64,000 nt of DNA from NCBI GenBank assembly GCA_965220085.1, contig CBDCOZ010000003.1, positions 1,632,001 to 1,696,000 on the forward strand. Reading direction: 5' to 3'. Numbering within the stretch: the stretch's first letter is position 1; every line of letters starts with the position of its first letter. This document shows, one piece after another, positions 1 to 64,000 of this stretch. A program made the position numbers and the translations under genes. This DNA comes from Candidatus Oxydemutatoraceae bacterium (lineage in GTDB: Bacteria; Pseudomonadota; Gammaproteobacteria; Poriferisulfidales; Oxydemutatoraceae). Below the pieces are notes generated by a model, which saw only the letters and a program-made list of their open reading frames with translations, searched no databases and was not told where the DNA came from.

Positions 1-133
1 CGCTCGTCAGCTCATTCAAAGAGCTTCCGCATTCAAGGCATTTCACCGCTCTTGTCCCCCATTTCTATGGCTATACATGCCGCCTATTTTGTAACAAGCG
101 CCGCAATCATACAAGCAAAACACTATGCGACGC

Positions 134-1423
134 CTACGCAGTCAATACCGGCCCATATCCGGTATTCTCATAAGCCCGCTTCTGAAAACGGCGCAGCAGA
201 ATATCGTCCGCTAACTCAAAACGCATAAACCACCCTTTGCCGGGCTCATAATGCTCTTCAAAAACAGTGCCATTGCGGTATAAAAACGAGCGCAAATCGG
301 CCGTAGCCTCGGGCACACATAATTGGCATATCCGGCGCGCGGATGATATCCGTTCCGCAATCGCCCGCTTCAGCAAATCCAAACCGTCGCCGGCGATAGC
401 GGATACATATGCCGCCGTTATCTTGTTATCCGCTCCGCGTTCGATGCGCGCGGGAAGGCCGACGCGGTCTATCTTATTGAATACCGTGATAACGGGAATC
501 TCATCGGCGCCGACTATGGATAACACGCGGTTTACTTCCCGGCGTTGCTCAAACCTCTGTTCCGCCGAGGCGTCTTCTACGCGCAAGATCAAATCCGATT
601 CGCAAATCTCAAGCAGCGTCGCATTAAAAGCATCTATCAGCTGATGCGGAAGATCACGGATAAAACCGACGGTATCGCTCAGCAACAAACTCAAGTTCTG
701 TGCGCCGAATTTGCGCACCGTCGGATCGAGTGTCGCAAACAGGCGTCCGCTGCTAACGACATCCGCGTCGGTTATCGCATTGAATAGGGTCGACTTGCCG
801 GCGTTGGTGTAACCGACCAGCGAAACAGACGGCAACAAGTGCCGGCCTCGCTTGCGACGCCGCTGGTTACGTTGATGTTTGATCTTCTCCAGTTGCGCGG
901 CGAGCGCTTTGACCCGGCGACGTAACAAACGGCGGTCGGTTTCCAACTGCTTTTCGCCGGGACCGCGCAAACCGATGCCGCCTTTCTGTCGCTCCAAGTG
1001 GGTCCAAGTGCGTACCAGACGGGTCGATAAATACTCGAGTTGCGCGAACTCAACCTGCAATTTCCCCTCGTGTGATTGCGCGCGTTGCGCAAAGATATCA
1101 AGGATCAACGCCGTGCGATCGAGTATGCGCGCTTTGATGCGCCCCTCAAGGTTGCGAATTTGCCGCGGATTGAGCTCGCAATCAATCACCGCCAAAGACA
1201 CGCCTGTCTCTTCGACCATCGCGCGCAGCTCTTCGGATTTTCCGCGCCCGATAAAATACGTCGGGTTCGCGGCAGGATTGCCGCAATATAAGACACCCCG
1301 CTCCTCGATCCCGGCGGATACGGCCAACTCAATAAACTCTCTCTCATACGGCGGATAATTGTGCGAGCCGATTCGGGTCAAGACCAAGACAGCGGCGGTC
1401 GTATCACTCGTCGCATTAGTCAT
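134..1423 (-). CDS. hflX: GTPase HflX
   Basis: Motifs DRTALILDIFAQRA, GIGLRGPGEKQLETDRR, G1 GYTNAGKST, LFATLDPT, DTVGFI, NKID. Start placed at MTNATS (1423), which overlaps the upstream stop. Confidence 0.95.
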   Translation of the reverse strand: MTNATSDTTAAVLVLTRIGSHNYPPYEREFIELAVSAGIEERGVLYCGNPAANPTYFIGRGKSEELRAMVEETGVSLAVIDCELNPRQIRNLEGRIKARILDRTALILDIFAQRAQSHEGKLQVEFAQLEYLSTRLVRTWTHLERQKGGIGLRGPGEKQLETDRRLLRRRVKALAAQLEKIKHQRNQRRRKRGRHLLPSVSLVGYTNAGKSTLFNAITDADVVSSGRLFATLDPTVRKFGAQNLSLLLSDTVGFIRDLPHQLIDAFNATLLEICESDLILRVEDASAEQRFEQRREVNRVLSIVGADEIPVITVFNKIDRVGLPARIERGADNKITAAYVSAIAGDGLDLLKRAIAERISSARRICQLCVPEATADLRSFLYRNGTVFEEHYEPGKGWFMRFELADDILLRRFQKRAYENTGYGPVLTA

Positions 1424-2063
1424 CGCGCTTCGCTCCTTCCGCGCATTCCCACAGCGCGCGGATGGCGGCAATGCCTTGCGCTCCGTATTGCCGGCTACAT
1501 TGCGCGGCATCTTTATCCATACCGCCGATCGCATAAACGGGCAACTTTATGCGGGCGACTATCCGCGCAAAATGATGCCACCCTATTGGCGCTGTTTGCG
1601 GGTGACTGGCGCTGCGTCGCACCGGCCCCAAAGTGACAAAATCAGCCCCTAGCCGCTCGGCCTGACGCAATTCGTCCGGGTTATGACACGAAGCGGCAAA
1701 CCACAGCGAATTCGCTACCGGGCGCTTCTGACAACGCATCAATTCAAACGCGCTCAAATGGATGCCCGCAGCCCGTGACACAGGCAGGAGATGCAGGCGA
1801 TTGTGCGCCAAGACCTCGGCATTCTTTTTTGCGGCTTCCGTTATCAGGTTCCGCAGCACATCCAGATAGTCATCATCGCTGAGCCGATAGTCACGAAAGA
1901 CCGCCAGACTGACATCATCGCGCAGACTGTTTGCAAAATGCGACACAAAGCCGCGCTTCGCATCTCTGTCCGCCAAGCAAGGGGTCACAAGGTAATAGGG
2001 CGGCAGTGGCAAGATATTTTGGTCGCGCGGCGCGGAAGCGGTATTAACTGCGGTATTCGGCAT
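1416..2063 (-). CDS. Thiamine-phosphate-synthase (ThiE/TenI)-like TIM-barrel protein, resembling the C-terminal half of MutT-ThiE fusions but with no NUDIX domain
   Basis: GIHLSA, ASCHNPDELRQAERLGADFVTLGPVRRSASHP, LPVYAIGG motifs; sits after secA-argJ. Confidence 0.8.
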   Translation of the reverse strand: MPNTAVNTASAPRDQNILPLPPYYLVTPCLADRDAKRGFVSHFANSLRDDVSLAVFRDYRLSDDDYLDVLRNLITEAAKKNAEVLAHNRLHLLPVSRAAGIHLSAFELMRCQKRPVANSLWFAASCHNPDELRQAERLGADFVTLGPVRRSASHPQTAPIGWHHFARIVARIKLPVYAIGGMDKDAAQCSRQYGAQGIAAIRALWECAEGAKRDD

Positions 2064-3255
2064 TGATCTTGATATATTCCTCGGTCAGGTCGCAGGTCCA
2101 GACGACGCTATCGCTATCGCCGCGCGCCAGCGTTATCCGAATCACAATTTCATCTCCGGACATGGCTTGTTTGGCGACGGACTCATCATAACCCGCCGCA
2201 ACCATACCGCGCTCAAACACACAATGATCGCCGATCGAACAACACACCTTGGACATGTCGAGCGCGATCGGACAACGCCCGAGCGCGGCAATGATGCGTC
2301 CCCAGTTGGGATCGCCCGCAAAACACGCTGTCTTAACCAGCGGCGATGCGGCGATAGTGCGCGCAACCGTGCGCGCCTCTTCGCCGGAAGCGGCTTGGCT
2401 CACCCGTATCTCGATCAAACGGCTGGCCCCTTCGCCGTCGCGGGCGATCGATTGCGCCAAGCGACACATCAGGTCGTCCAACGCCGCGCCCGCCCGCTGT
2501 TTCTCCGCAGCGCCCAAATCATCGTAGGCGATGCCCGATTGCCCTGTCGCAATCAGCACACAAGCATCATTGCTCGAGGTGTCGCCATCCACCGTGACGG
2601 AGTGGAAAGAGCGGTCGCAAGCGGCGCGCAGCAGTTGCGTCAGAACCTGTCGCTCTATGGCGATATCCGTAGCGACGAAAGCCAGCATGGTCGCCATATC
2701 CGGATGAATCATTCCGCTGCCTTTTGCAATCCCGGAAATCGTCACTTCGCCTTGCGGCAGTTTGACACGACAGCTTTCATACTTCGCAAATGTATCCGTT
2801 GTCATGATCGCATCAGCCGCCGCGCGCCAATTATCGGCATCCAGACCGCGGCATAGCCGCGGCAAAGTCTTTATGATTTTCTCTGCCGGCAGCGCTTCGC
2901 CGATGACACCGGTTGAAAACGGCAACACTTGCCGCTGTGACACCGCGGCCTGCTCAGCCAACTCGGCACAACATTGTCGCGCCGCATCTATCCCGGCTTC
3001 GCCGAGCCCGGCATTGGCGCAGCCGGAATTGATCAAAAGATATCGCGGCGCCGCGGCGCGCAGGTGTTGTTGCGCAACCGCGATCGGGGCGGCCTTAAAA
3101 TGGTTTTGCGTAAATACCGCCGCCAGCGCAGCCCCTTTGCAGAGTTCTATCAAAGCGAGATCATTGCGCCCGCGGTAACGGATGCCGGAGGCCGCGGCGG
3201 CAAGGCGCGTCCCTTTGACCGCAAGCACATCCCGCCGATCGCCTGTGCCGGCCAT
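2044..3255 (-). CDS. argJ: Bifunctional ornithine acetyltransferase / N-acetylglutamate synthase ArgJ
   Basis: FSTGVIGE, IMTTDT, KGSGMIHPDMATML (autocleavage Thr), DGDTSSND, DGEGA, NWGRI. TAATG overlap with the secA stop. Confidence 0.95.
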   Translation of the reverse strand: MAGTGDRRDVLAVKGTRLAAAASGIRYRGRNDLALIELCKGAALAAVFTQNHFKAAPIAVAQQHLRAAAPRYLLINSGCANAGLGEAGIDAARQCCAELAEQAAVSQRQVLPFSTGVIGEALPAEKIIKTLPRLCRGLDADNWRAAADAIMTTDTFAKYESCRVKLPQGEVTISGIAKGSGMIHPDMATMLAFVATDIAIERQVLTQLLRAACDRSFHSVTVDGDTSSNDACVLIATGQSGIAYDDLGAAEKQRAGAALDDLMCRLAQSIARDGEGASRLIEIRVSQAASGEEARTVARTIAASPLVKTACFAGDPNWGRIIAALGRCPIALDMSKVCCSIGDHCVFERGMVAAGYDESVAKQAMSGDEIVIRITLARGDSDSVVWTCDLTEEYIKINAEYRS

Positions 3256-5999
3256 TACGATGCTTTCCTCATGCAACAACGCTTATATTTCTTGCCCGAA
3301 CCGCAGAAGCACGGATCATTGCGTCCTAACTTCGGGTGTTTTCTCCGAACCGTCTCGGGCTTGGCGGGCCGCGCGGCTTTCTGCGCGCCGCTCGGTTGCA
3401 ACGGCATGTCGGAAGCGGCGGACGGCGGGCGCAGCACATCCGCCGGCGGCGCGTGTTGATAGCCGAGGTCCTTCGTATCCAATGATGGCGCGGCGCTCTC
3501 CTTCTCCGGCAAGGCATCGATCCTCAAATGCGCCAGTTGCACGATCAGTTCATGACGGATGCGATCCAGCATGGCTTCAAACATCCCGAATGCTTCGCGC
3601 TTGTATTCCTGTTTGGGGTTCTTTTGCGCAAAACTGCGGAAGCCGATGCCGCGCCGCAAGTAATCGATCTGCATCAAATGTTCCTTCCAATTGCGATCCA
3701 ATGTTTGTAACATACACACGCTCTCAACCATCCGCATCTGTGATTTGTCTGCCTCCGCGCGCCGGTCGGCATATGCCGCATATACCTCTTGCAACACTTT
3801 TTCCTTCAGCGCGCCGCTGGTGATCTCAGGGTTGTCATCAAACCAGGAGGCAATCGGAACCTCCGTATTAAAATCACGCTTGAGCCGCTCGCTGAGGCCG
3901 TCAATATCCCACTCTTCGGCCTCCGATTGCGGAATATACCCGTTGACCAATGTCTCGACGACTTCCGACATGATCGTCTCGGTGCTGTCGCTGATGTCCT
4001 CCGATTGCATCAACTGAAGACGTTGATCATAGATGATGCGCCGTTGCTCGTTGATCACATCGTCATAGTCCAACAAATTCTTGCGAATGTCATAGTTGTA
4101 GGCTTCCACCTTGCGCTGCGCATTCTCAATCGCTTTGCTCACCCACGGGTGCTCGATCGCTTCGCCCTCTTCCATGCCGATGCGATCCATAATTGATTTG
4201 ACCTTGTCGCTGGCAAAGATACGCATCAGATTATCTTCCAGCGACAAATAGAACTGACTGGAGCCCGGATCTCCCTGACGCCCGGCGCGACCGCGCAGCT
4301 GATTGTCTATGCGCCGCGATTCGTGGCGCTCGGTGCCGATGATATGCAAGCCGCCCGCCTCCATCACTTGGCGGTGACGCGCCTGCCACCGCTTTCTTGC
4401 TTCCTCCTTATCCGCTTCCTCTTCCGCCTCGGCCAATTCCGCATCCAGCGAACCGCCGAGAATAATATCGGTGCCGCGCCCCGCCATATTGGTCGCGATG
4501 GTAACCACCGCCGGACGCCCGGCCTGAGCGATAATCCGCGACTCGGCCTCGTGGTGTTTGGCATTGAGCACCTGATGGCGGATACCTGCCTTTTTGAGCA
4601 AGGCGGACAGCAGTTCCGATGTTTCGATAGAGGCGGTTCCGACCAGCGCCGGCTGGCCTTTGCCGACACATCTTTTAATGTCCTCGACAATCGCTTGAAA
4701 CTTTTCGCCCTGAGTCAAATACACCAGATCCGACAAGTCATCGCGAATCATCTTCTTGTGAGTCGGCAACACCACCACTTCCAAATTGTAAATATCGTTC
4801 AATTCGTAGGCTTCGGTATCCGCCGTGCCGGTCATACCGGCAAGCTTTTCGTAAAGACGGAAGTAGTTTTGAAATGTGATCGATGCGAAAGTCTGATTCT
4901 CCGCCTCCACCCGCACGCCCTCTTTTGCCTCAATCGCCTGATGCAATCCGTCCGACCACCGCCGCCCCTCCATGACCCGGCCGGTAAACTCATCGACGAT
5001 CACCACTTTGCCGCCTCGGACTATGTAATCCACATTTTTCTTATACATAGCATTCGCGCGTAACGCCGAATTCACATGATGAAACAAGCCGATACGGCCC
5101 ATATCATAAAGACTTTCGCCCGGCTCCAACAATTGATTCTTTGCCAACAAATCCTCTATGTGCTGGTGGCCGCTTTCGGTGATCATGACCTGCCGCGATT
5201 TTTCGTCAACCGTATAATCTCCGCCATCGCCTTCTTCGCGCTCAAGCTTCAGAGGGCGCACCAGTTTATCGATCTGCGAATAAATAGCGGTGCCGCTTGC
5301 GCCCGGTCCCGATATGATCAGCGGCGTGCGCGCCTCGTCTATCAACACCGAGTCCACTTCGTCGATAATCGCATAATAGTGATTGCGCTGCGCCACCTCA
5401 TCCGGCGTCAATGCCATGTTGTCACGCAAGTAGTCAAATCCAAATTCATTATTGGTGCCGTAAACGATGTCGCTCTGATAGGCGGCATGTCGTTCGGCGG
5501 GTTTCAACCCCGAAACAATCACCCCGACCGACATGCCCAGATGCCGGTACACTTGCCCCATCCACTCGGCATCGCGGAGCGCCAGATAATCGTTCACCGT
5601 GACGACATGCACGCTTTTGCCGGTCAGCGCATTCAGATATGCCGGCATCGTCGCCACCAAAGTCTTGCCCTCGCCGGTGCTCATCTCGGCGACACATCCG
5701 CGATGCAAGACCATCCCCCCCATCAGTTGCACATCAAAAGGACGCATATCCAAAACGCGCCGCGCCGCCTCCCTGACAACGGCAAACGCTTCGGGCAGTA
5801 TGCGGTCGATAGCCTCGCCGTTTTGCAGCCGCGATTTGAACTCGCTTTGCTTGGCTTGCAGCGCGGAATCATCGAGCTGTTTGCACGCATCCTCAAGCGC
5901 ATTGATGCGGTTCACAGTTCCGCGGTATGTCTTTAGCAAGCGCTCATTACGCGATGGTAATAGCTTGCCAAGTAGTGTGCGCATCAGAGGTACTGCCAA
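3255..5999 (-). CDS. secA: Preprotein translocase ATPase SecA
   Basis: MSTGEGKT, IIDEVDSVLIDEARTPLIISG, QLRGRAGRQGDPGSS, C-terminal GRNDPCFCGSGKKYKRCC zinc motif. Confidence 0.98.
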   Translation of the reverse strand: MAVPLMRTLLGKLLPSRNERLLKTYRGTVNRINALEDACKQLDDSALQAKQSEFKSRLQNGEAIDRILPEAFAVVREAARRVLDMRPFDVQLMGGMVLHRGCVAEMSTGEGKTLVATMPAYLNALTGKSVHVVTVNDYLALRDAEWMGQVYRHLGMSVGVIVSGLKPAERHAAYQSDIVYGTNNEFGFDYLRDNMALTPDEVAQRNHYYAIIDEVDSVLIDEARTPLIISGPGASGTAIYSQIDKLVRPLKLEREEGDGGDYTVDEKSRQVMITESGHQHIEDLLAKNQLLEPGESLYDMGRIGLFHHVNSALRANAMYKKNVDYIVRGGKVVIVDEFTGRVMEGRRWSDGLHQAIEAKEGVRVEAENQTFASITFQNYFRLYEKLAGMTGTADTEAYELNDIYNLEVVVLPTHKKMIRDDLSDLVYLTQGEKFQAIVEDIKRCVGKGQPALVGTASIETSELLSALLKKAGIRHQVLNAKHHEAESRIIAQAGRPAVVTIATNMAGRGTDIILGGSLDAELAEAEEEADKEEARKRWQARHRQVMEAGGLHIIGTERHESRRIDNQLRGRAGRQGDPGSSQFYLSLEDNLMRIFASDKVKSIMDRIGMEEGEAIEHPWVSKAIENAQRKVEAYNYDIRKNLLDYDDVINEQRRIIYDQRLQLMQSEDISDSTETIMSEVVETLVNGYIPQSEAEEWDIDGLSERLKRDFNTEVPIASWFDDNPEITSGALKEKVLQEVYAAYADRRAEADKSQMRMVESVCMLQTLDRNWKEHLMQIDYLRRGIGFRSFAQKNPKQEYKREAFGMFEAMLDRIRHELIVQLAHLRIDALPEKESAAPSLDTKDLGYQHAPPADVLRPPSAASDMPLQPSGAQKAARPAKPETVRRKHPKLGRNDPCFCGSGKKYKRCCMRKAS

Positions 6000-6009
6000 A
6001 AAACGCGGC

Positions 6010-7086
6010 CTATTTCTTGGAACCGAGCAAGAAAGGTTCGGGATTGATACGGCGTCCGTTCTTGATCACTTCAAAGTGAACATGGGGGCCGGTCGAACGC
6101 CCGGTGCTGCCGAGCAACGCAATCGGCTGGCCTTTTTTGATCATATCCCCTTTGTTAACGAGAACGCTTTGATTGTGCGCATACAAAGTGTGGTAGCCGT
6201 CAGCGTGCTTTATTTCGACAAAGTTGCCATAGTATTTGTGGCCTTCGACACGCTGTTCCACAATCCCGCTGGCGACCGCGCGCACCGGACTGCCTTGGCT
6301 GCCGGCAATATCAATGCCGCGATGAAACTCCCGGCGACCGGTAAAAGGACTGATCCGATGCGCATAACGCGACGAAATAATCCCCCGCGAAACAGGCCAG
6401 CCAAACGGCACCCGCTCGGCGCGCAGGTCGTGGCGCTTGAGCAGTTGCGACATCACCTCGAGCTTAAGCCGCGTGCTGTCTATGCGCGATTTGATCTTGC
6501 CGCTGACATCGCCGAGGCGGGTATATTCGCCGCCATCCGCTTCGTTCTCAAATACGCCGCCGACGCCGGGGTGATTGGAAAAATTTAACTCGGCGCTGCT
6601 GAGACCGTATTGTTCCAACAGATAATCGCCGAGCGCTTCCATCCGCGTGACTTGCGCTTGCATCAACGCGACCTTGCGCAGCAGTAATTCTTCTTCCGCT
6701 GCGCGCATCTGCCGGATATCGTCCAGAGTATCGGCATATTGGTAGACCCGCTCCCGCAGTTCGGCAATCTGCCGGGGATCCGATGTCATCGGCGCCACAT
6801 AATAGCCGCCGGCAAACGCTAACAGCGACATGCCGAGCGCCGCGCCGGTTATCCAATAATGATTCTTAATCCGCCGCAGCGGAATCGCGGCGCGCGAAAA
6901 AAGACGCTCGCCGCGTCGCGCATTGCGCCACAGTTTCAGCAAATCACGGCGCAGGAAAGCGGTTCCCAAAACAATCACTTCCCGCACATAGCCTTGGAGG
7001 TGTCCGCGCAATAAGCCATAATAGCGGCGCAGGTTGCCTAATAGCGGCAATACTCTCTGATGACATGTTAAAAAGAATTCGCGCAT
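6010..7086 (-). CDS. M23 family metallopeptidase with N-terminal TM and coiled-coil (start uncertain, may be downstream)
   Basis: HRGIDIAG, YGNFVEIKH, YAHN, GRSTGPHVHFEV LytM motifs; usual position between lpxC/dciA and secA. Confidence 0.9.
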   Translation of the reverse strand: MREFFLTCHQRVLPLLGNLRRYYGLLRGHLQGYVREVIVLGTAFLRRDLLKLWRNARRGERLFSRAAIPLRRIKNHYWITGAALGMSLLAFAGGYYVAPMTSDPRQIAELRERVYQYADTLDDIRQMRAAEEELLLRKVALMQAQVTRMEALGDYLLEQYGLSSAELNFSNHPGVGGVFENEADGGEYTRLGDVSGKIKSRIDSTRLKLEVMSQLLKRHDLRAERVPFGWPVSRGIISSRYAHRISPFTGRREFHRGIDIAGSQGSPVRAVASGIVEQRVEGHKYYGNFVEIKHADGYHTLYAHNQSVLVNKGDMIKKGQPIALLGSTGRSTGPHVHFEVIKNGRRINPEPFLLGSKK

Positions 7087-7388
7087 CTTCGTCCTATTTG
7101 TCCCCCAAACTCTTGGGCCGGATTAAACTGCTGGAAGCGATGACTGCCAGCGCGCGCAGTCGTCTGCCGCCGGATGTCGCGCGACACTGCTGGGTCGGAG
7201 GATTTGAGGAGAATGCCGTCACCCTCATAACCGATGACTCCGCATACGGCATTCACCTGCGCTGGCACCAGAAAGAAATACTGAAGCAACTGCGCGAAGA
7301 GTTCTCCCACAAGACCGGCAAGCGCTGGCGCAAAATACGCGTGCATGTGTCCCGCGAACCGATAGCAACAGATAGTAAAACGGTATGA
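7065..7388 (+). CDS. dciA: DUF721/DciA family protein (helicase loader)
   Basis: ~107 aa, on the opposite strand between lpxC and the M23 gene as in many Gammaproteobacteria; pattern TLITDDSAYGIHLRWHQKEILKQL...KIRVHV. Confidence 0.7.
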   Translation: MLKRIRASSSYLSPKLLGRIKLLEAMTASARSRLPPDVARHCWVGGFEENAVTLITDDSAYGIHLRWHQKEILKQLREEFSHKTGKRWRKIRVHVSREPIATDSKTV

Positions 7389-7425
7389 TATTGAAACAGC
7401 GAGGGCTCGCCATATCTGTCAATTC

Positions 7426-8337
7426 TTAGCTGCCGAGGGCCGGCAAGAAAGAGACCGGGGAAGCATCGCTGTCTTGATTGAAAACGATTATCTCCCACGC
7501 TTGGGCATCCCGCAATAATTCGGAACGCAGGTGGTTATTCAGCGTGTGTCCGGACTTGCAACCTTCAAAACAACCGATCAAATTATGTCCCAGCAAAAAG
7601 AGGTCGCCGATCACATCCAGTATTTTGTGTTTGACAAACTCATCCTCGGAACGCAAACCGTCTTCGTTCAGAACGCGGTGATTATCTATCACTACGGCGT
7701 TCTCCTTGCTGCCGCCGCGAATGAGGCCCATCTCGCGTAATTTCTCATAATCTTTGAGGAAGCCGAATGTTCTGGAGCGGCTGACACTGCTGACAAAGGA
7801 GGTATTGGAGAAATCTACCTCAGACTTGAGAATTCGGCGTCTGAATGCGGGGTGGCTGAAGTCAATTTCAAAACAGACTTTGAAGCCTTCAAAAGGATAC
7901 ATTCGCACCCACTTGTCGCCGTCTTTCACCTCCACTTTTTTCTTCACCCGGATAAACTTTTTCAATTGCTCTTGCTCTTCGATGCCCGCCGACCCGAGCA
8001 AAAAGACAAACGGTCCGGCGCTGCCGTCCATGATGGGAATTTCCGGAGCGTTCACATCGACATGCAGGTTGTCGATACCGAGTCCGGCGACCGCGGATAG
8101 CAAATGCTCCACAGTGGAGATCCGCGCGCCTTCTTTGCCGAGGGTCGTAGAGAGCCGGGTATCTACGACATAGTCATTGTGGGCGGGAATACTCACCGGT
8201 TGATCGAGATCCACCCGATGAAACACCACGCCGGTATCGGGTTGCGCCGGGCGCAGTGTCAGCTGAATGGTTTTGCCCGTATGCAAACCCACGCCAACGG
8301 CTTGAATTGAATTTTTAAGTGTCCGTTGCTTAATCAA
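7426..8337 (-). CDS. lpxC: UDP-3-O-acyl-N-acetylglucosamine deacetylase
   Basis: [44 protein letters not shown]. Confidence 0.98.
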
Positions 8338-8566
8338 AAGATCAGCCTTTAAAGTATGCTTGGTAAATTTTTGCTTCTTATCCGCTATCGACCCTCAGGC
8401 CCAAGGGTAAATATGTTATAAGAAATACGGAAAATATACAACATACCTACCCCACAGATTGACCCGACCGGCGGCAGCCCTATTGGTTGCCGGATGAGCC
8501 GATCGGCAGAGCCCCCTGCCGCCGTCGCCGCCGGGCGGGGCTCCCAAAGCATTATTTTTTCAACTA

Positions 8567-9757
8567 TTAATCGACCTGCTGCCGCAAGAAGGCCGGAATA
8601 TCCAAGTAATCCTCATACTCCTTATTCTCGCTATTCTCGCCCGCAGGGCTGTCTAATTCCGCCTTATTGCTATGCATCACAGGCAGCTCTGTCCCGACCT
8701 CGCCGGACTCCTTGGCATGCAATGGCAAAGGCGATTGGTCGGTCTCCGCTTTGATTTCCGCCGCCGACGAACCCGCTTCCTCGGTCGACAAAGCTTCGCT
8801 GAAGCCCGTTGCGACCATCGTCACGCGCAGGTCCTCGCCCATCTCTTCGTCGATGACGGTGCCGATCACCACTTCGGCATTCTCGGCCGCAATGTCGGTG
8901 ATACAAGCGCCGATCTCCTTGTACTCGCTCATCTTCAACGAGGACGAAGCGGTGACATTGATCAAAAGGCCGTGCACATCCTGCAAATCCATATCTTCCA
9001 ACAAAGGGTTGTTGATCGCATTTTGGGTCGCTTCGTGCGCGCGATCCGCGCCTTCGGCGACGCCGGATCCGATCATGGCCATGCCCATCTCGGACATGAC
9101 TTTTTTGACATCCGCAAAATCAAGATTGATAAGACCGTCGCAAGTGATTAGCTCGGCGATGCCTTGAACCGAACCGCAGAGAACATCGTTGGCTTTTTCA
9201 AACGCCCCTACCAAAGTGACATCTTCGCCCAGCACGGTCATCAGTTTGTCATTCGGGATCGTGATCAGAGAATCGACATATTTTGACAACTCATCGAGCC
9301 CCTCATCGGCGATAGCCATCCGCCGCGCGCGCTCAAAGCCGAACGGCTTCGTCACGACGGCGATCGTCAAAATCCCCATATTTCTGGCTATTTCCGCAAT
9401 CACCGGGGCGGCCCCGGTGCCGGTGCCGCCGCCAAGACACGCGGTGATAAACACCATATCGGAGCCTTGGACAGCGTCCTGCAGTTGCTCGCTCGCCTCG
9501 TGCGCGGCCTCGCGACCGACTTCGGGGTCGGTGCCGGCGCCGAGGCCGCCGGTAATGCGGGCGCCCAATTGAATGACCGTGTCGGCATTGCTATTGCCGA
9601 GCGCCTGCATATCGGTATTGGCGCAGACAAAGTCAACCCCCGATATGTTTTTTGCCACCATGTGATTGAGGGCGTTGCCGCCGCCGCCGCCGACACCGAC
9701 TGCCTTTATAACCGCGCCTTTCGGGCGGACATTTTCTTCAACAATATGAAATACCAT
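8567..9757 (-). CDS. ftsZ: Cell division protein FtsZ
   Basis: GVGGGGGNA, GGGTGTGAAP tubulin signature, INLDFADV, C-terminal LDIPAFLRQQVD. Confidence 0.98.
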   Translation of the reverse strand: MVFHIVEENVRPKGAVIKAVGVGGGGGNALNHMVAKNISGVDFVCANTDMQALGNSNADTVIQLGARITGGLGAGTDPEVGREAAHEASEQLQDAVQGSDMVFITACLGGGTGTGAAPVIAEIARNMGILTIAVVTKPFGFERARRMAIADEGLDELSKYVDSLITIPNDKLMTVLGEDVTLVGAFEKANDVLCGSVQGIAELITCDGLINLDFADVKKVMSEMGMAMIGSGVAEGADRAHEATQNAINNPLLEDMDLQDVHGLLINVTASSSLKMSEYKEIGACITDIAAENAEVVIGTVIDEEMGEDLRVTMVATGFSEALSTEEAGSSAAEIKAETDQSPLPLHAKESGEVGTELPVMHSNKAELDSPAGENSENKEYEDYLDIPAFLRQQVD

Positions 9758-9784
9758 AATGCTATCCTCCTGTTTTAGTTAAGT

Positions 9785-10999
9785 TTAAAAATGTTCTTTC
9801 AACCAAGTGCGAAAACTGCTCCAGGTGTGTTTCACACCGCCGCGGTATTGCCTTTTGGCAACACCGGCAGTATTCAATTCTGTCGCGTAATACAGCAAGC
9901 CGATACCCGTCGCATACACCGGGTCATGAAACAAATTGGCAAAACTTCCCGTGACCGCCGGGTGTCCGACCCGTACCGGCATATTGAAGATGCTCTCGGC
10001 CAGTTCGGCACAGCCTTCCAACTTTGAGCTGCCGCCGGTCAGCACCACTCCGGATACGACGACCTCGTCAAAATGATGCTTGGCCAATTCGCGTTGGACC
10101 AGCGAAAAAATCTCTTCGTAGCGCGGTTCTATAATCTCCGCCAAGTTATGCCGCTTCAACTTGGTCGCTTGGCGTTGCTTTGACGGATCCGGCGCTTCGA
10201 TCTGCTCATCGGGAGCCGCCAACTTGCGCATCGCGCAGCCGTATTTGAGTTTTATTTCTTCGGCATATTGGGTCGGGGTGCGAAGCGATATCGCAATATC
10301 GTTCGTCACATGATCGCCCGCAACCGGTATCACCACCGTATGCACGATAGCGCCTTTGACAAAAACGGCCACATCGGTCGTGCCGCCGCCTATATCGACC
10401 AGACAGATGCCGAGTTCCCGCTCATCGGGTGTCAGCACCGACAGACTGGAGGCGATGGATTCCATGACGATTCCGTCGATCTCCAAGCCGCAACGCTTGA
10501 CACATTTGGTGATGTTTTGAATCGGGTGGACGCCGCCTGTCACCAAATGCACCGCCGCTTCAAGCCGATACCCCGACATACCGTTGGGGTCTTTGATACC
10601 GCGTTCCTCATCGACTGTGAAATCACGCGGCAACACATGGAGCACCCTCTGGTCATTGGCAATCTGTATGGCTTGCGCCGTCTCAACCGCGCGCTCAATG
10701 TCTCCGGCGGTCACCTCTCCGTCACGAATCGGCGCCACCCCGTGGCAGTTGACACTTTTGATGTGCTGCCCCGCCACGCCGATATATACCGATGAAATTT
10801 TGCAATTGCCCATCAGTTCGGCCTCTTCGATAGCCTGCTTGATAGAACCGGCCATCTCGTCGATATTGACCACTATCCCCCGCTTCATTCCCTGCGACGG
10901 ACAACTGCCCATCGAGATGACTTCAAACCCGCCGTCTTCCTTCAAATCGCAAACGATCGCCGCGATCTTATTCGTCCCGATGTCCAAGGCTGTCAGCAC
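9785..10999 (-). CDS. ftsA: Cell division protein FtsA
   Basis: LDIGTNKI, DIGGGTTD, VLTGGSS, C-terminal amphipathic helix. GTG start at 10999 after a GGAGAGG RBS. Confidence 0.96.
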   Translation of the reverse strand: MLTALDIGTNKIAAIVCDLKEDGGFEVISMGSCPSQGMKRGIVVNIDEMAGSIKQAIEEAELMGNCKISSVYIGVAGQHIKSVNCHGVAPIRDGEVTAGDIERAVETAQAIQIANDQRVLHVLPRDFTVDEERGIKDPNGMSGYRLEAAVHLVTGGVHPIQNITKCVKRCGLEIDGIVMESIASSLSVLTPDERELGICLVDIGGGTTDVAVFVKGAIVHTVVIPVAGDHVTNDIAISLRTPTQYAEEIKLKYGCAMRKLAAPDEQIEAPDPSKQRQATKLKRHNLAEIIEPRYEEIFSLVQRELAKHHFDEVVVSGVVLTGGSSKLEGCAELAESIFNMPVRVGHPAVTGSFANLFHDPVYATGIGLLYYATELNTAGVAKRQYRGGVKHTWSSFRTWLKEHF

Positions 11000-11751
11000 G
11001 ATACCCTCTCCTTTTCTTTCCAGCGCACCGCAAAGCCGTCGGCATAACGCAAATCCACACACGCGATATGTGTCGCTATGTCGCCCAGCCCGTTGGCATA
11101 AGCGCGCGCAAATCTTTTCACCCGCGCCTCGGTATCGCGGCGACCGATCACCAGTGTCATGCCCCGCTTGAGCACGGCAGTCCGCGAGCGATTCGCATCC
11201 TCAATCAAATATCCGATCTCGCTTGCGGGCATCTGTAACCAGTCAACCAAACGATGATAAAAGTCCAGCGCGATCCGATTGCGGTCGGCGGCGGTCAGAA
11301 ATACCGACAGTTCGGGGTAATCAACATGGTCGGGAAAAAACACCGCGCCGGTATCGTCTATCAGGCCCTGTTTGCCCCAGCGAGCGACCGCTTGCCTTTC
11401 CTTGATCTCAACGACTAGCGTATCCGGCCAGATTCTCCTCATGACAACCCCTTGCACCCACGGCAGTTTTGCAAACCGCGCTTCAAGCCGCGCCAAATCA
11501 ATATCAAACAAATTCTTGCCAAGATGCGGCGCCGTAACCGATTCCAACTCCAAGCGGTCGAGATGCTTATACGCTCCTTCAAAACGGATGTGTTGCAACT
11601 GTCCGAAAATAAGGTGTCCCCAATCGGGACGCATAACTATTACGGCCGTCGCGACTATGGCGACCGACACCAGGGTCAGTACGGCTTCCGCAAGCCATAC
11701 GGAACCGCGCCGGGAACCGCTCTGTGCCAAAGGCGTGTGTTGCCCGCTCAT
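10993..11751 (-). CDS. ftsQ: Cell division protein FtsQ
   Basis: Single TM, POTRA region LPWVQGVVMRRIWPDTL, C-terminal VDLRYADGFAVRW. Confidence 0.92.
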   Translation of the reverse strand: MSGQHTPLAQSGSRRGSVWLAEAVLTLVSVAIVATAVIVMRPDWGHLIFGQLQHIRFEGAYKHLDRLELESVTAPHLGKNLFDIDLARLEARFAKLPWVQGVVMRRIWPDTLVVEIKERQAVARWGKQGLIDDTGAVFFPDHVDYPELSVFLTAADRNRIALDFYHRLVDWLQMPASEIGYLIEDANRSRTAVLKRGMTLVIGRRDTEARVKRFARAYANGLGDIATHIACVDLRYADGFAVRWKEKERVSC

Positions 11752-12665
11752 CGTTTTTTCACCCCGGCGGCGGACAAAATCTCCGACACCAACTGTTCAA
11801 ACTCCATGCCATGCGCCCGCGCGGCCATCGGTATCAAACTGTGCTCTGTCATCCCCGGTATGGTATTGACTTCCAGCAAGCAAAAACAATTGTCATCGCT
11901 GCGCACAACATCGGCGCGCGCGCAACCTTCCGCGCCGAGCGCCGCGCAAGCATCCGAGCACAAGGCTTGCAGTTCCGCGAGTTCGTCATCGCCAAGGCCG
12001 CAGGGGCAGTGATAGCGCGTCGCACCGTCTTCGTATTTTGCAATGTAATCATAGAAAGGCCGTCGCGGCTCAAGGCGGATCGGCGGCAAGGGTTCCCCGT
12101 TTAAGAAACCGACCGCATATTCGCTGCCGCTTATCCACTGCTCTATCAAGACGGCTTCTCCCGATTGCGATACTTCCTGCCACGCCTGTTCCAGCAAATC
12201 GGCATCATCCGCTCGGCTCACCCCGATACTGGAGCCTCCGGAGACCGGCTTGACCGCCACCGGCATGCCCAACTCCGCTTTCACGCAGTCAAAATCCGGC
12301 AGTTCTTGCGCCACGATAAAGTCGGGGGTCGCAATGCCGCAATCGCGCCAGATGCGCTTAGCGGCGACCTTGTTCATACACAAAGCCGACGCCAACACAC
12401 CGCTGCCGGTGAACGGAATGCCCAATATCTCCAACATGCCTTGCACCGTGCCATCCTCGCCGCCGCACCCGTGCAGCGCGATAAACGCGCAATCGGCCGT
12501 GTCCCGACTCAATTCCGCAAGCGACCGTTGTTTCGTATCAAAAAGAAACGCATCGATACCGCGCTGTTTGAGAGCGCGCTCGACCGCCGCCCCGCTTTGC
12601 AGCGAGATCTCCCGCTCGGGCGACCGCCCGCCCGCCAATACCGCTACCCGGCCAAAGCCGCTCAT
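11748..12665 (-). CDS. ddl: D-alanine--D-alanine ligase
   Basis: GGRSPEREISLQSG, LHGCGGEDG, GSSIGV, YDYIAKY, LEVNTIPGMT. Confidence 0.96.
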   Translation of the reverse strand: MSGFGRVAVLAGGRSPEREISLQSGAAVERALKQRGIDAFLFDTKQRSLAELSRDTADCAFIALHGCGGEDGTVQGMLEILGIPFTGSGVLASALCMNKVAAKRIWRDCGIATPDFIVAQELPDFDCVKAELGMPVAVKPVSGGSSIGVSRADDADLLEQAWQEVSQSGEAVLIEQWISGSEYAVGFLNGEPLPPIRLEPRRPFYDYIAKYEDGATRYHCPCGLGDDELAELQALCSDACAALGAEGCARADVVRSDDNCFCLLEVNTIPGMTEHSLIPMAARAHGMEFEQLVSEILSAAGVKKR

Positions 12666-13558
12666 TGCTCTTCCCCCACGATGATGACTTCCGGCTCCAA
12701 ACACACTCCGGTCTCGCGCGCGACCGTGTCTTTGACAAGACCGATCAATGATTCAATATCGCTTGCCGATGCATGGCCGCGGTTCACGATAAAATTCGCG
12801 TGCTTTTCCGAAACGACGGCGTCGCCTATCGCATGACCGCACAGGCCGCATTGCTCGATCAGCTTTGCCGCATAGTGTTTCTCGGGGTTTTTAAATACCG
12901 AACCGCAGTTGAGTTCGCCGACCGGTTGGGTCTGTTGGCGCTTGCGCAGCTGCTCGTCAATCTGGGCGCGCGCATCTTTGTCGCTTGAAAACAACTCAAA
13001 CTCGGCCGCCGTGAACCACTGCCCCGGCGGCACTTCGACCGAGCGATAAGCGACGGCAAAATCGCTCGCCGCATACCGCCGCTGTTCGCCGCGCGAATCG
13101 ATCGTCTCTGCCGCGCGCACATATTCCCAGGCAGAACCGTCAAAGGCGCCGGCGTTCATCTTCAGCGCGCCCCCGACAGTGCCCGGTATGCAAGCCATAA
13201 ACATCAGATCGCCCAGATTGCGGTTGGCGCAATAACGCGCCAAACGGCCGCAAGACACTCCCGCTTCGGCGCGCACGACGTATTCCGACAACTGTGTGAT
13301 CTGTTTAAACCCTTTGCGCAAAGTAATGACGCAGCCGCGCACTCCGCCGTCCCGAATCAATACATTGCTGCCGAGACCGAGGCACAAAACCGGCTGCTGA
13401 TGGGCGCATTCGGCCAGAAAGAAAGCGAGGTCCTTGTCATTCTCCGGCTCAAAGAAGCAGTCCGCATTGCCGCCCACGCGCCAGGTGTTGAGACGATGCA
13501 ACGGATGATTGAACGTCAATCTGCCTTGAAGCCGGTTTGTATCGCAATTCAGCCGCAT
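12662..13558 (-). CDS. murB: UDP-N-acetylenolpyruvoylglucosamine reductase
   Basis: TWRVGG, GLGSNVL, IPGTVGGALKMNAGA, GSVFKNP, SEKHANFIVN, LEPEV. Confidence 0.96.
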   Translation of the reverse strand: MRLNCDTNRLQGRLTFNHPLHRLNTWRVGGNADCFFEPENDKDLAFFLAECAHQQPVLCLGLGSNVLIRDGGVRGCVITLRKGFKQITQLSEYVVRAEAGVSCGRLARYCANRNLGDLMFMACIPGTVGGALKMNAGAFDGSAWEYVRAAETIDSRGEQRRYAASDFAVAYRSVEVPPGQWFTAAEFELFSSDKDARAQIDEQLRKRQQTQPVGELNCGSVFKNPEKHYAAKLIEQCGLCGHAIGDAVVSEKHANFIVNRGHASASDIESLIGLVKDTVARETGVCLEPEVIIVGEEQ

Positions 13559-13560
13559 CG

Positions 13561-14994
13561 CTAGACAACCCTCACCGGTCTTTTGCTTGCGCGAAAATGA
13601 CCGCTCAACTCGGGCGCCAACTTGCTGATGGAACCGGCCCCCATCGTAATCAACAAATCGCCGTCCTGCAGTATGTGTCGCAGAATGTCCGCCACCTCCG
13701 TCATCCGCTTCGCATAGAGGACGGTATTGGAACCGCGCTTTCTGATCGCGCGACACAAAGCCGCGCTGTCTATCCCCGGAATCGCTTCCTCGCTGGCGGC
13801 ATAAACATCCAACAGAATCAGCTCGCTCGCTTCGCTCAAGACCTCGCAAAACTCGTCAAACAGATCCTGCGTGCGGCTAAAACGATGCGGCTGAAAAACC
13901 AGCACCTGTCGCCGGCCCGGCCACGCGTCTCGGGCCGCTTCCAATACGGCGCGAATCTCTTGCGGGTGATGGCCGTAGTCGTCTATCAATGTCACCTTCC
14001 CCGACGGCGCTAACAAATCCCCGCAATGTTGAAAACGGCGACCGATGCCTTCAAATTCTCTCAGGGCTTCGCCGACTGTCTCGCGCGAAATACCCAGAGC
14101 AAAGGCGATACCGCACGCCGCCAGCGCATTGAGAATATTGTGTCGCCCCGGCAAGTTGAGCGTCGCTTCAAAAGCGCCGGCCGCCCCCGGCAACGTCACC
14201 TTGAAGCGGCTCTGCATCGCATCAAAACGAATATCGGAAGCCGTGATCGCGCTGTCTTCGCGAAACCCGTACGTGATCAGCCGCCTCGCTATTTGCGGAT
14301 ACAAAGAGCGCACCGCCGGGTCTTCGTTACAAACAACCGCAGCGCCGTAAAACGGAAGGTTATGAATAAAATCGACGACGCTTTGTTTCAGATCGTCAAA
14401 AGAGTCGTTATACGCGCTGAGGTGGTCCCTGCCAATGTTCGTCACCGCCGACAGCATGGGTTGCAAATGCAGAAAAGAAGAATCGCTTTCGTCGGCCTCC
14501 GCCACCAGATAAGGCGTTTCTCCCAAGCGCGCGTTCGCGCCCCAACTGTTCACTTTGCCGCCGATAATGCAAGTCGGATCCAACCCGGCTTTTGACAATA
14601 TCGCCGCTGCCAAACTCGTCGTTGTCGTCTTGCCGTGTGTGCCGGCAACCGCGATACCGTAACGAAAGCGCATCAATTCGGCCAGCATTTCGGCGCGTTT
14701 TATCACCGGAATCTGCAAGGCTTTGGCGCGCCGTACCTCCGGGTTTTCCGGCGCGATTACCGACGACACCACGACGACATCGCACGACTCCACATGCTCC
14801 GCGCGGTGACCGACAAAAATCCGCGCGCCGAAGGAACGCAAACGCTCCGTAGCGCTGTTGTTGCGAATATCCGAACCCTGCACGCTGCAACCGAGACTGA
14901 TCAACACCTCGGCGATGCCGCTCATGCCGACTCCGCCGATGCCGATGAAATGGACGACGCCGATATTTTCCTGTTCTAACCCGTAGTCTTTCAC
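13561..14994 (-). CDS. murC: UDP-N-acetylmuramate--L-alanine ligase
   Basis: HFIGIGGVGMSGIA, AGTHGKTTTT, EADESD, DDYGHHP, FQPHRFSRT. Confidence 0.97.
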   Translation of the reverse strand: MKDYGLEQENIGVVHFIGIGGVGMSGIAEVLISLGCSVQGSDIRNNSATERLRSFGARIFVGHRAEHVESCDVVVVSSVIAPENPEVRRAKALQIPVIKRAEMLAELMRFRYGIAVAGTHGKTTTTSLAAAILSKAGLDPTCIIGGKVNSWGANARLGETPYLVAEADESDSSFLHLQPMLSAVTNIGRDHLSAYNDSFDDLKQSVVDFIHNLPFYGAAVVCNEDPAVRSLYPQIARRLITYGFREDSAITASDIRFDAMQSRFKVTLPGAAGAFEATLNLPGRHNILNALAACGIAFALGISRETVGEALREFEGIGRRFQHCGDLLAPSGKVTLIDDYGHHPQEIRAVLEAARDAWPGRRQVLVFQPHRFSRTQDLFDEFCEVLSEASELILLDVYAASEEAIPGIDSAALCRAIRKRGSNTVLYAKRMTEVADILRHILQDGDLLITMGAGSISKLAPELSGHFRASKRPVRVV

Positions 14995-16079
14995 AAGCCC
15001 GCCTCCTCGCGACATATTTGCGCAATCCGCTCATCGCTGCCATGCGACGCGCGGGCAAACGCGTGTCGGGCAATCTGTTGTAACTTCGGGCGATCGTGCG
15101 CGCACTGCGTCAGAGTCTCGGCAAGCGACGCGGCGCTGAATTGCGCTTCGGGCAACAATATCGCGGCGCCGGAATCGCTCAGAAACTTGGCATTCGCGGT
15201 TTGATGGTCATCCGTCGCATACGGGAAGGGCACCATGATTGCCGCCACACCCGCCGCCGCCACCTCGGCAACGGTCATCGCTCCCGCGCGACACAAAACG
15301 ATGTCGGCCCAGCGATACAATTCGTCCATCCGTTCCTCAAACTCAAAATATTCCGCCTCGATGCCGGCCGTTGCGATGCGATCGCGCATCTCATCCGCCC
15401 GGCCGCGACCGCACTGCTGTTTGACGCGGGGACGGGAGCGCGCATCCATCCGCGCCAAAGCGCGAGGCACTACGCGATTAAAAACAGCGGCCCCCCGACT
15501 GCCGCCGACTACCAGCAGACGCAACCGCCCGCCGTCGTCGGGATAGGTATGCGGCGACATCGAAGCAAAGTCATGGCGCACGGGGTTGCCGACATACGAT
15601 GTGCGCTGTGACACCAGCACATTCGGGAAGCCGGTCAGCACCCGTTTGCTCAACGGCTTTAGCAGGCGGTTGGTCAGCCCCGGAATCGCATTTTGTTCGT
15701 GAATCAGAAGCGGGATATTGGCGACAAAAGCGGCGACTCCGCCGGCGCCGGATACAAAGCCGCCCATGCCGAGCACCGCGAGCGGTCGTTGCTTCAAAAA
15801 GATTCGCAACGCGCGCCAAAACGAAAGACTCAGCCATAGCGGCGCCGACAACCACGCCTTAAGACCCTTGCCGCGCAGGCCCTGCGCATGGACCAACTCA
15901 AACACAAACCCTTGCGCCGGCGCCAATTCGTATTCCAATCCGTCGCGTGATCCCAGCCACAAAATCTCAATATTGCGCTTGCGCAGGCATCTGGCAACCG
16001 CAATACCGGGCAGCACATGACCGCCGGTACCTCCGGCCATCACCGCGATCAACGGTTTCCTTTTATCGGCCACTGACAC
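14991..16079 (-). CDS. murG: Lipid II GlcNAc transferase MurG
   Basis: GGTGGHVLP, HEQNAIPG, GNPVR, GGSRGA, RAGAMTVAE, DHQTANA. Confidence 0.97.
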   Translation of the reverse strand: MSVADKRKPLIAVMAGGTGGHVLPGIAVARCLRKRNIEILWLGSRDGLEYELAPAQGFVFELVHAQGLRGKGLKAWLSAPLWLSLSFWRALRIFLKQRPLAVLGMGGFVSGAGGVAAFVANIPLLIHEQNAIPGLTNRLLKPLSKRVLTGFPNVLVSQRTSYVGNPVRHDFASMSPHTYPDDGGRLRLLVVGGSRGAAVFNRVVPRALARMDARSRPRVKQQCGRGRADEMRDRIATAGIEAEYFEFEERMDELYRWADIVLCRAGAMTVAEVAAAGVAAIMVPFPYATDDHQTANAKFLSDSGAAILLPEAQFSAASLAETLTQCAHDRPKLQQIARHAFARASHGSDERIAQICREEAGL

Positions 16080-17250
16080 TGACTCCTTGCCAATCGGGCG
16101 CTGCCCGGTCTTGCGTATTCTGGGTTTCGTGATGAATCCGCATCACCAATCCGATGGCAAGCAACGATACGATCAAACTGCTGCCGCCATAACTGACCAG
16201 CGGCAGCGTAATCCCTTTTGTCGGCACCAGACCTATGGCGACGGCCATGTTGGTCAGGGCTTGCGCGCCAAACCAAACCCCGATACCGTAGGCAAAGTGC
16301 GCTTCGGCGATCATGCCCTTCCTGTCGGCGCAGCGCCCTATCGCAAAGCACCTTTGTATCAGCAACCAGAACAAAACGACTATCACGAAAACCCCGGCGA
16401 ATCCCGACTCTTCGGCAATGATTGAAAAGATGAAATCGGTGTGCGCTTCCGGCAGATAAAACAGCTTTTGAATACTGTCGCCAAGACCCAAGCCAAACCA
16501 TCCGCCGCTGCCGACGGCAATCAGCGACTGTGTCAGTTGATAGCCATGCCCGAACGGGTCTTGCCAAGGGTCCGAAAATGCGATCAGCCGCGCCCAACGA
16601 TACGGCGACGCCACCAGCGCCAATACCATCAAGCCGCCCATCATCGATGAGAACAAAAAGAAATAACGGAACTTGATCCGCACCAGAAACAGCATGGCGA
16701 GAATCACCATCATGATGACGAATGCGGCCCCGTAATCGGGTTCCAGTAACAACAGCGAGATCAGCACTACGGCGACCAGCAACGGCATCAAAAACTCTTT
16801 GACACTGCGGACGATGGTGTTGCGGCGGCGGGCGATGTAATCGGCCAAATAGATGACAACGAAGAGTTTGACCAATTCCGATACTTGCAAGGTAAATATC
16901 CCGAAATCTATCCAGCGCCGGCTGCCGTTGACCGTCTTGCCTATCTGCGGCAGCAACACGACCAACAGCAATGCGATCGCCAGCGCCATCAGCCACCCGG
17001 CATGGGCTTGTATCCGTTGCGGCGGAATCAGGCAAGCGGATGCCGCCGCTATCAAACCGATCGCAATATGTGCAAAGTGGCGCTTGAGAAAATACATCGC
17101 ATCGCCCAATTCTTTTTCCGCAAAAGCCAACGAAGCGGAACTGACGACGACCGCGCCTATGCACAGCAGCAACAAACTGACCGCAAACAGCTTTTGGTCA
17201 AACCACATGTTCATGTATGCCGGCTTTTCAAAAAACATCTTTGCGCTCAT
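16063..17250 (-). CDS. ftsW: SEDS peptidoglycan polymerase FtsW
   Basis: Multi-TM; NGSRRWI, QVSELVK, EPDYG, YLPEAHTDFI, TKGITLPLVSYGGSS. Confidence 0.97.
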   Translation of the reverse strand: MSAKMFFEKPAYMNMWFDQKLFAVSLLLLCIGAVVVSSASLAFAEKELGDAMYFLKRHFAHIAIGLIAAASACLIPPQRIQAHAGWLMALAIALLLVVLLPQIGKTVNGSRRWIDFGIFTLQVSELVKLFVVIYLADYIARRRNTIVRSVKEFLMPLLVAVVLISLLLLEPDYGAAFVIMMVILAMLFLVRIKFRYFFLFSSMMGGLMVLALVASPYRWARLIAFSDPWQDPFGHGYQLTQSLIAVGSGGWFGLGLGDSIQKLFYLPEAHTDFIFSIIAEESGFAGVFVIVVLFWLLIQRCFAIGRCADRKGMIAEAHFAYGIGVWFGAQALTNMAVAIGLVPTKGITLPLVSYGGSSLIVSLLAIGLVMRIHHETQNTQDRAAPDWQGVSVSGR

Positions 17251-18599
17251 CGGCACAGCTCCCAAAACAGGCGGGCGAAGTCATCCCCCCGCTCCGCGTA
17301 GTCGCGATACATATCAAAACTGGCGCAGGCCGGCGACAGCAGGACACAATCGCCGCGGTCGGCTATGCGATGCGCCGTAGCGACCGCCTCGCGCATGCCG
17401 CCGACGCGATGAATCGGCGCGATGCCGTCTGCCGCCGCGGCGATACGCTCGGCATCGCGACCGAGCACGACAAATGCCTTCGCATAAGGCGAAGCCGCTG
17501 CGGCCAAGCGTGTGAAATCCGCGCCCTTGCCGAGGCCGCCGCAGATCAAAATCACTTTTTTATCCAGCGATTGCAATGCGCATATCACCGCGCCGACATT
17601 GGTCGCTTTTGAATCATTGATCCACTCGACTCCGGCCAACACACCGACCTTCTGCAAGCGGTGCGGCAAGCCTTCAAACTCGCGCGCCGCGGCACACATC
17701 GCGCTTTGCTCCAAGCCAATTTGATAGCCCAGAGCAAAGGCCGCCTGCGTATTCAGGATGCCGCCCCGGCCTTGTAATGCGAGGTCGCGACAATCGACCA
17801 GCGCCTCATCGCCGCGAGCAATAGCAGGACCTCTGTCGGAATCGACAACGCCGATGTTGTCCGCCGACGGCGCGTCCAAACCGAAGCTGACGGTCTTCGT
17901 ATGCGCCGCCTGCTCCGCCCCGATAGGCTCTTCGCGGTTGATCACCGCGCATGTGCTGTTGCGATGAATCCGCAACTTGGCTTTGCGATAGTCGTCCATA
18001 GACGGATAGCGGTCCAAGTGGTCTTCGCTGAGATTGAGAATCACCGATGCCGTCGGGCGCATAGAATAGACAGTCTCCAGTTGAAAACTGGACAGTTCCA
18101 GCACATATACATCGGCCGCTTCATCCAGCAAATCCAACGCCGGTCTGCCCAGGTTGCCGCCGGCCGCCGTCGCCGCGCCCGATCGGCGCGCCATCTCTGC
18201 CAGCAGACTCGCGACCGTACTCTTGCCGTTAGTACCCGTGATGGCGACGATTTTGCTCTGCGCGCCCGCATGCCGCGCGAACAATTCAATATCGCCGATG
18301 ATAGATTTCTTTTTCTCCGCCGCTCTGCGCAGGGCGGGCAATTCCAGAGACACCCCCGGACTCACGACGATGTCATTCGCTTCGTCAAAATAATCTTCAT
18401 TGGACAGCCCGACATACAGATCCGCCGACGGTATCTCCGCGACCAACTGCGCATAGCCGGGCGGGTCTTCGCGATCATCGACCACCATGAAATCACGGTT
18501 GCGACGGCGCAGAAACCGCGCCACCGACAAACCCGTCGCGCCGAGGCCGACAATGATCGCCTTTTGAGTTTGCGCATGTGGTTTTGATACCGCAGCCAT
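17247..18599 (-). CDS. murD: UDP-MurNAc-L-Ala--D-Glu ligase
   Basis: ITGTNGKSTV, ELSSFQL, EDHLDRY, NDSKATN, LSPACASFD. Confidence 0.97.
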   Translation of the reverse strand: MAAVSKPHAQTQKAIIVGLGATGLSVARFLRRRNRDFMVVDDREDPPGYAQLVAEIPSADLYVGLSNEDYFDEANDIVVSPGVSLELPALRRAAEKKKSIIGDIELFARHAGAQSKIVAITGTNGKSTVASLLAEMARRSGAATAAGGNLGRPALDLLDEAADVYVLELSSFQLETVYSMRPTASVILNLSEDHLDRYPSMDDYRKAKLRIHRNSTCAVINREEPIGAEQAAHTKTVSFGLDAPSADNIGVVDSDRGPAIARGDEALVDCRDLALQGRGGILNTQAAFALGYQIGLEQSAMCAAAREFEGLPHRLQKVGVLAGVEWINDSKATNVGAVICALQSLDKKVILICGGLGKGADFTRLAAAASPYAKAFVVLGRDAERIAAAADGIAPIHRVGGMREAVATAHRIADRGDCVLLSPACASFDMYRDYAERGDDFARLFWELCR

Positions 18600-18602
18600 G
18601 AC

Positions 18603-19685
18603 CTACCTGATTTTCAACGATGCCAGTCCGACCAACACCAGCAACAAAGTAATGATCCAAAAACGAACGATGACGTGCGGTTCCGGCCAGCCGCGCAACT
18701 CAAAGTGATGGTGCAACGGCGCCATTCTGAATATGCGCTTGCCGGTCGACTTAAACGACGTCACCTGTAACATGACCGACACCGCTTCGGCGACAAAGAT
18801 GCCGCCCATGATGACCAGAACCAATTCCTGACGCACCAAGACCGCTATCACGCCGAGCGCCGCGCCGAGCGACAAAGAACCGATATCGCCCATGAAAATT
18901 TGCGCCGGGTATGCGTTAAACCACAGAAACCCGAGCGCCGCGCCGGCGAGCGCGCCGCAAAATACCGTCAGTTCTCCCGCCGACGGCAGATACGGCAGCG
19001 CCAGATAGCCGGAAAAATTGGCATGACCGCTGACATAGGTAAAGATTCCGAGCGCCGCCGCAATCAACGCCACCTGCATGATGACCAAGCCGTCAAGACC
19101 GTCGGTTAAATTGACCCCGTTGCTCGAACCGACAATCGTCAACCACGCGACCACGATAAAACCCGGGCCGATGTCGATGAGCGCTTGCTTGACAAACGGA
19201 ACGATAAAGACGGACTCCATCGGATTCTGCGCCGTGTAATAAATACTCGCGCCGATAAAAAATCCCGCCGCCGATTGCCAAAAGAATTTGCCGCGCTTGC
19301 TGAGTCCTTGGCTGTTTTGTCGCTTCAACTTCAGGTAATCATCCGCCCCGCCTATCAATGCGAACAAAAGAGTCGTCGCCAGCGCGATGATGATATAGCG
19401 ATTGTATATGTCCGACCACAGCGCCGTAGCAATCACAACGACGGGAATAATCAAAAGCCCTCCCATCGTCGGCGTGCCGTGTTTGGAGTAATGCGACGAC
19501 GGCCCGACTTCGCGCACCGGCTGACCGATGTTCATCCGCGACAGGAAAGCGATCACTTTGGAGCCGACCGCCACGCTGATGACCAGCGCCGTAATGGCCG
19601 CCGCCACACTGCGGAAAGTAATATATTGGAAGAGGTTAAATCCGCTGTGGAAACCGCTCAAAATATCGGCGAGATAGACTAGCAT
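18603..19685 (-). CDS. mraY: Phospho-MurNAc-pentapeptide transferase
   Basis: GTPTMGG, DDYLK, NLTDGLDG, FMGDIGS, MAPLHHHFEL. Confidence 0.98.
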   Translation of the reverse strand: MLVYLADILSGFHSGFNLFQYITFRSVAAAITALVISVAVGSKVIAFLSRMNIGQPVREVGPSSHYSKHGTPTMGGLLIIPVVVIATALWSDIYNRYIIIALATTLLFALIGGADDYLKLKRQNSQGLSKRGKFFWQSAAGFFIGASIYYTAQNPMESVFIVPFVKQALIDIGPGFIVVAWLTIVGSSNGVNLTDGLDGLVIMQVALIAAALGIFTYVSGHANFSGYLALPYLPSAGELTVFCGALAGAALGFLWFNAYPAQIFMGDIGSLSLGAALGVIAVLVRQELVLVIMGGIFVAEAVSVMLQVTSFKSTGKRIFRMAPLHHHFELRGWPEPHVIVRFWIITLLLVLVGLASLKIR

Positions 19686-21040
19686 GCGACCTCCTCCGCG
19701 GCTCGGTCGCCGCTTGCTTCCAGCGCGCGCACCAGCTTGTCCATACCGGCGGCGCGCGAGCCTTTGACCAACAGGCAAATATCGGGAGAGGCTTCGGATT
19801 GAACATATTGAATCATCGCATCGAGCGACTCAAAATGGATGGCCCCGCTGCCAAACGCATCGGCGCTCGCCCGCGTCTCGCGACCGACAGTCAACAAACA
19901 TTCGACCGCGGCGGACTTCGCATCCGCAGCCGCGCCGATGTGCGACGCTTCCGATTCGGCGCCGAGCTCCGCCATGTCCCCCAGCGCCAGCCACCGGCGC
20001 TTGGGCGATTGGCTCAAGACGTCAAGCGCTGCGCGCAGAGAAGACGGGTTTGCATTGTAACTGTCATCGATCAACGACAAGCCGCCCATTCCGCGCACAA
20101 AGTTCAGTCTGCCCGGCAACGGCGCGACCGCTTCAAGCCCGGCAATAATCGTATCCATATCCGCCCCCGCAGCGTGCGCCGCACAAGCCGCCGCCAGCGC
20201 ATTTTTGATGTTGTGTTCCCCGGCAAGCCGCAGTCCGCACGGCTTCTCATCTCCGGCGATCCGTAACATAATCCGCGCATCGTCAAGCGGGCGGGCGGTC
20301 ACATCCGCCGCCGCGGAAAAACCGAATTGCAAAATGCGCTCGCATCTGCAACGCTTCTTCCAGTATTCGCAATACGGGTCGTCACAATTCACTATGCCGA
20401 TGCCGTCATCCGGCAACGCTTCGTACATCTCGCCTTTGGCCGCCGCCACACCGTCCAAATTGCCGAAGCCTTCTATGTGCGCGGCGGATGCATTCAGAAC
20501 CATGCCGATATCGGGTTTGGCGATCTCACACAAGGCGCGAATCTCGCCGCCGTGATTGGCCCCCATCTCAACCACCGCGCACCGATGCGCGTCTCTAAAT
20601 CGCAGCACCGTCAACGGCACCCCGATATGGTTGTTGAGATTGCCCTCGGTGGCTGCCGTTTTGCGGCAGCGCCGCATGATTGAGAACAACATATTCTTGG
20701 TCGTCGTTTTGCCGTTGCTGCCGGTCAGCGCGATCACCGATAGTTGCAATCGCCGCCGCCACTGACGCGCTAACTGCGCGAGCGCCGACAACGTATCCGC
20801 AACTTCTATCCGCGGCAGCCCAACCGCCGATTGCCGACAACTCATCACCGCCACAGCGCCGGCGCCATGCGCCTGTTCAACGTAGTCATGTCCGTCATAG
20901 CGCTCGCCTTGCAAGGCGACGAACAACGCGCCGCGCTCGATTGCGCGGCTGTCTGTGCCAATCGACTCAATCGCCACATTGTCCCCGTATATCTTGCCGC
21001 CCGCCATAGCGGCGATAGTTTGCAAATCCAGCCAACTCAC
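19679..21040 (-). CDS. murF: UDP-MurNAc-tripeptide--D-Ala-D-Ala ligase
   Basis: TGSNGKTTTK, NNHIGVP, EMGANHGGEI, DDSYNANP, KGSR. Confidence 0.97.
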   Translation of the reverse strand: MSWLDLQTIAAMAGGKIYGDNVAIESIGTDSRAIERGALFVALQGERYDGHDYVEQAHGAGAVAVMSCRQSAVGLPRIEVADTLSALAQLARQWRRRLQLSVIALTGSNGKTTTKNMLFSIMRRCRKTAATEGNLNNHIGVPLTVLRFRDAHRCAVVEMGANHGGEIRALCEIAKPDIGMVLNASAAHIEGFGNLDGVAAAKGEMYEALPDDGIGIVNCDDPYCEYWKKRCRCERILQFGFSAAADVTARPLDDARIMLRIAGDEKPCGLRLAGEHNIKNALAAACAAHAAGADMDTIIAGLEAVAPLPGRLNFVRGMGGLSLIDDSYNANPSSLRAALDVLSQSPKRRWLALGDMAELGAESEASHIGAAADAKSAAVECLLTVGRETRASADAFGSGAIHFESLDAMIQYVQSEASPDICLLVKGSRAAGMDKLVRALEASGDRAAEEVAC

Positions 21041-22509
21041 CGCGCCTTCTCCATAACCGCCCGGATCACCCGCTTGTCATCAAACGGCACCGCGCCGCTG
21101 CCGGTAATCTGCTGTGTTTCATGCCCTTTGCCGGCAACCACCACGACATCGCCGGGGCGCGACTCAACAATCCCCCGCTCGATCGCGTCGCGTCGCTCCG
21201 CTATCACGGTCGTATGCGCATGCGCGCCGATCCCTTGCCGTATGTCGCGCACGATCTGCTCGGGCGCTTCGTTGCGCGGATTGTCATTCGTGATGATCAC
21301 CTGATCGGCAAGCAGCGATGCGACGCCGCCCATCATCGGACGCTTAGCGCGATCGCGCTCGCCGCCGCAGCCGAATACGCAAATAATACGGCCGCTACAA
21401 TAGCCGCGACACGCCTGCAAAACCTTCTTCAGCGCCTCGGGCGTATGCGCATAGTCCAGCACGATCATGCCGTGCCCCGAACACGCAAAGCTCTCCATCC
21501 TCCCCGGCGCCGGGCGCGCGCGCGACAGGCGCCGCAGCGCGCGCTCAGGCGCGAAGCCTTGCGTCATCAACACCAGCAATGCGGCCATCAGGTTTTGCGC
21601 ATTGAACTCGCCGAGCAGCGCGCTTTGCAGAACCTGCTCCCGCCCTTCGACAAGCAAGCGAAGCGTGAGACCCGACGGGGTCGAAGACAAGCCTTGCAGG
21701 CACACATCGGCGGTTTTGTCATGCGTCGAATACTCCAGAATCGTTGTCTCTTTTGCGCAGCGCGCAACCGCCGCATCACGATACGCGCTATCGCGATTGA
21801 TGATCGCATAGCCCAAGCCGGCGGTCTCAAACAACTTGCACTTCGCCGCCGCATATGCTTCGCGCGACGCGTGATAATCCGAATGATCCGTGCCGATATT
21901 TGTCAACACCGCAACATCAACGGCCAAGCCGCTCAGCCTGCCCTGATCGATGCCGTGCGATGACGCCTCCAATACCAGACAGTCGGCGCGCGCGTCCGCT
22001 AACTCCCGCGCCACTTTGTGAATGACCAGACTGTCGGGGGTCGTATTGGGAGAATCCCGCAGCGCGCCGAGGAAACCCATGCCGAGCGTGCCGATAATGC
22101 CGCACCGCTTGCGCGCCGCGCTGAGCGCTTGCGCCACAAAGTGCGCGACCGATGTTTTGCCATCGGTGCCCGTCACCGCGATAACCGGCAGCGCGGCGGT
22201 CGGGTTGCCATAAAAACGGCTCGCGATGATACCCGCCCGATGGCGCAAGTCCGGCACCGCAAGATTAAATTGCGGGCAAGCGATGGCGTCGCGATCATCG
22301 TCCCACAGGACAGCCGCCGCGCCGCGCTCCAACGCCTGAGGCAAAAAGTCCAGTCCGTGCGCTGTCTCCCCCCGATACGCCAGAAACACATCGCCGCAAG
22401 AGACCCGGCGGCTATCGTTTTCTATTCCTCGCACGACCAAATTATCCGCAGTTTTATTTTCCATCAGACCTTTGAGCAATTGCGACAACAAACAAGGCGC
22501 TCTTACCAT
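21037..22509 (-). CDS. murE: UDP-MurNAc-dipeptide--meso-DAP ligase
   Basis: TGTDGKTS, TTPD, EASSHG, DYAHTP, DNPR (DAP-specific), AGKGHE. Confidence 0.97.
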   Translation of the reverse strand: MVRAPCLLSQLLKGLMENKTADNLVVRGIENDSRRVSCGDVFLAYRGETAHGLDFLPQALERGAAAVLWDDDRDAIACPQFNLAVPDLRHRAGIIASRFYGNPTAALPVIAVTGTDGKTSVAHFVAQALSAARKRCGIIGTLGMGFLGALRDSPNTTPDSLVIHKVARELADARADCLVLEASSHGIDQGRLSGLAVDVAVLTNIGTDHSDYHASREAYAAAKCKLFETAGLGYAIINRDSAYRDAAVARCAKETTILEYSTHDKTADVCLQGLSSTPSGLTLRLLVEGREQVLQSALLGEFNAQNLMAALLVLMTQGFAPERALRRLSRARPAPGRMESFACSGHGMIVLDYAHTPEALKKVLQACRGYCSGRIICVFGCGGERDRAKRPMMGGVASLLADQVIITNDNPRNEAPEQIVRDIRQGIGAHAHTTVIAERRDAIERGIVESRPGDVVVVAGKGHETQQITGSGAVPFDDKRVIRAVMEKAR

Positions 22510-24242
22510 GCCATTCCCTTGAGGGCTTGCGCATCGGAAAACTTTCCGCGCGCTTGATCATCGTTCTGTATGTCCGATACCCGCAAAGCGTGTGTCATCG
22601 CTTCGGCAAATACCGGCGCCGCCACTTCGCCGCCATAGTATCTTTTGCCGTGCGGCGCATCGATCATCACCGCCGCCACCAAACGCGGCGCGTCAGCCGG
22701 CACAAAGCCGACAAACAAGGACAGATACTGAAAGGGATCATCCTCGTTGTCGGAGGATTTGCGCACCGTCCCGGTCTTGCCGGCAGTGGTGTAAGACTCC
22801 ACCTTGGCGCCGCGCCCGGTGCCATGAGCCCCGGTCGCTTGTTTCAGCGCCGAGCGCAGATAGCGCGCGGTCGCGGGCTTAAATATCCGCCGCTTTTCAA
22901 TCTCCTCCGGCGGCGTATCGACTTTCAGCAAACTCAGATACGGTTGCCAGCCGTCGTTGGCAAACACGGTATAGGCGTGCGCGAGTTGTATCAGGGAGGT
23001 CGCGATCCCATACCCATAAGACATCACCGCGTGATCTATTTCCCGCCACTCGGTGTAATCATGCAACAGACCGCCGGTCTCGCCCGGGAAACCGATACCC
23101 GGACTGTGCCCGAAGCCGAGTTGGTCAAAGGTCTTCCACAGATCCTCTTTTTGCATCTTCATCGCCGCTTTGCTGATGCCGACATTGCTCGACTTGACGA
23201 CGATGCCGGTCAAATCAAGCGGGCCGAAGTCGCGCGCGTCTTGTATCTTGTTGCCGCTCACTTGGTAATAGCCGGGAGAGGTATCGATCACCGTATCCGG
23301 CGCCATCACGTCGTTATCCAGCAATGCGGCGACGACAAACGGCTTGATCGTAGAGCCCGGCTCAAACATATCGACAATGGCGCGGCTGCGCCGTTGCCGC
23401 GGGCGGTATGCGCCGCGCTCGTTCGGGTTAAACGACGGCTGACTCGCGACCGCAAGCGCCTCGCCGGTCTTGGCATCCAACACGACGATGGAACCGGATT
23501 CGGCATGATACTGCCGCACCGCTTTTTTCAATGCGCGATACGCGTGATATTGAATTCTTTGGTCGATGCTCAATCGCAAGGCGCGGCCATACTGCGGCGA
23601 TTTAATCAATTCAATCTGCTCGATCGTGCGCGCATAGCGATCGCGCACGATGCGCTTCGCGCCGGGCGTTCCGCGCAAGACAGAGTCAAAGATTTTCTCG
23701 GCTCCCTCCATGCCCTTGTCGTCTATATCGGTAGTGCCCACGATGTGCGCCGCGATCTCTCCGAGCGGGTAGTAGCGGCGATATTCGGGGTCCAGATACA
23801 AACCCGGTATCCCGGACACATGCAGCGCATTCGCCTCCGCCGGCGGCAGATGCCGTTTCACATAGAGAAATTGCCGGTGACCGGCGCGTTGTATTCTCTT
23901 GCGCAACTCATCGGCATCGACAGAGACCGCCGCGGCGACTGTGTCGGCGTAGGCCGGGTTGAAAGACTGCGGATCCAGCCACACCGAATAGACCGGAGTG
24001 CTCACCGCCAGCGGGTTGCCGTAACGATCGGTAATGTGCGCTCGATGCGCCGGAATAGCCGCCGTTCTGACATGCCGGCTATCGCCCTTCTCTTGTAACC
24101 ACTCCTTCTGGCAGTACTGCAAATAAACGGTGCGCAACAAAATCACCGAGAAGCCGACAAAGAACAGAGACAGCACAAAGAAATAGCGGAACCGTCCCGG
24201 CGCATTCCTGCGCTGTTTGGGCGGAGAAAAGAAAGGCTTCAT
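22503..24242 (-). CDS. ftsI: Penicillin-binding protein 3 FtsI
   Basis: N-terminal TM; RRYYPLG; EPGSTIKP (SxxK), KSSN (SxN), GKTGT. Confidence 0.96.
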   Translation of the reverse strand: MKPFFSPPKQRRNAPGRFRYFFVLSLFFVGFSVILLRTVYLQYCQKEWLQEKGDSRHVRTAAIPAHRAHITDRYGNPLAVSTPVYSVWLDPQSFNPAYADTVAAAVSVDADELRKRIQRAGHRQFLYVKRHLPPAEANALHVSGIPGLYLDPEYRRYYPLGEIAAHIVGTTDIDDKGMEGAEKIFDSVLRGTPGAKRIVRDRYARTIEQIELIKSPQYGRALRLSIDQRIQYHAYRALKKAVRQYHAESGSIVVLDAKTGEALAVASQPSFNPNERGAYRPRQRRSRAIVDMFEPGSTIKPFVVAALLDNDVMAPDTVIDTSPGYYQVSGNKIQDARDFGPLDLTGIVVKSSNVGISKAAMKMQKEDLWKTFDQLGFGHSPGIGFPGETGGLLHDYTEWREIDHAVMSYGYGIATSLIQLAHAYTVFANDGWQPYLSLLKVDTPPEEIEKRRIFKPATARYLRSALKQATGAHGTGRGAKVESYTTAGKTGTVRKSSDNEDDPFQYLSLFVGFVPADAPRLVAAVMIDAPHGKRYYGGEVAAPVFAEAMTHALRVSDIQNDDQARGKFSDAQALKGMAW

Positions 24243-24502
24243 TTTACTTCTACCGCGATAATCTCTTCGGGATAGTCCATATCAAGTTGCGCGCGCGCTA
24301 TCATTTCAATCCGCCCGTCCATTCTGAGCGCGCCATACTCGATCTGCAACCGATCCCATTCGGTGTGCAGCGCCTCATTTTCAATCTGCAGATTATTGAG
24401 TTCAATAAACGCCGCGCGATTCGCGTCTTTGACCGCGACCAGAGACAAAGCGGAAACAAACACCGCGCCGACCAGAACACCCATGACAGACCCTTGCCTC
24501 AT
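24239..24502 (-). CDS. ftsL: Cell division protein FtsL
   Basis: 87 aa, TM plus leucine-zipper-like coil (EWDRLQIE...RIEMIARAQLDM); position between rsmH and ftsI. Confidence 0.9.
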   Translation of the reverse strand: MRQGSVMGVLVGAVFVSALSLVAVKDANRAAFIELNNLQIENEALHTEWDRLQIEYGALRMDGRIEMIARAQLDMDYPEEIIAVEVK

Positions 24503-24505
24503 CGC

Positions 24506-25432
24506 TTACAATTTCTCCGCCACACGCAGGCTGGCGCTGCGGGCGCGCGGGTTGCGCGCCAATTCGGCCTCGTCCGCAACGATGCGCCCTATCTTGCGCA
24601 ACGCCACATGGGAATAATCGTCCGCCGCCGGCAGATTGAGCGGCGCTTTTCGCGGTTGCGAATACTCCCGGATAAAGTTTTTGACGATGCGGTCTTCCAG
24701 CGAATGGAAACTGATGACGACGAGCCGCCCGCTGCTCCGCAGCAACCGCCTCGCGTGTTCCAGCGCCTGCGACAATTCCTCCAACTCGTTGTTAATAAAT
24801 ATGCGCAATGCCAAAAAAGCGCGAGTGGCCGGGCGCTTGCGCTCGCGCGCGCCCGACACACTCGCAATAAGTTCCGCCAACTCGCGAGCAGTGCGGAGGG
24901 GACGACTGCCCGCGATGGCGGCGGATATTCTTTTGGCATTGCGCTCCTCGCCGAACTCTGTCAATACCCTGGCGATCTCGGAAACCGGCGCGCGATTGAT
25001 CCATTCGGCGGCGGAGATACCGCGGCTGGTATCCATCCGCATATCGAGCGACGCATCGTCGTCAAAACTAAAACCGCGATTTGAAGCGAGTTGCGGCGAC
25101 GAAACACCGAGGTCAAAGAGAATTCCCGCCACCGCGCCCTCCATGTTGTCGTCGGTCAGCAAAGAACCGATCGCGGCGAACGACGCATGACAAATTGAGA
25201 AACGCTGATCGTTGCGCAATGTCGTTCTGGCGTGTTCGCACGCTTGTATGTCCTTGTCGAAAGCAAGCAGGCGTCCTTGTCTGCCTATCCTTTTGAGAAT
25301 CTCTCGGCTGTGCCCGCCGCGACCGTAAGTGGCATCTATATAAACCCGCCCCGGAGTTATCCGCAAAGCCTCTATGGCCGCATCCGGCAATACCGGCTCG
25401 TGCTTGTCTGCGGCGAATTCCTGCGCCATCAC
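24506..25432 (-). CDS. rsmH: 16S rRNA m4C1402 methyltransferase
   Basis: HEPVL, DATYGRGGHS, DLGVSSPQL, LDMRMD, ISFHSLEDRIVK, NPRARSA. Confidence 0.97.
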   Translation of the reverse strand: MMAQEFAADKHEPVLPDAAIEALRITPGRVYIDATYGRGGHSREILKRIGRQGRLLAFDKDIQACEHARTTLRNDQRFSICHASFAAIGSLLTDDNMEGAVAGILFDLGVSSPQLASNRGFSFDDDASLDMRMDTSRGISAAEWINRAPVSEIARVLTEFGEERNAKRISAAIAGSRPLRTARELAELIASVSGARERKRPATRAFLALRIFINNELEELSQALEHARRLLRSSGRLVVISFHSLEDRIVKNFIREYSQPRKAPLNLPAADDYSHVALRKIGRIVADEAELARNPRARSASLRVAEKL

Positions 25433-25457
25433 TCACGGCTCTTGGCCCGAATATTGC

Positions 25458-25922
25458 TTAGAAACGAACATTGCCGAGGGTGTCGTCGATTTCCCTATCG
25501 CTGCTCTTTTCCTCCATTCTGGCGGCGCATTCCTGCTCCCACCGTTTTTGATCCCACAGCTCAAAGCGATGTCCCTGCCCTATAAAGAGACCTTGCTTTT
25601 GCAGCTTGGCATGTTCGCGCAGCGGGGGTGTCAATGAAATCCGACCTTGCGAGTCAATCTCGCATTCGGTCGCGTAGCCGATCATCAGCCGTTGCAAAAA
25701 ACGCGATTGCTTTTCAAGCGTCGGCAGATCGAGCAGACTCTTCTCTACTTCGGGCCATGCGGGTTTGGGATAGAGCAACAAGCAACCGTCGACATCCGCA
25801 GTGATGACCAACTCGCCCTTGCACGAGACGCTCAAGCCCTGACGATAGCGCGCCGGTATTGCCAACCTGCCCTTGGCATCTACGGTCACGTTGCTCGCCC
25901 CTCTGAAAAATGTTGAATCCAT
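25458..25922 (-). CDS. mraZ: Transcriptional regulator MraZ
   Basis: Two SpoVT/AbrB repeats: FRGASNVTVDAKGRLAIP and IDSQGRI; FELWD. Confidence 0.96.
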   Translation of the reverse strand: MDSTFFRGASNVTVDAKGRLAIPARYRQGLSVSCKGELVITADVDGCLLLYPKPAWPEVEKSLLDLPTLEKQSRFLQRLMIGYATECEIDSQGRISLTPPLREHAKLQKQGLFIGQGHRFELWDQKRWEQECAARMEEKSSDREIDDTLGNVRF

Positions 25923-25929
25923 AGGTATA

Positions 25930-25977
25930 TCCCACTCAATGCCCCCATTATACATAAATCCCCACATAAAACCACCC
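25930..25977 (-). promoter_or_regulatory. Putative dcw promoter with MraZ boxes
   Basis: Minus strand reads GGGTGGTTTTATGTGGGGATTTATGTATAATGGGGGCATTGAGTGGGA: a consensus TATAAT -10 flanked by several TGGG(N) boxes like known MraZ operators. Confidence 0.7.
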
Positions 25978-26293
25978 TTCTTATCCAGCGGGCGACAACC
26001 CGCCATACTCGTCGGCGATTCCGCGCAAATCATTGATTATCTGGGGTTTGTCAGCGGATTGCGTGATGCATGACATATTGGACATGGGGCAAATGCTGTG
26101 TGGCATGGGCACGTGCGCGCTATCCACCGCAATGCGCGAGAGGCGTTGCGAGCCCCTTGCTAAGGCGGGCGCTATGCCGACGGGTCGCGCATACTCGGCG
26201 CATCTGATGGGGCGCATCGGCAAGCAGTCGCGCAACGGTGCGCAGGACAAGCCGCGCTCGGCACCACGGTTGCATTTGTAGATGACGCGCATT

Positions 26294-26420
26294 TTGTGGT
26301 AGAGTACGCAATACTTATTTTGCGGAACACAAATGATTTAAGAAGTCACAAACAATTAAGTATTGTTTGTGCTCTCATATCGTTTGTGCCTCATTGAAAT
26401 GAAATGTTATTTGTGTGCAT
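26294..26420 (+). promoter_or_regulatory. Putative promoter/operator of the solitary LEGPLR-family gene
   Basis: TTGTGGTAGAGT at 26294 resembles the TTGTGGTATAGT element of the array promoters. Perfect inverted repeat CACAAACAAT-N5-ATTGTTTGTG at 26347-26371. Confidence 0.5.
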
Positions 26421-26461
26421 TAAACATGGTTGCGCCGGACAGGCCGTCAAGAAACAATAGA

Positions 26462-27694
26462 ATGAATTGCAAAACTTTCGATACGACTCCCGCGCAACGG
26501 GGCGCAACAATGATACGGCGCAGTCTTTGGGTGCTTCTGTTGCTCGCTGTTGTCTGCGCTCAGGCACAAGCGCAGACAAATCCGGTGACAGCTTCCACTA
26601 GCGTGGATGTATACACCACGCACACCGCCAACAACCCATACAGGTTCAAGATAGCCGACTTCCCTTTTACTGATACGAACGGCCGTAGCCTGCTTAGAGT
26701 GGTGTTTCAATTTCCCGGCCCCGACAACTTCAATGGCAACCTGCGCAATCCTCTCTCTCCAACAGTCGTACTCGAACAGACATACGTCAGAACCGCAGAC
26801 GATCTCAGGGACGGTAATCTGGTCTATTACCCAGCGGCGGGTCAGACCCCGCAAACTGGCTACGACAGCTTTACGTTCCAGGTGCAGGTTCTGAGAGAGC
26901 AGACGAATACGCAAACCTTCTACGACACCAGTAACGAGGCTACCATGACCATCAACCTGGTGATTGAGCCCCCGGCTGCCCCCACCGGCACCCCCGCCGT
27001 GACCGCCACCGACAGCATGGCCACTGCCCACAATGAGGATGTGGAGCTGACCGCTAGCACAGGCACCGTAATCGATGACAACTACATTGATACCGACACC
27101 CTGATGTGGCAGTGGCAACAGTCCGCCACCATGGCCGGCACATATGAAAACATCGACGGATCCAACGCCGCCACTTTCACACCCCAGCAGGAACATGTCG
27201 ACCAATACATCCGCGTCTGCCTCCGTTTCACCGATGGCATAGGCACCGTCGAGGGGCCGCTGTGTTCCCCCGGCAATATCATCACCGCTGTCAATGATGC
27301 CCCCACCAGCGAAAATGCTTTTGTGGATGTGCCCATCACCGCAACCGCAGACGAGCCCTATGTCTTCAAGACCTCCGACTTTCCATTCATGGACGAGGAG
27401 GATGGTACCACTCTGGGCGGCGTAGACATAGCCAGCACCGTCGCATCTGGCAAGGGCGAATTGCGCATTGGAAGCGGGTCTGCCGCCCTCGGCAACCTGC
27501 CCGCGGGCTCAATCAATATACTCACCTATTATCCCCCGCCTAACATCACCGCTACCCCTAACTTTGCCACTTTCACCTTCAAAGTGACCGATGTCGGCGG
27601 CGCCAGAAGCGAAATCCATAGGATGACCATCAACCTGAAGTCCTTCGATATACGCTTGCGGTTGCGCCTCTTCCTCGAAGGCCCGCTACGATAG
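26462..27694 (+). CDS. Secreted Ig/cadherin-like surface protein, RLRLRLFLEGPLR C-terminal family (solitary copy)
   Basis: Leader MNCKTFDTTP...RRSLWVLLLLAVVCAQAQA. Two cadherin-like domains (F...DFPF.D...YYP...FTF.V...MTINL) flank an Ig-like WQWQQ...TFTP...YIRVC domain. Ends DIRLRLRLFLEGPLR. Confidence 0.85.
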   Translation: MNCKTFDTTPAQRGATMIRRSLWVLLLLAVVCAQAQAQTNPVTASTSVDVYTTHTANNPYRFKIADFPFTDTNGRSLLRVVFQFPGPDNFNGNLRNPLSPTVVLEQTYVRTADDLRDGNLVYYPAAGQTPQTGYDSFTFQVQVLREQTNTQTFYDTSNEATMTINLVIEPPAAPTGTPAVTATDSMATAHNEDVELTASTGTVIDDNYIDTDTLMWQWQQSATMAGTYENIDGSNAATFTPQQEHVDQYIRVCLRFTDGIGTVEGPLCSPGNIITAVNDAPTSENAFVDVPITATADEPYVFKTSDFPFMDEEDGTTLGGVDIASTVASGKGELRIGSGSAALGNLPAGSINILTYYPPPNITATPNFATFTFKVTDVGGARSEIHRMTINLKSFDIRLRLRLFLEGPLR

Positions 27695-28562
27695 CGCGAG
27701 CCATCCTCGGCGCTTGCACGACACACTCTTGAAGGCCCGCTACGATAGCGCGAGCAACCCACGGCGCTCGCACGACACACTCTCTTAAAGGCCGGTTGCG
27801 ATAGCGCAAGCAACCCACGGCGCTCGCACCGACACACTCTCTTGAAGGCCCGCTGCGATAGCGCGAGCAACCCACGGCACTCGCACGACACACTCTCTTG
27901 AAGGCCGGTTGCGATAGCGCGAGCAACCCACGGCGCTCGCACGACACACTCTCTTGAAGGCCCGCTGCGATAGCGCGAGCAACCCACGGCGCTCGCACGA
28001 CACACTCTCTTGAAGGCCGGCTGCGATAGCGCAAGCAACCCACGGCGCTCGCACAACACACTCTCTTGAAGGCCGGCTGCGATAGCGCGAGCAACCACAG
28101 CACTCGCACGACACACTCTCTTGAAGGCCGGCTGCGATAGCGCGAGCCATCCCCGGCGCTCGCACGACACACCCTTGAAGGCCGGCTGCGATAGCGCGAG
28201 CAACCCACGGCGCTCGCACGACACACTCTCTTGAAGGCCGGCTGCGATAGCGCGAGCAACCCACGGCGCTCGCACGACACACTCTCTTGAAGGCCGGCTG
28301 CGATAGCGCGAGCAACCCACGGCGCTCGCACGACACACTCTCTTGAAGGCCCGTTGCGATAGCGCGAGCAACCCACGGTGCTCGCACGACACACTCTTGA
28401 AGGCCGGCTGCGATAGCGCGAGCAACCCACGGCGCTCGCACGACACACTCTTGAAGGCCGGCTGCGATAGCGCGAGCCATCCCCGGCGCTCGCACGACAC
28501 TCTCTTGAAGGCCCGTTGCGATAGCGCGAGCAACCCACGGCGCTCGCACGACACACCCCTTG
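27677..28562 (+). repeat. Tandem array of 16 units of 54-57 bp (consensus GAAGGCCSGYTGCGATAGCGCGAGCAACCCACGGCGCTCGCACGACACACTCTCTT)
   Basis: Unit starts read at 27677, 27731, 27787, 27844, 27900, 27956, 28012, 28068, 28123, 28177, 28233, 28289, 28345, 28399, 28453, 28507. The first unit overlaps the last codons and stop of the upstream gene. Each unit has a GCGAGC...GCTCGC stem. Confidence 0.95.
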
Positions 28563-28783
28563 GAGCTGACGAGCGCGTAGCCCGACGACAACCGCAAACT
28601 TTCCGCTCGCAATCGTGTCCGTCGCGCCGTTTTGATGCGCGCCCCGCAGACAGCCCCGCAACGAAGAGGGAAGCATATTTGACTCCGCCCGCATATTAAA
28701 TGAGGGGAATGTGAAAGAGCGCGTCCTCAAATCGGACGCTAAAGTTGCGGGCAGACGGTTGACTGATAACAAACTTTCTGCCG

Positions 28784-28816
28784 AAAAATAAAAAAGGGTG
28801 TGTTGCCACACCCTTT
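28784..28816 (-). terminator. Intrinsic terminator downstream of the small coiled-coil ORF
   Basis: AAAGGGTGTG-TTGC-CACACCCTTT hairpin, followed on the minus strand by TTTTTTATTTTT. Confidence 0.8.
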
Positions 28817-28853
28817 ATAGAAACCACAATGATGGCTAAAATGATGGTTTGGG

Positions 28854-29090
28854 TTATAAGTTGCTTACTTGCTTTTCAATCTTGCCCAGCCTTTTGTTGA
28901 TTGCACGAAATTGGGCGCTGTTGTTTTGCCGATTCGTTTTTATGCTCTTTTCAATGGACGCTTTGGCGGCGATAATTTCTCCCAAAAGAATCTCCTGCCC
29001 CTCCTTCAAAGGGGCGACCGCTTCCTCAATGACATCTCTAAAGGCATTAGCAAGATCATCCGCGCTTCCATTTGGTTTTTTCCGTTTCAT
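28854..29090 (-). CDS. Small hypothetical coiled-coil protein (78 aa)
   Basis: GGAGGG RBS before ATG 29090, heptad-like helical sequence, own terminator. Confidence 0.65.
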   Translation of the reverse strand: MKRKKPNGSADDLANAFRDVIEEAVAPLKEGQEILLGEIIAAKASIEKSIKTNRQNNSAQFRAINKRLGKIEKQVSNL

Positions 29091-29427
29091 GATTCCCTCC
29101 TTTTTTACAGTTGCCTTCGGATGCGGCAACGGATATAGTTGGAAATATGATAGCGCAGAAATAAAAAAAGCGTATGATGCATGACATAGCGGTTAAAGCG
29201 TTCATTTCGTGTTGAAGCCGGCAATCCGAATCCTTCCGGCATGATTCGCCTTCGCATAGGGCTTATGCCCTGACAGACGGTCGACCGCGTAGGCGTACTT
29301 CGGTCGCACTTGCCCCAGAGCCGATGAGACCGCCGGCTATGTCGCCGTCACAAAAGCGCCCAAGCAGATCCTCGGCAGCCGCCTCCGCCGAGCGGCCATT
29401 CGTTCGCCGAGCAAGAGCGGCGGGTGT

Positions 29428-30633
29428 TTACGATTTTCGGTTCTGCAAGCGCAGGCGCAGGGCGTTTAACTTGATGAAGCCTTCGGCATCGCGTTGATCA
29501 AAACTGCCGCCGTCATCCTCAAAACTGGCCATCTTCCGGTCAAACAGGCTGTTCGGCGAGCGCCGTCCGAGCGCCGTCACATTGCCTTTGTATAGACGCA
29601 GACGCACATCGCCGTTCACATCGCGCTGACTTTCGTCGATCATCCTCTGCATCATCGCGCGTTCCTGACTCCACCAATACCCGTTGTAGATCAGCGAAGC
29701 ATAACGCGGCATCAATTCATCTTTCAGGTGCGCCACTTCGCGATCCAGCGTCAGCGATTCAATCGCGCGGCGCGCTTTGAGCAATACGCTGCCGCCGGGG
29801 GTTTCATAGCAGCCGCGCGATTTGATCCCGATATACCGATTCTCCACGATATCAATCCGGCCGATGCCGTGCGCGCCCGCCAATTGATTGAGGCGGGACA
29901 ACAAAGCCGCCGGCGACAACATTTCGCCATCCAGCGCCACCGGGTCGCCGTGTTGAAAACCGATCTCAATATCAGCCGGCTGCGCGGGAGCCCGCTCCGG
30001 CGCGCAACTGCGTTGCCACATCGCATCGGCGGGGGCCTGCCACGGATCCTCCAACTCCTCGCCCTCATACGAACTGTGCAGCAGGTTGGCATCCGTTGAA
30101 TACGGCGATTTGCCGCTGCGGGATTCCACTTCGATGCCGTGCGCGGCGGCATAAGCCAGCAGGTCACTGCGCGAAACAAAATCCCATTCGCGCCACGGCG
30201 AAACGATCCGGATGTCGGGGTTGAGCGCATACGCGCCCAGTTCAAAACGTATCTGGTCGTTGCCTTTGCCGGTCGCGCCGTGTGCGATGGCATCGGCGCC
30301 GACTTCCCCGGCAATCTCTGTCAGGCGCTTGGCAATCAACGGGCGGGCGATAGAGGTGCCGAGCAGGTATTCGCCTTCGTAAATCGCATTGGCGCGAAAC
30401 ATGGGAAAGACAAAATCGCGCACGAAAGTCTCGCGCAGATCTTCGATATAGAAGTCGGCCGCGCCCAACGCTCTGGCTTTCGCCTCGACTTGGCCGAGGT
30501 CTTCGCCCTGCCCGATATCGGCGGTGAAGGTATAGACTTCGTAGCCGCGCTCCTTTTGCAACCATTTTAATATGACCGACGTATCCAGTCCGCCCGAATA
30601 AGCCAGTACCACTTTGGCAGCGCCGTTCATCAT
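29428..30633 (-). CDS. argG: Argininosuccinate synthase
   Basis: [43 protein letters not shown]. Confidence 0.98.
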
Positions 30634-30712
30634 CATTCCAGTCCTGTGAAATATAGTAGAATATGGCCATTATATTCGTATATGATATATTGATAACAAG
30701 CGCCTGATCGAC

Positions 30713-31768
30713 ATGCAAATATCCGACAAACAAATCAACATGATCAAGCCCGATGACTGGCATCTCCACGTAAGGGACGGCGATATATTGAGGCTGGTCG
30801 TGCCGTGGACAGCGCGCGCGTTTTGCCGCGCCATCATCATGCCCAATCTGAGCCCTCCGATTACCGATGTCGAGGCCTGCGGCGCATATCGCGAGCGGAT
30901 CAAAGCGGCGGCGCCGGCGGGGTTTGAGCCCTTGATGACGCTCTACCTGACCGAAACGATGCCGCCTGATACGATTCGCAAAGCAAAAAACAGCGGCTTC
31001 ATCTACGCTGTTAAAATGTACCCCAAAAACACGACTACGCATTCCGGTGTCGGAGTGCAAGACATCGAGCGCGTATTTCCGATACTCGAGGAGATGCAAA
31101 ACTGCGATATGCCGCTGTTGATACACGGCGAACACCCCGACAAAAGCATCGACATATTTGATCGCGAAAAAATATTTATAGACAAGATTCTGAGTTCCAT
31201 CCGCAAGCGCTTTGACACACTGCGGATTGTGTTGGAACATATCACAACCCGCGATGCGATTGATTACGTAAGCGACAGCGACGCCAAGACCGCCGCGACG
31301 ATCACGCCGCACCACCTGCTGTACTCGCGCAACGCCCTGTTTGACGGCGGCCTGCGACCGCACCACTATTGCTTGCCGTTGCCGCAACGCGAACACCACC
31401 GCGAAGCCTTGATACAAGCCGCTACCAGCGGCAAAGCCTGCTTCTTCGCCGGCACCGACAGCGCGCCGCATTACAAGCACGAGAAAGAGAGTTCCTGCGG
31501 ATGCGCGGGCGTGTTCAACGCGCCGGCGGCGCTCGCGGCATATGCTTCTGTCTTTGAGGCCGCGGACAAACTTGAGCGCCTGGAGGCGTTCGTGTCTTTG
31601 CACGGAGCGGCGTTCTACGGACTGGAGCCCAACACACAACGCATCACGCTGGCGCAAGAAGAGGAAGTCATCGCCGAAAGCATTGAAAGCAATGACGGAA
31701 CGCTGGTGCCTTTGTTTGCCGGAAAGGCGGTGAAATGGCGCATACACGACAACGGAGAGATAGCCTGA
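30713..31768 (+). CDS. pyrC: Dihydroorotase (type II)
   Basis: PDDWHLHVRDG, MPNL, KMYP..TTHS, LEHITT, FAGTDSAPH. Confidence 0.97.
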   Translation: MQISDKQINMIKPDDWHLHVRDGDILRLVVPWTARAFCRAIIMPNLSPPITDVEACGAYRERIKAAAPAGFEPLMTLYLTETMPPDTIRKAKNSGFIYAVKMYPKNTTTHSGVGVQDIERVFPILEEMQNCDMPLLIHGEHPDKSIDIFDREKIFIDKILSSIRKRFDTLRIVLEHITTRDAIDYVSDSDAKTAATITPHHLLYSRNALFDGGLRPHHYCLPLPQREHHREALIQAATSGKACFFAGTDSAPHYKHEKESSCGCAGVFNAPAALAAYASVFEAADKLERLEAFVSLHGAAFYGLEPNTQRITLAQEEEVIAESIESNDGTLVPLFAGKAVKWRIHDNGEIA

Positions 31769-31797
31769 AAGGACCGAACGAAGAGCAGAAAGAATGG

Positions 31798-32415
31798 ATG
31801 CAAACGCGCTTTCGCAGCTTTATGCCGGTAGTCGTCGATGTGGAAACCGGCGGTTTCAACGCGAAAACAGATGCATTGCTTGAGATTGCGGCGGTGTTGA
31901 TCGGCGTCAGCGACGATATGCGGTTATACGCGGAGAAAGTATTGCACCATCACGTGGAGCCGTTTGAGAATGCCAACCTTGAGGAGGAATCTCTCAAGGT
32001 AAACCAGATCGACCCGTTCCACCCCTTGCGCATGGCCAAACCGGAGAAACTTGTGCTGGAGAATTTGTTTGCCGAAATCCGCGCCGCGCTCGGTCGCTAT
32101 CGCTGTTCGCGGGCGATCCTGACCGGTCACAACGCGTCTTTTGATCTCAAGTTCTTAAACGCCGCCGTCGTGCGCAACGGCATAGCGAACAACCCTTTTC
32201 ACCGCTTCAGCAGTTTTGACACGGTGACGCTCGGCGCGCTCGCGTATCGCCAGACCGTGCTGGCCAAAATTGCCGATGCTTCGGGCTTGCGGTGGGACGA
32301 ATCCAGCGCACACTCGGCAATCTATGATGCCAAGGTAACCGCCGAGATATTCTGTGCGGTATTTAATCAATACCCCGACGGGCGGCGGGCGCAACCCGAT
32401 CAGAAATATACTTGA
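31798..32415 (+). CDS. rnt: Ribonuclease T (start approximate)
   Basis: RFRSFMPVVVDVETGGFN, GHNASFD, NPFHRFSSFDT, AHSAIYDA (DEDDh). Confidence 0.95.
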   Translation: MQTRFRSFMPVVVDVETGGFNAKTDALLEIAAVLIGVSDDMRLYAEKVLHHHVEPFENANLEEESLKVNQIDPFHPLRMAKPEKLVLENLFAEIRAALGRYRCSRAILTGHNASFDLKFLNAAVVRNGIANNPFHRFSSFDTVTLGALAYRQTVLAKIADASGLRWDESSAHSAIYDAKVTAEIFCAVFNQYPDGRRAQPDQKYT

Positions 32416-32429
32416 AAGAGGCTGATACC

Positions 32430-32978
32430 ATGAAGGCTTTGTCTCCGTTCGCGCTGTACTGTATGTTGCTGTTTGCTTCGGTCGCGGCATTGGAGTATCT
32501 GACCGATGACCGTCCGCCGCCCGCTCAAGACCGCGCCCGGAACACGCAAGAAAGCAGAAACCTGTTGCAGCAAACCACGATGAGCGCTTACGCCGCCGAC
32601 GGCAAATTGACCTACCGGTTGCAAAGCCCGGAGTTGTGGCACTTTTCCGATTCCGGCAATATGCGGTTTGCCAAGGTTGAATTTGAATATTACCCGCAGT
32701 CCGACCCGGGCCTTCGCGCGTCGGCGGAAAAAGGCACGACCAGCAAAGCCAAAAATGAAATCTATCTGGATGGCCGCGTGACGCTGGAACGCCGGGACGG
32801 GCTGACGCTGGACACGCGCGATGTAACCGTTTCTCTGACTAGAAAAGTTGCGCATACCGATCAGCCCGCTACTTTGGCACACGACAACCATACGACGCAG
32901 GGAGTCGGGATGTTTGCGGATCTGGATAAGAACGAGATACGCCTGCAATCCCGCACACGAACGCGCTATGAAGACTAA
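32430..32978 (+). CDS. lptC: LPS export ABC transporter periplasmic protein LptC
   Basis: N-terminal TM, beta-jellyroll-like sequence (G.LTYRL.S, GVGMFADL), directly upstream of lptA-lptB. Confidence 0.85.
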   Translation: MKALSPFALYCMLLFASVAALEYLTDDRPPPAQDRARNTQESRNLLQQTTMSAYAADGKLTYRLQSPELWHFSDSGNMRFAKVEFEYYPQSDPGLRASAEKGTTSKAKNEIYLDGRVTLERRDGLTLDTRDVTVSLTRKVAHTDQPATLAHDNHTTQGVGMFADLDKNEIRLQSRTRTRYED

Positions 32979-33444
32979 AGCCTCTCTCCGCATCGCCGCC
33001 ATCGGCCTGCTGACAGCGCTGGCCTGTGCGGCCGAGTCGCCGCCAATCAATCTGGAAGCGGATGAAGCGAGTTACAACCACGAAAGCGGCATCAGCATCT
33101 ATCGCGGCAATGTCAAGGTGACCAGCGGCGATATCACTTTGACCGGCGATACCGTCGAAGTGTTCGCCAGCGAGGGCGAGGTGACCAAAGCGATTGCCAG
33201 CGCCAAGCCAAGCCGCTTTGCCCAACGAGACGGAGACAATGTGCTCAAAGCGGAAGCGTTGAAAATTGAGTATCATCTCGTCGATAACATCATCAAACTG
33301 ACCGGCAAGGTGCGCATCATAGACAACGACAAGACCTTCTCCGGAGAACATGTCATCTACAACATCGGCAAGAAAACCTTCGTCGCCAAAAAGCAGAAGA
33401 AACGCATCAAGTTAAATTTGCGGCGCGCTCGCAAAAAAGAATAA
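32968..33444 (+). CDS. lptA: LPS transport periplasmic protein LptA
   Basis: Signal peptide, PINLEAD, YRGNVKVT.G, LTGKV, SGEHVIYNI. Confidence 0.9.
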   Translation: MKTKASLRIAAIGLLTALACAAESPPINLEADEASYNHESGISIYRGNVKVTSGDITLTGDTVEVFASEGEVTKAIASAKPSRFAQRDGDNVLKAEALKIEYHLVDNIIKLTGKVRIIDNDKTFSGEHVIYNIGKKTFVAKKQKKRIKLNLRRARKKE

Positions 33445-33449
33445 GGCCG

Positions 33450-34178
33450 ATGGGACATTTGCTGAAAGTTACCGATATTCAAAAGAGTTACAAGCGGCGT
33501 CAGGCCGTGAAGTCGCTGTCGCTGGAGCTGTGCGAAGGAGAGGTGGTCGGCATGCTCGGGCCGAACGGGGCCGGCAAAACCACCGCTTTTTATATGATCG
33601 CGGGTTTGATCAAGCCGGATAACGGCACGATCGAAGTAGACGGCACCGACATATCGACCTGGCCCATATCCCGTCGCGCCGAAAGCGGTCTCGGTTACCT
33701 GCCGCAAGAACCTTCTATCTTTAAGAAAGTCAGCGTCGAAGACAATATCAGGATCGCCTTGGAGTCGCTCGGCTATAAGCAGAAAGAAAAACTGGAGAGC
33801 AAGTTGCAAGAAGTGCTGGATGAACTGCGCCTCAACAAAGTGCGCGCGCAACTTGGCAATACCCTGTCCGGCGGCGAACGACGGCGTACCGAGATCGGAA
33901 GATTGCTGGCGATTGAGCCGACTTTTCTGCTGATGGACGAACCGTTCTCAGGCATTGACCCGATTTCTATCAACGAGCTGCAAAAATTAATCCGGCAGTT
34001 CAAGTCGCGCGGCTTTGGCCTTTTGATCAGCGATCACAATGTCCAAGCGACGCTGAAAATCTGCGACCGCGCCTATATCGTCCACCACGGGCAGGTCATC
34101 GCGCAAGGCGCCCCGGAGGAGATTCTGGCCGACAAGACCGTCCGAGAGGTGTATCTGGGAGACCAGTTTGAAATTTAA
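33450..34178 (+). CDS. lptB: LPS export ABC ATPase LptB
   Basis: GPNGAGKTTAFYM, YLPQEPSIF, LSGGERRR, DEPFSGIDP, SDHNV, VYLG. Confidence 0.97.
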   Translation: MGHLLKVTDIQKSYKRRQAVKSLSLELCEGEVVGMLGPNGAGKTTAFYMIAGLIKPDNGTIEVDGTDISTWPISRRAESGLGYLPQEPSIFKKVSVEDNIRIALESLGYKQKEKLESKLQEVLDELRLNKVRAQLGNTLSGGERRRTEIGRLLAIEPTFLLMDEPFSGIDPISINELQKLIRQFKSRGFGLLISDHNVQATLKICDRAYIVHHGQVIAQGAPEEILADKTVREVYLGDQFEI

Positions 34179-36286
34179 CGCAGTCCGAAGACCTTGAGCA
34201 AAAAAGCATACCGCAACGCGACTTCTTTGAGCGAATCATAACGCCCCGACGCGCCGGCATGCCCCGCCGACATATCGGTCTTCAACAACAACAAATTTGC
34301 ATCCGTTTTTAGGGCGCGCAATTTGGCGACCCACTTGGCCGGTTCCCAATACGTCACCCGCGGGTCGCTCAAACCGGCGGTGACCAACAAGTTCGGATAC
34401 GCCCGCTCGGCAACATTGTCATACGGCGAATACGCGGCGATACGGCGGTAGGCATCAATGTCGCTTAGCGGATTGCCCCACTCCGGCCATTCGGGCGGAG
34501 TGAGCGGCAGGGTTTCATCCGACATCGTCGTCAAGACATCCACGAACGGCACATCGGCGATAGCGGCGGCAAACAACTCCGGTCGCATGTTCAAAACCGC
34601 GCCGATTAGCATACCGCCCGCAGAACCGCCGTGGATGGCCAGCTTCGCGGGCGACGTAAAACCGTTGTCAATCAGATAACGCGCGCAAGCGATGAAATCG
34701 TCAAAAGTATTTTGCTTGTGTCGCAGTTTGCCGGCGGCGTACCAGTGATAGCCTTTCTCCATGCCGCCGCGCACATGCGCAATCGCGAACACAAACCCCC
34801 TTTGCGCCAGCGACAAACGCAGCGGCGAAAAGACCGCGGGCACCGAATGCCCGTACGCGCCGTAAGCGTACAACAGCAAAGGCGAGTCGGGGCCAGGCGG
34901 CGTCGCTTTGGCATACAACACGCTGATCGGCACTTCCTCGCCGTCATCGGCCTTCGCCAGAAAGCGCTTTGCAACATAGTCGTCGGGGTCGTGTCCGCTC
35001 GGCACCCGTTGCTCCTTGCGTAACACCCGCTGCCGGGTCTTCATGTCGTAGTCGTATATTCTTTCCGGCGTCGTCATAGACGAGTAGGAAAAACGCAGTA
35101 TGTCGCCGGCGTAATCGTCATCCTCCTCGACCTCCAACTCATAACATTCCTCGTCAAAGGCGATGACATGTTCATCCCCTCGCAGATCCGTTACGACCAA
35201 CCTCGGCAGGCCGTCCTCCCGTTCGCAACGCACCAGCCAGCGGTCAAATACGACGATGTCCTCCAGCAAAACCCCGCGCGGCGGGAGATAGCAATCCCGC
35301 CATTCGCCGTCGGACAACTCACACGGTGTTTGCATGATTTTGTAGTCATGCGCGCCGTCAATATTGGTGCGCAACAGCAAACGGTCGCGCTGATGTTCGA
35401 CATCGTACTCAACCCCCGCAAGCCGCGGCCGCACGAGCGTTGGCGGCGCAAAAATATTTTGCATATCTATCAAGCGGCATTCGGTCGTATCGTGCGCGTG
35501 AATATTGATGGAGACATATCGGCGCGAGCGGGTTTTATTGAGGTTGATAAAAAAGCCGGAATCGTCTTCGCGATAAACCATGACGTCAGCGTCGGGTTGC
35601 GTACCCAAACGGTGTCGGCATACCTCCTTCGGACGGTGTTCCGAATCCAGCACAATATAAAATATGTGCTTGCTGTCCTCGGCCCAAGCGATCTCGCCTT
35701 GCGCGCGAGGAAGCGGCCGGCTGACCAAGCGCCCGCTCTGCAAATCGCGAACATACAAGGTGTAGAACTCCGAGCCGTCGGTGTCCAAGCAATAAGCGAT
35801 TAGGCGGTGATCGGGGCTGTGCTCCAAATCTCCGATAGAAAAATAATCATGTTTTGCAGACTCAGCGTTGCCGTCAAAGAGTATCTCTTCTTGTTCCTCC
35901 GCCTCGATGCGGTGGCGACAATAGATTGGGTACTGCCCGTCTTTGCGATAACGAATGTAATACGCATAATCCCCGTCCGCAACGGGTACCGATTGGTAAT
36001 CCTCTTCCATGCGCCCTTTGAGTTCGGCAAACAGCCGCCGCTGTAATGCCTCGGTATCTCGCATGGACGCTTCCGTGTAATTGTTTTCGGCTTCGAGATA
36101 TTGCCGTATGGACGGAGCGAGCGCGGCGGGAGAGCGCATCACCTCTTGCCAATTATCGGCGCGCAACCAAGCGTACGCATCATCGCGCGCAACGCCGTGA
36201 CAGCTGACCCGATGCCGCTTTGCGGGCGCGCACGGCGGCTTTTTGCGGGGCGCTGTCACCGGAGGTTTATGCATAGAGCGGGACAA
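34175..36286 (-). CDS. ptrB: Oligopeptidase B (S9A)
   Basis: DAYAWLR, HVRGG, GGSAGG catalytic Ser, DPRVTYWEPAKW, GH. Confidence 0.95.
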   Translation of the reverse strand: MSRSMHKPPVTAPRKKPPCAPAKRHRVSCHGVARDDAYAWLRADNWQEVMRSPAALAPSIRQYLEAENNYTEASMRDTEALQRRLFAELKGRMEEDYQSVPVADGDYAYYIRYRKDGQYPIYCRHRIEAEEQEEILFDGNAESAKHDYFSIGDLEHSPDHRLIAYCLDTDGSEFYTLYVRDLQSGRLVSRPLPRAQGEIAWAEDSKHIFYIVLDSEHRPKEVCRHRLGTQPDADVMVYREDDSGFFINLNKTRSRRYVSINIHAHDTTECRLIDMQNIFAPPTLVRPRLAGVEYDVEHQRDRLLLRTNIDGAHDYKIMQTPCELSDGEWRDCYLPPRGVLLEDIVVFDRWLVRCEREDGLPRLVVTDLRGDEHVIAFDEECYELEVEEDDDYAGDILRFSYSSMTTPERIYDYDMKTRQRVLRKEQRVPSGHDPDDYVAKRFLAKADDGEEVPISVLYAKATPPGPDSPLLLYAYGAYGHSVPAVFSPLRLSLAQRGFVFAIAHVRGGMEKGYHWYAAGKLRHKQNTFDDFIACARYLIDNGFTSPAKLAIHGGSAGGMLIGAVLNMRPELFAAAIADVPFVDVLTTMSDETLPLTPPEWPEWGNPLSDIDAYRRIAAYSPYDNVAERAYPNLLVTAGLSDPRVTYWEPAKWVAKLRALKTDANLLLLKTDMSAGHAGASGRYDSLKEVALRYAFLLKVFGLR

Positions 36287-36301
36287 AGGGCGCGAGAACC
36301 G

Positions 36302-36817
36302 TCACGCATCGAGTTGATATTCGCATAGATTCTTGTAATGCGCCCTGTCGGAGCGCAAGGCGGATTCCGTCAACGCAAACGAGGTCATACGCCATTCGAT
36401 TTCCTGCGGCAACTCTTTTAGCGGCAACGGCGGCTTCGCATTCCGAAACAATGTCACATGCGGATAAAAGCGCCCCTTCAAACATATATCGCAAGCCTGC
36501 AAAGCGCGCAACAGGCGTTTGCGCAAAGACAATAACTCCGGCGGAACATCTGTCGGCGCGGCGACGAGCAAGCGTTGCTTTGCAAGCATCTCACAGCGCG
36601 TGAGCCGCAACGAAAAGGGCGCTGCGCGCACGCCGCTTGCGGCGGTGTGAATGCGCTCGACCATCGCGGCTTCGCACGCGCCGAGAAACGCCAGCGTCAA
36701 GTGAAGATTCTCGGGCGCGACGGCTCTGCCGCCGCAATCGATTTGCAACTGAAGATCGCACAATGCCCGCCGCACCGGCAAATCGGGATAACTTGCAAAA
36801 AAGAGTCGCTTTTTCAT
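36302..36817 (-). CDS. thpR: RNA 2',3'-cyclic phosphodiesterase (2H family)
   Basis: RLFFA and two HxT motifs: NLHLTLAFLG and PHVTL. Confidence 0.92.
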   Translation of the reverse strand: MKKRLFFASYPDLPVRRALCDLQLQIDCGGRAVAPENLHLTLAFLGACEAAMVERIHTAASGVRAAPFSLRLTRCEMLAKQRLLVAAPTDVPPELLSLRKRLLRALQACDICLKGRFYPHVTLFRNAKPPLPLKELPQEIEWRMTSFALTESALRSDRAHYKNLCEYQLDA

Positions 36818-36841
36818 TTGAGACCGCCGCCGGCAGGTCGC

Positions 36842-37489
36842 TTATGCGCTCAGAGCCCGCACGATGGACTCCCGCACCGCCTCGGCCGTCTGTCCGCCGT
36901 CAATCTCGCGGTAGCGCACTTCGCCTTGGGCCGCAAGATTGCGGTAATAGTCGGTCAATTCGGCGGTCTGTTCGCGATACGCGCGCAACCTCTGGCTGAC
37001 AATGTCCGGGTAGTCATCCTCTCTTTGCGCCAAGTCCTCGCCGGTCTCGTCATCCTTGCCCTCGACTTGCGGCGGGTTATATTCAATGTGGTATATCCGA
37101 CCGGATGGCGCATGGATACGCCGCCCGCACAGACGCCTGATCAGTTCCTCCTCGGCGACGGTGATTTCTATCACGTAATCGATCTTGACCCCGTGTTTGC
37201 GCAGCGCTTCCGCTTGCGCGCGCGTGCGCGGGAAACCGTCAAACAGAAACCCCTTGCCGCAATCGTCCTCTTTGATACGTTCGACGACCAAGGCATTGAC
37301 CAGTTCATCCGGCACGAGCCGCCCGTTGCTCATATACTCTGCCGCCTTGCGGCCGAGCGCGTTGCCGGCGGCGCGCGCGTTGCGCAACATATCGCCGGTT
37401 GAAATTTGCGGCGCCTGATAGCGAGCGCAGACAAACCGGGCCTGCGTGCCTTTGCCGACCCCGGGCGCACCGAGCAAAATAATTCTCAT
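36842..37489 (-). CDS. adk: Adenylate kinase
   Basis: MRIILLGAPGVGKGTQA, STGDMLR, FDGFPRT, Gram-negative-type LID. Confidence 0.98.
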   Translation of the reverse strand: MRIILLGAPGVGKGTQARFVCARYQAPQISTGDMLRNARAAGNALGRKAAEYMSNGRLVPDELVNALVVERIKEDDCGKGFLFDGFPRTRAQAEALRKHGVKIDYVIEITVAEEELIRRLCGRRIHAPSGRIYHIEYNPPQVEGKDDETGEDLAQREDDYPDIVSQRLRAYREQTAELTDYYRNLAAQGEVRYREIDGGQTAEAVRESIVRALSA

Positions 37490-37572
37490 TTCCAACCCCC
37501 CGCGTAAATAATCATCAGACCCCGACACGGGTCTCATATTGAATGTTCGTAGGAAGAGATTATAATCTGTGA

Positions 37573-38829
37573 ATGCAAAAATATAACGCCTTGTATGCCC
37601 AATCGGGCGGTGTCACCGCTGTCATTAACGCAACCGCCTGCGGCATCATACAAACCGCCCGCAAACACACCGACCGTATCGGCACAGTATATGCCGCGCG
37701 CAATGGCATTCTCGGCGCTATCCGGGAAGAACTCATCGACACCTCGGCGGAAAGCGATAGCGCGATCGCGGCTCTGAGGCACACGCCGGCGGGCGCATTC
37801 GGATCCTGCCGCTACAAACTAAAAGACATGGATGAAAAAAGGAGCGAATACGAAAGGCTCATAGAAGTATTCAAAGCGCACAACATCGGCTGCTTCTTCT
37901 ACAACGGCGGCGGCGACTCGCAAGACACCACAAACAAGATTGCGCGGTTTGCCAAACACTGCGGCTACCCTCTGACCTGTATCGGCATCCCCAAAACGGT
38001 CGATAACGATCTGCCGCTGACCGACTGCTGCCCCGGATTCGGCACCACCGCAAAGTATGTCGCCGTTTCCGCTCGTGAGATCGCTTTGGACCTCGCGTCT
38101 ATGGATGCGACATCCACCAAAGTCTTCGTGCTGGAAGTGATGGGACGACACGCCGGCTGGATCGCCGCGGCAACCGGGCTTGCGCGCGAAGAAAGCGCCG
38201 ATGCGCCGCATCTCATCCTGTTTCCGGAAATTCCGTTTAATCGGGAAAAGATGCTGGCAAAGGTCAAACATTGCGTTGAGCGCAACGGGCATTGCGTCAT
38301 CGTCACATCCGAGGGCATCCGCAACGAAGCGGGGCAGTTTTTGTCCGAGACCGGCGCCACCGATGCATTCGGCCACGCCCAACTCGGCGGCGTAGCGCCG
38401 ATTATCGCGGAGATGACCCGCAACGAATTCGGCTATAAGTATCACTGGGCGGTCGCCGATTACATGCAGCGCTCGGCGCGCCATATCGCTTCGCGCACCG
38501 ATGTCGAACAAGCCTACGCGCTGGGGCAATACGCCATCACGGCCGCGCTGGACGGAAAACATGCCGTGATGGCCGCAATCGTACGCGACTCCGACGCGCC
38601 TTACACGTGGCACATTGACACGGTGCCGCTAGAAGCGGTTGCAAATCAGGAAAAGAAAATACCGCGCGAGTTTATTGACGACGAAGGGTTTTTTATCATG
38701 CCGGCATGCCGTGACTACCTGCTGCCGTTGATAGCAGGCGAAGATTATCCGCCGTATCAAAACGGTCTGCCGAACTATGTCCGGCTGAAAAACACAGCGG
38801 TAAAAAAGAAACTGCCCGCTCCGGACTGA
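37573..38829 (+). CDS. pfp: 6-phosphofructokinase, probably PPi-dependent
   Basis: QSGGVTAVIN, GGGDS (Asp at the phosphoryl-donor specificity position), PKTVDND, EVMGRHAGW. Confidence 0.85.
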   Translation: MQKYNALYAQSGGVTAVINATACGIIQTARKHTDRIGTVYAARNGILGAIREELIDTSAESDSAIAALRHTPAGAFGSCRYKLKDMDEKRSEYERLIEVFKAHNIGCFFYNGGGDSQDTTNKIARFAKHCGYPLTCIGIPKTVDNDLPLTDCCPGFGTTAKYVAVSAREIALDLASMDATSTKVFVLEVMGRHAGWIAAATGLAREESADAPHLILFPEIPFNREKMLAKVKHCVERNGHCVIVTSEGIRNEAGQFLSETGATDAFGHAQLGGVAPIIAEMTRNEFGYKYHWAVADYMQRSARHIASRTDVEQAYALGQYAITAALDGKHAVMAAIVRDSDAPYTWHIDTVPLEAVANQEKKIPREFIDDEGFFIMPACRDYLLPLIAGEDYPPYQNGLPNYVRLKNTAVKKKLPAPD

Positions 38830-38999
38830 CTGCGGAAACAAGCGGGACTTGCGGAGACCGCAACCGGCACAGCGATGCCGAAGTCGCTGCCGAACTATGT
38901 CCGGCTGAAAAACACAGCGGTAAAAAAGAAACTGCCCGCTCCGGACTGACTGCGGAAACAAGCGGGACTTGCGGAGACCGCAACCGGCACAGCGATGCC
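38767..38999 (+). repeat. Direct tandem duplication, 2 x 113 bp (period 120), containing the pfk 3' end and stop
   Basis: 38767-38879 and 38887-38999 read identical by eye. Confidence 0.95.
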
Positions 39000-39036
39000 T
39001 TCGGAATATTGCGCCGCTTGAAGTCGGGACAAAACC

Positions 39037-39675
39037 CTACTTGTAAATCATCTCAACGCGGCGATTGCGGCTATATATCTCTTCGCCATCGCCGTCCACC
39101 GCCGGACGCTCTTCGCCATAACTGACCACATTGATACGCGCGCTCTCTGCGCCATTCGCCTGCAGGATGGCTTTGACAGCCAATGCGCGACGCTCCCCCA
39201 AAGCGAGGTTATACCCCGCGGTGCCGCGCTTATCGGCATGCCCTTCCAACACCAATTTCACTTCGGGATGCTCTTGCATAAACACGGCGTGCATGGCAAG
39301 CACTTCGTGCAACTCGGAATTGACATGCGCCGAGTTGAAATCAAAGTAGATAACGCTGTAGCCCAAATTAGGATTCTTTTTGACCGCCTCGCGATACGCC
39401 GGACTGTCGCCGCCCGGATCCTCGCCGTATAACTTCTCCGCGCTGCTGACGAGCGTAGACGGGTACGTGTGCACCGCAACGATTGTCTCCGGCTCTTCCG
39501 GTTCTTCCGGCGCCTCTTCCGGTATCTCTTCCGGCATGACTTCGGGCATGGTTTCTGTCGGTTCTTCCATTCCCACTTCTGCGGGGGAAAACTCAACATT
39601 CGGCGAGCCGGCACAACCAGCCAATAGAACACCGCACACTAGGATAAAAAGCGAATGGAAAAATAGAGTTTTCAT
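39037..39675 (-). CDS. pal: Peptidoglycan-associated lipoprotein Pal
   Basis: Lipobox LLAGC, Glu/Pro-rich linker, OmpA-C domain IYFDFN...EGHADKRGTAGYNLALGERRA...SYGEERP...NRRVE. Confidence 0.9.
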   Translation of the reverse strand: MKTLFFHSLFILVCGVLLAGCAGSPNVEFSPAEVGMEEPTETMPEVMPEEIPEEAPEEPEEPETIVAVHTYPSTLVSSAEKLYGEDPGGDSPAYREAVKKNPNLGYSVIYFDFNSAHVNSELHEVLAMHAVFMQEHPEVKLVLEGHADKRGTAGYNLALGERRALAVKAILQANGAESARINVVSYGEERPAVDGDGEEIYSRNRRVEMIYK

Positions 39676-39788
39676 CGGGCGTAGCCTCCGCAAGAATTAA
39701 AATCAGCGCTAATAGTACAGCAACAAGGTTTATGAAGCAATAACGCCATTCTCAAAAACTATGCGCAGCAGTCAAACGGCGCACGGGC

Positions 39789-41117
39789 TTACATGTTTTC
39801 CACAATCGCATCGCCAAAGCCCGAGGTGGTTACCAGCTTGGCCCCCGGCATCAAACGTTGCAACTCGGTATCCAAATCTTTGCGGCTGCCGACATGGCGC
39901 CAGCCCGCGGATATGCCCCCGCGCACGCGCGCCAGATCATAGGTCACGGTTCTGGCGGCGATAGCGGCGGCGACACCTTTGAGAATCAAATCCGCGGCCT
40001 CGTCCCACCCCATGTGCCTGAGCATCATCTCCGCCGAGAGGATAATGGAGCCCGGATTGACGCGATTCTTATCGGCATACTTGGGAGCGCTGCCGTGCGT
40101 CGCTTCAAACACCGCGATCGTATCCGACATATTGGCGCCCGGCGCGATTCCGATCCCTCCGACCTGCGCGGCGAGGGCGTCGGAAATATAATCGCCATTC
40201 AAGTTTAGAGTCGCGATGACATCGTACTCATCGGGTTTCAGCAATATCTGCTGGAGAAAGTTATCGGCAATAATGTCCTTGATCACAATTTCGCAACCCG
40301 TCAGCGGATTAATAATCTGGCACCACGGCCCGCCGTCTATCGGTTGCGCGCCGAACTCATCGGTAACCACCTCATAGCCCCAGTTGCGAAAAGCCCCTTC
40401 GGTATATTTCATGATATTGCCCTTGTGCACCAGCGATACCGATGTGCGATTATTATCGATCGCATATTGCACCGCCTTGCGCACCAAGCGTTGCGAGCCT
40501 TCCTGCGACACCGGTTTGATACCGACGCCGCAAGATTGCGGAAAGCGGATTTCGGTCACCCCCATCTCCTCAATCAAAAAAGAGAGAACCTTCTTCGCCT
40601 CAGCGGAATCGGCGGGCCACTCGACCCCGGCATAGATGTCTTCGGTATTCTCGCGGAATACGATCATGTCGGTCGTCTCCGAGTCTTTTAACGGCGTCGG
40701 CGTGCCGGGGAAGTAGCGAATCGGTCTGACGCAGGCATACAGGTCCAACTCTTGACGAATAGCCACATTGAGCGAGCGCATCCCTTCGCCGACCGGCGTC
40801 GTCAAAGGGCCTTTGATGGCGACCGCATACTCCTTGATTAAGTCAAAGGTTTCTTGCGGCAACCAGTGTCCGTCGCCGTAGACCGCCACCGCTTTCTCGC
40901 CGGCGTAGATCTCCAACCATTCGATGGCGCGCTCGCCCGCATAGGCTTTCTTGACCGCCGTATCCACGACCAAGCGCATGACCGGCGTCACATCGGAACC
41001 GATGCCATCGCCTTCGATAAAAGGAATGATCGGACAGTCGGGGACTTCCAACCTGCCGTCGCCAAACGCCTTAATCGGATAACCTTGCGCCGGTCTGTTG
41101 ACCTTTTGCCGAACCAT
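39789..41117 (-). CDS. icd: NADP-dependent isocitrate dehydrogenase (dimeric type)
   Basis: [51 protein letters not shown]. Confidence 0.97.
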
Positions 41118-41162
41118 CGGTATCTCGCAGTGTCGTAAGCAAGGTAGCGCTGCGACTACAAC

Positions 41163-42455
41163 TTAGAACTGATCCTCTTCTGTCGAGCCGGATAGCGCGG
41201 TGACAGACGACGCGCCGCCTTGCACGACGGTTGTCACATCGTCAAAGTAGCCGGTGCCGACCTCCGCCTGATGGCTTGAGAAGGTGTAGCCCTTTTCCAA
41301 AGCGGCAAATTCCTTTTCTTGCACCATCTCGACATAGGCTTTCATGCCGTGCTCGACGTAGCCTGCGGACAGGTCAAACATGTGATACCACATATTATGG
41401 ATACCGGCCAAGGTGATGAACTGATACTTATAGCCCATCGCCCCCAACTCGCGCTGGAACTTCCCGATAGTCGCATCGTCCAGATTGCGCTTCCAGTTAA
41501 ACGACGGCGAGCAGTTATATGCGAGCATCTGATCCGGAAACTCCTTGCGGATGGCATCGGCAAACCGCTTCGCCTCATCCAAATCCGGCACAGCGGTTTC
41601 ACACCAGAGCAAGTCCGCATACGGAGCGTAAGACAAACCGCGCGATATCGCCTGATCCAAACCGGCCTTGGTACGGTAGAAACCTTCCGCCGTACGCTCC
41701 CCGGTGACAAACTCTTGGTCTCTGGGGTCGACATCGGAAGTCAGCAAATCCGCCGCATTCGCATCGGTGCGCGCGAGCAACAATGTCGGCACACGACAGA
41801 CATCGGCGGCGAGACGCGCCGCAACCAACTTCTGCACGGCCTCGCCGGTCGGCACCAATACCTTGCCGCCCATGTGGCCGCATTTCTTAACCGACGCCAA
41901 CTGATCTTCAAAATGAACCCCGCCGGCGCCCGCATCTATCATCGCTTTCATCAACTCAAAAGCATTCAGCACCCCGCCAAAGCCCGCTTCGGCATCCGCG
42001 ACGATGGGCGCAAAAAAGTCTTTGCCAGACTCGCCTTTTGCCCAAGCGATCTGGTCGGCGCGGGCAAACGAGTTATTGATCCGCCTCACGACCGCCGGCA
42101 CCGAGTCAGCCGGATACAAGGACTGATCGGGATACATGGATTCGGCAAGGTTCGCATCGGCCGCGACCTGCCAACCCGACAGATAAATCGCCTTCACCCC
42201 GGCCTTTACCTGTTGCAATGCCTGACCGCCGGTCAACGCGCCCAGACAGTTAACGTAAGGCTCGTCGTGTAACAAGCGCCACAATTTCTCGGCGCCGTTT
42301 TTGGCATAAGTAAATTCGGGTTGCACAGACCCGCTTAGCCTGACGACATCTTCGGCCGTATATTCGCGCCTGACACCCTTCCAACGAGGGTTTTCCGCCC
42401 AATCTTTTTCAATAGCGGCAACTAATTGTTTTCTATCCACAGTGACATACTCCAA
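41163..42455 (-). CDS. aceA: Isocitrate lyase
   Basis: [25 protein letters not shown] signature, [16 protein letters not shown]. Confidence 0.98.
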
Positions 42456-42965
42456 GGAAAATTAGAAATACTTTATTAACTGCGGCCTCTGGCAAACCGA
42501 TGAGGCCGACTTGCCGCATATTCTAGCAAACATACCGATATTTGTCGCCTGCCAAAATCCGACCGGAATGATATGCCCGACTCCGCCCGCGCAGCAACGG
42601 AAAAGCGCAAACCCTCTGACGACCCCGTTGCGCCGATACATCCCCGACCGCCTGTTTCCCGGCGTCGCCCCCCGTGATGCCGCCGGATTCATGCCCGTCA
42701 GACGGCTTGCCGCCAAGTTTCATCGATCGCAACAAAGCGACCGACACAGAACCGTCATGACCGCATGCTTCGCGGATGCGGCGCGACACAAACCGCGCCG
42801 ATCTGTGTGACACCCCGCCAAATTGCAAACCGGATATTCCCGGCGGTCACGACTCAACACATCGCCGCTATGGCCGGTTCCGTAATCACATCTTTCCATG
42901 ACCGTGCCGGTGCGCTTGCGGGCGGGCGCGAGAGGAGCATGTGGCGCAAGTCCCGGCGGCTCGCG

Positions 42966-44607
42966 CTACCGCAACGGGCCTTCCAGGAAAAGGCGCAGGC
43001 GCAAGCGCAAGCGTTGCTCCAGATTTATCGTGATGGTGGCGGCATGGGCGCTGGTATTGCGGGTGATGGGTTGGCCAGCGTCATCAAGGTCGCCGCTCGG
43101 TTCATCGCCATCGTCGGTTACTTTGAAGGTGAATGCGGCATAGCCGCTCTGGACGCTCTGCCCGTCCGCCGGCCAGTAGGCGATGGCGCCGATGTTGGCG
43201 GCGGCCACGCGCTGACCGACAGTGGCGTCGGCGCCGCCTACCCGCAGGGTGCCGGCATCCGGCAGGCTGGCAATCTCCACGCTGGCCAAGTTGTCGCCGT
43301 CCTCATCATCAAAGGGAAAGTCTCTGATTGCGAACCTGAAAGGCCGGTTCATCGTGGCATCCGCCGACACATTTATCGTGCGGTCCCGGGGTATGGGCGC
43401 ATCGCTGGCGTTGTGCACCCGGGCGGCGGCGGAGCACAGCCCCGTCACAGTCTCCGGCATGGCGTGAAGATCTCTATAACTGACGCAGACGCGGATGTAC
43501 AGGCCGATATGCTCCAGCATGGGGGTGAATGAATCGCCAGTGGTACCGGGTATGGCGGTGAAAGTGCCGTTTATGGCGGCGGATGACCGCCATTCCCACT
43601 CAAGTGTGCGCAAGTCTATGCCATTGGGCTCCACTATGCCCTCTCTTCTGGCAAACAGTGCGGTATCTTCGGCGTAGGTCGGGGCTTCAACAGCGGTGGG
43701 GTTGCCGGGGTTGGTGACTATGGTGGGCCTGCCGCTGGTGGCAACCTGGGCTGTCGATACCAGACGGATAAAGATTTGGTTGGTGGTTCTGGAGGCCATG
43801 TTGCTGGTGCCATCGCTGCCATCATCGGTCACACCGAAAGCGATGATATCGTACGAGGCATTGGCATCATCAGGGTCGGTGGGTTGCTGGCCCGGCTCCG
43901 GGTAATAGGTCAGAGCGCCGGCATTCAGTTGGGCCACAGTTATGGGGTTTTCGGGGACGGCGGTCAGGGCCGTGCCATTCAGGGCCAGGGTGCCATTATT
44001 GGGCACTCGATTCAGGGTGACACTGGCCAGCATGTCGTTATCGGCATCCTCAAAAGTGAAGTCGGTTGACGGGAGCACATAGGGGTTCGCGGAAGTGGCG
44101 GTGGTCGCCACCGAAATGAAGTTGGCGGTGGGCATCGGCCGGTCATTGATGTTGGCCACGGCGGTGGCTATCTGGTTGCATCGCTGCTCGTCATTGCCGC
44201 CGCTGTCGGTGAACGATGCGCAGACCCGCAGAAACTTGCCCACCTCGTCATCGCCCGGAGTGAAGGCGGCCCTGTCCGCGCCGACGATGTCGGTATAGAT
44301 GCCGCCATTGCTATCGGCCGCACTCCACTGCCAGGCCAGGGTGCCGACCGTGGTGGTTGGCGTATTGTCCGGGTCTTCTATGCCGCCTTGGGATGCGGTG
44401 ATGGCGGAGTCTTCGGTGGGAGCGGCTATGCCGCTGGCGTAGGCGACCATCGGCATGCCGGTAGCATTGTCCTGTGCCTGTGCTTGAGTAGATACGATGA
44501 GGAAAGCGAGCAACAAGAGCGGGCAGAGACCGCACCCGCTCAGGTCAATTCGGCACGGGGGGGGGGGGGGGGGGGGGGGGCATCAGTATTAAAATTTGTT
44601 GTTTCAT
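42966..44607 (-). CDS. LEGPLR-family secreted protein with four Ig/cadherin-like domains; frameshifted by poly-C24 after codon 9 (putative phase-OFF)
   Basis: RBS AGGA and ATG at 44607 give MKQQILILM-P8-VPN-stop. A tract of 3n+2 C would join it to the long ORF (…LLLLAFLIVSTQAQA…RLRLRLFLEGPLR). Confidence 0.8.
44557..44580 (-). repeat. Homopolymer G24 (+) / C24 (coding strand)
   Basis: Counted directly; matches the RGGGGGGGA translation in the ORF track. Confidence 0.9.
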
Positions 44608-44985
44608 ATCTATTATTCCTATGACAGTCTGTATATCACGAATGCAGTCGTGCGATGAGTTCTGCGCACTCTGCCACAAAATGCAAGTCATCTATCAGTT
44701 TCTGTATCTCCTGCTTCTAGCAAATTTAATTATACGTTATATGTCCACAAACTGTTTGCAGACTGTTTAATATTGCACTATACCACAAGTTCGGTCATTT
44801 GCAAATTGGATTGAAATCTAGGTTTTATCTAGGTTTGTGTCGCACTATACCACAAAGTGCGAATCATGCAAGCGCTTGTTTGATGCCATGACATAGCGGA
44901 CATCTGGGGCAGACATTGTGTGTCATTGGCGCTTGCACGGTATCCATGGCAATGCAATCTCAGGATGCGTTGCCTTAAAACCCAT
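44582..44985 (-). promoter_or_regulatory. Promoter/leader cassette, copy C
   Basis: AT-rich block nearly identical to 47379-47780 and (first ~290 bp) 52277-52567. Two TTGTGGTATAGTGC extended -10-like elements (44775-44788, 44842-44855). Confidence 0.75.
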
Positions 44986-45126
44986 GCCGACGCAAGGGTT
45001 CTGGAGCCTGATTCGTTATCCATGGCAATGCGCGCGATGCGCTGCCCTGAAACCCTTGCCAAGACGGGGCTTGCGGTGTGCTATGCCGCCCCCCAGAATA
45101 CTCGCCTGCTCCGCAGATTACTCGCG

Positions 45127-45978
45127 CTATCGCAACGGGCCTTCCAGGAAAAGGCGCAACCGCAAGCGTATATCAGGCGGCAACTGTGTCACCTGATGAG
45201 CGTCTGTGCTACACAGCGGCCCTTCCGATGCGGGCATGGAAAACTGATCCTTGAAAGAAACACAGGCGCGGACGTACCTGCCCAGTTGTGCGGCAGTCGG
45301 TGCGAAATCTGAGGAATAAGTAGCGCCCGCTATGTCGCTGTAAGCACTGGGTGCGGGAACACCGCTGGCGGGGGCGTCGGCCTGTTGCCACTGCCAACTC
45401 AAGGTGCTGACATCAATGCCGTTGAGGTCCGTCACACCGGTGATGGAAGCGCTAATCCGGTGCGTGTCTGTGGCGGTGGCGATTGCGGGCGCGCCGCTGG
45501 CGGCCGTCTGCGCGAGGGCCCCAATCAGATTGATGGTCATGGTGGCCTTGCTATCGACACCCCCAGTCTGTATCGCAAAGGTAAAACTGTCGTAACCGTT
45601 GGCGACAGAGATGGCAGTGACCGGGGGGGTGTAGGAGACACCCTGGCTACTACTCGTTCCGGTGAGGTCAGAGGCGAGGTATATAAATGTCTGACCATCA
45701 CCGTCACCTGCGAGTGCCACCATGATATTGGTCCGGATATCTATCAGCCTGCCATTGGCGGGGTAGGAGAAGACCAGCACAGCGCCACTGGTAAGACCGA
45801 AATCTGCGGCGGTGAAGTAATATGTGCCGCCGCCAATCGGGACATCAACACTCTGGTCTGTCGCCTGGGCATAAACATGGGTTGCGCCCAATGCCAAGGG
45901 CAGAATCAGCAGAATAAGCAACCGACGGCTAAGCCGGGTTAGTGTTCGGGGGGCAGTATCAAAAATTTGGCAGTTCAT
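45127..45978 (-). CDS. LEGPLR-family secreted protein (short leader, N-domain alpha, C-module X)
   Basis: AGGAG RBS before MNCQIFDTAPR; signal peptide ...LALGATHVYA; ends LPPDIRLRLRLFLEGPLR. Confidence 0.85.
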   Translation of the reverse strand: MNCQIFDTAPRTLTRLSRRLLILLILPLALGATHVYAQATDQSVDVPIGGGTYYFTAADFGLTSGAVLVFSYPANGRLIDIRTNIMVALAGDGDGQTFIYLASDLTGTSSSQGVSYTPPVTAISVANGYDSFTFAIQTGGVDSKATMTINLIGALAQTAASGAPAIATATDTHRISASITGVTDLNGIDVSTLSWQWQQADAPASGVPAPSAYSDIAGATYSSDFAPTAAQLGRYVRACVSFKDQFSMPASEGPLCSTDAHQVTQLPPDIRLRLRLFLEGPLR

Positions 45979-46085
45979 AGTATTTCTCCTGATGGTTTGG
46001 GTTTCGTGAATGCGGTTGTGCAATGAGTCGCACCATCTCTTGTGCGCCTCATAACACTCTCCTTTTCCGCCGTAGGTTACTTGCA

Positions 46086-47404
46086 TCATCGCAGGGGGCC
46101 CTCAAGGAAGAGACGCAACCGCAAGCGCAGATTTGAGATGCCGCTATCCGCGCCAGTCTCTATGCCAAAGGTCAGTGTGCCTGTATCGCCGTCTGCGTCG
46201 GTGGCGGTGAGGGTATAGGCGGTCTTGGCAACCGTAGCGGTGGGGGTGCCGCTTATGGTGCGGGTGGCTGCGGTGAAACTGAGGCCCGCGGGCAAGGCCG
46301 GGGTCAGGCTGTATGTGACAGCGCCATTGCCGCCGGTCGCCGCAGGCAGAATCAAGTCGGTGATGGCCTTGCCGGTCACCCAGACCTGATCCGCCACCGA
46401 TGTATTGTCGAAGAAGGGCACATTGGATACCAGTACGCCAGTGCTACACAGCTCTGAGGATGCCGGAGCGGAGAACTGGTCCATGAATGCGGCGCAAACC
46501 CGCAGGTACTTGCTCGCGTGTGCGGCAAGGGGTGTGAAGTTTGAGGAAATTGTGCCTCTGGCAACGGTTATATCGCTGTAGGCACTGATTGCATTGGCGC
46601 CAACGCCTATCACATCGGCCTGCTGCCACTTCCAGGTCAGGGTGGCGACATCAATGCCGTTGGGCTCCGTCACACCGGCGATGGATGCCGTAAGCAGCAC
46701 ACCGGTGTTATAGGCGGTGGCGCCCATGGCGGCCGCAACAGTGGGCGCGCCGCTGGCGGCCGTCTGCGTGGATGCTCCCACCAGATTGATGGTCACGGTG
46801 GCCGTGGTATGGTTGGCACCGACATGCAACTCAAAGATGAAGCTGTCATAACCGTTGGCGACAGAGATGGCAGCGGTCGGGGGCCTGTATTCGACGGTTC
46901 CGACTCCAGTGGAGAACTCAATCGGGAAATATGCATCTGTATTATCGTCATCAACACTTGAAACGCCCACGTCTCGCACAAGACTGGTATCAAATAACCT
47001 GCCATGAGTGGGTTGGGTTTGGAACATCAGTATTTGGGAGTCAAGACCGCCGAAATCTATTTTCCTGAGCACATATCCGTTGCTTCCAATAGTGACATCA
47101 ACACTGGTGTCCGAGGCTTGAGCGTTAGCCTGTGTCGCGCCCAATGCCAGACACAGGACCAACAGGCAACGCATGAGCGGATCCGACCACAGTCCGGCAG
47201 GCAGGCGGACCGCAACAGACCGCAACCACGACAACAGACCGCGCACAGCCGGGCGGCGCGACCGCTTTGCGGATGGCGGGTTGCTATGTGCGGGTGATAA
47301 AAAACGGGTGAGAAGGCGATACGGCGAAACGCCGGCAATCCCCTTACTTACAAAGCTGCGGGGGGGGGGGGGGGGGGTATCAGTATTAAAATTTGTTGTT
47401 TCAT
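46086..47404 (-). CDS. LEGPLR-family secreted protein (long leader, N-domain beta, Ig plus He_PIG-like C-module Y); frameshifted by poly-C18
   Basis: AGGAG RBS and ATG at 47404 give MKQQILILI-P6-AAL-stop; 3n+1 C restores the frame. He_PIG-like LPAGLSF...TISGTPT. Ends NLRLRLRLFLEGPLR. Confidence 0.8.
47360..47377 (-). repeat. Homopolymer G18 / C18
   Basis: Counted directly. Confidence 0.9.
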
Positions 47405-47780
47405 ATCTGTCTCTCCTGTGACAGTCTGTATATCGTGAATGCAGTCGTGCGATGAGTGCGGTGTGCTCTGCACAAAATGCAAGTCATCTATCAGTTTCTG
47501 TATCTCCTGCTTCTAGCAAATTTAATTATACGTTATATGTCCACAAACTGTTTGCAGACTGTTTAATATTGCACTATACCACAAGTTCGGTCATTTGCAA
47601 ATTGGATTGAAATCTAGGTTTTATCTAGGTTTGTGTCGCACTATACCACAAAGTGCGAATCATGCAAGCGCTTGTTTGATGCCATGACATAGCGGACATC
47701 TGGGGCAGACATTGTGTGTCATTGGCGCTTGCACGGTATCCATGGCAATGCAATCTCAGGATGCGTTGCCTTAAAACCCT
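47379..47780 (-). promoter_or_regulatory. Promoter/leader cassette, copy B
   Basis: Near-identical to copies C and A; TTGTGGTATAGTGC at 47571-47584 and 47638-47651. Confidence 0.75.
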
Positions 47781-47853
47781 TGCCAAGACGGGGCTTGCGG
47801 TGTGCTATGCCGGTCCCCAGAATACTCGCCTGCTCCGTCGCAGATTACTCGCG

Positions 47854-49005
47854 CTATCGCAACGGACCCTCAAGAAAGAGCCGCAGCCGCAAGCGCAGAT
47901 TTGAGATGCCGCGATCCGCGCCCGTCTCTATGCCAAAGGTCAGCGTGCTTGTATCGCCGTCTGCGTCGGTGGCGGTGAGAGCATAGGCGGTCTTGGCAAC
48001 CGTAGCGGTGGGGGTGCCGCTGATGGTGCGGGTGGCTGCGGTGAAACTGAGTCCCGCGGGCAGGGCCGGGGTCAGGCTGTACGTGACAGCGCCATTGCCG
48101 CCGGTCGCCGCAGGCAGAACCAGGTCGGTGATGGCCTTGCCGGTCGCCCAGACCTGATCCGCCACCGATGTATTGTCGAAGAAGGGCACATTGGATACCA
48201 GTACGCCAGCGCTACACAGCGGCCCTTCCGATGCGGGCGTGGAGAACTGGTCCATGAATGCGGCGCAAACCCGCAGGTACTTGCTCGCGTGTGCGGCAAG
48301 GGGTGTGAAGTTTGAGGAAATTGTGCCTGTGACAGTGGTTATATCGCTGTAGGCGCTGATTGCATTGGCGCCAATGCCTATAATATCGGCCTGCTGCCAC
48401 TTCCATGCCAGAGTGCCGACATTGATGCCGTTGGGCTCAGTCACACCTGTGATGGAGGCAACCAGCGGCACACCGGTGTTATAGGCGGTGGCGGTTGTGG
48501 CGGCCGCAACAGTGGGCGCGCCGGTAGCGGTCATCTGCGTGAGTGCCCCCACCATGTTGATGGTCACGGTGGCCGTGGTATGGTTGCCACCGACATGCAA
48601 CTCAAAGATGAAGCTGTCATAACCGCTGACGACAGAGATGGCAGTGGCCGGGGGCCTGTATTCGACACGATGGGTTCCGCCAGAGAAATCGATCGGGAAA
48701 TATCCATCCGCCTGATCGCCATAAACACTTGAAACCGCCACGTCTCGCATATCATTGGTATTATACAACCTGCCATGAGTGGGTTGGGTTTGGTATCTCA
48801 GTGTTTGGGAAACAAAACCGCCGATATCTGTTTTCTCGAGTGTATACCCACTGCTTCCAATAGCGACATCAACACTGGTGTCCGAGGCTTGAGCGTTGGC
48901 CTGTGTCGCGCCCAATGCCAAGGGCAGAATCAGCGACCAGCGGCTAAGCCGCGTCATCGTTGCCCGCCGGTGCCGGGGGGCGGTATCAGAAATTGGGTAG
49001 TTCAT
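47854..49005 (-). CDS. LEGPLR-family secreted protein (short leader, N-domain beta, C-module Y)
   Basis: AAGGAG RBS, MNYPISDTAPR...LALGATQANA; C-half nearly identical to the 46086 gene; same terminal motif. Confidence 0.85.
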   Translation of the reverse strand: MNYPISDTAPRHRRATMTRLSRWSLILPLALGATQANAQASDTSVDVAIGSSGYTLEKTDIGGFVSQTLRYQTQPTHGRLYNTNDMRDVAVSSVYGDQADGYFPIDFSGGTHRVEYRPPATAISVVSGYDSFIFELHVGGNHTTATVTINMVGALTQMTATGAPTVAAATTATAYNTGVPLVASITGVTEPNGINVGTLAWKWQQADIIGIGANAISAYSDITTVTGTISSNFTPLAAHASKYLRVCAAFMDQFSTPASEGPLCSAGVLVSNVPFFDNTSVADQVWATGKAITDLVLPAATGGNGAVTYSLTPALPAGLSFTAATRTISGTPTATVAKTAYALTATDADGDTSTLTFGIETGADRGISNLRLRLRLFLEGPLR

Positions 49006-49112
49006 CGTATTTCTCCTTCTGGTTTGGGTTTCGTGAATGCGGTTGTGCAATGAGTCGCACCATCTCTTGTGCGCCTCATAACATTCTCCTTTTCCGCCGT
49101 AGGTTACTCGCA

Positions 49113-49979
49113 TCATCGCAACGGGCCCTCAAGAAAGAGGCGCAACCGCAAGCGTATATCAGGCGGCAACTCTGTCACCTGAGTGCCGGCGCTACACAGC
49201 GGCCCTTCCGGTTCCGGCGTGTCATGCTGATCCATAAAAGAAACACAGGCGCGCACATACCTGCCCAGTTGGGCGGCAGTCGGTGCGAAGAGGGAAGAAG
49301 TGGCATCCTCTATGTCAACAATGTAGTCGCTGGGTGCGGGAACACCGCTGGCGGGGGCGTCGGCCTGTTGCCACTGCCAGCTTAGGGTGCCGACATCAAT
49401 GCCGTTGAGGTCCGTCACACCGGTGATGGAAGCGCTGATCCGGTGCGTGTCTGTGGCGGTGGTGATTTTGGGCGCGCCGCTGGCGTCCGTCTGCGTGGAT
49501 GCGCCCACCAGATTGATGGTCATGGTGGCCCTGATATGGTTGCCGAAGGAACGTGTCTCAAAGATGAAGCTGTCGTAACCGTTGACGACAGAGACGGCAG
49601 CGGCCGGGGGCCTGTACTCCATAGTACCGGTTCCGCCGGAGCCGGTGAAATCGGCGCTCCAGAAATGTGCATCCCCGCCATCATCATCACCTAAAACGTC
49701 CACGTCTCGGTTAAGAGAGACATTAAACACCCTGCCATGAGTGGGTTGGGAGTAGAGATACAAAGTTCCATGGGTGGATCCAAAACCGCCGAAATCTGTA
49801 CGCTTAAATACATATGCGCCGCCAATCGGGACATTAACACTGCTGGCTTGAGCTTGAGCGTTGGCCTGTGTCGCGCCCAATGCCAAGGGCAGAATCAGCA
49901 GAATAAGCGACCGGCGGCTAAGCCGGGTCATCGTTGTCCGCCAGCACCGGGGGGCAGTATCAAAAATTTGGCAGTTCAT
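49113..49979 (-). CDS. LEGPLR-family secreted protein (short leader, N-domain gamma, C-module X)
   Basis: AGGAG RBS, MNCQIFDTAPR leader, same terminal motif. Confidence 0.85.
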   Translation of the reverse strand: MNCQIFDTAPRCWRTTMTRLSRRSLILLILPLALGATQANAQAQASSVNVPIGGAYVFKRTDFGGFGSTHGTLYLYSQPTHGRVFNVSLNRDVDVLGDDDGGDAHFWSADFTGSGGTGTMEYRPPAAAVSVVNGYDSFIFETRSFGNHIRATMTINLVGASTQTDASGAPKITTATDTHRISASITGVTDLNGIDVGTLSWQWQQADAPASGVPAPSDYIVDIEDATSSLFAPTAAQLGRYVRACVSFMDQHDTPEPEGPLCSAGTQVTELPPDIRLRLRLFLEGPLR

Positions 49980-51698
49980 AGTATTTCTCCTAATGGTTTG
50001 GGTTTCGTGAATGCGGTTGCAATGAGTCGCACCATAAACAATCCGCAAACAGTTGATGGAGCACAATACTTAATTGTTTGTGCCTCATTAAATGTTGCTT
50101 GTGTACATAACTCACAAAGCGCAAGTCATCCACAAGTATCTTTGTATCCTGTCTCATCCTCTTGTGCACCTCATAACTATCCTTCTCCGCAGCTACGCAC
50201 TACCGCAACGGGCCTTCAAGGAAAAGGCGCAGGCGCAGGCGTATATCAGGCGGTAGCTCTGTCACCCGAGTGCCGGCGCTACACAGCGGCCCTTCCGGTT
50301 CCGGCGTGTCATGCTGATCCATAAAAGAAACACAGGCGCGCACATACCTGCCCAGTTGGGCGGCAGTCGGTGCGAAGAGGGAAGAAGTGGCATCCTCTAT
50401 GTCAACAATGTAGTCGCTGGGTGCGGGAACACCGCTGGCGGGGGCGTCGGCCTGTTGCCACTGCCAGCTTAGGGTGCCGACATCAATGCCGTTGAGGTCC
50501 GTCACACCGGTGATGGAAGCGCTAATCCGGTGCGTGTCTGTGGCGGTGGTGATTTTGGGCGCGCCGGTAGCGGCCGTCTGCGTGGATGCTCCCACCAGGT
50601 TGATGGTCATGGTGGCCATCGTATCGACACCCCCAGTCAGTATCGAAAAGGTAAAACTGTCGTAACCGTTGGCGACAGAGATGGCAGTGGCCGGGGGTGT
50701 GTAGGAGACACCCTGGCTGTTAGCCGTTCCGGTGAGGTCAAAAGCGAAGTATGCAAACGTCTGACCATCACCGTCACCTGCGAGTGCCACCATGATATTG
50801 TTCCGGATATCTATCAGCCTGCCATTGGCGGGGTGGGAGAAGAACCGCACAGCGCCACTGGTAAGACCGAAATCTGCGGCAGTAAAGTAATATGTGCTGC
50901 CGCCAATCGGGACATTAACACTCTGGTCCGTCGCCTGGGCATAAACATAGGTTGCGCCCAATGCCAAGGGCAGAATCAGCAGAATAAGCGACCGGCGGCT
51001 AAGCCGGGTCATCGTTGTCCGCCAGCACCGGGGGGCAGTATCAAAAATTTGGCAGTTCATAGTATTTCTCCTAATGGTTTGGGTTTCGTGAATGCGGTTG
51101 CAATGAGTCGCACCATAAACAATCCGCAAACAGCTGATGGAGCACAATACTTAATTGTTTGTGCCTCATTAAATGTTGCTTGTGTACATAACTCACAAAG
51201 CGCAAGTCATCCACAAGTATCTTTGTATCCTGTCTCATCCTCTTGTGCACCTCATAACTATCCTTCTCCGCAGCTACGCACTACCGCAACGGGCCTTCAA
51301 GGAAAAGGCGCAGGCGCAGGCGTATATCAGGCGGTAGCTCTGTCACCCGAGTGCCGGCGCTACACAGCGGCCCTTCCGGTTCCGGCGTGTCATGCTGATC
51401 CATAAAAGAAACACAGGCGCGCACATACCTGCCCAGTTGGGCGGCAGTCGGTGCGAAGAGGGAAGAAGTGGCATCCTCTATGTCAACAATGTAGGCGATG
51501 GGTGCGGGAACACCGCTGGCGGGGGCGTCGGCCTGTTGCCACTGCCAGATTAGGGTACCGACATCAATGCCGTTGAGGTCCGTCACACCGGTGATGGAAG
51601 CGCTAATCCGGTGCGTGTCTGTGGCGGTGGTGATTTTGGGCGCGCCGGTAGCGGCCGTCTGCGTGGATGCCCCAACCATGTTGATGGTCATGGTGGCC
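49873..51698. repeat. ~745-bp near-identical direct repeat pair (49873-50617 and 50954-51698, offset 1081)
   Basis: Each copy spans C-module X, the intergenic region and the leader of the next gene; only a few substitutions visible. Confidence 0.9.
50200..51060 (-). CDS. LEGPLR-family secreted protein (short leader, N-domain alpha, C-module X)
   Basis: AGGAG RBS; N-domain close to the 45127 gene, C-module close to the 49113 and 51281 genes. Confidence 0.85.
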   Translation of the reverse strand: MNCQIFDTAPRCWRTTMTRLSRRSLILLILPLALGATYVYAQATDQSVNVPIGGSTYYFTAADFGLTSGAVRFFSHPANGRLIDIRNNIMVALAGDGDGQTFAYFAFDLTGTANSQGVSYTPPATAISVANGYDSFTFSILTGGVDTMATMTINLVGASTQTAATGAPKITTATDTHRISASITGVTDLNGIDVGTLSWQWQQADAPASGVPAPSDYIVDIEDATSSLFAPTAAQLGRYVRACVSFMDQHDTPEPEGPLCSAGTRVTELPPDIRLRLRLFLEGPLR

Positions 51699-52302
51699 GT
51701 GGTCTCGACGCCACCTCTAAGTATCACGAAGATGAAGCTGTCATAACCGTTGACGTCAGAGATGGCAGCGGTCGGGGGCCTGTATTCGATATCACCGGTT
51801 CCGCCAGAACCAGAGAAATCGCCCCAGAAATATGTATCCAAAAAGCCATCATCAACACCTGAAACGGCCAAGTTTTCGTTAAGAGAGACATCAAACACCC
51901 TGCCATGAGTGGGTTGGGTGTAGAGAAACAAACTTCTGCCGGATCCAAAACCGCCGAAATCCGTACGCTTGAATACATATGCGCCGCCAATCGGGACATT
52001 AACACTGCTGGCTTGAGCCTGAGCGTTGGCCTGGGTTGCGCCCAATGCCAGGCACAGGGCCAGCAGGCAACGCATGAGCGGACCCGACCACAGTCCGGCG
52101 GGCAGGCGGACCGCAACAGACCGCAGCCACAACAACAGACCGCGCACAGCCGGGCGGCGCGACCGCTTTGCGGATGGCGGGTTGCGATGTGCGGGTGATA
52201 AAAAGCGGGTGAGAAGGCGATACGGCGATACGCCGGCAATCCCCTTACTTACAAGGCTGCGGGGGGGGGGGGGGGTATCAGTATTAAAATTTGTTGTTTC
52301 AT
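51281..52302 (-). CDS. LEGPLR-family secreted protein (long leader, N-domain gamma, C-module X); frameshifted by poly-C15
   Basis: AGGAG RBS and ATG at 52302 give MKQQILILI-P5-AAL-stop; 3n+1 C restores the frame. The longer ORF start at 52381 has no evident RBS. Confidence 0.8.
52261..52275 (-). repeat. Homopolymer G15 / C15
   Basis: Counted directly. Confidence 0.9.
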
Positions 52303-52567
52303 ATCTATCTCTCCTATGACAGTCTGTATATCGTGAATGCAGTCGTGCGATGAGTTCTGCGCACTCTGCCACAAAATGCAAGTCATCTATCAGTTTCTGT
52401 ATCTCCTGCTTCTAGCAAATTTAATTATACGTTATATGTCCACAAACTGTTTGCAGACTGTTTAATATTGCACTATACCACAAGTTCGGTCATTTGCAAA
52501 TTGGATTGAAATCTAGGTTTTATCTAGGTTTGTGTCGCACTATACCACAAAGTGCGAATCATGCAAG
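52277..52567 (-). promoter_or_regulatory. Promoter/leader cassette, copy A
   Basis: Near-identical to copies B and C; TTGTGGTATAGTGC at 52470-52483 and 52537-52550. Confidence 0.75.
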
Positions 52568-52642
52568 TGCCTTTGTATCCTGCCTCTCTCCCCTTGTGTG
52601 CGCCCCCAGAATACTCGCCTGCTCCGCCGCCGGGTATTCGCA

Positions 52643-52740
52643 TTATCGCAGGGGACCTTCAAGGAAGAGGCGCAGGCGCAAGCGTATATCAGGCGGCAAC
52701 TCTGCCACCAGACTGCCTGTGCTACACAGCGGCCTTTCGG
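52643..52740 (-). pseudogene. 3' relic of a LEGPLR-family gene
   Basis: Only ~32 codons (PERPLCSTGSLVAELPPDIRLRLRLFLEGPLR-stop) match the family; the upstream part has no signal peptide or family similarity. Confidence 0.75.
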
Positions 52741-52938
52741 GGCGGGCACCTCCGGCGGGGATAGCGCGGAAATAGGCGGTATTGCTACCTCCGCCGCTTT
52801 TGCCGTGTGAAAATAGCGATTCGGCATCGCCGTTTTGCGACACCTTCCGTTGGCCGGGTAGCGTCGGGTATGTCGGTCCCGACTCTGAGTACGGGTATAT
52901 AATGGCGATAACATTTTCCACTACGGGACATCTCAATC

Positions 52939-53421
52939 ATGGATTACAAAACTGCGGATTTATGCGACCGGCGCTCCGACACCCTCTCCGTTGCCAGCCC
53001 CGGCCGGATGAGAGACTTTGGCGGCAAAAATATTTTTAGCGGTGTTATTGAAACAGTCAAGTGTTTTGAAGATAACTCTTTTGTGCGCCGCGCGCTTGAA
53101 ACCGACGGTACCGGCAAGGCGCTGGTCGTCGATGGCGACGGTTCTATGCGTTGCGCTTTGCTCGGAGACATCCTCGCCGCGCTGGCGGTTAAGAATCATT
53201 GGCGCGGCATTGTCGTCAATGGTTGTATTCGGGATTCGCAACTGATAGGGGAGTTGCCGCTTGGCGTCAAAGCCCTTGCCACAAACCCGCTTAAAAGCGT
53301 CAAAAACAATGTCGGCGAACACAATGTCGCGGTGGAATTCTGCGATGTGCGCTTTGTGCCCGGTCACTGGCTGTTTGCCGATGCCGACGGCATCGTTCTA
53401 TCGCCGGACAAACCGGAATAA
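52939..53421 (+). CDS. rraA: RraA-like protein / HMG aldolase family
   Basis: TADLCD, FGG...FSG.IETVKCFEDNS, LVVDGDGS.RCALLGD, GCIRD, ADADGI. Confidence 0.92.
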   Translation: MDYKTADLCDRRSDTLSVASPGRMRDFGGKNIFSGVIETVKCFEDNSFVRRALETDGTGKALVVDGDGSMRCALLGDILAALAVKNHWRGIVVNGCIRDSQLIGELPLGVKALATNPLKSVKNNVGEHNVAVEFCDVRFVPGHWLFADADGIVLSPDKPE

Positions 53422-53476
53422 ACTCGGACAACCGCTCCCGACCTTCGCCGCCGCCCGATTTGCCGGGCTTGATGCC

Positions 53477-54817
53477 CTAGAGGTCAAAATCGTCGCGGTC
53501 GCTCGGGTCGTCGCAATCGCGCTTGGGAAACTCGGGGTGTTCCGCCGCATATTTGTCGGCCTTTTCATTCGCGACCCGACGCGCAAAGCCGCTGCTGTCA
53601 TCTATCCAGTCGCTCGTCAGGTTCCATTTGCGCTGTTGCGCATCCCATTGTTGGAAACGCGCCAAGTGAACGGCGGCGTGATCCCGACATGTGACTTTGA
53701 TCGGAGGAACCACATCGGCCATCCCCATCCGCTTAAGATCGTCCCGGGTCAACTCAATGTTTTCAAAGCCCCAGCGCATATGCCCGCTGTGAAGATTCCT
53801 GCCAAAACGCTTCTGCGCGACACGAATCGCTTCGGTCGACATCACGGCGGCCCACACACCGAGGTTCCAGTACACACTGCCGATGCGGTTCCGGTCTTCC
53901 AGGCTGCCCTTCCCTTCGTTATAAAGTCGGGCGATGATCTCTTCGGCAATCGGGTAATCCTTGCCCGCGCGCGCTACGGTTACCGCCTGATAGCCGTCGG
54001 CCGCTTGGCCGGCGGGGATGACATCCTCGTCGGAGTTGCTCCACTCGCTGCCGATGATTCTGGATACGCTGTAGCCGTTGCGAACTGCGGTTTGCAGCGC
54101 CACCGGGTTCATAACGCCCCAGCCGCGCAAAAAGATATACGCGGGTTTGAGTTTGCGAATTGTCAGCCACTGCGCGCTTTGTTCGTTCCCCGGATGGGGC
54201 GCTTCGATCGCTTCGTGCTTGAAGCCGTACCTCTCGCCGAGCCTGTCCAGGAACGCATTGGCTTCGCGGCCGTAGGGGGAACCGTGGTGCAACGTGACGA
54301 TGGTCTCGCCTTTGAGCTTATACATGCCCCCCATCTGCGCCCCCATCCGCTTGATGGCCGCGTAAGCAAAGTCGTACGCGTTCGTGCCCAACGGAAACTG
54401 ATACGGAAAGACATCGCCGCGCTCGGTCTCGGTCAAGCCGTGGTTGACACTGATAATCGGCACTTTGTCACGCCGCGCTTGTTCGATGAGCCCTGCGGAA
54501 ATGCCGACACTCAGAGGATCAAAGTAAAGCGCATTGCCTTGGCGACTTTTCTTTTGGCGGTGATAACATGCGATGCCTTTGGCGCGGTTGTACTCGGTTT
54601 CGCATTCGTCCCAAACGAGTTTGACTCCGCCGATACCGCCATCGCGGTCATTCAAAAGCGTGAAGTAATCTATGACGCCGCCGAAATATCCGGCGCCGCC
54701 GGCTGCGTAAGGGCCGGTGCGATACACCGGCATCGGAATATAGTACGGCTCCGCAGCGGGCGCCGCCGAGGCAAGAAACATCGCGGCTATGCCGACCGTG
54801 GCTATCAACTTCCTCAT
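53477..54817 (-). CDS. ABC transporter substrate-binding protein (branched-chain amino acid/Leu-binding type)
   Basis: Signal peptide MRKLIATVG...APA; YRTGPYA, N.RDGGIGGVK, ECETEY, SPYGRE, GWGVMN motifs. Confidence 0.85.
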   Translation of the reverse strand: MRKLIATVGIAAMFLASAAPAAEPYYIPMPVYRTGPYAAGGAGYFGGVIDYFTLLNDRDGGIGGVKLVWDECETEYNRAKGIACYHRQKKSRQGNALYFDPLSVGISAGLIEQARRDKVPIISVNHGLTETERGDVFPYQFPLGTNAYDFAYAAIKRMGAQMGGMYKLKGETIVTLHHGSPYGREANAFLDRLGERYGFKHEAIEAPHPGNEQSAQWLTIRKLKPAYIFLRGWGVMNPVALQTAVRNGYSVSRIIGSEWSNSDEDVIPAGQAADGYQAVTVARAGKDYPIAEEIIARLYNEGKGSLEDRNRIGSVYWNLGVWAAVMSTEAIRVAQKRFGRNLHSGHMRWGFENIELTRDDLKRMGMADVVPPIKVTCRDHAAVHLARFQQWDAQQRKWNLTSDWIDDSSGFARRVANEKADKYAAEHPEFPKRDCDDPSDRDDFDL

Positions 54818-54960
54818 AAAATACCCCCTATCATAAAATACCCCCTGCATCGCAAATATTGACAACTGACATACTCATCATGAAGTATGATAAGACAAAC
54901 GACAAGATTATAAAACACGGCTTGGGCACTTTGGATACAAACTATACATCGCCACAGCAA

Positions 54961-56364
54961 ATGTCCCGCATTGCGCCGGTTCTCCCGCTCCTGTGCGCCC
55001 TGCTCGGCGCCGCCGGCTGTGACGGGCAACTGGAGCAGGATGAGCCGCAGCCGTCGGTCATTCGAGCGGCGGTGCGCATCAACCCCGCAAGTTACTACTG
55101 GAACAACGGTCGGGCAACGGGACTGGATCACAGCTTGCTGCGGGCCTTTGCGGAAAGATACGACAAGGAGCTCGTCGTCATACCCGTTGCGACCGTGCGC
55201 GATGCGCTGGACTTGCTTGCGGCGGGCGATGCGCACATTGCCGCCGGGTCGCTGACCGGCGCAGACGAATTGAGCGAGGAGTTTGTCGCTTCTTCGCCGT
55301 ATTACGGCCTTCGTCAGCAGGTGCTTTACCACTACTCTCCGAACGCATTGCCGCCGGACACATCCGCTCTGCCTTTGGGGAGATTTGAAATCAGCTCTCA
55401 CCCGGCGCATATGCAAACGCTCAATCAAATCAAGCGGAAAAGCAATAGCTCCGAGACTTGGGCCGTCAACTCCGAGCTTGATTCGCACCGTCTGATCGCG
55501 CTTCTCAATGCCGGTTTGATTCGCTACACCATTGCGGACTCCAACGAATTGGCGATGTCGCGCCCGTCCTATCCGTATGTCAAGGTCGCGGCCACTCTGG
55601 AAGACGAGAAGCCGGTCGTGTGGTTGCTGAAAAAGTCGGCGGATACCGCTCTTGTCGGCGCGGTGAACACTTTCTTCGCCGCCATACAATCCGATCGCAG
55701 TTTGGAGCGGATGATAGATACGCAGTATCATCCGGGAGCGGCTTTGAGTTACCCCGACAAGGTCACCCTGATTGAGCGCCGGGACAAATACCTGCCGCAG
55801 TACGAGCAATATTTTAAAGACGCCGCAAAGCCGTACGGGCTTGATTGGAAATTCATCGCCGCCATCTCTTATCAGGAATCGCGCTGGAATAAGCGCGCGA
55901 CCTCGCCGACCGGCGTCAAGGGCTTGATGATGCTGACTCTGGACACCGCTCAAAAATACGGCTTGAAAGACCGACTTGACCCGCGCTCCAGTATCTTCGC
56001 CGGCGTGAAATACTTCCATGAGATAAAAGAGCGCGTACGGCCGGATACGCCCGAACCCGATCGCACTTGGATGGCGCTTGCGGCCTATAACTTGGGGCGC
56101 GGCCATTTGCAGGACGCGCTCGTGCTGACCAAAAAGAATGGCGGCGATGCCTCGGTCTGGACGGATGTCGCAAAATCGCTTGATTTGTTGCAACAAAAGA
56201 AGTGGTATGACAAGGCGAGGCATGGCAAACCGATAGGCGGCGATGGCACCGCATATGTGCGCAATGTCCGGCTGTACCATAATCTCCTTGCCCGTCTGGA
56301 GGGGGATATTTCTACCGACATCCCCGAAGATACGGATTTGGGCGACTACACCCCGCCGCGTTAA
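54961..56364 (+). CDS. mltF: Membrane-bound lytic murein transglycosylase MltF
   Basis: SBP-like N-domain plus SLT domain (ISYQESRWN..ATSPTGVKGLMMLT, ALAAYNLG.GH); lipobox-like GAAGC; adjacent to tadA. Confidence 0.9.
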   Translation: MSRIAPVLPLLCALLGAAGCDGQLEQDEPQPSVIRAAVRINPASYYWNNGRATGLDHSLLRAFAERYDKELVVIPVATVRDALDLLAAGDAHIAAGSLTGADELSEEFVASSPYYGLRQQVLYHYSPNALPPDTSALPLGRFEISSHPAHMQTLNQIKRKSNSSETWAVNSELDSHRLIALLNAGLIRYTIADSNELAMSRPSYPYVKVAATLEDEKPVVWLLKKSADTALVGAVNTFFAAIQSDRSLERMIDTQYHPGAALSYPDKVTLIERRDKYLPQYEQYFKDAAKPYGLDWKFIAAISYQESRWNKRATSPTGVKGLMMLTLDTAQKYGLKDRLDPRSSIFAGVKYFHEIKERVRPDTPEPDRTWMALAAYNLGRGHLQDALVLTKKNGGDASVWTDVAKSLDLLQQKKWYDKARHGKPIGGDGTAYVRNVRLYHNLLARLEGDISTDIPEDTDLGDYTPPR

Positions 56365-56370
56365 AAGGCG

Positions 56371-56440
56371 CTTCAAAGGCCCTTCAAAGCCGCTTCAAGG
56401 CCCCTTCAAAGCCAGGCCCCTTCAAAGCCACTTCAAAGCA
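56371..56440 (+). repeat. Six imperfect CTTCAA(A)G micro-repeats between the convergent mltF and tadA genes
   Basis: cttcaaaggc ccttcaaagc cgcttcaagg ccccttcaaa gccaggcccc ttcaaagcca cttcaaagc. Confidence 0.85.
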
Positions 56441-56441
56441 C

Positions 56442-58461
<2,020 letters not shown>

Positions 58462-58478
58462 GTCTGACCGCGATGTCG

Positions 58479-59927
58479 CTATTCGACATGATAGTTCGGC
58501 GCTTCTTTGGTAATCGCAACATCGTGCACATGACTCTCGCGCATGCCGGCCTGAGTAATGCGTATGAATCGGCTATTCTGATGAAACTCTTGTATGTCGC
58601 GACAGCCCAGATAGGCCATGCTCGCCCGCACGCCGCCGATCAATTGATACGCAACTTCGGCAAAATCTCCTCTGAACGGCACCCTGCCCTCAATGCCTTC
58701 CGGTACCATTTTTGCGTTCGGGTCCTGAGAATAACGCTCGCCGGAACCGCTTTTCATGGCGACGGTAGAACCCATTCCGCGATAAGCCTTATAAGAGCGC
58801 CCTTGATACAACTCAATCTCGCCGGGCGCTTCCGCAGTGCCCGCAAACAAGCTGCCGATCATGACCGTATCCGCGCCCGCGGCGAGCGCTTTGGCAATGT
58901 CCCCCGAAAAACGTATGCCGCCGTCCGCAATCACTCTGGCCTTGCCTTTGACAGCCCGCGCCGCTTCGTATATTGCGGTGAATTGCGGCACACCGACACC
59001 CGCCACAATGCGGGTGGTGCAGATGGACCCGGGCCCGATGCCGACCTTGACCGCATCGGCGCCGTGTTTGACCAAACTCTCCGCCGCATCGCCTGTCGCC
59101 ACATTGCCCGCAATGAGGGGCAGGTCGGGATATTCCTTTCTGAGAATGGCAACCGTGTCCATGACGCGAGCGGTGAAGCCGTGCGCGGTATCCACTACAA
59201 TCGCGTCCGCGCCCGCTTCCGTTAATTGCGCCGCGCGCTCGATATTCTCGGTTCCGACCCCTACCGCCGCGCCGACGCGCAATTGACCGCAGCCATCTTT
59301 GCAGGCGTTGGGATACTGAATTGATTTTTGGAAATCCTTGACGGTAATCATCCCTTTGAGTTCAAAATCATCGTTGACCACCAGCACTTTTTCTATGCGA
59401 TGCCTGTGCAGCAAGCCGCGAACTTCCTGTTTGTCCGCTCCCTCCTTGACCGTGACCAATTTCTCTTTTGGCGTCATAACGGATGACACCATCGCATCCA
59501 TTCTTGTTTCAAAACGCAAATCGCGACGCGTAACCAGACCGACCAAATCTTTGCCCGCTACGACCGGAACGCCGGAGATGTTGTGGCGGCGAATTAAATC
59601 TACGACCTCGCGAATCAAAGCGTCGGGGCCGACCGTGATGGGATCTTTAATCACGCCGCTTTCAAACTTTTTGACCTGCCTGATTTCGGCGGCTTGTTGT
59701 TCGGCGGACATGTTTTTGTGGATAAACCCAAGCCCGCCTTCCTGCGCAATGGCGATAGCCAAGGCGGCTTCGCTGACGGTGTCCATCGCCGCCGATACCA
59801 GAGGAATATTCAGGGTGATGTCGCGAGCGAGAGCAGATTGCAACACAACATCAGCGGGCAATACCGCCGAGCGGGCGGGCACTAACAGCACATCATCAAA
59901 TGTGAGCCCTTCCCGCAAGCTATCCAT
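58479..59927 (-). CDS. guaB: IMP dehydrogenase
   Basis: [20 protein letters not shown] pair, [24 protein letters not shown]. Confidence 0.98.
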
Positions 59928-60010
59928 CAGTGTTCTCGCATTATCCATTAGGGTATAGAATGGGGCTAATTTTATCACACCGCATAATGTAATGCCACAA
60001 ATAAACGACC

Positions 60011-61360
60011 ATGAACCTCGCTCCTGACAAAGACGCAATCTATACGGTTACACAGGTCACGACTGAGATCAGGCACGAACTGACAAAGCGGTTCTCCGCG
60101 GTCTGGGTCCAGGGCGAGATATCCGACCTCTTTGTCGCCGCTTCGGGGCATGTGTATCTGTCTCTCAAGGACGAAAATTCGCAAATTCGCTGTGCGATGT
60201 TCCGCAAGCAGAATCAAAGGCTCGCTTTTGATCCGGAGAGCGGCATCAAAGTGACGGTTTGCGCCAAGGCGGATATATATCAGCCGCGCGGCGACCTGCA
60301 ACTGATCATCGAACACATGGAGCCCGCCGGGTTCGGAGAATTGCAACTCAAGTTTGAGCAACTGAAGAAGCGGCTCGGTGCGGAGGGCTTGTTTGATGAG
60401 GCGCGCAAAAAGACGATACCCGCATGGCCGAGCGCGATCGGTATTATCACTTCGCCCAAGGGAGCCGCTCTGCACGACACGCTGTCGACGCTTAAAAACC
60501 GTTTTGGAGCCATCGACATCATTATTTATCCGACTCTGGTACAAGGCAGGGAGGCGCCCGCCGAAATTTGCAAAATGCTGAAAACCGCAAATGAGAGACG
60601 CGAAGTCGATACCCTTTTGCTGGTCAGAGGCGGCGGGTCGCTTGAGGACTTGCAAGCATTCAATGAGGAGGCGGTTGCCAGACAAATAGCGGCGACAGAT
60701 ATACCTGTCGTCAGCGGTATCGGGCATGAAATCGATTTTACGATCGCCGACTTTGTCAGCGATGTTCGCGCGCCCACCCCGACGGCGGCGGCGGTGGCGG
60801 CCTGCCCCGACGCACAGACGCTGCGGGCGGACTTGGGGAAATGCGAAAGGCAACTGGCGCAACTGTTGCGTAACACAGTCAAACATATGACATCCGAACT
60901 TGATGTGGCCGAAACAAAGTTAATCCGCTTTCATCCGATCACACAAATTCGGGACCTTGCGCAAAAGATTGATTCGCTGCAAAAGCAGATGACGACGACG
61001 ATTCAAAACTCCTTGCATTTGGCAAAACAATCGCTCAAACACAATCGGCTGGTGTTGATGCACTACAACCCGAATGTGTCTATTGCCAATATTAAAAATG
61101 TATTGCAGGCGCGATCTCAGAGCATCACGGCGGCCATCGATCGGGTCATCGCGAATAACAAGCGCTCGCTCCGCGAAACCGAGACACAATTAACGACGCT
61201 GAGCCCTTATGCGACACTGGAAAGGGGTTATGCTTTTGTCCGCGATGATAAGGGGAAAATCGTCCGATCATCGCGTTCCCTCCGCAACGGTATGACGGTC
61301 GATGTCAGGCTGGCGCACGGAAGTTTTGATGCGGAGGTCAAAAATACGAAGCAAGATTAG
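60011..61360 (+). CDS. xseA: Exodeoxyribonuclease VII large subunit
   Basis: SGHVYLSLKD, RGGGSLEDL, GIGHEIDFT, APTPTAAA, LERGYA; divergent from guaB as usual. Confidence 0.97.
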   Translation: MNLAPDKDAIYTVTQVTTEIRHELTKRFSAVWVQGEISDLFVAASGHVYLSLKDENSQIRCAMFRKQNQRLAFDPESGIKVTVCAKADIYQPRGDLQLIIEHMEPAGFGELQLKFEQLKKRLGAEGLFDEARKKTIPAWPSAIGIITSPKGAALHDTLSTLKNRFGAIDIIIYPTLVQGREAPAEICKMLKTANERREVDTLLLVRGGGSLEDLQAFNEEAVARQIAATDIPVVSGIGHEIDFTIADFVSDVRAPTPTAAAVAACPDAQTLRADLGKCERQLAQLLRNTVKHMTSELDVAETKLIRFHPITQIRDLAQKIDSLQKQMTTTIQNSLHLAKQSLKHNRLVLMHYNPNVSIANIKNVLQARSQSITAAIDRVIANNKRSLRETETQLTTLSPYATLERGYAFVRDDKGKIVRSSRSLRNGMTVDVRLAHGSFDAEVKNTKQD

Positions 61361-61432
61361 TACTTTTCTTGCCAGACCCCTTGCATATTTAGCCGAAAAC
61401 TGATAAAAAGACACATTTTTACGGAAAATAGC

Positions 61433-62770
61433 ATGGCGACAAAGAAGCGAAAACCAGTACGCAAAAGACAACCCTCAACGAAGAAATTGACACGCGGGAA
61501 GAAGGCGGCGCGCAAAAAGGCAACCAAGCGCAAGACCGTTGCCGCTACAAAGAAGGCAACGCGCAAGAAGGTAACCAAGCGCAAGACCGTTGCCGCTACA
61601 AAGAAGGCAACGCGCAAAAAGGCAACCAAGCGCAAGACCGTTGCCGCTACAAAGAAGGCAACGCGCAAGAAGGTAACCAAGCGCAAGACCGTTGCCGCTA
61701 CAAAGAAGGCAACGCGCAAGAAGGCAACCAAGCGCAAGACCGCTGCCGCTACGAAGAAGGCAACGCGCAAAAAGGTCACCAAGCGCAAGACCTCTGCCGC
61801 TACAAAGAAGGTAGCACGCAAGAAGGTCACCAAGCGCAAGACCGCTGCCGCTACGAAGAAGGCAACGCGCAAAAAGGTCACCAAGCGCAAGACCTCTGCC
61901 GCTACAAAGAAGGTAGCACGCAAGAAGGTAACCAAGCGCAAGACCTCTGCCGTCAAAAAGAGGGCAACGCGCAAGAAGGTAACCAAGCGCAAGACCGTTG
62001 CCGTCAAAAAGAAGGCAACGCGCAAAAAGGTAACCAAGCGCAAGACCTCCGCCGCCAAAAAGAGGGTCACGCGCAAAAAAGTAACCAAGCGCAAGACCTC
62101 CGCTACTAAAAAGAGGGTCACGCGCAAAAAAGTAACCAAGCGCAAGACCTCTGCTACCAAAAAGAGGGTCACGCGCAAAAAAGTAACCAAGCGCAAGACC
62201 TCCGCTACCAAAAAGAGGGTCACGCGCAAAAAAGTAACCAAGCGCAAGACCTCTGCTACCAAAAAGAGGGTCACGCGCAAGAAGGCGCCGCAGAAGAAAA
62301 GAGCCGCATCCGGCCGGAAGGCAACGGCGGCACCCGCAAAGAAATCAAGCGCCAGAATGATTGCGTCGGCAAAGAAGGCGCGGAAAACGCATTCTCGCCA
62401 CTATATGACGCCAAAACAACTGGAGATGTTCAAAGAGAAGCTCATTGCATGGAAAAAAGAACTGATGCAAGAGGCGGACCGAACCGTCGTGCATATGCAG
62501 GAAGAGTCATCGACTTTTGCCGACTCAAATGACCGCGCAACGCAAGAAGAAGAATTCGGACGCGAACTAAAAAGCCGCGACCGGGAAAGAAAGTTGATTA
62601 AAAAGATAAATGAAGCGCTGATGCGGATAGACAACCATGAATTTGGCTACTGCGAAGAGTGCGCGGCGCCGATCGGTATCACGAGGCTGACCGCCCGTCC
62701 TATCACCACCATGTGCATAGACTGCAAGACCTTGGCCGAAGTGATGGAAAAGCAAGCCTCCCATGTTTAA
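61433..62770 (+). CDS. dksA: DksA with a ~300-aa N-terminal Lys/Arg/Thr/Ala histone-like repeat extension
   Basis: C-terminal ~125 aa: YMTPKQLEMF, DSNDRATQEEE (DxxDxA tip), 4-Cys finger CEEC...RLTARP...CIDCK. Continuous frame from MATKKRK. Confidence 0.9.
   Translation: MATKKRKPVRKRQPSTKKLTRGKKAARKKATKRKTVAATKKATRKKVTKRKTVAATKKATRKKATKRKTVAATKKATRKKVTKRKTVAATKKATRKKATKRKTAAATKKATRKKVTKRKTSAATKKVARKKVTKRKTAAATKKATRKKVTKRKTSAATKKVARKKVTKRKTSAVKKRATRKKVTKRKTVAVKKKATRKKVTKRKTSAAKKRVTRKKVTKRKTSATKKRVTRKKVTKRKTSATKKRVTRKKVTKRKTSATKKRVTRKKVTKRKTSATKKRVTRKKAPQKKRAASGRKATAAPAKKSSARMIASAKKARKTHSRHYMTPKQLEMFKEKLIAWKKELMQEADRTVVHMQEESSTFADSNDRATQEEEFGRELKSRDRERKLIKKINEALMRIDNHEFGYCEECAAPIGITRLTARPITTMCIDCKTLAEVMEKQASHV
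61499..62283 (+). repeat. ~15.4 x 51-bp coding tandem repeat (17 aa, KKATRKKVTKRKTxAAT)
   Basis: 15 occurrences of TKRKT at a 17-aa period, with gradual drift along the array. Confidence 0.95.
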
Positions 62771-62783
62771 TCGCAAACCGTGC

Positions 62784-62814
62784 GATAGCCTTTGACGTCG
62801 CGTCAAAGGCTATC
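62784..62814. terminator. Perfect 14-bp hairpin between convergent genes, probable terminator
   Basis: GATAGCCTTTGACG-TCG-CGTCAAAGGCTATC; there is no clear U-tract. Confidence 0.6.
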
Positions 62815-63889
62815 AACGGCCGCCTTTGATCGTGCTGGCGTCAAGGAACTTGTCGTAAAAAATTGCGTCTTCCTTCACCCCCGATGCGACAAGCATTTCA
62901 ATGGCCACATCTATCATCGGCGGCGGGCCGCACAGATAAGCCTGACATTCTGACGGAGTGATTTTATTCGTGTCAATATACATGGCTTTCAAACAGTCGG
63001 TCACATAACCTCGCGGCCCCGACCAATCGCTGCCGTCGGGCTCATCCGACAGAACCTTCACAAAGTCAAATGTATTGGACGGGTTCCACTTTTGCTTGAT
63101 AATCCGCATCTCCTCATCGCAATACAAATCGCGCTGCGCTCTGGCGCCAAACAGAAAATAGGCATCGCGCGGCGCCTTGGCATTGGCGGCGTGTTCCAGT
63201 ATCGCCTTGACCGCGCTGACTCCGTTGCCGCCGGCAAGGCAGATCATCGGCCCGCTGCCTTCGCGAAGCCAAAAGTTGCCGTAAGGCGCGCTGATCTCAA
63301 ATTTCTCGCCGGTGCGATCCGCGGCAAACAGCCAGTCGGTAAACTCCCCTCCGGGAACATGGCGTATAAAAAATGTTATTTCGTTAGCCTCCTCGTCCCG
63401 AGGATCTTTTGCAAAAGAATATGATCTGGGACTCTTGAATTGCGGAGAGCGCACTTCCGCATACTGACCGGCCAACATGCCCTCGGGCAGGGCCTGATCG
63501 CAAGCGAGGGTCAGTTGGAGAATATCGTGAGTCAATGAGCGAACTTTGGTTAACTCGCCCAGACAGGCGGCGGCTTGCACAAGCGGTGTCTCACTCAGGC
63601 TGACATCGACCTCAATATCACTGCGCAACTCGCTCTGGCAGGCAAGAATCATGCCCTCCTCGAGTTGATCGCTGTCTAAAACAAAAGAAAAATCGGACAG
63701 ATGCTTGACCCTGCCTTTGCGGAGATAGCACTGGCATGCTCCGCAATTGCCGGCACGGCAACCGTGAGGCCATGCCAGTCCCGCTTCCAAGCCCGCCTGC
63801 AAAAGGTTCTGGCCTGACTTAACGAGCAAGGCGGTATCAGAGTTAACCGTCGCGTTGTAATCTTTTTTGCGACTGAGAAACCAGTTCAA
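62813..63889 (-). CDS. 2Fe-2S ferredoxin / FAD / NAD(P)H reductase (XylA-like monooxygenase electron-transfer component)
   Basis: CRAGNCGACQC...LACQ plant-type 2Fe-2S motif, RSYSFA, PGGEFT, AGGNGVS, YLCGPPPM. GGAGG RBS before a TTG start. Confidence 0.88.
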   Translation of the reverse strand: MNWFLSRKKDYNATVNSDTALLVKSGQNLLQAGLEAGLAWPHGCRAGNCGACQCYLRKGRVKHLSDFSFVLDSDQLEEGMILACQSELRSDIEVDVSLSETPLVQAAACLGELTKVRSLTHDILQLTLACDQALPEGMLAGQYAEVRSPQFKSPRSYSFAKDPRDEEANEITFFIRHVPGGEFTDWLFAADRTGEKFEISAPYGNFWLREGSGPMICLAGGNGVSAVKAILEHAANAKAPRDAYFLFGARAQRDLYCDEEMRIIKQKWNPSNTFDFVKVLSDEPDGSDWSGPRGYVTDCLKAMYIDTNKITPSECQAYLCGPPPMIDVAIEMLVASGVKEDAIFYDKFLDASTIKGGR

Positions 63890-64000
63890 AAACCCCTCCG
63901 GTATTCAAAATCACGCCCCGAAAATCCGACACATTGGCGTTGCCAATCATACGCAGACTTTCCGGCCTTCCGGCGCATACTTGCAAAGCTGAAACCCACC

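Follow-up and report, generated by a model that had tools for sequence, protein, structure and literature searches.

A 13-residue C-terminal strand on secreted proteins of a Candidatus Oxydemutatoraceae bacterium as a possible docking tag for a single-copy socket protein

We analyzed a 64-kb stretch of the Candidatus Oxydemutatoraceae genome (hereafter the window), the genome to which it belongs and related genomes with respect to a short peptide, RLRLRLFLEGPLR, which stands directly before the stop codon of many otherwise different genes. We propose that the fission of a single domain has given rise to a natural tag-and-catcher system, in which a 13-residue strand (the tag) carried by about 180 secreted proteins docks into one socket protein, and in which slippage in poly-C tracts chooses the cargos that are loaded. 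Such a system would represent a novel type of signal for sorting or anchoring in Gram-negative bacteria and a programmable, phase-variable coat of the cell surface. Taken as a whole, we consider this proposal to have an even chance of being correct, and its parts are graded separately below.

All nine copies of the tag that an earlier note had described in the window were present, one on the plus strand and eight on the minus strand, each closing a reading frame. The plus-strand copy (tag and stop at 27653-27694) ends the first cargo gene (26462..27694), whose product carries the leader MNCKTFDTTPA, a signal peptide ending in VVCAQAQAQ, and cadherin-like and Ig-like domains. The minus-strand cargo genes are located at 42966..44607 (tag and stop, 42966-43007; 516 aa from the signal peptide), 45127..45978 (45127-45168; leader MNCQIFDTAPR, with two Ig-like domains; its mature part was used for structure prediction), 46086..47404 (46086-46127) and 47854..49005 (47854-47895), both with He_PIG as the third domain, 49113..49979 (49113-49154) and 50200..51060 (50200-50241), both with two domains, and 51281..52302 (51281-51322). 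The remaining copy belongs to a relic, a 97-aa frame at 52643..52936 on the minus strand that retains only the end of a second domain (...PLCSTGSLVAELPPDI) and the tag (52643-52684). Sec signal peptides and an invariant Cys pair are visible in the cargo sequences, as the note had stated for the full-length members. Its He_PIG-like domains were confirmed by Pfam in two of the nine proteins, and the remaining cargo domains are Ig-like by fold only.

Two further features of these genes had no place in the earlier account. In three of the minus-strand genes the leader runs into a poly-C tract: MKQQILILM is followed by 24 nt in 42966..44607 (G run at 44557-44580 on the plus strand), and MKQQILILI by 18 nt in 46086..47404 (47360-47377) and by 15 nt in 51281..52302 (52261-52275); in the first and the last of these genes the leader is out of frame in the assembly. 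Long poly-C tracts in the 5΄ coding leader, with the gene out of frame in the assembly, are a feature of many cargo genes of the genome, and suggest phase variation of these genes. The other feature is a non-coding tandem array on the plus strand at 27677..28556 (15.9 copies of 56 nt, 92% matches), the unit of which consists of the last tag codons, the stop codon and a GCGAGC...GCTCGC hairpin.

The scale of the family proved to be about twenty-fold larger than the nine paralogues that the note had recognized. A genome-wide search of the 2.49-Mb genome with the pattern [FL]LEG[PA]LR returned 223 matches, 218 of which were directly followed by a stop codon (TAG, 138; TAA, 52; TGA, 28), and a reversed control pattern had no match in this genome. 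Chance is thus excluded as the origin of the tag copies. Among the 218 frames ending in RLRLRLFLEGPLR, 180 encode at least 150 aa and together make up 19% of the genome DNA, while the other 38 are shorter than 150 aa and are short or relic frames. The nine window copies differ only synonymously in their 13 tag codons and use all three stop codons (TAG, 6; TGA, 2; TAA, 1), as previously noted. We also searched at the DNA level with a 39-nt consensus, allowing up to 9 mismatches and applying no peptide criterion, so that the search itself was free of selection for the peptide. The 220 copies obtained in this way contained 1066 synonymous and 104 non-synonymous codon changes, and 62 of the latter were replacements of L by I or V at a single position. 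Third codon positions therefore vary freely while the peptide stays constant, and the earlier claim that selection acts on the peptide is confirmed. The tag was found in three genera among the family genomes searched and is thus not limited to recent duplicates; no Pfam or NCBIfam model matched it in the nine window proteins, in line with the previous view that it differs from LPXTG, PEP-CTERM, GlyGly-CTERM, MYXO-CTERM and the BAM beta-signal.

The likeness to the domain-opening strand 'LKVFLEGPY' of Bacteroidota surface proteins, to which the note had pointed, was confirmed and led to a larger unit. Seventy longer proteins carry a module homologous to the tag and socket combined, with the order 'LKVFLEGPY ... 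VDWVLVELR ... HRNHL ... two GDxNxDG loops'. After strand 1, the module shows DPY/QPY, VDWVLxELR, LLSNGxVVD, HRNH, YDFT and two DxNxDG loops. The strand-1 pattern L[KR]V[FY]LEG[PA][YF] was found 45-60 aa upstream of VDWVLVELR in 26 of the 70 proteins using a strict regular expression and in 55 using a loose one; examples such as LSLRVFLEGAY and LNVKVFLEGPY can be compared directly with the tag. The module forms the extreme C-terminus in 69 of the 70, other domains of which include S8, M12, C25 and LTD, and the source names available for seven of them are Bacteroidota or Marinimicrobia (Bacteroidales, Chitinophagales, Bacteroidia, Ferruginibacter and others). In an AF2 model of one such protein (P0114), the module was predicted with pLDDT values of 83-96, and a strand is predicted at residues 385-390, within a region of pLDDT 75-96; it falls where strand 1 is expected and shortly precedes the conserved L393. 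The module is not covered by any Pfam or NCBIfam model, and a structure search matched only the neighboring Fn3/Ig domain and found no solved relative of the module itself. Precomputed annotation assigns Dockerin_1 to one cis homologue, and 19% of one Atlas cluster carry it as well. The module is a unit of about 230 aa in which two dockerin-like calcium loops come after a beta-rich part, and these sequence computations show the tag to be homologous to its strand 1.

The remainder of the module is encoded by a separate gene. In the relative G015, two 3,500-aa tagged genes are each followed, after about 34 nt, by a gene for a 276-aa secreted protein (P0093), and a socket gene also lies directly 3΄ of tagged genes in G017 and G002. 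The only P0093 homologue in the present genome is the 320-aa P0094 (C3:469175-470134; E 4e-21), which makes the socket gene single-copy here. In a MAFFT alignment the sockets span the whole module, with their signal peptide at the place of strand 1. The cargo proteins, for their part, end immediately behind this strand. The match of P0093 to Dockerin_1 (E 0.017; 15.8 bits) is under the cut-off of 22.9, and P0094 has no Dockerin_1 match. We conclude on computational grounds that cargo and socket together represent a split member of the module, and the alignment shows both the existence of the split and its exact boundary. Free sockets equipped with signal peptides were found in at least 10 genomes. 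In G001, 34 module matches lie within giant frames and carry an in-cis 'VKARAWLQGAY', so that, as read from the sequences, both unsplit and split states occur within the family. The corresponding stages (unsplit, split but adjacent, and one socket for many tags) may all be preserved in this one family, a part of the tag-and-catcher proposal to which we give neither more nor less credence than to the whole.

The earlier note had suggested a donor strand that docks onto a scaffold. A candidate acceptor that lacks exactly this strand is now at hand, and we predicted its complex with the tag using socket residues 29-320 and a 34-aa cargo tail. The three runs scored 0.78, 0.80 and 0.82, compared with 0.01 for the best of three controls; 58 of 80 complexes of known structure pass the score mark, as do 2 of 110 mismatched pairs, a calibration that is only rough here because the alignments were our own. 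The runs share at least 70% of their contacts, with partner pLDDT values of at least 57, and confidence in the fold of the complex model is moderate (pLDDT 57-62). The predicted interface is formed by residues 18-32 of the cargo tail, which correspond to the tag, the closest pairs being with socket residues 212-217 and 170-173, and the tag is placed between two socket strands. These models support the donor-strand idea, and we consider it likely that the tag docks on the socket by strand complementation in trans.

According to the proposed mechanism, gene fission would have split the module such that the cargo kept strand 1 and the socket became the Sec-exported remainder, with a signal peptide in the place of strand 1. 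After export, the terminal strand of a cargo would insert between two strands of the incomplete socket to yield a non-covalent complex, which we infer to form in vivo. One socket gene would serve approximately 180 cargo genes encoding Ig-like or cadherin-like adhesin-type proteins, giants of up to 15,193 aa and S8 proteases; such a ratio would be strange if more than a few cargos were switched on at the same time. Judging by the poly-C leaders and the out-of-frame genes, the cargos on display are probably a limited set that can be switched.

The gene neighborhood offers possible routes for what would follow. The order here is a T2SS operon, the socket gene, a gene for a GlyGly-CTERM protein (P0097) and a rhombosortase gene (TIGR03902, 96 bits against a cut-off of 84). 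The C-terminus of P0097 consists of GGGGGGGG, a transmembrane stretch and then RRQRRYE; at least two GlyGly-CTERM proteins exist, adjoining the socket or N-terminally tagged proteins, and the T2SS of this genome is complete. In G010 and G006, too, only about 5 kb separate the socket gene from gspL, and in G011, G007, G015, G017 and G002 it lies 5-14 kb from the rhombosortase gene. The module occurs in 17 of 19 family genomes and GspL in all 19, and both are absent from 34 genomes of the order's other three families. T2SS and rhombosortase are near-universal in the family genomes whether or not a tag was found, and therefore do not discriminate. Cargos may cross the outer membrane via the neighboring type II secretion system, and the socket might then keep them at the cell surface, held by its dockerin-like half, by the adjacent GlyGly-CTERM protein, lipid-anchored through rhombosortase, or by both. 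This socket-based anchoring is a guess, which we base on the dockerin-like loops and the gene neighborhood. No tag was found in the socket-bearing genomes G010, G006 and G013 using two patterns, nor in G009 using the first pattern; in these species either the tags may have diverged or the sockets may work without tags.

We considered whether the peptide might just complete, in cis, the domain that each cargo ends with. Some tags do directly abut the final strand of a cadherin-like domain (...ATITINLEQRLRLRL), but the tag follows Ig-like, He_PIG or S8 subtilase domains (it ends two subtilases), which are mutually unrelated; among the window paralogues it stands after domain 2 in some and after the third domain in others. 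The sequences ahead of it are of at least four unrelated kinds, the linkers range from 0 to about 13 residues, and three proteins carry the tag near the N-terminus, behind the signal peptide and ahead of a GGSSS linker. The cargo domains of the window have 105 matches in this genome and none in 18 family genomes (E ≤ 1e-5), whereas the tag occurs in three genera. In an AF2 model of a window cargo, based on an alignment of only eight sequences, the tag (residues 231-244) is coil with a pLDDT of about 55, beside two Ig-like domains. We accordingly regard this explanation, which the earlier note had named among the outcomes that would refute its idea, as very improbable. Slightly more room is left for a functionless tag, either a relic of a truncated module spread by gene conversion or a DNA repeat or terminator read as peptide. 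Approximately six bases 3΄ of the stop codon (CGCGAG) are moderately conserved, non-coding arrays of the tag 3΄ end occur with periods of 56, 58, 156 and 168 nt, and the 38 frames below 150 aa could be counted in its favor. The strong excess of synonymous changes and the use of all three stop codons argue against it, as does the constancy of the peptide between genomes of 56% G+C (here) and 44% G+C, where FLEGP is retained and RVRVKV replaces RLRLRL. In addition, 183 cargo relatives are tagged, and the 41 untagged ones are nearly all fragments or frameshifted, as judged from their listing. This explanation thus seems improbable to us.

Amphipathic LPS-binding peptides show an alternating basic and hydrophobic pattern, and the tag could bind LPS or the outer leaflet directly by charge and hydrophobicity, with no protein partner. 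One face of the tag is all Leu and the opposite face Arg/Lys, and between genera this pattern is kept while the residues change (RLRLRL, RVRVKV, LLRVKL). The strictly invariant part is nevertheless FLEGP and not the basic residues, which vary and are mostly dropped in the variants VHVRVLLEGLLP and VQVRVLLEGLLN; moreover, the equivalent strand is predicted to be buried in the folded module of cis forms. Direct binding of this kind is scarcely more probable than a tag without function. The most serious competitor, although still an unlikely one, is a self-sufficient linear sorting signal for the T2SS, a translocon or a processing enzyme, with the socket being a periplasmic escort or unrelated to the function of the tag. 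Nearly all tags are at the extreme C-terminus, both here (218 of 223) and in all tag-bearing rows from other sources, the cargos are provided with Sec signal peptides, the genome encodes a complete T2SS, and the invariant FLEGP resembles a recognition motif for an enzyme or receptor. Against this stand the origin of the tag sequence, homologous to a structural strand inside a domain, the conservation of the complementary remainder as a separate secreted protein directly 3΄ of tagged genes (G015, G017 and G002), the three proteins with an internal tag near the N-terminus, and the searches for sortase and exosortase, which returned no match. Furthermore, the T2SS is found in all 19 family genomes, whereas tags are found in three genera only.

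The proposed docking resembles several known systems in part. In chaperone-usher and type V pili, a short amphipathic strand, in which every other residue is hydrophobic, completes the incomplete beta-sandwich of another polypeptide, and the predicted position of the tag between two socket strands is similar. In contrast to pili, the donor here is at the C-terminus of unrelated cargos, one acceptor would serve many donors without forming a polymer, and the likely origin is fission of one domain. A chaperone-usher system was rejected, as usher PF00577 has no match in the genome and the cargos are not pilins. As in cohesin-dockerin systems, a short common module on many cargos would plug into a common holder, and the C-terminal half of the socket shows two dockerin-like calcium-loop motifs in the alignment, with a sub-threshold Pfam match; the docking element is, however, a 13-residue strand and not a folded dockerin. 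SpyTag is a strand split from a domain, as the tag appears to be, with no isopeptide chemistry implied here. The 'LKVFLEGPY' module itself is reproduced motif by motif by tag and socket together; like the tag, it sits C-terminally on diverse secreted enzymes and adhesins, but here it is shared between two polypeptides, with the cut where strand 1 ends.

T9SS CTDs, PEP-CTERM, LPXTG and the beta-signal likewise stand at the C-termini of numerous secreted proteins within a single genome. For PEP-CTERM and LPXTG, a transmembrane helix is required together with an exosortase or sortase. The tag is not followed by a transmembrane helix and PF09721 is unmatched in this 99% complete genome, which speaks against PEP-CTERM; the LPXTG motif is absent and sortase PF04203 is unmatched in the genome. 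T9SS CTDs are folded domains of 70-100 aa, compared with 13 residues for the tag, and Por_Secre_tail and TIGR04183/04131 had no match on the nine window proteins; a genome-wide search with PF18962 also had no match, and neither did its positive control. The BAM beta-signal ends in an aromatic residue, while the tag ends in R here and in Q, N, E or P in relatives, and the folded part of the cargo consists of two Ig-like sandwiches. The T2SS, rhombosortase and GlyGly-CTERM together are reported to put VesB on the cell surface of V. cholerae (PMC6219818). All three parts are present in this genome (rhombosortase, GlyGly-CTERM proteins and T2SS). The tag itself cannot be a rhombosortase substrate, having no Gly-rich stretch, transmembrane helix or basic tail, so that rhombosortase-type anchoring would at most concern the holder.

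Known C-terminal sorting signals depend on a membrane-embedded processing enzyme (LPXTG, PEP-CTERM and GlyGly-CTERM) or on a folded domain (T9SS CTD). If the present proposal is correct, a single beta-strand complementing a domain that is provided in trans would be a new mode of handling secreted proteins in Gram-negative bacteria. It would also give a first clue to the function of a widespread C-terminal module that lacks annotation, the named homologues of which are mostly from Bacteroidota, and a clean natural case in which domain fission has led to docking, the intermediates being found in sister genera. The 13-residue tag and its partner protein could serve as a pair for protein engineering. 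For the organism itself, the proposal would account for the ability of a small genome to run a very large and apparently phase-variable adhesin-like repertoire with one common holder.

Six-frame translation of the window returned nine copies of RLRLRLFLEGPLR followed immediately by a stop codon, one on the + strand and eight on the – strand, so that every copy of this 13-residue C-terminal peptide (hereafter, the tag) claimed by the earlier note was found in its place. Eight copies terminate ORFs of 315–516 aa, and the ninth terminates a 97-aa relic frame. Across the 13 codons, the nine copies differ only synonymously, and the stop codons that follow are TAG (six), TGA (two) and TAA (one). The same translation of the whole genome under study (G000; 2,492,841 bp in 3 contigs, 56% G+C) yielded 223 matches to [FL]LEG[PA]LR, in 218 of which a stop codon followed immediately (TAG 138, TAA 52 and TGA 28). 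Tagged ORFs of at least 150 aa numbered 180 and summed to 157,812 aa, or 19% of the genome length; eight exceeded 3,900 aa, and the longest reached 15,193 aa. The tag also ended 38 short frames, many of which were tandem partial copies downstream of real genes.

Because the first codon count had selected sites on the peptide itself, it was redone at the DNA level using a 39-nt consensus with up to 9 mismatches. The 220 sites retrieved from G000 carried 1066 synonymous and 104 non-synonymous codon changes relative to the consensus, and 62 of the 104 were changes of L to I or V at a single position. An information profile over the tag copies was three-periodic and faded within ~6 nt past the stop codon, where CGCGAG is moderately conserved. 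In addition, a relative with 44% G+C has kept FLEGPLR and has RVRVKV in place of RLRLRL, a physico-chemically similar pattern. Taken together, the codon counts, the profile and the conservation in this relative uphold the claim that selection acts on the peptide.

Housekeeping genes occupy positions 134–26033 and 29428–42455 of the window (hflX-like GTPase, argJ, secA, M23 peptidase, lpxC, ftsZ–mraZ dcw cluster, argG, prolyl oligopeptidase, adk, PPi-type PFK, OmpA-family protein, icd and isocitrate lyase). This setting, in which the dcw cell-division cluster is accompanied by secA and lpxC, identifies the host as Gram-negative. Its FtsZ shares only ~55% identity with the nearest named records retrieved (Methylophilaceae, Nitrosomonadaceae, Ectothiorhodospira and others), a set from which G000 itself and very close genomes may be missing. 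Directly past the tagged gene on the + strand, positions 27677–28556 hold a tandem array of 15.9 copies of a 56-nt unit (92% matches), which consists of the last tag codons, the stop codon and a GCGAGC/GCTCGC hairpin; the long antisense ORFs at 27529–28811 are an artefact that it produces. Other tagged genes are followed by comparable arrays, whose periods are 58, 156 and 168 nt (for example, C3:648656–648944, 513720–514188 and 908934–909438, C3 being a G000 contig). At 45978–46127 and 49005–49154 of the window, tagged genes are arranged head to tail, and no more than ~60 nt separate a stop codon from the start of the conserved 5΄ region (..CATTGCACAACCGCATTCACGAAACCCAAA.., a ribosome binding site and ATGAACTGCCAAATTTTTGATACTGCCCCCCGG) that belongs to the gene after it. 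This packing suggests that whole tagged-gene units, including their flanks, have been duplicated.

The tagged proteins of the window are modular: the leader and signal peptide are followed by a cadherin-like domain, then by a second domain, which is Ig-like and contains an invariant Cys pair, in some cases by a third domain, and finally by the tag. The third domain is He_PIG (matched by Pfam in two of nine proteins) or a second cadherin-like unit. A Foldseek search with an AF2 model of the mature 244-aa protein encoded at 45130–45861 on the – strand (two beta-sandwich domains; mean pLDDT 79 from an alignment of 8 sequences) retrieved tandem Ig/Fn3 adhesion molecules with a best E-value of 6e-5 and low TM-scores. 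Elsewhere in G000, two S8 subtilases (1,356 and 2,037 aa) and a 506-aa protein without a Pfam family also terminate in the tag. Giant tagged genes are found at C3:1323205–1488230 and C3:1770458–1838155 (6,024, 13,236, 9,776, 15,193, 14,212, 4,102 and 3,997 aa). Immediately 5΄ of the 1,448-aa tagged ORF T049 lies a frame of 4,223 aa, and the two probably represent one gene broken by a frameshift. When ORFs resembling the non-tag part of tagged proteins were collected in G000, 183 were tagged and 41 were untagged; judged from their listing, most of the latter were fragments, pieces of frameshifted genes, ORFs in a wrong frame or proteins with a degenerate tag.

Many tagged genes are also associated with homopolymers. 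In G000, C or G runs that reach 8 nt or more number 100, and many measure 13–28 nt. Eighty of them are coding-strand runs at the 5΄ ends of tagged ORFs, and 79 of the 180 such ORFs are affected. The poly-C tract separates the short conserved leader (M[KN]xQxFNT, e.g. MNRQIFNT, or MKQQILILM) from the signal peptide. The frame from tract to tag is open in 78 of 79 genes; the leader was in frame in 12 of 79, a figure subject to crude start-finding and to the unreliability of homopolymer lengths in assemblies. Three tracts lie in the window at 44557–44580, 47360–47377 and 52261–52275, as G runs on the + strand and therefore poly-C on the coding strand, and contigs from two sequencing runs break at the first. 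The tracts suggest that ~80 genes undergo phase variation by strand slippage.

We examined the distribution of the tag in 53 genomes of the order. FLEGPxR followed by a stop codon was found 214 times in G000, 16 times in G011, three times each in G015 and G017 and twice in G002, with no match to the control pattern in any of the five; the latter four genomes belong to a single sister genus. The pattern was absent from the remaining 48 genomes and from 400 further sampled genomes of the class. Variants extend further: RVFLEGL[LTMF][QND]-stop occurred six times in G007 and FLEGAL[QN]-stop seven times in G003, which represents a third genus (control, 0 in both cases), and loci of G015 read ...VRVFLEGPLQ, ...VRVLLEGLLP, ...VRVLLEGLLN and ...TRLFLEGPAR. 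One tag pattern was absent from G010, G006, G013 and G009, and counts of a looser one in G010, G006, G001 and G013 were not above control. A word-index homology search with the last 40 residues returned six proteins, all from G000; as such an index fails to retrieve the tag, we scanned 1.84 billion representative proteins in full with a HMMER profile of 32 tails, which gave 88 hits (E ≤ 0.001). We checked 85 of these, the other three (P0002, P0004 and P0006) being G000 proteins: 45 were in the G000 ORF set, two were short G000 frames, four lacked the tag, and 34 were proteins of other origin, in which the tag lies no more than two residues from the extreme C-terminus, if not directly at it.

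A candidate partner was found in G015, in which two tagged genes of ~3,500 aa end in ...LLRVKLFLEGPFR and each has, ~34 nt downstream, a gene that encodes P0093, a secreted protein of 276 aa. Its motifs (...VVDWVLMELR..., ...VVARKPAFLLSNGRVVDA..., ...YLVVRHRNHLDVIS... and a DVNRDGEVNITD loop) we took to be parts of the Bacteroidota module mentioned in the earlier note, and this assumption was then tested. G000 encodes exactly one homologue (C3:469175–470134, 320 aa, E 4e-21), with no further tblastn hit at E < 1. A profile of four such proteins (hereafter, sockets) found the homologous region in 70 longer proteins, in 69 of which it forms the extreme C-terminus, preceded by diverse catalytic or adhesive domains; the source names available for seven indicate Bacteroidota or Marinimicrobia (Bacteroidales, Chitinophagales, Bacteroidia, Ferruginibacter and others). 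The likeness of the tag to an LKVFLEGPY strand was borne out, as L[KR]V[FY]LEG[PA][YF] occurs 45–60 aa upstream of VDWVLVELR in 26 of the 70 proteins with a strict regular expression and in 55 with a loose one. MAFFT aligned the sockets to the unsplit (cis) module from 'M.T.L...P..(Q/D)PY' through the last calcium loop, and placed the first beta-strand of the cis forms (strand 1) opposite the signal-peptide hydrophobic core and AxA site of the sockets. Because the socket signal peptide occupies the position of strand 1, the mature socket starts right past the missing strand, and the tagged protein stops right past the strand; in other words, the two are complementary pieces of one module. In an AF2 model of P0114, a cis protein with the whole module, the module had pLDDT values of 83–96, and a strand at residues 385–390 lay in the strand-1 region, shortly before the conserved L393. 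No model in Pfam or NCBIfam covers the module or the sockets, and a VIA-align comparison of the module-bearing model with 48,161 chains matched only residues 271–382, the preceding Fn3/Ig-like domain. As a lead only, the ESM Atlas clusters that come closest to the socket (score 0.94) comprise unnamed proteins, 215–253 aa in length, that are most frequent in Bacteroidota and Ignavibacteriota.

The module is present in 17 of the 19 genomes of the family Oxydemutatoraceae and in none of 34 genomes of the order's other three families, and its states form a series. The unsplit state is seen in G001, of a sister genus, where 34 matches fall within giant frames (maximum, 17,496 aa) that have strand 1 in cis as 'VKARAWLQGAY'. 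Its modules lie at the ends of giant open frames (e.g. C1:569255–569863 and C1:838839–839195), and in G001 a repertoire of comparable size seems to carry the cis form. The split state with the socket adjoining its tagged gene is found in G015, G017 and G002, and one socket with many tags in G011 (16 tags) and G000 (218 tags). Sockets are also present in G010, G006, G013 and G009. All free sockets that we read have an N-terminal signal peptide and lack strand 1.

We predicted the complex of socket residues 29–320 (20-row alignment) with the 34-aa tail of the + strand tagged gene of the window (32 tails). The scores were 0.78, 0.80 and 0.82, whereas the best of three controls reached 0.01. Of 80 solved complexes, 58 attained the score mark, as did 2 of 110 mismatched pairs, figures that apply only approximately here because the alignments were our own. 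Agreement between runs extended to at least 70% of contacts, and partner pLDDT was at least 57. The predicted interface comprises tail residues 18–32 (SFDIRLRLRLFLEGP), paired most tightly with socket residues 212–217 and 170–173, with additional contacts at 104–111 (VDWVLVDL), 127–139 and 183–200 (around an HRNH motif). In the predicted geometry, the tag strand is slotted between two socket strands, and its Leu face points into the core. The prediction (0.80 for the socket compared with 0.01 for control) supports binding, and with it the donor-strand docking proposed in the earlier note; it does not show it.

In G000, C3:452100–475607 holds in order a T2SS operon, the single socket gene, a gene for a 1,369-aa GlyGly-CTERM protein (P0097) and a rhombosortase gene. 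The operon is complete (gspC, D, A, B and E–M) and ends ~3 kb upstream of the socket. P0097 starts 10 nt past the socket stop codon, has a signal peptide, weakly matches choice-of-anchor U (30.3 bits; cut-off, 32) and has a C-terminal GlyGly-CTERM signal composed of GGGGGGGG, a hydrophobic helix and RRQRRYE; the rhombosortase matches TIGR03902 (96 bits; cut-off, 84). A second GlyGly-CTERM protein (366 aa, PPC domain; C3:1167979–1169079) is encoded close to an N-terminally tagged protein. Rhombosortase was found in 18 of the 19 family genomes, typically ~3 kb from gspL; the socket is ~5 kb from gspL in G010 and G006, and 5–14 kb from rhombosortase in G011, G007, G015, G017 and G002. The T2SS itself, present in all 19, does not discriminate tag-bearing genomes. 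VesB of Vibrio cholerae reaches the cell surface through the joint action of a GlyGly-CTERM signal, rhombosortase and the T2SS (PMC6219818).

Among the alternatives, the least credible is that the tag is simply an in-cis strand of the protein carrying it, a reading we can practically set aside: in the AF2 model of the 45130–45861 protein, the tag (residues 231–244) is coil with pLDDT ~55. The domains of the window's tagged proteins gave 105 matches in G000 and none in the 18 other family genomes (E ≤ 1e-5), whereas the tag crosses genera; this distribution and the variety of carriers indicate that the tag is a module in its own right, not the end of one domain. A functionless relic or DNA repeat, to which the tandem partial copies might point, is highly improbable given the excess of synonymous changes, and direct binding of the tag to LPS is scarcely more probable. 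A self-sufficient signal deserves somewhat more consideration but is unlikely. Three proteins (C1:23865–25292, C1:36355–38001 and C3:1171407–1173515) carry the tag near the N-terminus, after a signal peptide (MKKLL..ASVWA) and ~22 aa and before a GGSSS linker, two of them continuing as PPC repeats; a free C-terminus is therefore not required. The regions around them encode Fic proteins, proteins with PPC domains and one TraT-like protein, and no machinery is evident there.

The tag matched no family in Pfam or NCBIfam; G000 yielded no sortase, exosortase or usher and a single Omp85 with no second copy, and a Por_Secre_tail search of it gave no match, the control likewise matching in no genome. 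Twenty-seven G000 frames with a signal peptide and an aromatic end are outer-membrane candidates; the ten scanned against Pfam comprised two TonB-dependent receptors, porins, FadL, CopB, LppC, YkuD and one without assignment. The unassigned one, C3:242924–244270, occurs in 17 of 19 family genomes but is absent from the tag-bearing G011, and was rejected. The neighbours of the 16 tagged G011 genes showed housekeeping synteny only, with no recurrent partner gene.

We thus consider it likely that the tag is the detached strand 1 of an unannotated module and docks in trans into that module's own remainder. The earlier observation is confirmed and much extended, from nine copies in the window to 218 in the genome, and its donor-strand reading is supported. 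Surface anchoring by way of the T2SS and GlyGly-CTERM is a more tentative possibility, in which tagged protein and socket would be exported through the T2SS and the complex held at the surface by the dockerin-like half of the socket; the adjacent lipid-anchored protein may also hold it. A full-text literature search with motif strings of the tag and module (subscription journals and supplementary files lie outside it) found no relevant paper, and we found the docking arrangement in no family library and no paper of the literature searched. Strand complementation as a principle is familiar from pili, and the module was already known in sequence, though unannotated. What would be new is strand complementation as a general docking tag, born of domain fission and serving one fifth of a genome.

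Follow-up and report, generated by a model that had tools for sequence, protein, structure and literature searches.

The window, the 64-kb stretch of DNA that was analyzed, carries three poly-C tracts, all on the minus strand (C24 at 44557-44580, C18 at 47360-47377, and C15 at 52261-52275). These are the only sites in the window with C/G runs of at least 9 nucleotides (nt), for which shuffled sequences gave an expectation of 0.37 nine-mers. Every tract starts 27 nt past the ATG of an identical leader preceded by a Shine-Dalgarno (SD) sequence, and the 26-nt leader ATGAAACAACAAATTTTAATACTGAT was found in 3 copies with 0 mismatches (ATGs at 44607, 47404, and 52302; expected, 0). A 46-nt stretch of the upstream cassette is also present in 3 exact copies in the window. 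As assembled, the leader frames of units 1, 2, and 3 translate into MKQQILILMPPPPPPPPVPN, MKQQILILIPPPPPPAAL, and MKQQILILIPPPPPAAL, each with 3 open codons past the tract and a stop as the fourth. The numbers of open codons after the tract in the three frames are 3, 529, and 4 in unit 1; 3, 4, and 423 in unit 2; and 3, 4, and 325 in unit 3, so that the open reading frame (ORF) of unit 1 needs 3n+2 C and those of units 2 and 3 need 3n+1 C. A sequence-only reading of this DNA had described the three tracts after identical leaders, the in-frame stop 4 codons past each tract, and the frame needs of the gene at 42966 (3n+2) and of the other two (3n+1), all of which our searches, translations, and counts confirmed. 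The three ORFs are out of frame with their leader ATGs as assembled, a state ("all OFF") that hangs on the homopolymer calls of one assembly.

Unit 1, on the minus strand like the other two, opens with a putative promoter and 5′ untranslated region (5′UTR) cassette (44608..44805), in which TTGCAA-16 nt-TATAGT with an upstream TG was recognized by consensus match only. The -10 hexamer (44782-44777), likewise a consensus match, is followed by a UTR of ~165 nt, with AGGAAT 8 nt before the ATG. The exact leader search and translation gave a leader of 9 codons, MKQQILILM (44581..44607), which is followed by the C24 tract (44557..44580; run scan and frame counts) and, in the leader-frame translation, by a TGA 3 codons past the tract (44545..44547). 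The 529-codon ORF (42966..44555) is open from the base after the tract, reads CRIDLSGCGLCPLLLLAFLIVSTQAQA/QD, contains two repeat modules, and ends with RLRLRLFLEGPLR. Downstream of the tract, no ATG or GTG precedes the hydrophobic core in this frame, and the sole other candidate start, TTG 44516, lies inside the core. A terminator-like hairpin (44541-44517) was also seen in the signal-peptide region of unit 1; it was set aside as due to chance because homologous leaders elsewhere look, by eye, unable to form it.

The putative promoter and 5′UTR cassette of unit 2 (47405..47602; -10 hexamer at 47578-47573 by homology, AGGAGA before the ATG) precedes the 9-codon leader MKQQILILI (47378..47404; exact leader search and translation), the C18 tract (47360..47377; run scan and frame counts), and the leader-frame TAA (47348-47350). 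The first gene (46086..47357; 423 codons from the tract) encodes a long leader, SFVSKGIAGVSPYRLL, then MRCLLVLCLALGATQANA, an Ig-like He_PIG domain, and a C-terminal tag, and the second gene (45127..45978), which carries the same tag, has a leader that is fixed (MNCQIFDTAPR) and that aligns to the tract with a C6 run. Unit 3 repeats this arrangement with a putative promoter and 5′UTR cassette (52303..52500; -10 hexamer at 52477-52472 by homology), a 9-codon leader (52276..52302), the C15 tract (52261..52275), and a leader-frame TAA (52249-52251), all located by the same searches. Its first gene (51281..52258; 325 codons from the tract) has the long leader and the tag, and three more genes (47854..51060; ATGs at 51060, 49979, and 49005) have fixed C6 leaders and each end with the tag. 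At C15, the long ORF of unit 3 is in frame with an upstream TTG (52381), ahead of which no AGGA, GGAG, or GAGG was seen. An orphan 3′ fragment is found at 52643-52936. An Rfam scan of positions 42500-53000 gave 0 matches at an E value of ≤0.1.

The C6 site GATACTGCCCCCCGG (≤2 mismatches) is present in 4 copies (45946, 48973, 49947, and 51028), which align with the poly-C tracts in the homologous leaders of four internal window genes, in agreement with the earlier description of short-leader paralogues. Because ATG, leader, and signal peptide form one unbroken ORF in paralogues with a short, interrupted C run, translation is taken to start truly at the leader ATG, which makes the tract an expansion within coding sequence and bears out the earlier view of a specific expansion. 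Tract-free paralogues also read through the site, as in MNRQIFNTAPHWRATLARLGLRSLILPALFVLCAQAQA and MNRQIFDTRPRSLVNKGIAG, the latter in the frame in which units 2 and 3 would be ON. The sequence evidence thus places the poly-C tract inside the translated leader, where a change of ±1 would shift the frame as in a contingency locus, with a downstream start as an alternative in units 2 and 3. In the first genes of these two units, an internal ATG (MRCLL) alone gives a minimal signal peptide, and tract-independent expression from it is possible. Over 13 loci, the long leader found in units 2 and 3 has codon-position diversities of 0.293, 0.335, and 0.299; the lack of a third-position excess means that its amino acid sequence is not visibly constrained.

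The three sites are real, but the original claim was too narrow, as they are 3 of 88 such gates in the genome and relatives have long C tracts too. The 2.49-Mb genome contains 90 C/G runs (9 to 28 nt; mean, 18.9), 88 of which directly adjoin an ORF of at least 150 codons, with C always on the sense strand. Such an ORF follows at once in 88/90 cases when the run is read as C, versus 9/90 when it is read as G and 1985/5000 at random positions. One frame is open and both others are closed within 10 codons at 63/90 tracts, versus 218/5000 random positions. Off-frame stops occur at a median of 5 codons past the tract (148/176 within 10 codons), compared with a median of 24 codons (133/466) for internal positions of the same genes. 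A hydrophobic core with AxA is encoded within 120 residues of the tract in 79 of the 88 ORFs, an SD-like 4-mer accompanies 40/65 leader ATGs versus 66/852 background ATGs, and an ATG 15 to 34 nt upstream of the tract is absent in 23 of the 88 loci. The frame logic and the rapid off-frame termination can be read from the assembled sequence itself. As assembled, 16/65 loci are ON (in frame), no different from 1 in 3 (p = 0.15), a share that fits drift and, equally, pure noise in homopolymer calling. The family comprises ~186 secreted Ig-like genes, 83 to 88 of them behind the gate, and takes up about a fifth of the genome. Replication orientation of the gated genes on contig C3 gave no clear signal (44 co-oriented versus 32 head-on). 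The genome has intact mutS and mutL genes and encodes efp.

C/G run lengths are bimodal, with 10 runs of length 8, 4 of length 9, and 1 of length 10, a second mode at 17 to 22, and a maximum of 28, and A/T runs never exceed 9 in the genome. The C24, C18, and C15 tracts and the 90 genome runs all have the length of hypermutable contingency repeats (G/C runs of about 8 or more). Among pairs of loci with ≥97% identical 200-nt upstream flanks, tract lengths differ in 5/5, by 2 to 9 nt, and in these sequences tract length appears to diverge faster than the flanks. Elsewhere, CCC makes up only 22 to 35% of proline codons and CCG is preferred; the sole other run of at least 4 prolines in the gated ORFs has no CCC. 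These codon patterns indicate DNA-level selection for pure C runs. In Campylobacter jejuni, a change from G8 to G11 is reported to raise mutability 10-fold (PMC3401435). Three public sequencing runs, from one study, were all available as short assembled contigs; these are cut at 44548-44591, one ends at 52277, the edge of C15, and none bridges a tract. Such breaks would follow from heterogeneous tract lengths or, equally, from homopolymer sequencing trouble.

A run of at least C12 is present in 15 of the 18 related, separately assembled genomes of family f1 and in all 16 of f2, and 15 of 30 inspected tracts in relatives adjoin an open frame of at least 150 codons. The G000 leader motif, a narrow one, was found in 0 of 30 relatives; plain C12 runs are common among relatives. 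Searches of metagenome contigs gave 0 matches to the leader 26-mer and 0 to a degenerate tag pattern, and the 45 pattern matches obtained for relatives of the unit 1 protein in genome contigs included 0 confirmed ones. Among 47 homologues of an internal window gene, 2 come from ENA metagenome contigs (P0029 and P0042).

The gated proteins have a median length of 460 amino acids, and 83 of the 88 gated products end with the 14-residue tag, whose terminal part reads RLRLFLEGPLR and whose core pattern is (RL)3-FLEGPLR. The tag recurs on 186 secreted proteins, some of them giants (maximum, 15,193 residues). PF05345 (He_PIG) matches 2 of the 7 window proteins at family-profile level (46.4 and 43.1 bits; cutoff, 24), and the other 5 have no Pfam match at an E value of ≤0.1. 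Precomputed Pfam assignments place 12 of 47 homologues in Ig/cadherin families among the matches listed, 10 of them being paralogues from the same genome outside the window. With the unit 1 protein as query, phmmer retrieved 5080 proteins at an E value of ≤1e-3, including many giants whose repeats number in the tens. Two beta-sandwich domains are seen in the AF2 model (pLDDT, 84.3), and the 9 Foldseek matches of this model at an E value of ≤1e-3 are all multidomain receptor ectodomains of the Ig-superfamily or fibronectin type; 0 PDB sequences matched, at an E value of ≤0.01, a profile built from 24 of the 47 homologues. None of the NCBIfam sorting-domain models (PEP-CTERM, GlyGly-CTERM, LPXTG, etc.) matches the 7 window proteins at an E value of ≤0.1. 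The tag differs from known C-terminal sorting signals in that it is the very end of the protein and lacks a trailing hydrophobic helix, and the proteins, which end 14 residues past the last Ig-like domain, show no Pfam match to a C-terminal barrel of the kind that autotransporters (type V secretion) have. The C-terminal region of an outside relative, P0062, resembles an autotransporter barrel by eye. The 5′ and 3′ gene ends are conserved at the DNA level across ~186 genes, and variation at wobble positions within the tag points to constraint at the protein rather than the DNA level. Possibly, the tag serves to tether the proteins to the outer membrane as a cationic amphipathic strand.

The likely explanation, in our view, is that a very large family of Ig-like surface proteins undergoes translational phase variation by slipped-strand mispairing. 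The tract would be a hypermutable homopolymer near the 5′ end of the coding sequence for a secreted Ig-like protein, between a conserved leader of 8 to 9 codons and the remaining signal peptide, with translation beginning at the leader SD-ATG. In one of the three length classes (ON), the tract would be read as 5 to 9 prolines followed by the signal peptide and the protein, and in the other two (OFF) translation would end within a few codons. Replication slippage would alter tract length by ±1, such that each gene switches stochastically and independently. The ON share of 16/65, the 23 loci without an ATG shortly upstream, the unconstrained long leader and internal ATG of units 2 and 3, and the intact mutS and mutL genes weigh against this reading. 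We infer that tract length varies within populations and that the gated proteins reach the cell surface; an OFF first gene would probably also lower the expression of downstream genes. The suggestion of stochastic ON/OFF control of three adhesin units stands as far as the anatomy is concerned, which fits a slipped-strand translational switch, while the products, candidate adhesins, showed Ig-like folds and signal peptides only.

The same anatomy could arise as an assembly artifact, in which the tracts are fixed, in-frame polyproline stretches of the signal peptide and the frameshifts are homopolymer miscalls. The 3 contigs, together with family 12-mers present 65 to 70 times, suggest a long-read assembly, and such assemblies miscall runs of 15 to 28; the ON share looks random, and the public contigs fail to cross the tracts. 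Yet a fixed polyproline has no need for pure CCC when CCG is the preferred codon, and selection for stops within ~5 codons in both other frames would have no point unless these were frequently read. Near-identical cassettes, moreover, differ by more than a ±1 miscall gives, and 15 to 28 C is far above the lengths reported as hypermutable (PMC3401435), which leaves an artifact improbable. It is similarly unlikely that the tract is a 5′UTR or upstream-ORF element whose length tunes transcription or mRNA fate, not frame, with the real start downstream (the MRCLL ATG or GTG 47246 in units 2 and 3; TTG 44516 in unit 1). The complete minimal signal peptide after the internal ATG of units 2 and 3, the 23 loci without a canonical upstream ATG, the long leader without a codon-position signature, and the 15/30 share of tracts adjoining an open frame in relatives all favor such an element, but the frame is open from the tract in 88/90 loci, and in fixed paralogues that lack an internal Met, translation can begin only at the leader ATG. 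No AGGA, GGAG, or GAGG was seen within 20 nt before the MRCLL ATG, GTG 47246, or TTG 44516, and the leader ATGs have AGGAG-type sites. A start at TTG would further give unit 1 a signal peptide without a charged n-region, the Rfam scan offers no match, and the tract, ~200 nt downstream of the promoter-like -10 hexamer, cannot alter -35/-10 spacing.

Slippage might instead act on RNA, where RNA polymerase or the ribosome (at CCC) would mix frames along 15 to 28 C at every locus, giving expression that is graded and constitutive and not a DNA-inherited ON/OFF state. Transcriptional slippage at long homopolymers is reported as established (PMC5574713; PMC4256274), the tracts are much longer than classic contingency loci, and efp is present; transcription insertions in Escherichia coli and Buchnera are, however, reported mostly in A and T runs (PMC5574713). 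At such lengths this process would add to DNA slippage, not replace it, and we regard it as very unlikely to be the explanation. Hardly credible is a recombination device, in which the template-strand G run and the conserved leader and tag ends would promote gene conversion or the exchange of cassettes between members of the family and the frame would switch only as a by-product. The DNA-level conservation of both gene ends and the orphan 3′ fragment speak for it, and G runs this long (15 or more) might adopt a G-quadruplex fold, but the wobble variation in the tag argues for protein-level constraint, and the off-frame stops are left unexplained.

Phase variation by homopolymer slippage is textbook biology. 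In Neisseria, the opa repeat sits in the leader-peptide coding region (CTCTT units), and pilC has a poly-G of about G10-13 in the signal-peptide region. Eleven phase-variable opa genes are reported (PMC11868660). The family described here resembles opa and pilC as a surface multigene family with its own slippage-prone repeat per copy in the signal-peptide coding region and, probably, independent frame switching. It has no sequence relation to them, its repeat is a homopolymer of 9 to 28 C (mean, 18.9) instead of CTCTT or ~G10-13, and compared with opa it comprises ~88 gated genes instead of 11 and Ig-like repeat proteins with a new tag instead of beta-barrels. C. jejuni NCTC11168 is reported to have 29 loci with G/C runs of 7 or more (PMC4965091), with a modal length of 9 and mutability rising with length (PMC3401435). 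Both systems have G/C homopolymers in the reading frames of surface-related genes, with ON/OFF slippage in C. jejuni and probably also in the present genome, whereas the 90 runs of at least 9 found here (mode, 17 to 22) are all C on the sense strand, at one fixed leader site of one family, in a genome in which mismatch repair genes are present. Gardnerella genomes are reported to have a median of 20 tracts of at least 8 (mean, ~10), many at surface-protein genes and ~70% in putative promoters (10.1101/2023.01.13.523976), and slipped-strand mispairing at a poly-C tract is described for the sialidase NanH3. Many G/C homopolymers tied to surface-protein genes are common to both, but the present tracts occupy the coding leader, have about double the length and 4 to 5 times the number, and belong to a host that is proteobacterial by marker genes. 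Among the 80 loci retained in a SecA comparison, identity to unclassified Gammaproteobacteria reaches 58% at most. The passenger modules are homologous to those of cadherin-like/He_PIG/Big_9 repeat adhesins, including autotransporter forms, from which these proteins differ in being short and in having the 14-residue tag instead of a barrel. Phasomes described so far consist of tens of heterogeneous loci with tracts of ~8 to 13 nt. The literature searched (supplements being outside it) held no paper on the family, the tag, or a comparable set of poly-C gates, and LEGPLR gave one unrelated match. The slippage mechanism is known, while the scale, the tract length, and the standard cassette are not described in that literature.

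One small genome appears to reuse a standard cassette (SD-ATG, leader of 8 to 9 codons, C run, and both off-frame stops) ~88 times, with tracts of twice the usual length despite intact mismatch repair genes. Tentatively, the leader, the poly-C gate, and the tag could together be an undescribed, self-contained surface-diversifying system that takes up about a fifth of the genome and comprises 186 secreted Ig-like proteins, each marked at the C terminus by a new signal for sorting or anchoring, 83 to 88 of them gated by tracts long enough (mode, 17 to 22) for each cell to express a near-random third. Were this so, no larger single-family homopolymer phasome would be known to us. In automatic annotation, most of the gated genes will appear as pseudogenes or with misplaced starts. 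If the switching is true, the family would offer a natural system for what sets equilibrium tract length and a handle on the new C-terminal tag. It would also test the reach of combinatorial surface variation, since with ~88 genes of one superfamily behind the same gate, clonal populations should show many combinations of surface proteins.

A cassette of about 200 nt is present in three copies on the minus strand of the window, each ending at its 3′ side in an SD-like site and an identical 26-nt leader (ATGAAACAACAAATTTTAATACTGAT; three exact matches in the window against zero expected), and a 46-nt stretch upstream of the leader also has three exact copies there. Directly after the leader follows a poly-C tract, which is C24 at 44557-44580 in unit 1 (leader ATG 44607), C18 at 47360-47377 in unit 2 (leader ATG 47404), and C15 at 52261-52275 in unit 3 (leader ATG 52302). 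These three tracts are the only C/G runs of at least 9 nt in the 64-kb window, for which 0.37 nine-mers are expected. As assembled, the leader frame reads MKQQILILMPPPPPPPPVPN in unit 1, MKQQILILIPPPPPPAAL in unit 2, and MKQQILILIPPPPPAAL in unit 3, in each case up to a stop codon. The three frames past the tract stay open for 3, 529, and 4 codons in unit 1, 3, 4, and 423 codons in unit 2, and 3, 4, and 325 codons in unit 3, and exactly one frame per tract continues into protein. The protein frame is joined to the leader (the ON state) by a tract of 3n+2 C in unit 1 and of 3n+1 C in units 2 and 3; a slipped-strand change of tract length would thus switch the leader frame in or out of the protein frame. 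The sequence-only reading had described these leaders, tracts, and frames correctly throughout. Unit 1 has a sigma-70-like site on the minus strand at 44804-44777 (TTGCAA-16 nt-TATAGT plus an extended TG), with homologous copies in the other two cassettes, a position that implies a 5′UTR of ∼165 nt ahead of each leader ATG. No Rfam family matched the tract or cassette region.

The window's three sites belong to a system that extends across the genome. The genome (G000; 2,492,841 bp in 3 contigs, 55.8% G+C) contains 90 C/G runs of 9 to 28 nt, compared with two A/T runs of 9 nt and none longer. The run-length spectrum of C/G is bimodal: lengths 8, 9, and 10 are represented by 10, 4, and 1 runs, respectively, and a second mode lies at 17 to 22. 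An ORF of at least 150 codons directly follows the run at 88/90 tracts read as C, at 9/90 read as G, and at 1985/5000 random positions, and a single open frame alongside two that stop within 10 codons was found at 63/90 tracts versus 218/5000 random positions. A hydrophobic core and AxA occur within 120 residues downstream in 79 of the 88 gated ORFs, and BLAST clustering places 87 of the 88 gated products in one cluster. Most of these products (83/88) end in a 14-residue C-terminal tag, (L/I)RLRLR(L/I/V)FLEGPLR followed by the stop codon. The proposal that the switch sits at the first gene of each unit holds and generalizes, since 63/100 first genes of arrays are gated genome-wide versus 20/86 later genes.

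Several lines of evidence argue that the tract sits within the translated region. An ATG lies 15 to 34 nt upstream of the tract with no stop in between at 65/88 loci (consensus M-(N/K)-x-(Q/K)-x-F-N-T), and an SD-like 4-mer precedes 40/65 of these leader ATGs versus 66/852 background ATGs. In family members that have no tract, one uninterrupted ORF begins at the same leader, crosses the site, and extends into the signal peptide (for example, MNRQIFNTAPHWRATLARLGLRSLILPALFVLCAQAQA). A tract-less long-leader paralogue of the class of units 2 and 3 (MNRQIFDTRPRSLVNKGIAGISARFLSPAHRNPP..ALGATCAWA) has no internal Met, and its fixed frame is the one designated ON for those two units. The C6 run previously noted at the homologous site of the window's four internal genes was borne out, as the site matches and the alignment of window leaders (A1) shows homology from the UTR via the leader to the tract site. 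ORFs with the leader motif nearly all carry the tag (30, versus 4 that lack it). Stops in the off frames come early (median of 5 codons, 148/176 within 10) relative to internal positions of the same genes (median of 24, 133/466). The tracts are pure CCC, a codon that makes up only 22 to 35% of proline codons elsewhere, where CCG is preferred, which indicates that the run is maintained or produced at the DNA level and not chosen for proline coding.

Translation might instead begin downstream, with the tract acting in the UTR, and we regard this as unlikely. Units 2 and 3 have a leader of ∼85 codons (SLVSKGIAGVSPYRLLTRFLSPAHRNPPSAKRSRRP..) between tract and hydrophobic core; in the 13 loci of this long-leader class the frame is open in all, and diversity is flat across codon positions (0.293/0.335/0.299), so that selection seems to act on openness only. 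Within units 2 and 3, an internal ATG (MRCLL..) by itself yields a minimal signal peptide, no SD-like site was seen ahead of it, and leaky, tract-independent expression of these two units is conceivable. An upstream TTG, at 52381, is in frame with the long ORF of unit 3 at C15 and also has no SD-like site before it. In unit 1, no ATG or GTG occurs in frame from the tract to the hydrophobic core, and the sole other candidate, TTG 44516, falls within the core, so that a start there would give a signal peptide lacking a charged n-region.

An assembly artefact, in which miscalled homopolymers would produce the apparent frameshifts, is about as unlikely as a downstream start. In three public runs from one study, represented by short assembled contigs, sequences end at the tracts (seemingly cut at 44548-44591, with one contig end at 52277); heterogeneous lengths would give this pattern, and so, equally, would homopolymer sequencing trouble. 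Indirect evidence favours hypermutable tracts: their lengths are unequal, by 2 to 9 nt, in 5/5 locus pairs with at least 97% identical 200-nt upstream flanks, they are 24, 18, and 15 in the three window cassettes, and their spectrum genome-wide has the two modes described above. In Campylobacter jejuni, lengthening from G8 to G11 was already enough for a 10-fold rise in mutability (PMC3401435). Slippage at the RNA level as the main mode is less probable still. A recombination device is the least probable of these readings and can nearly be dismissed. The mutS, mutL, and efp genes are intact. A slipped-strand switch is the best explanation and, in our judgment, a probable one; it rests on anatomy and comparative evidence rather than on observed switching. 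Among 65 loci, 16 are assembled ON, 30 need −1, and 19 need +1, an ON share statistically compatible with one third (p=0.15), so three OFF units in the window are unremarkable. The earlier claim that all three are OFF stands for the assembly, but is only as reliable as its homopolymer calls.

The genes downstream of the tracts are seven paralogues, arranged on the minus strand as three co-directional units: four in unit 3 (47854-52258), two in unit 2 (45127-47357), and one in unit 1 (42966-44555). All seven encode a signal peptide and a C-terminal ..RLRLRLFLEGPLR before the stop, and Pfam places He_PIG Ig domains in 2/7 of the proteins. An AF2 model of one internal gene's product, for which 24 of the 47 homologues were used, has two beta-sandwich domains (mean pLDDT of 84.3) and an unstructured tag (pLDDT of about 55). 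Foldseek with this model returned 9 matches at E<=1e-3, every one a multi-domain receptor ectodomain of Ig-superfamily or fibronectin type, and their TM-scores are low (<=0.30). With the unit 1 protein as query, phmmer matched 5080 proteins (E<=1e-3), the majority of them giants made of repeats, which assigns the modules to a widespread cadherin-like/Ig adhesin repeat class. We infer an adhesin role for the window proteins. An orphan fragment from the 3′ end of a family gene (52643-52936, minus strand; ..LCSTGSLVAELPPDIRLRLRLFLEGPLR before the stop) directly precedes the unit 3 cassette and suggests past rearrangement among family members.

The tag terminates 218 stop-to-stop ORFs in the genome, including all seven window genes (42966-52258); 186 of the 218 have at least 150 residues, among them giants of 4009 to 15193 aa, and together they span 489 kb (19.6% of the genome). 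The protein ends with the tag, with no hydrophobic helix behind it, and wobble positions vary inside the tag. Its DNA pattern occurs 211 times in the genome, compared with zero for the reversed control, and in 0/52 other genomes of the order. A role of the tag as a novel signal for sorting or anchoring is possible. P0062, an outside protein homologous to the passenger modules of unit 1, has by eye a C-terminus that resembles an autotransporter beta-barrel and lacks the tag, a hint that in this genome the tag may stand in for a barrel anchor.

Homologues of one internal gene number 47 among 5.8 billion proteins, with 45 from this genome and 2 from ENA metagenome contigs. Runs of C12 or longer occur in other genomes of families f1 (15/18) and f2 (16/16) of the order, and in 0/17 of the tiny-genome family f3 and 0/1 of f4. 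Five relatives carry 8 to 45 tracts of at least 15 C each, one tract reaching 70 nt; one such locus is L134 (G008:C1:1320196-1323211). Among the 30 of 88 relatives' tracts inspected, 15 abut an open frame of at least 150 codons, and ∼8 of these start signal-peptide-like by eye; the leader sequences differ from that of G000. Long C runs as such are a clade trait, seen in f1 and f2, and G000 is thus its extreme example, with a standard cassette of its own. By SecA, G000 can be placed no more precisely than as a deep branch of the proteobacteria, identity reaching at most 58% among the 80 loci retained.

Other features of the window include genes for PPi-dependent phosphofructokinase, NADP isocitrate dehydrogenase, and isocitrate lyase adjoining the array (37573-38829, plus strand; 39789-42455, minus strand) and the dcw cell-division cluster at 8.5 to 24 kb. 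The gene at 61433-62770 (plus strand) encodes a fusion in which DksA (residues 308 to 442) is preceded by ∼300 residues of lysine-rich tandem repeat (KKATRKKVTKRKT..) with a histone-H1-like look; this accounts for the strong AT skew at 61 to 63 kb. Genome-wide, 12-mers of one repeat family, probably an insertion sequence, reach 65 to 70 copies each, and no DUS/USS-like uptake word stands out.

In Neisseria opa and pilC, the repeat lies within the signal-peptide coding region of surface-protein genes. Here too, it falls inside that region of each gated family member, and the switching logic is that of the G/C tracts of C. jejuni and Gardnerella. Neisseria has 11 opa genes (PMC11868660). In C. 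jejuni NCTC11168, runs of at least 7 occur at 29 loci (PMC4965091), and the modal tract length is 9 (PMC3401435). For Gardnerella the median number of tracts is 20, with lengths of about 10 nt, and roughly 70% sit in putative promoters (bioRxiv 10.1101/2023.01.13.523976). In contrast, G000 has 88 loci with a mean length of 18.9 and a maximum of 28, with C strictly on the sense strand, at one fixed position behind one shared leader and with stops in both off frames, and its gates are confined to one superfamily bearing the new C-terminal tag. No published description of this gate set or family was found in the literature searched. The mechanism is already known in kind; its scale and standardization in this genome set it apart and merit experimental follow-up.

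Follow-up and report, generated by a model that had tools for sequence, protein, structure and literature searches.

Six neighboring genes at positions 45127-52302 of the window (the whole 64,000-nucleotide stretch of DNA that was analyzed), all on the minus strand, encode small two-domain proteins, predicted to be secreted, that combine two leader types, three N-domain types and two C-modules. Recombination between these array paralogs is well supported by comparison of their sequences. The account that we consider likely as a whole is one of tandem paralogs made mosaic by ordinary homologous recombination, with variable N-domains and an arrangement in poly-C-headed runs.

Organization of the array

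The six leader/N-domain/C-module combinations described in an earlier note on this DNA, with stops at 51281, 50200, 49113, 47854, 46086 and 45127, were all reproduced on the minus strand. The genes (g1 to g6), the flanking features and the two constant units shared between genes are as follows.

52643..52936, minus strand: g0, remnant ORF with the 3' end of an X-type gene, upstream edge of the array
51281..52302, minus strand: g1, L1-gamma-X; ATG 52302, C15 at 52261-52275; N-domain 51698-52018, C-module 51346-51678
50200..51060, minus strand: g2, L2-alpha-X, 286 aa; ATG 51060, putative C6 relic; N-domain 50617-50934, C-module 50265-50597; LALGA block 50954-50968, TATMTINLVGA block 50587-50616, tail 50200-50250
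49113..49979, minus strand: g3, L2-gamma-X, 288 aa; N-domain 49530-49853, C-module 49178-49510
47854..49005, minus strand: g4, L2-beta-Y-He_PIG, 383 aa; N-domain 48574-48888, C-module 48198-48554, He_PIG 47904-48197
46086..47404, minus strand: g5, L1-beta-Y-He_PIG; ATG 47404, C18 at 47360-47377; N-domain 46803-47117, C-module 46430-46783, He_PIG 46136-46429
45127..45978, minus strand: g6, L2-alpha-X', 283 aa counted from MNCQ; N-domain 45547-45864, C-module 45192-45527
42966..44607, minus strand: g7, seventh gene, L1 cassette with another body; MKQQILILM start, C24 at 44557-44580
50954..51671, minus strand: R1, 718-nt unit running from the g1 C-module through the tail and a 130-nt spacer to the g2 L2 leader up to LALGA
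49873..50590, minus strand: R2, second 718-nt constant unit, with the g2 C-module, spacer and g3 leader

Each of the six array proteins terminates in RLRLRLFLEGPLR, and the final ∼25 codons of g0 encode the terminus of a C-module of type X together with the tail (EGPLCS, followed further on by LPPDIRLRLRLFLEGPLR and the stop). The terminal ∼40 nt of g3 resemble those of g4, g5 and g6, not those of g1 and g2. Gene junctions in the array are of two kinds. Further upstream in-frame ATGs exist for g4, at 49116, overlapping the g3 stop (ATGA), and for g6, at 46089, overlapping the g5 stop. The units R1 and R2 differ by 6 mismatches over 718 nt and contain an exact run of 360 nt; the exact repeats measure 360, 309 and 256 nt. 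The 516-aa body of g7 is unlike g1 to g6 and yet ends in the common tail of the array; an HMM scan identified two C-type domains in it, and the intervening stretches, without a Pfam match, look cadherin-like by eye.

The He_PIG-like domain that had been assigned to the genes with C-module Y was confirmed as Pfam PF05345 in g4 (43.4 bits, E 5e-11) and g5 (46.6 bits, E 5e-12), against a gathering cutoff of 24 bits; the other five of the seven proteins tested had no Pfam match. An AlphaFold model (pLDDT 90) contains two beta-sandwich domains, with the domain boundary at the junction block, and the array proteins are predicted to be exported, with a signal peptide and two Ig-like domains. In the likely account, complete paralogous genes follow one another in tandem at the locus and encode small proteins exported by the Sec route. 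Each protein combines a variable N-terminal beta-sandwich, a constant Ig-like C-domain and the 14-residue tail found family-wide in this genome, with He_PIG added after the C-domain in two of the genes.

Divergence of the modules

When the six units were aligned with MAFFT, the upstream region plus leader was 91.8% identical between g1 and g5, 99.7% between g2 and g3, 87-92% in the other L2 pairs and 62-67% between L1 and L2. For the N-domains, the corresponding values were 91.8% for alpha (g2/g6), 83.2% for beta (g4/g5), 84.0% for gamma (g1/g3) and 56-71% between types. The C-modules of g1, g2 and g3 were 97.9-99.3% identical to each other and 86-87% identical to that of g6, so that module X comprises two subtypes (g1 to g3 versus g6); those of g4 and g5 were 88.8% identical, compared with 63-67% between X and Y. 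All paralogs are complete and possess conserved 5' and 3' parts around a divergent interior.

Synonymous divergence differed between modules, and not always in the same direction. For g2 and g3, it was 0.65 in the N-domain versus 0.04 in the C-module, a 16-fold difference; conversely, for g2 and g6, it was 0.10 in the N-domain versus 0.30 in the C-module. The respective values were 0.20 and 0.05 for g1 and g3, and 0.18 and 0.17, with 0.11 in He_PIG, for g4 and g5. The dN/dS ratio was 0.8-1.2 in N-domains (same-type pairs), 0.33-0.37 in C-modules and 0.22 in He_PIG. The N-domains are old and have a dN/dS near 1, which points to them as the variable part, probably facing a ligand or host; exposure at the surface, a role in adhesion and a selective advantage are inferred. 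The youngest tracts (synonymous divergence of 0.01-0.05) homogenized constant parts, namely, the C-module, spacer, leader and promoter cassette, whereas same-type N-domains differ by 8-17%, so that recent N-domain transfer is not documented.

Recombination between paralogs

Trees of the individual modules, proposed in the earlier note as a check with congruence as the contrary outcome, proved incongruent by the AU test, triplet scans and PHI, and its central claim, that the mosaic arose by recombination among paralogs, holds on the same evidence. N-domain data rejected the groups {g2,g3} (p 4e-26) and {g1,g2,g3} (p 3e-42), both of which are supported by the C-module (95/96). Leader data rejected {g4,g5} and {g1,g3}, and C-module data rejected {g1,g5} (p 9e-53) and {g2,g6} (p 0.016); all these groups were chosen post hoc from the identity table, and the tiny p values are nominal. 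In six of seven triplets, none of 2,000 permutations reached the observed signal; the seventh showed no signal (263/2,000). Across modules, PHI on shared coding columns gave 0/1,000 permutations; within modules, it was not significant (N-domain, 243/1,000; C-module, 143/1,000). Together with the reversals in synonymous divergence, this incongruence gives recombination between the paralogs its good support.

The breakpoints lie at the LALGA and TATMTINLVGA blocks: the triplet scans place the switches at alignment columns 728-751 and 1061-1089, and all breakpoints taken together extend over columns 728-751 and 1061-1118. Among 20 family genes, nucleotide diversity was 0.22 at LPLALGA and 0.08-0.16 at ATMTINLVGASTQTAATGAP, compared with 0.4-0.7 within the N-domain. 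Both the breakpoints and these dips agree with the prediction of junctions within LALGA and MTIN[LM]VGA, two conserved blocks. From one event to another, the breakpoint shifts by tens of bases, a spread that fits homologous rather than site-specific exchange, and recA, mutS and mutL are intact in the genome. The mosaic would have formed by segmental gene conversion and/or unequal crossover among copies, a pathway that we infer. Exchanges probably start and end at four stretches conserved at the DNA level: the poly-C leader, LALGA (the signal peptide end), TATMTINLVGA...GAP (the last strand of the N-domain plus linker) and the tail. In the latest events, C-module X, the spacer, the L2 leader and the L1 promoter cassette would have been copied from gene to gene.

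Leaders, promoter cassettes and poly-C tracts

The L1 leader consists of ATGAAACAACAAATTTTAATACTGATA followed by C15 (g1) or C18 (g5). The L2 leader, MN[CY].I.DTAPR, carried by g2, g3, g4 and g6, has merely six C; judged by its sequence, it is a homolog of the poly-C leader in which the tract has collapsed. Upstream of L1, a near-identical cassette occurs in three copies.

52303..52568, minus strand: L1 upstream cassette, copy 1; promoter-like TTGCAA-16-TGnTATAGT at 52499-52472, Shine-Dalgarno AGGAG
47405..47790, minus strand: L1 upstream cassette, copy 2; promoter-like site at 47600-47573
44608..44995, minus strand: L1 upstream cassette, copy 3; promoter-like site at 44804-44777

Copies 2 and 3 are identical over 309 nt (47471-47779 in copy 2). 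The three cassettes are alike up to the tract, immediately past which g7 diverges completely. Coding-strand promoter-like sites upstream of genes, here matches to the consensus, were found only in these cassettes. As in bab- and opa-type families, some paralogs carry a tract after the ATG leader (C15, C18 and C24), a putative frame switch. In the assembly, all three tracts in the window (g1, g5 and g7) put their gene out of frame (OFF). The ATG frame of g1 reaches a stop 4 codons past the tract; it would continue into the body at a tract length n with n mod 3 = 1, and that of g7 at a length with n mod 3 = 2.

Genome-wide, 76 of 116 first genes have a tract; among downstream genes, the count is 9 of 70 (Fisher p 7e-13). 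No promoter-like site precedes the individual L2 genes, each of which abuts the gene before it or overlaps with it. Their expression may still be governed by the poly-C gene that opens the run. Beta and gamma N-domains do occur behind both leaders, but the suggestion that exchange moves variants out of the switch is not supported: a gene with L2 need not have left the control of the switch. The L2 genes, which lack the tract, are probably carried in operons whose first gene has poly-C. Expression would then proceed in three putative operon-like runs, g1-g4, g5-g6 and g7, each run headed by a promoter cassette and poly-C frame switch, with downstream genes keeping the collapsed six-C relic.

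Family members elsewhere

A second array, at C3:798150-802703, shows a like pattern, with C-modules 99% identical and N-domains 46% identical. In the next array, a beta N-domain is fused at TVNLVA to a different 3' module. ORFs with the common tail make up ∼19.5% of the genome DNA. Metagenome and genome scans for the array returned 0 matches, homologs of g2 are almost absent from a collection of 5.8 billion proteins, and 43 of 45 homologs come from the same genome; no genome of the same genus was found.

Alternative explanations

An assembly artifact, in which misjoined repeats, or two strain alleles placed side by side, produce the mosaic or the tandem g2/g3, appears very improbable. The source is an uncultured population, in-array repeats reach 718 nt at 99% identity, and the gene order rests on the assembly, given that the public short-read contigs measure 200-340 nt, break at every repeat and include none listed as spanning. 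Against such an artifact, the seven unique pieces listed (the gamma1, gamma3, beta4 and beta5 N-domains, the Y C-modules of g4 and g5, and the g4 end) have a depth of 24-27 with 0 mismatches, and the thrice-repeated L1 cassette has a depth of 66, matching the prediction from the assembly. The genome is in 3 contigs at 99% completeness, and its other arrays show an equal pattern. Furthermore, alpha2 is flanked on both sides by the constant unit, so that, by our reasoning, just one path through the repeats would use each segment once. Change without any recombination, in plain old duplicates with a fast N-domain and a constrained C-module, has next to no probability: it would account for the higher dN/dS of the N-domain (0.8-1.2) than of the C-module (0.33-0.37), but it is contradicted by the AU, triplet and PHI incongruence and by synonymous divergence that is 16-fold apart between modules in g2-g3 and opposite in direction in g2-g6. 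A dedicated diversity machine (a shufflon or invertase, a diversity-generating retroelement or pilE/pilS-type cassettes) is only slightly less improbable. The genome does carry two reverse transcriptases and three tyrosine recombinases; however, the array copies are all direct and complete, the breakpoints are scattered over tens of bases, and the N-domain DNA matches that were placed all lie in full genes. The observation that the window holds no recombinase was upheld for tyrosine (PF00589) and serine (PF00239) recombinases and extends to reverse transcriptases; no serine recombinase was found in the genome either. A shufflon or invertible segment was rejected given the lack of PF00589/PF00239 matches in the window, the direct repeats and the spread of breakpoints. 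A diversity-generating retroelement was rejected because A accounts for 42-55% of N-domain mismatches, not nearly all, and no reverse transcriptase lies in the window; those at C3:1925765 and C1:170091 are beyond it, and no A-biased template/variable repeat pair was found near either. A silent-donor cassette system was rejected as well: N-domain queries gave 7-9 matches each, and those placed were the six array genes or four other genes of the tail family.

The earlier note had gone further than recombination and read the array as the product of ongoing exchange that generates a repertoire, similar to antigenic-variation loci. In its stronger form, this reading makes the array an actively shuffling, selected locus, in which leaders, N-domains and C-modules are continually combined anew and N-domains are brought under the poly-C switch or released from it. 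Several observations are consistent with this reading, including the presence of beta and gamma N-domains each behind L1 and L2, junction blocks conserved even at synonymous sites, an N-domain dN/dS of ∼1, exact repeats of 256-360 nt that make good recombination substrates, and the same modules in other combinations elsewhere in the genome. Nevertheless, we regard it as unlikely. The youngest tracts evened out constant parts without creating new N/C pairs, same-type N-domains are 8-17% apart, and the L2 genes look cotranscribed with the switch gene, so that they need not escape its control. The likeness to cassette-type antigenic variation fails as well, given that no silent partial donor copies were found among the matches of N-domain DNA queries. 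Similarly doubtful is the idea that the four DNA joints (poly-C leader, LALGA, TINLVGA...GAP and tail) are kept alike as recombination joints in a plug-and-play architecture. If it were true, any promoter/switch cassette, N-domain and C-module would be recombinable across some 200 genes, ∼1/5 of the genome, and the poly-C tract would serve as both frame switch and crossover point, with a single tract gating a whole run of variants.

Relation to known systems

Cassette-type antigenic variation is known from Neisseria pilE/pilS, Borrelia vlsE and Anaplasma msp2. Like the array, these systems have variable segments flanked by conserved blocks, which provide the homology on which gene conversion acts; in contrast, they combine one expression site with many silent truncated donors, whereas the array consists of full genes with start, signal peptide and tail. 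Neisseria opa is similar in its many complete paralogs, a repeat tract (a pentamer repeat) in the leader-coding part and variable regions within a conserved frame. Unlike the array, in which a tract at the run head is followed only by downstream relics, opa loci are scattered single genes with a tract each, and the protein fold is unrelated.

The nearest parallel to the idea of variants moving under or out of the switch is Helicobacter pylori babA/babB/babC. In this set of paralogous adhesin genes, the ends are similar and the middle part diverges, chimeras arise by RecA-dependent intragenomic gene conversion, and one paralog has a CT simple repeat at its 5' end, so that a chimera can enter or escape frame-switch control (PMC5483490). 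The bab genes are dispersed, encode outer-membrane barrel adhesins and have been shown experimentally to switch, whereas switching in the array is putative. The array differs further in its tandem genes, small soluble-type two-domain proteins, putative anchoring tail and homopolymer of 15-24 C. It is a fresh case of the known bab- or opa-like mosaic families that adds detail, not a new mechanism.

Most of what is known about surface-protein families that recombine and are phase-variable comes from human pathogens, and the same logic would now appear in an uncultured small-genome gammaproteobacterium. The array is a compact, well-resolved example in which the varying part (the N-domain), the constant parts and the exchange sites are all visible. 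In a host-associated population, it predicts that units are gained or lost at the repeats of 1081 and 1087 nt, that N-domains are swapped and that tracts vary in length.

Organization of the array

The window corresponds to C3:1632001-1696000 of a 2.49-Mb, three-contig genome (55.8% G+C). Its minus strand holds, between 42966 and 52936, seven complete genes together with a single 3' remnant, and each of them terminates in ...RLRLRLFLEGPLR*. Six of these genes have the stops, leaders and modules that the earlier note described, as translation and alignment confirmed. Each joins a leader (L1, with a long poly-C tract and an upstream promoter-like cassette, or L2), one of three N-domain types (alpha, beta or gamma) and a C-module (X or Y).

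Features of the array and joints in g2
52643-52936 (-): g0, 3' remnant, end of an X-type gene
Stop at 51281 (-): g1, L1-gamma-X
Stop at 50200 (-): g2, L2-alpha-X
Stop at 49113 (-): g3, L2-gamma-X
Stop at 47854 (-): g4, L2-beta-Y
Stop at 46086 (-): g5, L1-beta-Y
Stop at 45127 (-): g6, L2-alpha-X'
42966-44607 (-): g7, L1 cassette with another body
50954-50968 (-): 5' joint, end of the signal-peptide coding block CTTGGCATTGGGCGC (LALGA)
50587-50616 (-): 3' joint, GCCACCATGACCATCAA..GG.GCA (TATMTINLVGA)

In the L1 genes g1 and g5, the start ATGAAACAACAAATTTTAATACTGATA leads into C15 and C18, respectively; g2, g3, g4 and g6 share the MN[CY].I.DTAPR start with just six C. The He_PIG domain in g4 and g5 is the sole Pfam match among the seven proteins, and none of the seven scored above an NCBIfam cut-off (ZirU_fam in g7 reached just 30 bits versus a cut-off of 100). 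The g1/g2 and g2/g3 spacings are both 130 nt, and ATGA overlaps at g3/g4 (49113-49116) and g5/g6 (46086-46089) may provide translational coupling. At both overlaps, the overlapping ATG is followed by 37 open, in-frame codons that lead to the L2 start, and the two copies of this stretch are 92% alike. Palindrome-rich repeated spacers (…GGCAACGCATCCTGAGATTGCATTGCCATGG…) that look REP-like in sequence lie 3' of the g6 and g4 stops (44900-45100 and 47720-47850, minus strand) and are partly duplicated after g6. The flanks of the array, at 52939-53421 (+) and 39789-42455 (-), we take from translations read by eye to be housekeeping loci, presumably including isocitrate dehydrogenase-like and isocitrate lyase-like ORFs.

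Modules of the same gene have different histories

To obtain segment identities, the six units were aligned with MAFFT (1816 columns). Outside their N-domains, which are 61% alike, g2 and g3 are nearly identical, at 99.7% on the leader side and 99.3% on the C-module side; the N-domain partner of g2 is g6, four genes away.

Nucleotide identity by module
Upstream region and leader: g1/g5, 91.8%; g2/g3, 99.7%; remaining L2 pairs, 87-92%
N-domain: alpha g2/g6, 91.8%; beta g4/g5, 83.2%; gamma g1/g3, 84.0%; across types, 56-71%
C-module: g1/g2/g3, 97.9-99.3%; g6 versus these, 86-87%; g4/g5, 88.8%; X versus Y, 63-67%
He_PIG: g4/g5, 95.6%

The earlier note had proposed a shuffling of leader, N-domain and C-module that congruent module trees would refute; the per-module maximum-likelihood trees are incongruent. 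In AU tests, for which the groups were chosen after the identity table had been seen and the extreme p values are therefore nominal, the N-domain data rejected {g2,g3} (p = 4e-26) and {g1,g2,g3} (p = 3e-42), the latter having C-module support of 95/96. The C-module data rejected {g1,g5} (p = 9e-53) and gave a weak rejection of {g2,g6} (p = 0.016). The leader data rejected {g4,g5} and {g1,g3}, both of which are supported or allowed by the N-domain and C-module. Synonymous divergence (Nei-Gojobori) follows the same modules, and because its rankings reverse between pairs, the modules must differ in ancestry; selection alone is insufficient.

Synonymous divergence by module
g2-g3: N-domain, 0.65; C-module, 0.04
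g1-g3: N-domain, 0.20; C-module, 0.05
g2-g6: N-domain, 0.10; C-module, 0.30
g4-g5: N-domain, 0.18; C-module, 0.17; He_PIG, 0.11

The g4/g5 pair looks like a duplicate of a whole gene that later acquired different leaders. With dN/dS values of 0.8-1.2 in same-type pairs, compared with 0.33-0.37 for the C-module and 0.22 for He_PIG, it is the N-domain whose sequence is either free to change or driven to do so.

Triplets of one child and two parents were scanned by maximal-segment score with 2000 permutations. In 6/7 triplets, no permutation (0/2000) reached the observed score, with switches at columns 728-751 and 1061-1089; the seventh, g6 between g2 and g4, gave 263/2000. Our own implementation of the PHI test was significant over the shared coding columns (0/1000, z = -16) and gave no significance inside single modules (N-domain, 243/1000; C-module, 143/1000), which places the exchanges between modules, not within them. 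By eye, a micro-mosaic is visible at the 3' end of the gamma N-domain (columns 1060-1090), alpha-like in g1 and beta-like in g3, in a module for which PHI was not significant.

Joints and the most recent exchanges

Comparison of g2 with g3 reveals a single mismatch over the 327 nt preceding the LALGA joint and 39% mismatches straight past it. Together with the triplet-scan switches, this shift places the junctions in the conserved blocks LALGA and MTIN[LM]VGA, where the earlier note had put them. The positions of the breakpoints (columns 1061, 1082-1089 and 1108-1118) shift by tens of bases from event to event, a spread that fits homologous exchange rather than a fixed site. Across 20 family genes from seven loci, the mean pairwise nucleotide difference is 0.22 in LPLALGA and 0.08-0.16 in ATMTINLVGASTQTAATGAP, compared with 0.4-0.7 in the N-domain interior and 0.12-0.3 in the C-module.

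The shared C-terminal end of the proteins, the tail, is an additional joint beyond those in the earlier note: the last 40 nt of g3 resemble g4, g5 and g6, with 9 mismatches to g2. The poly-C tract is another, given that the g1, g5 and g7 cassettes match exactly or almost exactly over the ∼265 nt upstream of the ATG and on as far as the tract, and that g7 diverges completely from the first post-tract base into an unrelated 516-aa body.

The most recent copies involve the constant parts. A 718-nt unit at 50954-51671, comprising the g1 C-module, tail, 130-nt spacer and g2 L2 leader, is repeated 1081 nt downstream (49873-50590) with 6 mismatches and a 360-nt exact run; the g2 and g3 C-modules have an exact run of 256 nt in common, and the g5 and g7 promoter cassettes an exact 309 nt, on which an independent repeat search agrees. 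Same-type N-domains, by comparison, are 8-17% apart, and N-domain DNA queries found no closer relative elsewhere in the genome. The youngest events thus homogenized the constant parts (concerted evolution) and delivered no new N-domains. Thus, of the scenario in the earlier note, recombination between copies is well supported by the trees, triplets and PHI, whereas ongoing shuffling that generates a repertoire is unproven, since the latest events made the constant parts alike.

Mechanism and alternative explanations

Homologous exchange could draw on recA, mutS and mutL, all of which are present and intact. Dedicated machines and cassette systems are unlikely, given the lack of enzymes in the window, of adenine bias and of A-biased repeats, and the confinement of N-domain DNA to complete genes. 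Specifically, no reverse transcriptase, tyrosine recombinase or serine recombinase mapped within the window, in agreement with the earlier reading that it contains no dedicated recombinase, and a shufflon was rejected on this ground. A DGR was likewise rejected: there is no reverse transcriptase in the window, mismatches among the N-domains show no adenine bias, and a rapid search revealed no A-biased repeat pair in the vicinity of the genome's two reverse-transcriptase genes, both located elsewhere. These lie at C3:1925765-1926349 (C3, contig CBDCOZ010000003.1) and C1:170091-170651, one of them ∼3.6 kb from a 2040-aa tail-family gene. Silent cassettes were dismissed because genome-wide queries found N-domain DNA in complete genes only.

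The mosaic order could also be a product of mis-assembly. Of three public runs, the short-read contigs of two break at every repeat, and the third, a Hi-C run, placed 0 reads from the ∼1% sampled, so that the gene order is that of the assembly; however, the seven unique pieces are listed at equal depth (24-27), the triplicated cassette has a depth of 66, and a single path uses each segment once, making such an error very improbable. Alternative "joints" listed from the short-read contigs had sides of just 20-23 letters and were treated as repeat noise.

The nearest known systems to this array of homologously exchanged modules are the Helicobacter pylori bab paralogs, in which RecA-dependent conversion yields chimeras, with a CT-repeat switch being acquired or lost (PMC5483490), and the gonococcal opa family, which is phase-variable, with near-identical copies within genomes and fewer in-frame genes than expected (PMC13183285). 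Judged by its sequence, the array would work like these; it differs in its protein type, its tandem, operon-like organization headed by the tract, and its tract length.

Leaders and the putative poly-C switch

In the MAFFT alignment, L2 matches up with L1 starting ∼55 nt upstream of the ATG and continuing across the tract position, and what follows the tract in L2, ..GCTGGCGGACAACG.T.ACCCGGCTTAGCC.., is the same as the sequence behind long tracts at many other loci. L2 is thus not a distinct leader but the short one of the family, in frame and with a tract that has collapsed to C6. The C15, C18 and C24 starts (52204-52302, 47306-47404 and 44509-44607, minus strand) encode MKQQILIL[IM]-Pro(n), reach a stop 3-4 codons past the prolines and are out of frame as assembled. 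The body is in frame when n mod 3 = 1 (g1 and g5) or n mod 3 = 2 (g7), frame states that hinge on the homopolymer lengths given by the assembler. Consensus matches to a promoter-like TTGCAA-16-TGnTATAGT on the coding strand upstream of the genes occur only in the three L1 cassettes.

Genome-wide, a tract of at least 9 bases is present in 76/116 tail genes that head a run, compared with 9/70 lying no more than 450 nt behind another (Fisher p = 7e-13; a rough count, based on stop-to-stop ORFs). The tract would accordingly head the run as a unit, not a single gene, and an out-of-frame first gene might also silence its followers by polarity.

The L1 linker (52045-52260 and 47143-47359) spans ∼240 nt from tract to signal peptide and is open in the poly-proline frame, likewise at the L1-type loci C3:1701790, 363504 and 1858060. 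It encodes a conserved basic/hydrophobic stretch (..VSKGIA..LYRL..RFL.P..), an unusually long pre-sequence.

Predicted structure

Mature g2 was modeled with AlphaFold2 from 27 relatives, all but two of which are paralogs from the same genome. The model (mean pLDDT, 90; pTM, 0.75) contains two beta-sandwich domains, residues 1-∼120 and ∼125-232, followed by a tail of lower confidence. The junction block corresponds to the final strand of domain 1 together with the linker, so that the DNA joints would coincide with domain borders. Foldseek matched two-Ig-domain adhesion molecules at E = 1e-4, with TM scores of just 0.2-0.3; VIA-align matched a CSPG4 repeat on the N-domain (Z = 7.8) and Ig/FN3 domains on the C-module (Z = 6-7.8), all below the Z of 8 under which the tool itself considers values uninformative. 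Assignment to a specific fold family was dropped, the matches being generic Ig-, FN3-, cadherin- or CSPG-like sandwiches. The domains can be called no more than Ig-like sandwiches, a description compatible with an adhesin-type role.

Relatives and the genome-wide family

Among the 31 genomes compared, 6, including the source genome, were matched, the foreign matches being few and mostly on the He_PIG part; an orthologous array turned up in none, and the source genome is the sole member of its genus in the set. A protein-collection search with g2 returned no haplotypes from other samples: 43/45 matches came from the same genome, and the two from other sources have identities of 37% and 44%. Exact and degenerate scans for the L1 cassette and tail-coding DNA gave 0 matches in metagenome contigs and 0 in genome contigs, from which own-genome records were perhaps excluded. 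A literature search on poly-C phase variation in symbionts gave papers on phase variation in general, none of them concerning this organism.

Within the genome, the family is extensive. There are 214 tail-ending ORFs, and those of at least 150 aa make up 19.5% of the genome; 115/186 of the latter contain N-type and/or C-type domains, in many orders. Tracts of C or G, 9-28 bases long, number about 90, and most of them follow a start of the ATGAA....CAA..TTTAATACT type. The pattern recurs in a second array (C3:798150-802703), where C-modules are 99% and N-domains 46% identical. Beginning 3.4 kb past the end of the window, a three-gene array (C3:1699397-1702725) combines a common He_PIG-type 3' module with front parts that differ among the three genes. 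The first of them carries an L1 leader with C19, and its beta-type N-domain, 81-84% identical to those of g4/g5, is joined at TVNLVA directly to the common He_PIG module, which is a different one from that of g4/g5. Finally, a solitary tail-family gene with an MNCKTFD-type leader and no long tract (26363-27694, plus strand) adjoins the cell-division (dcw) cluster.
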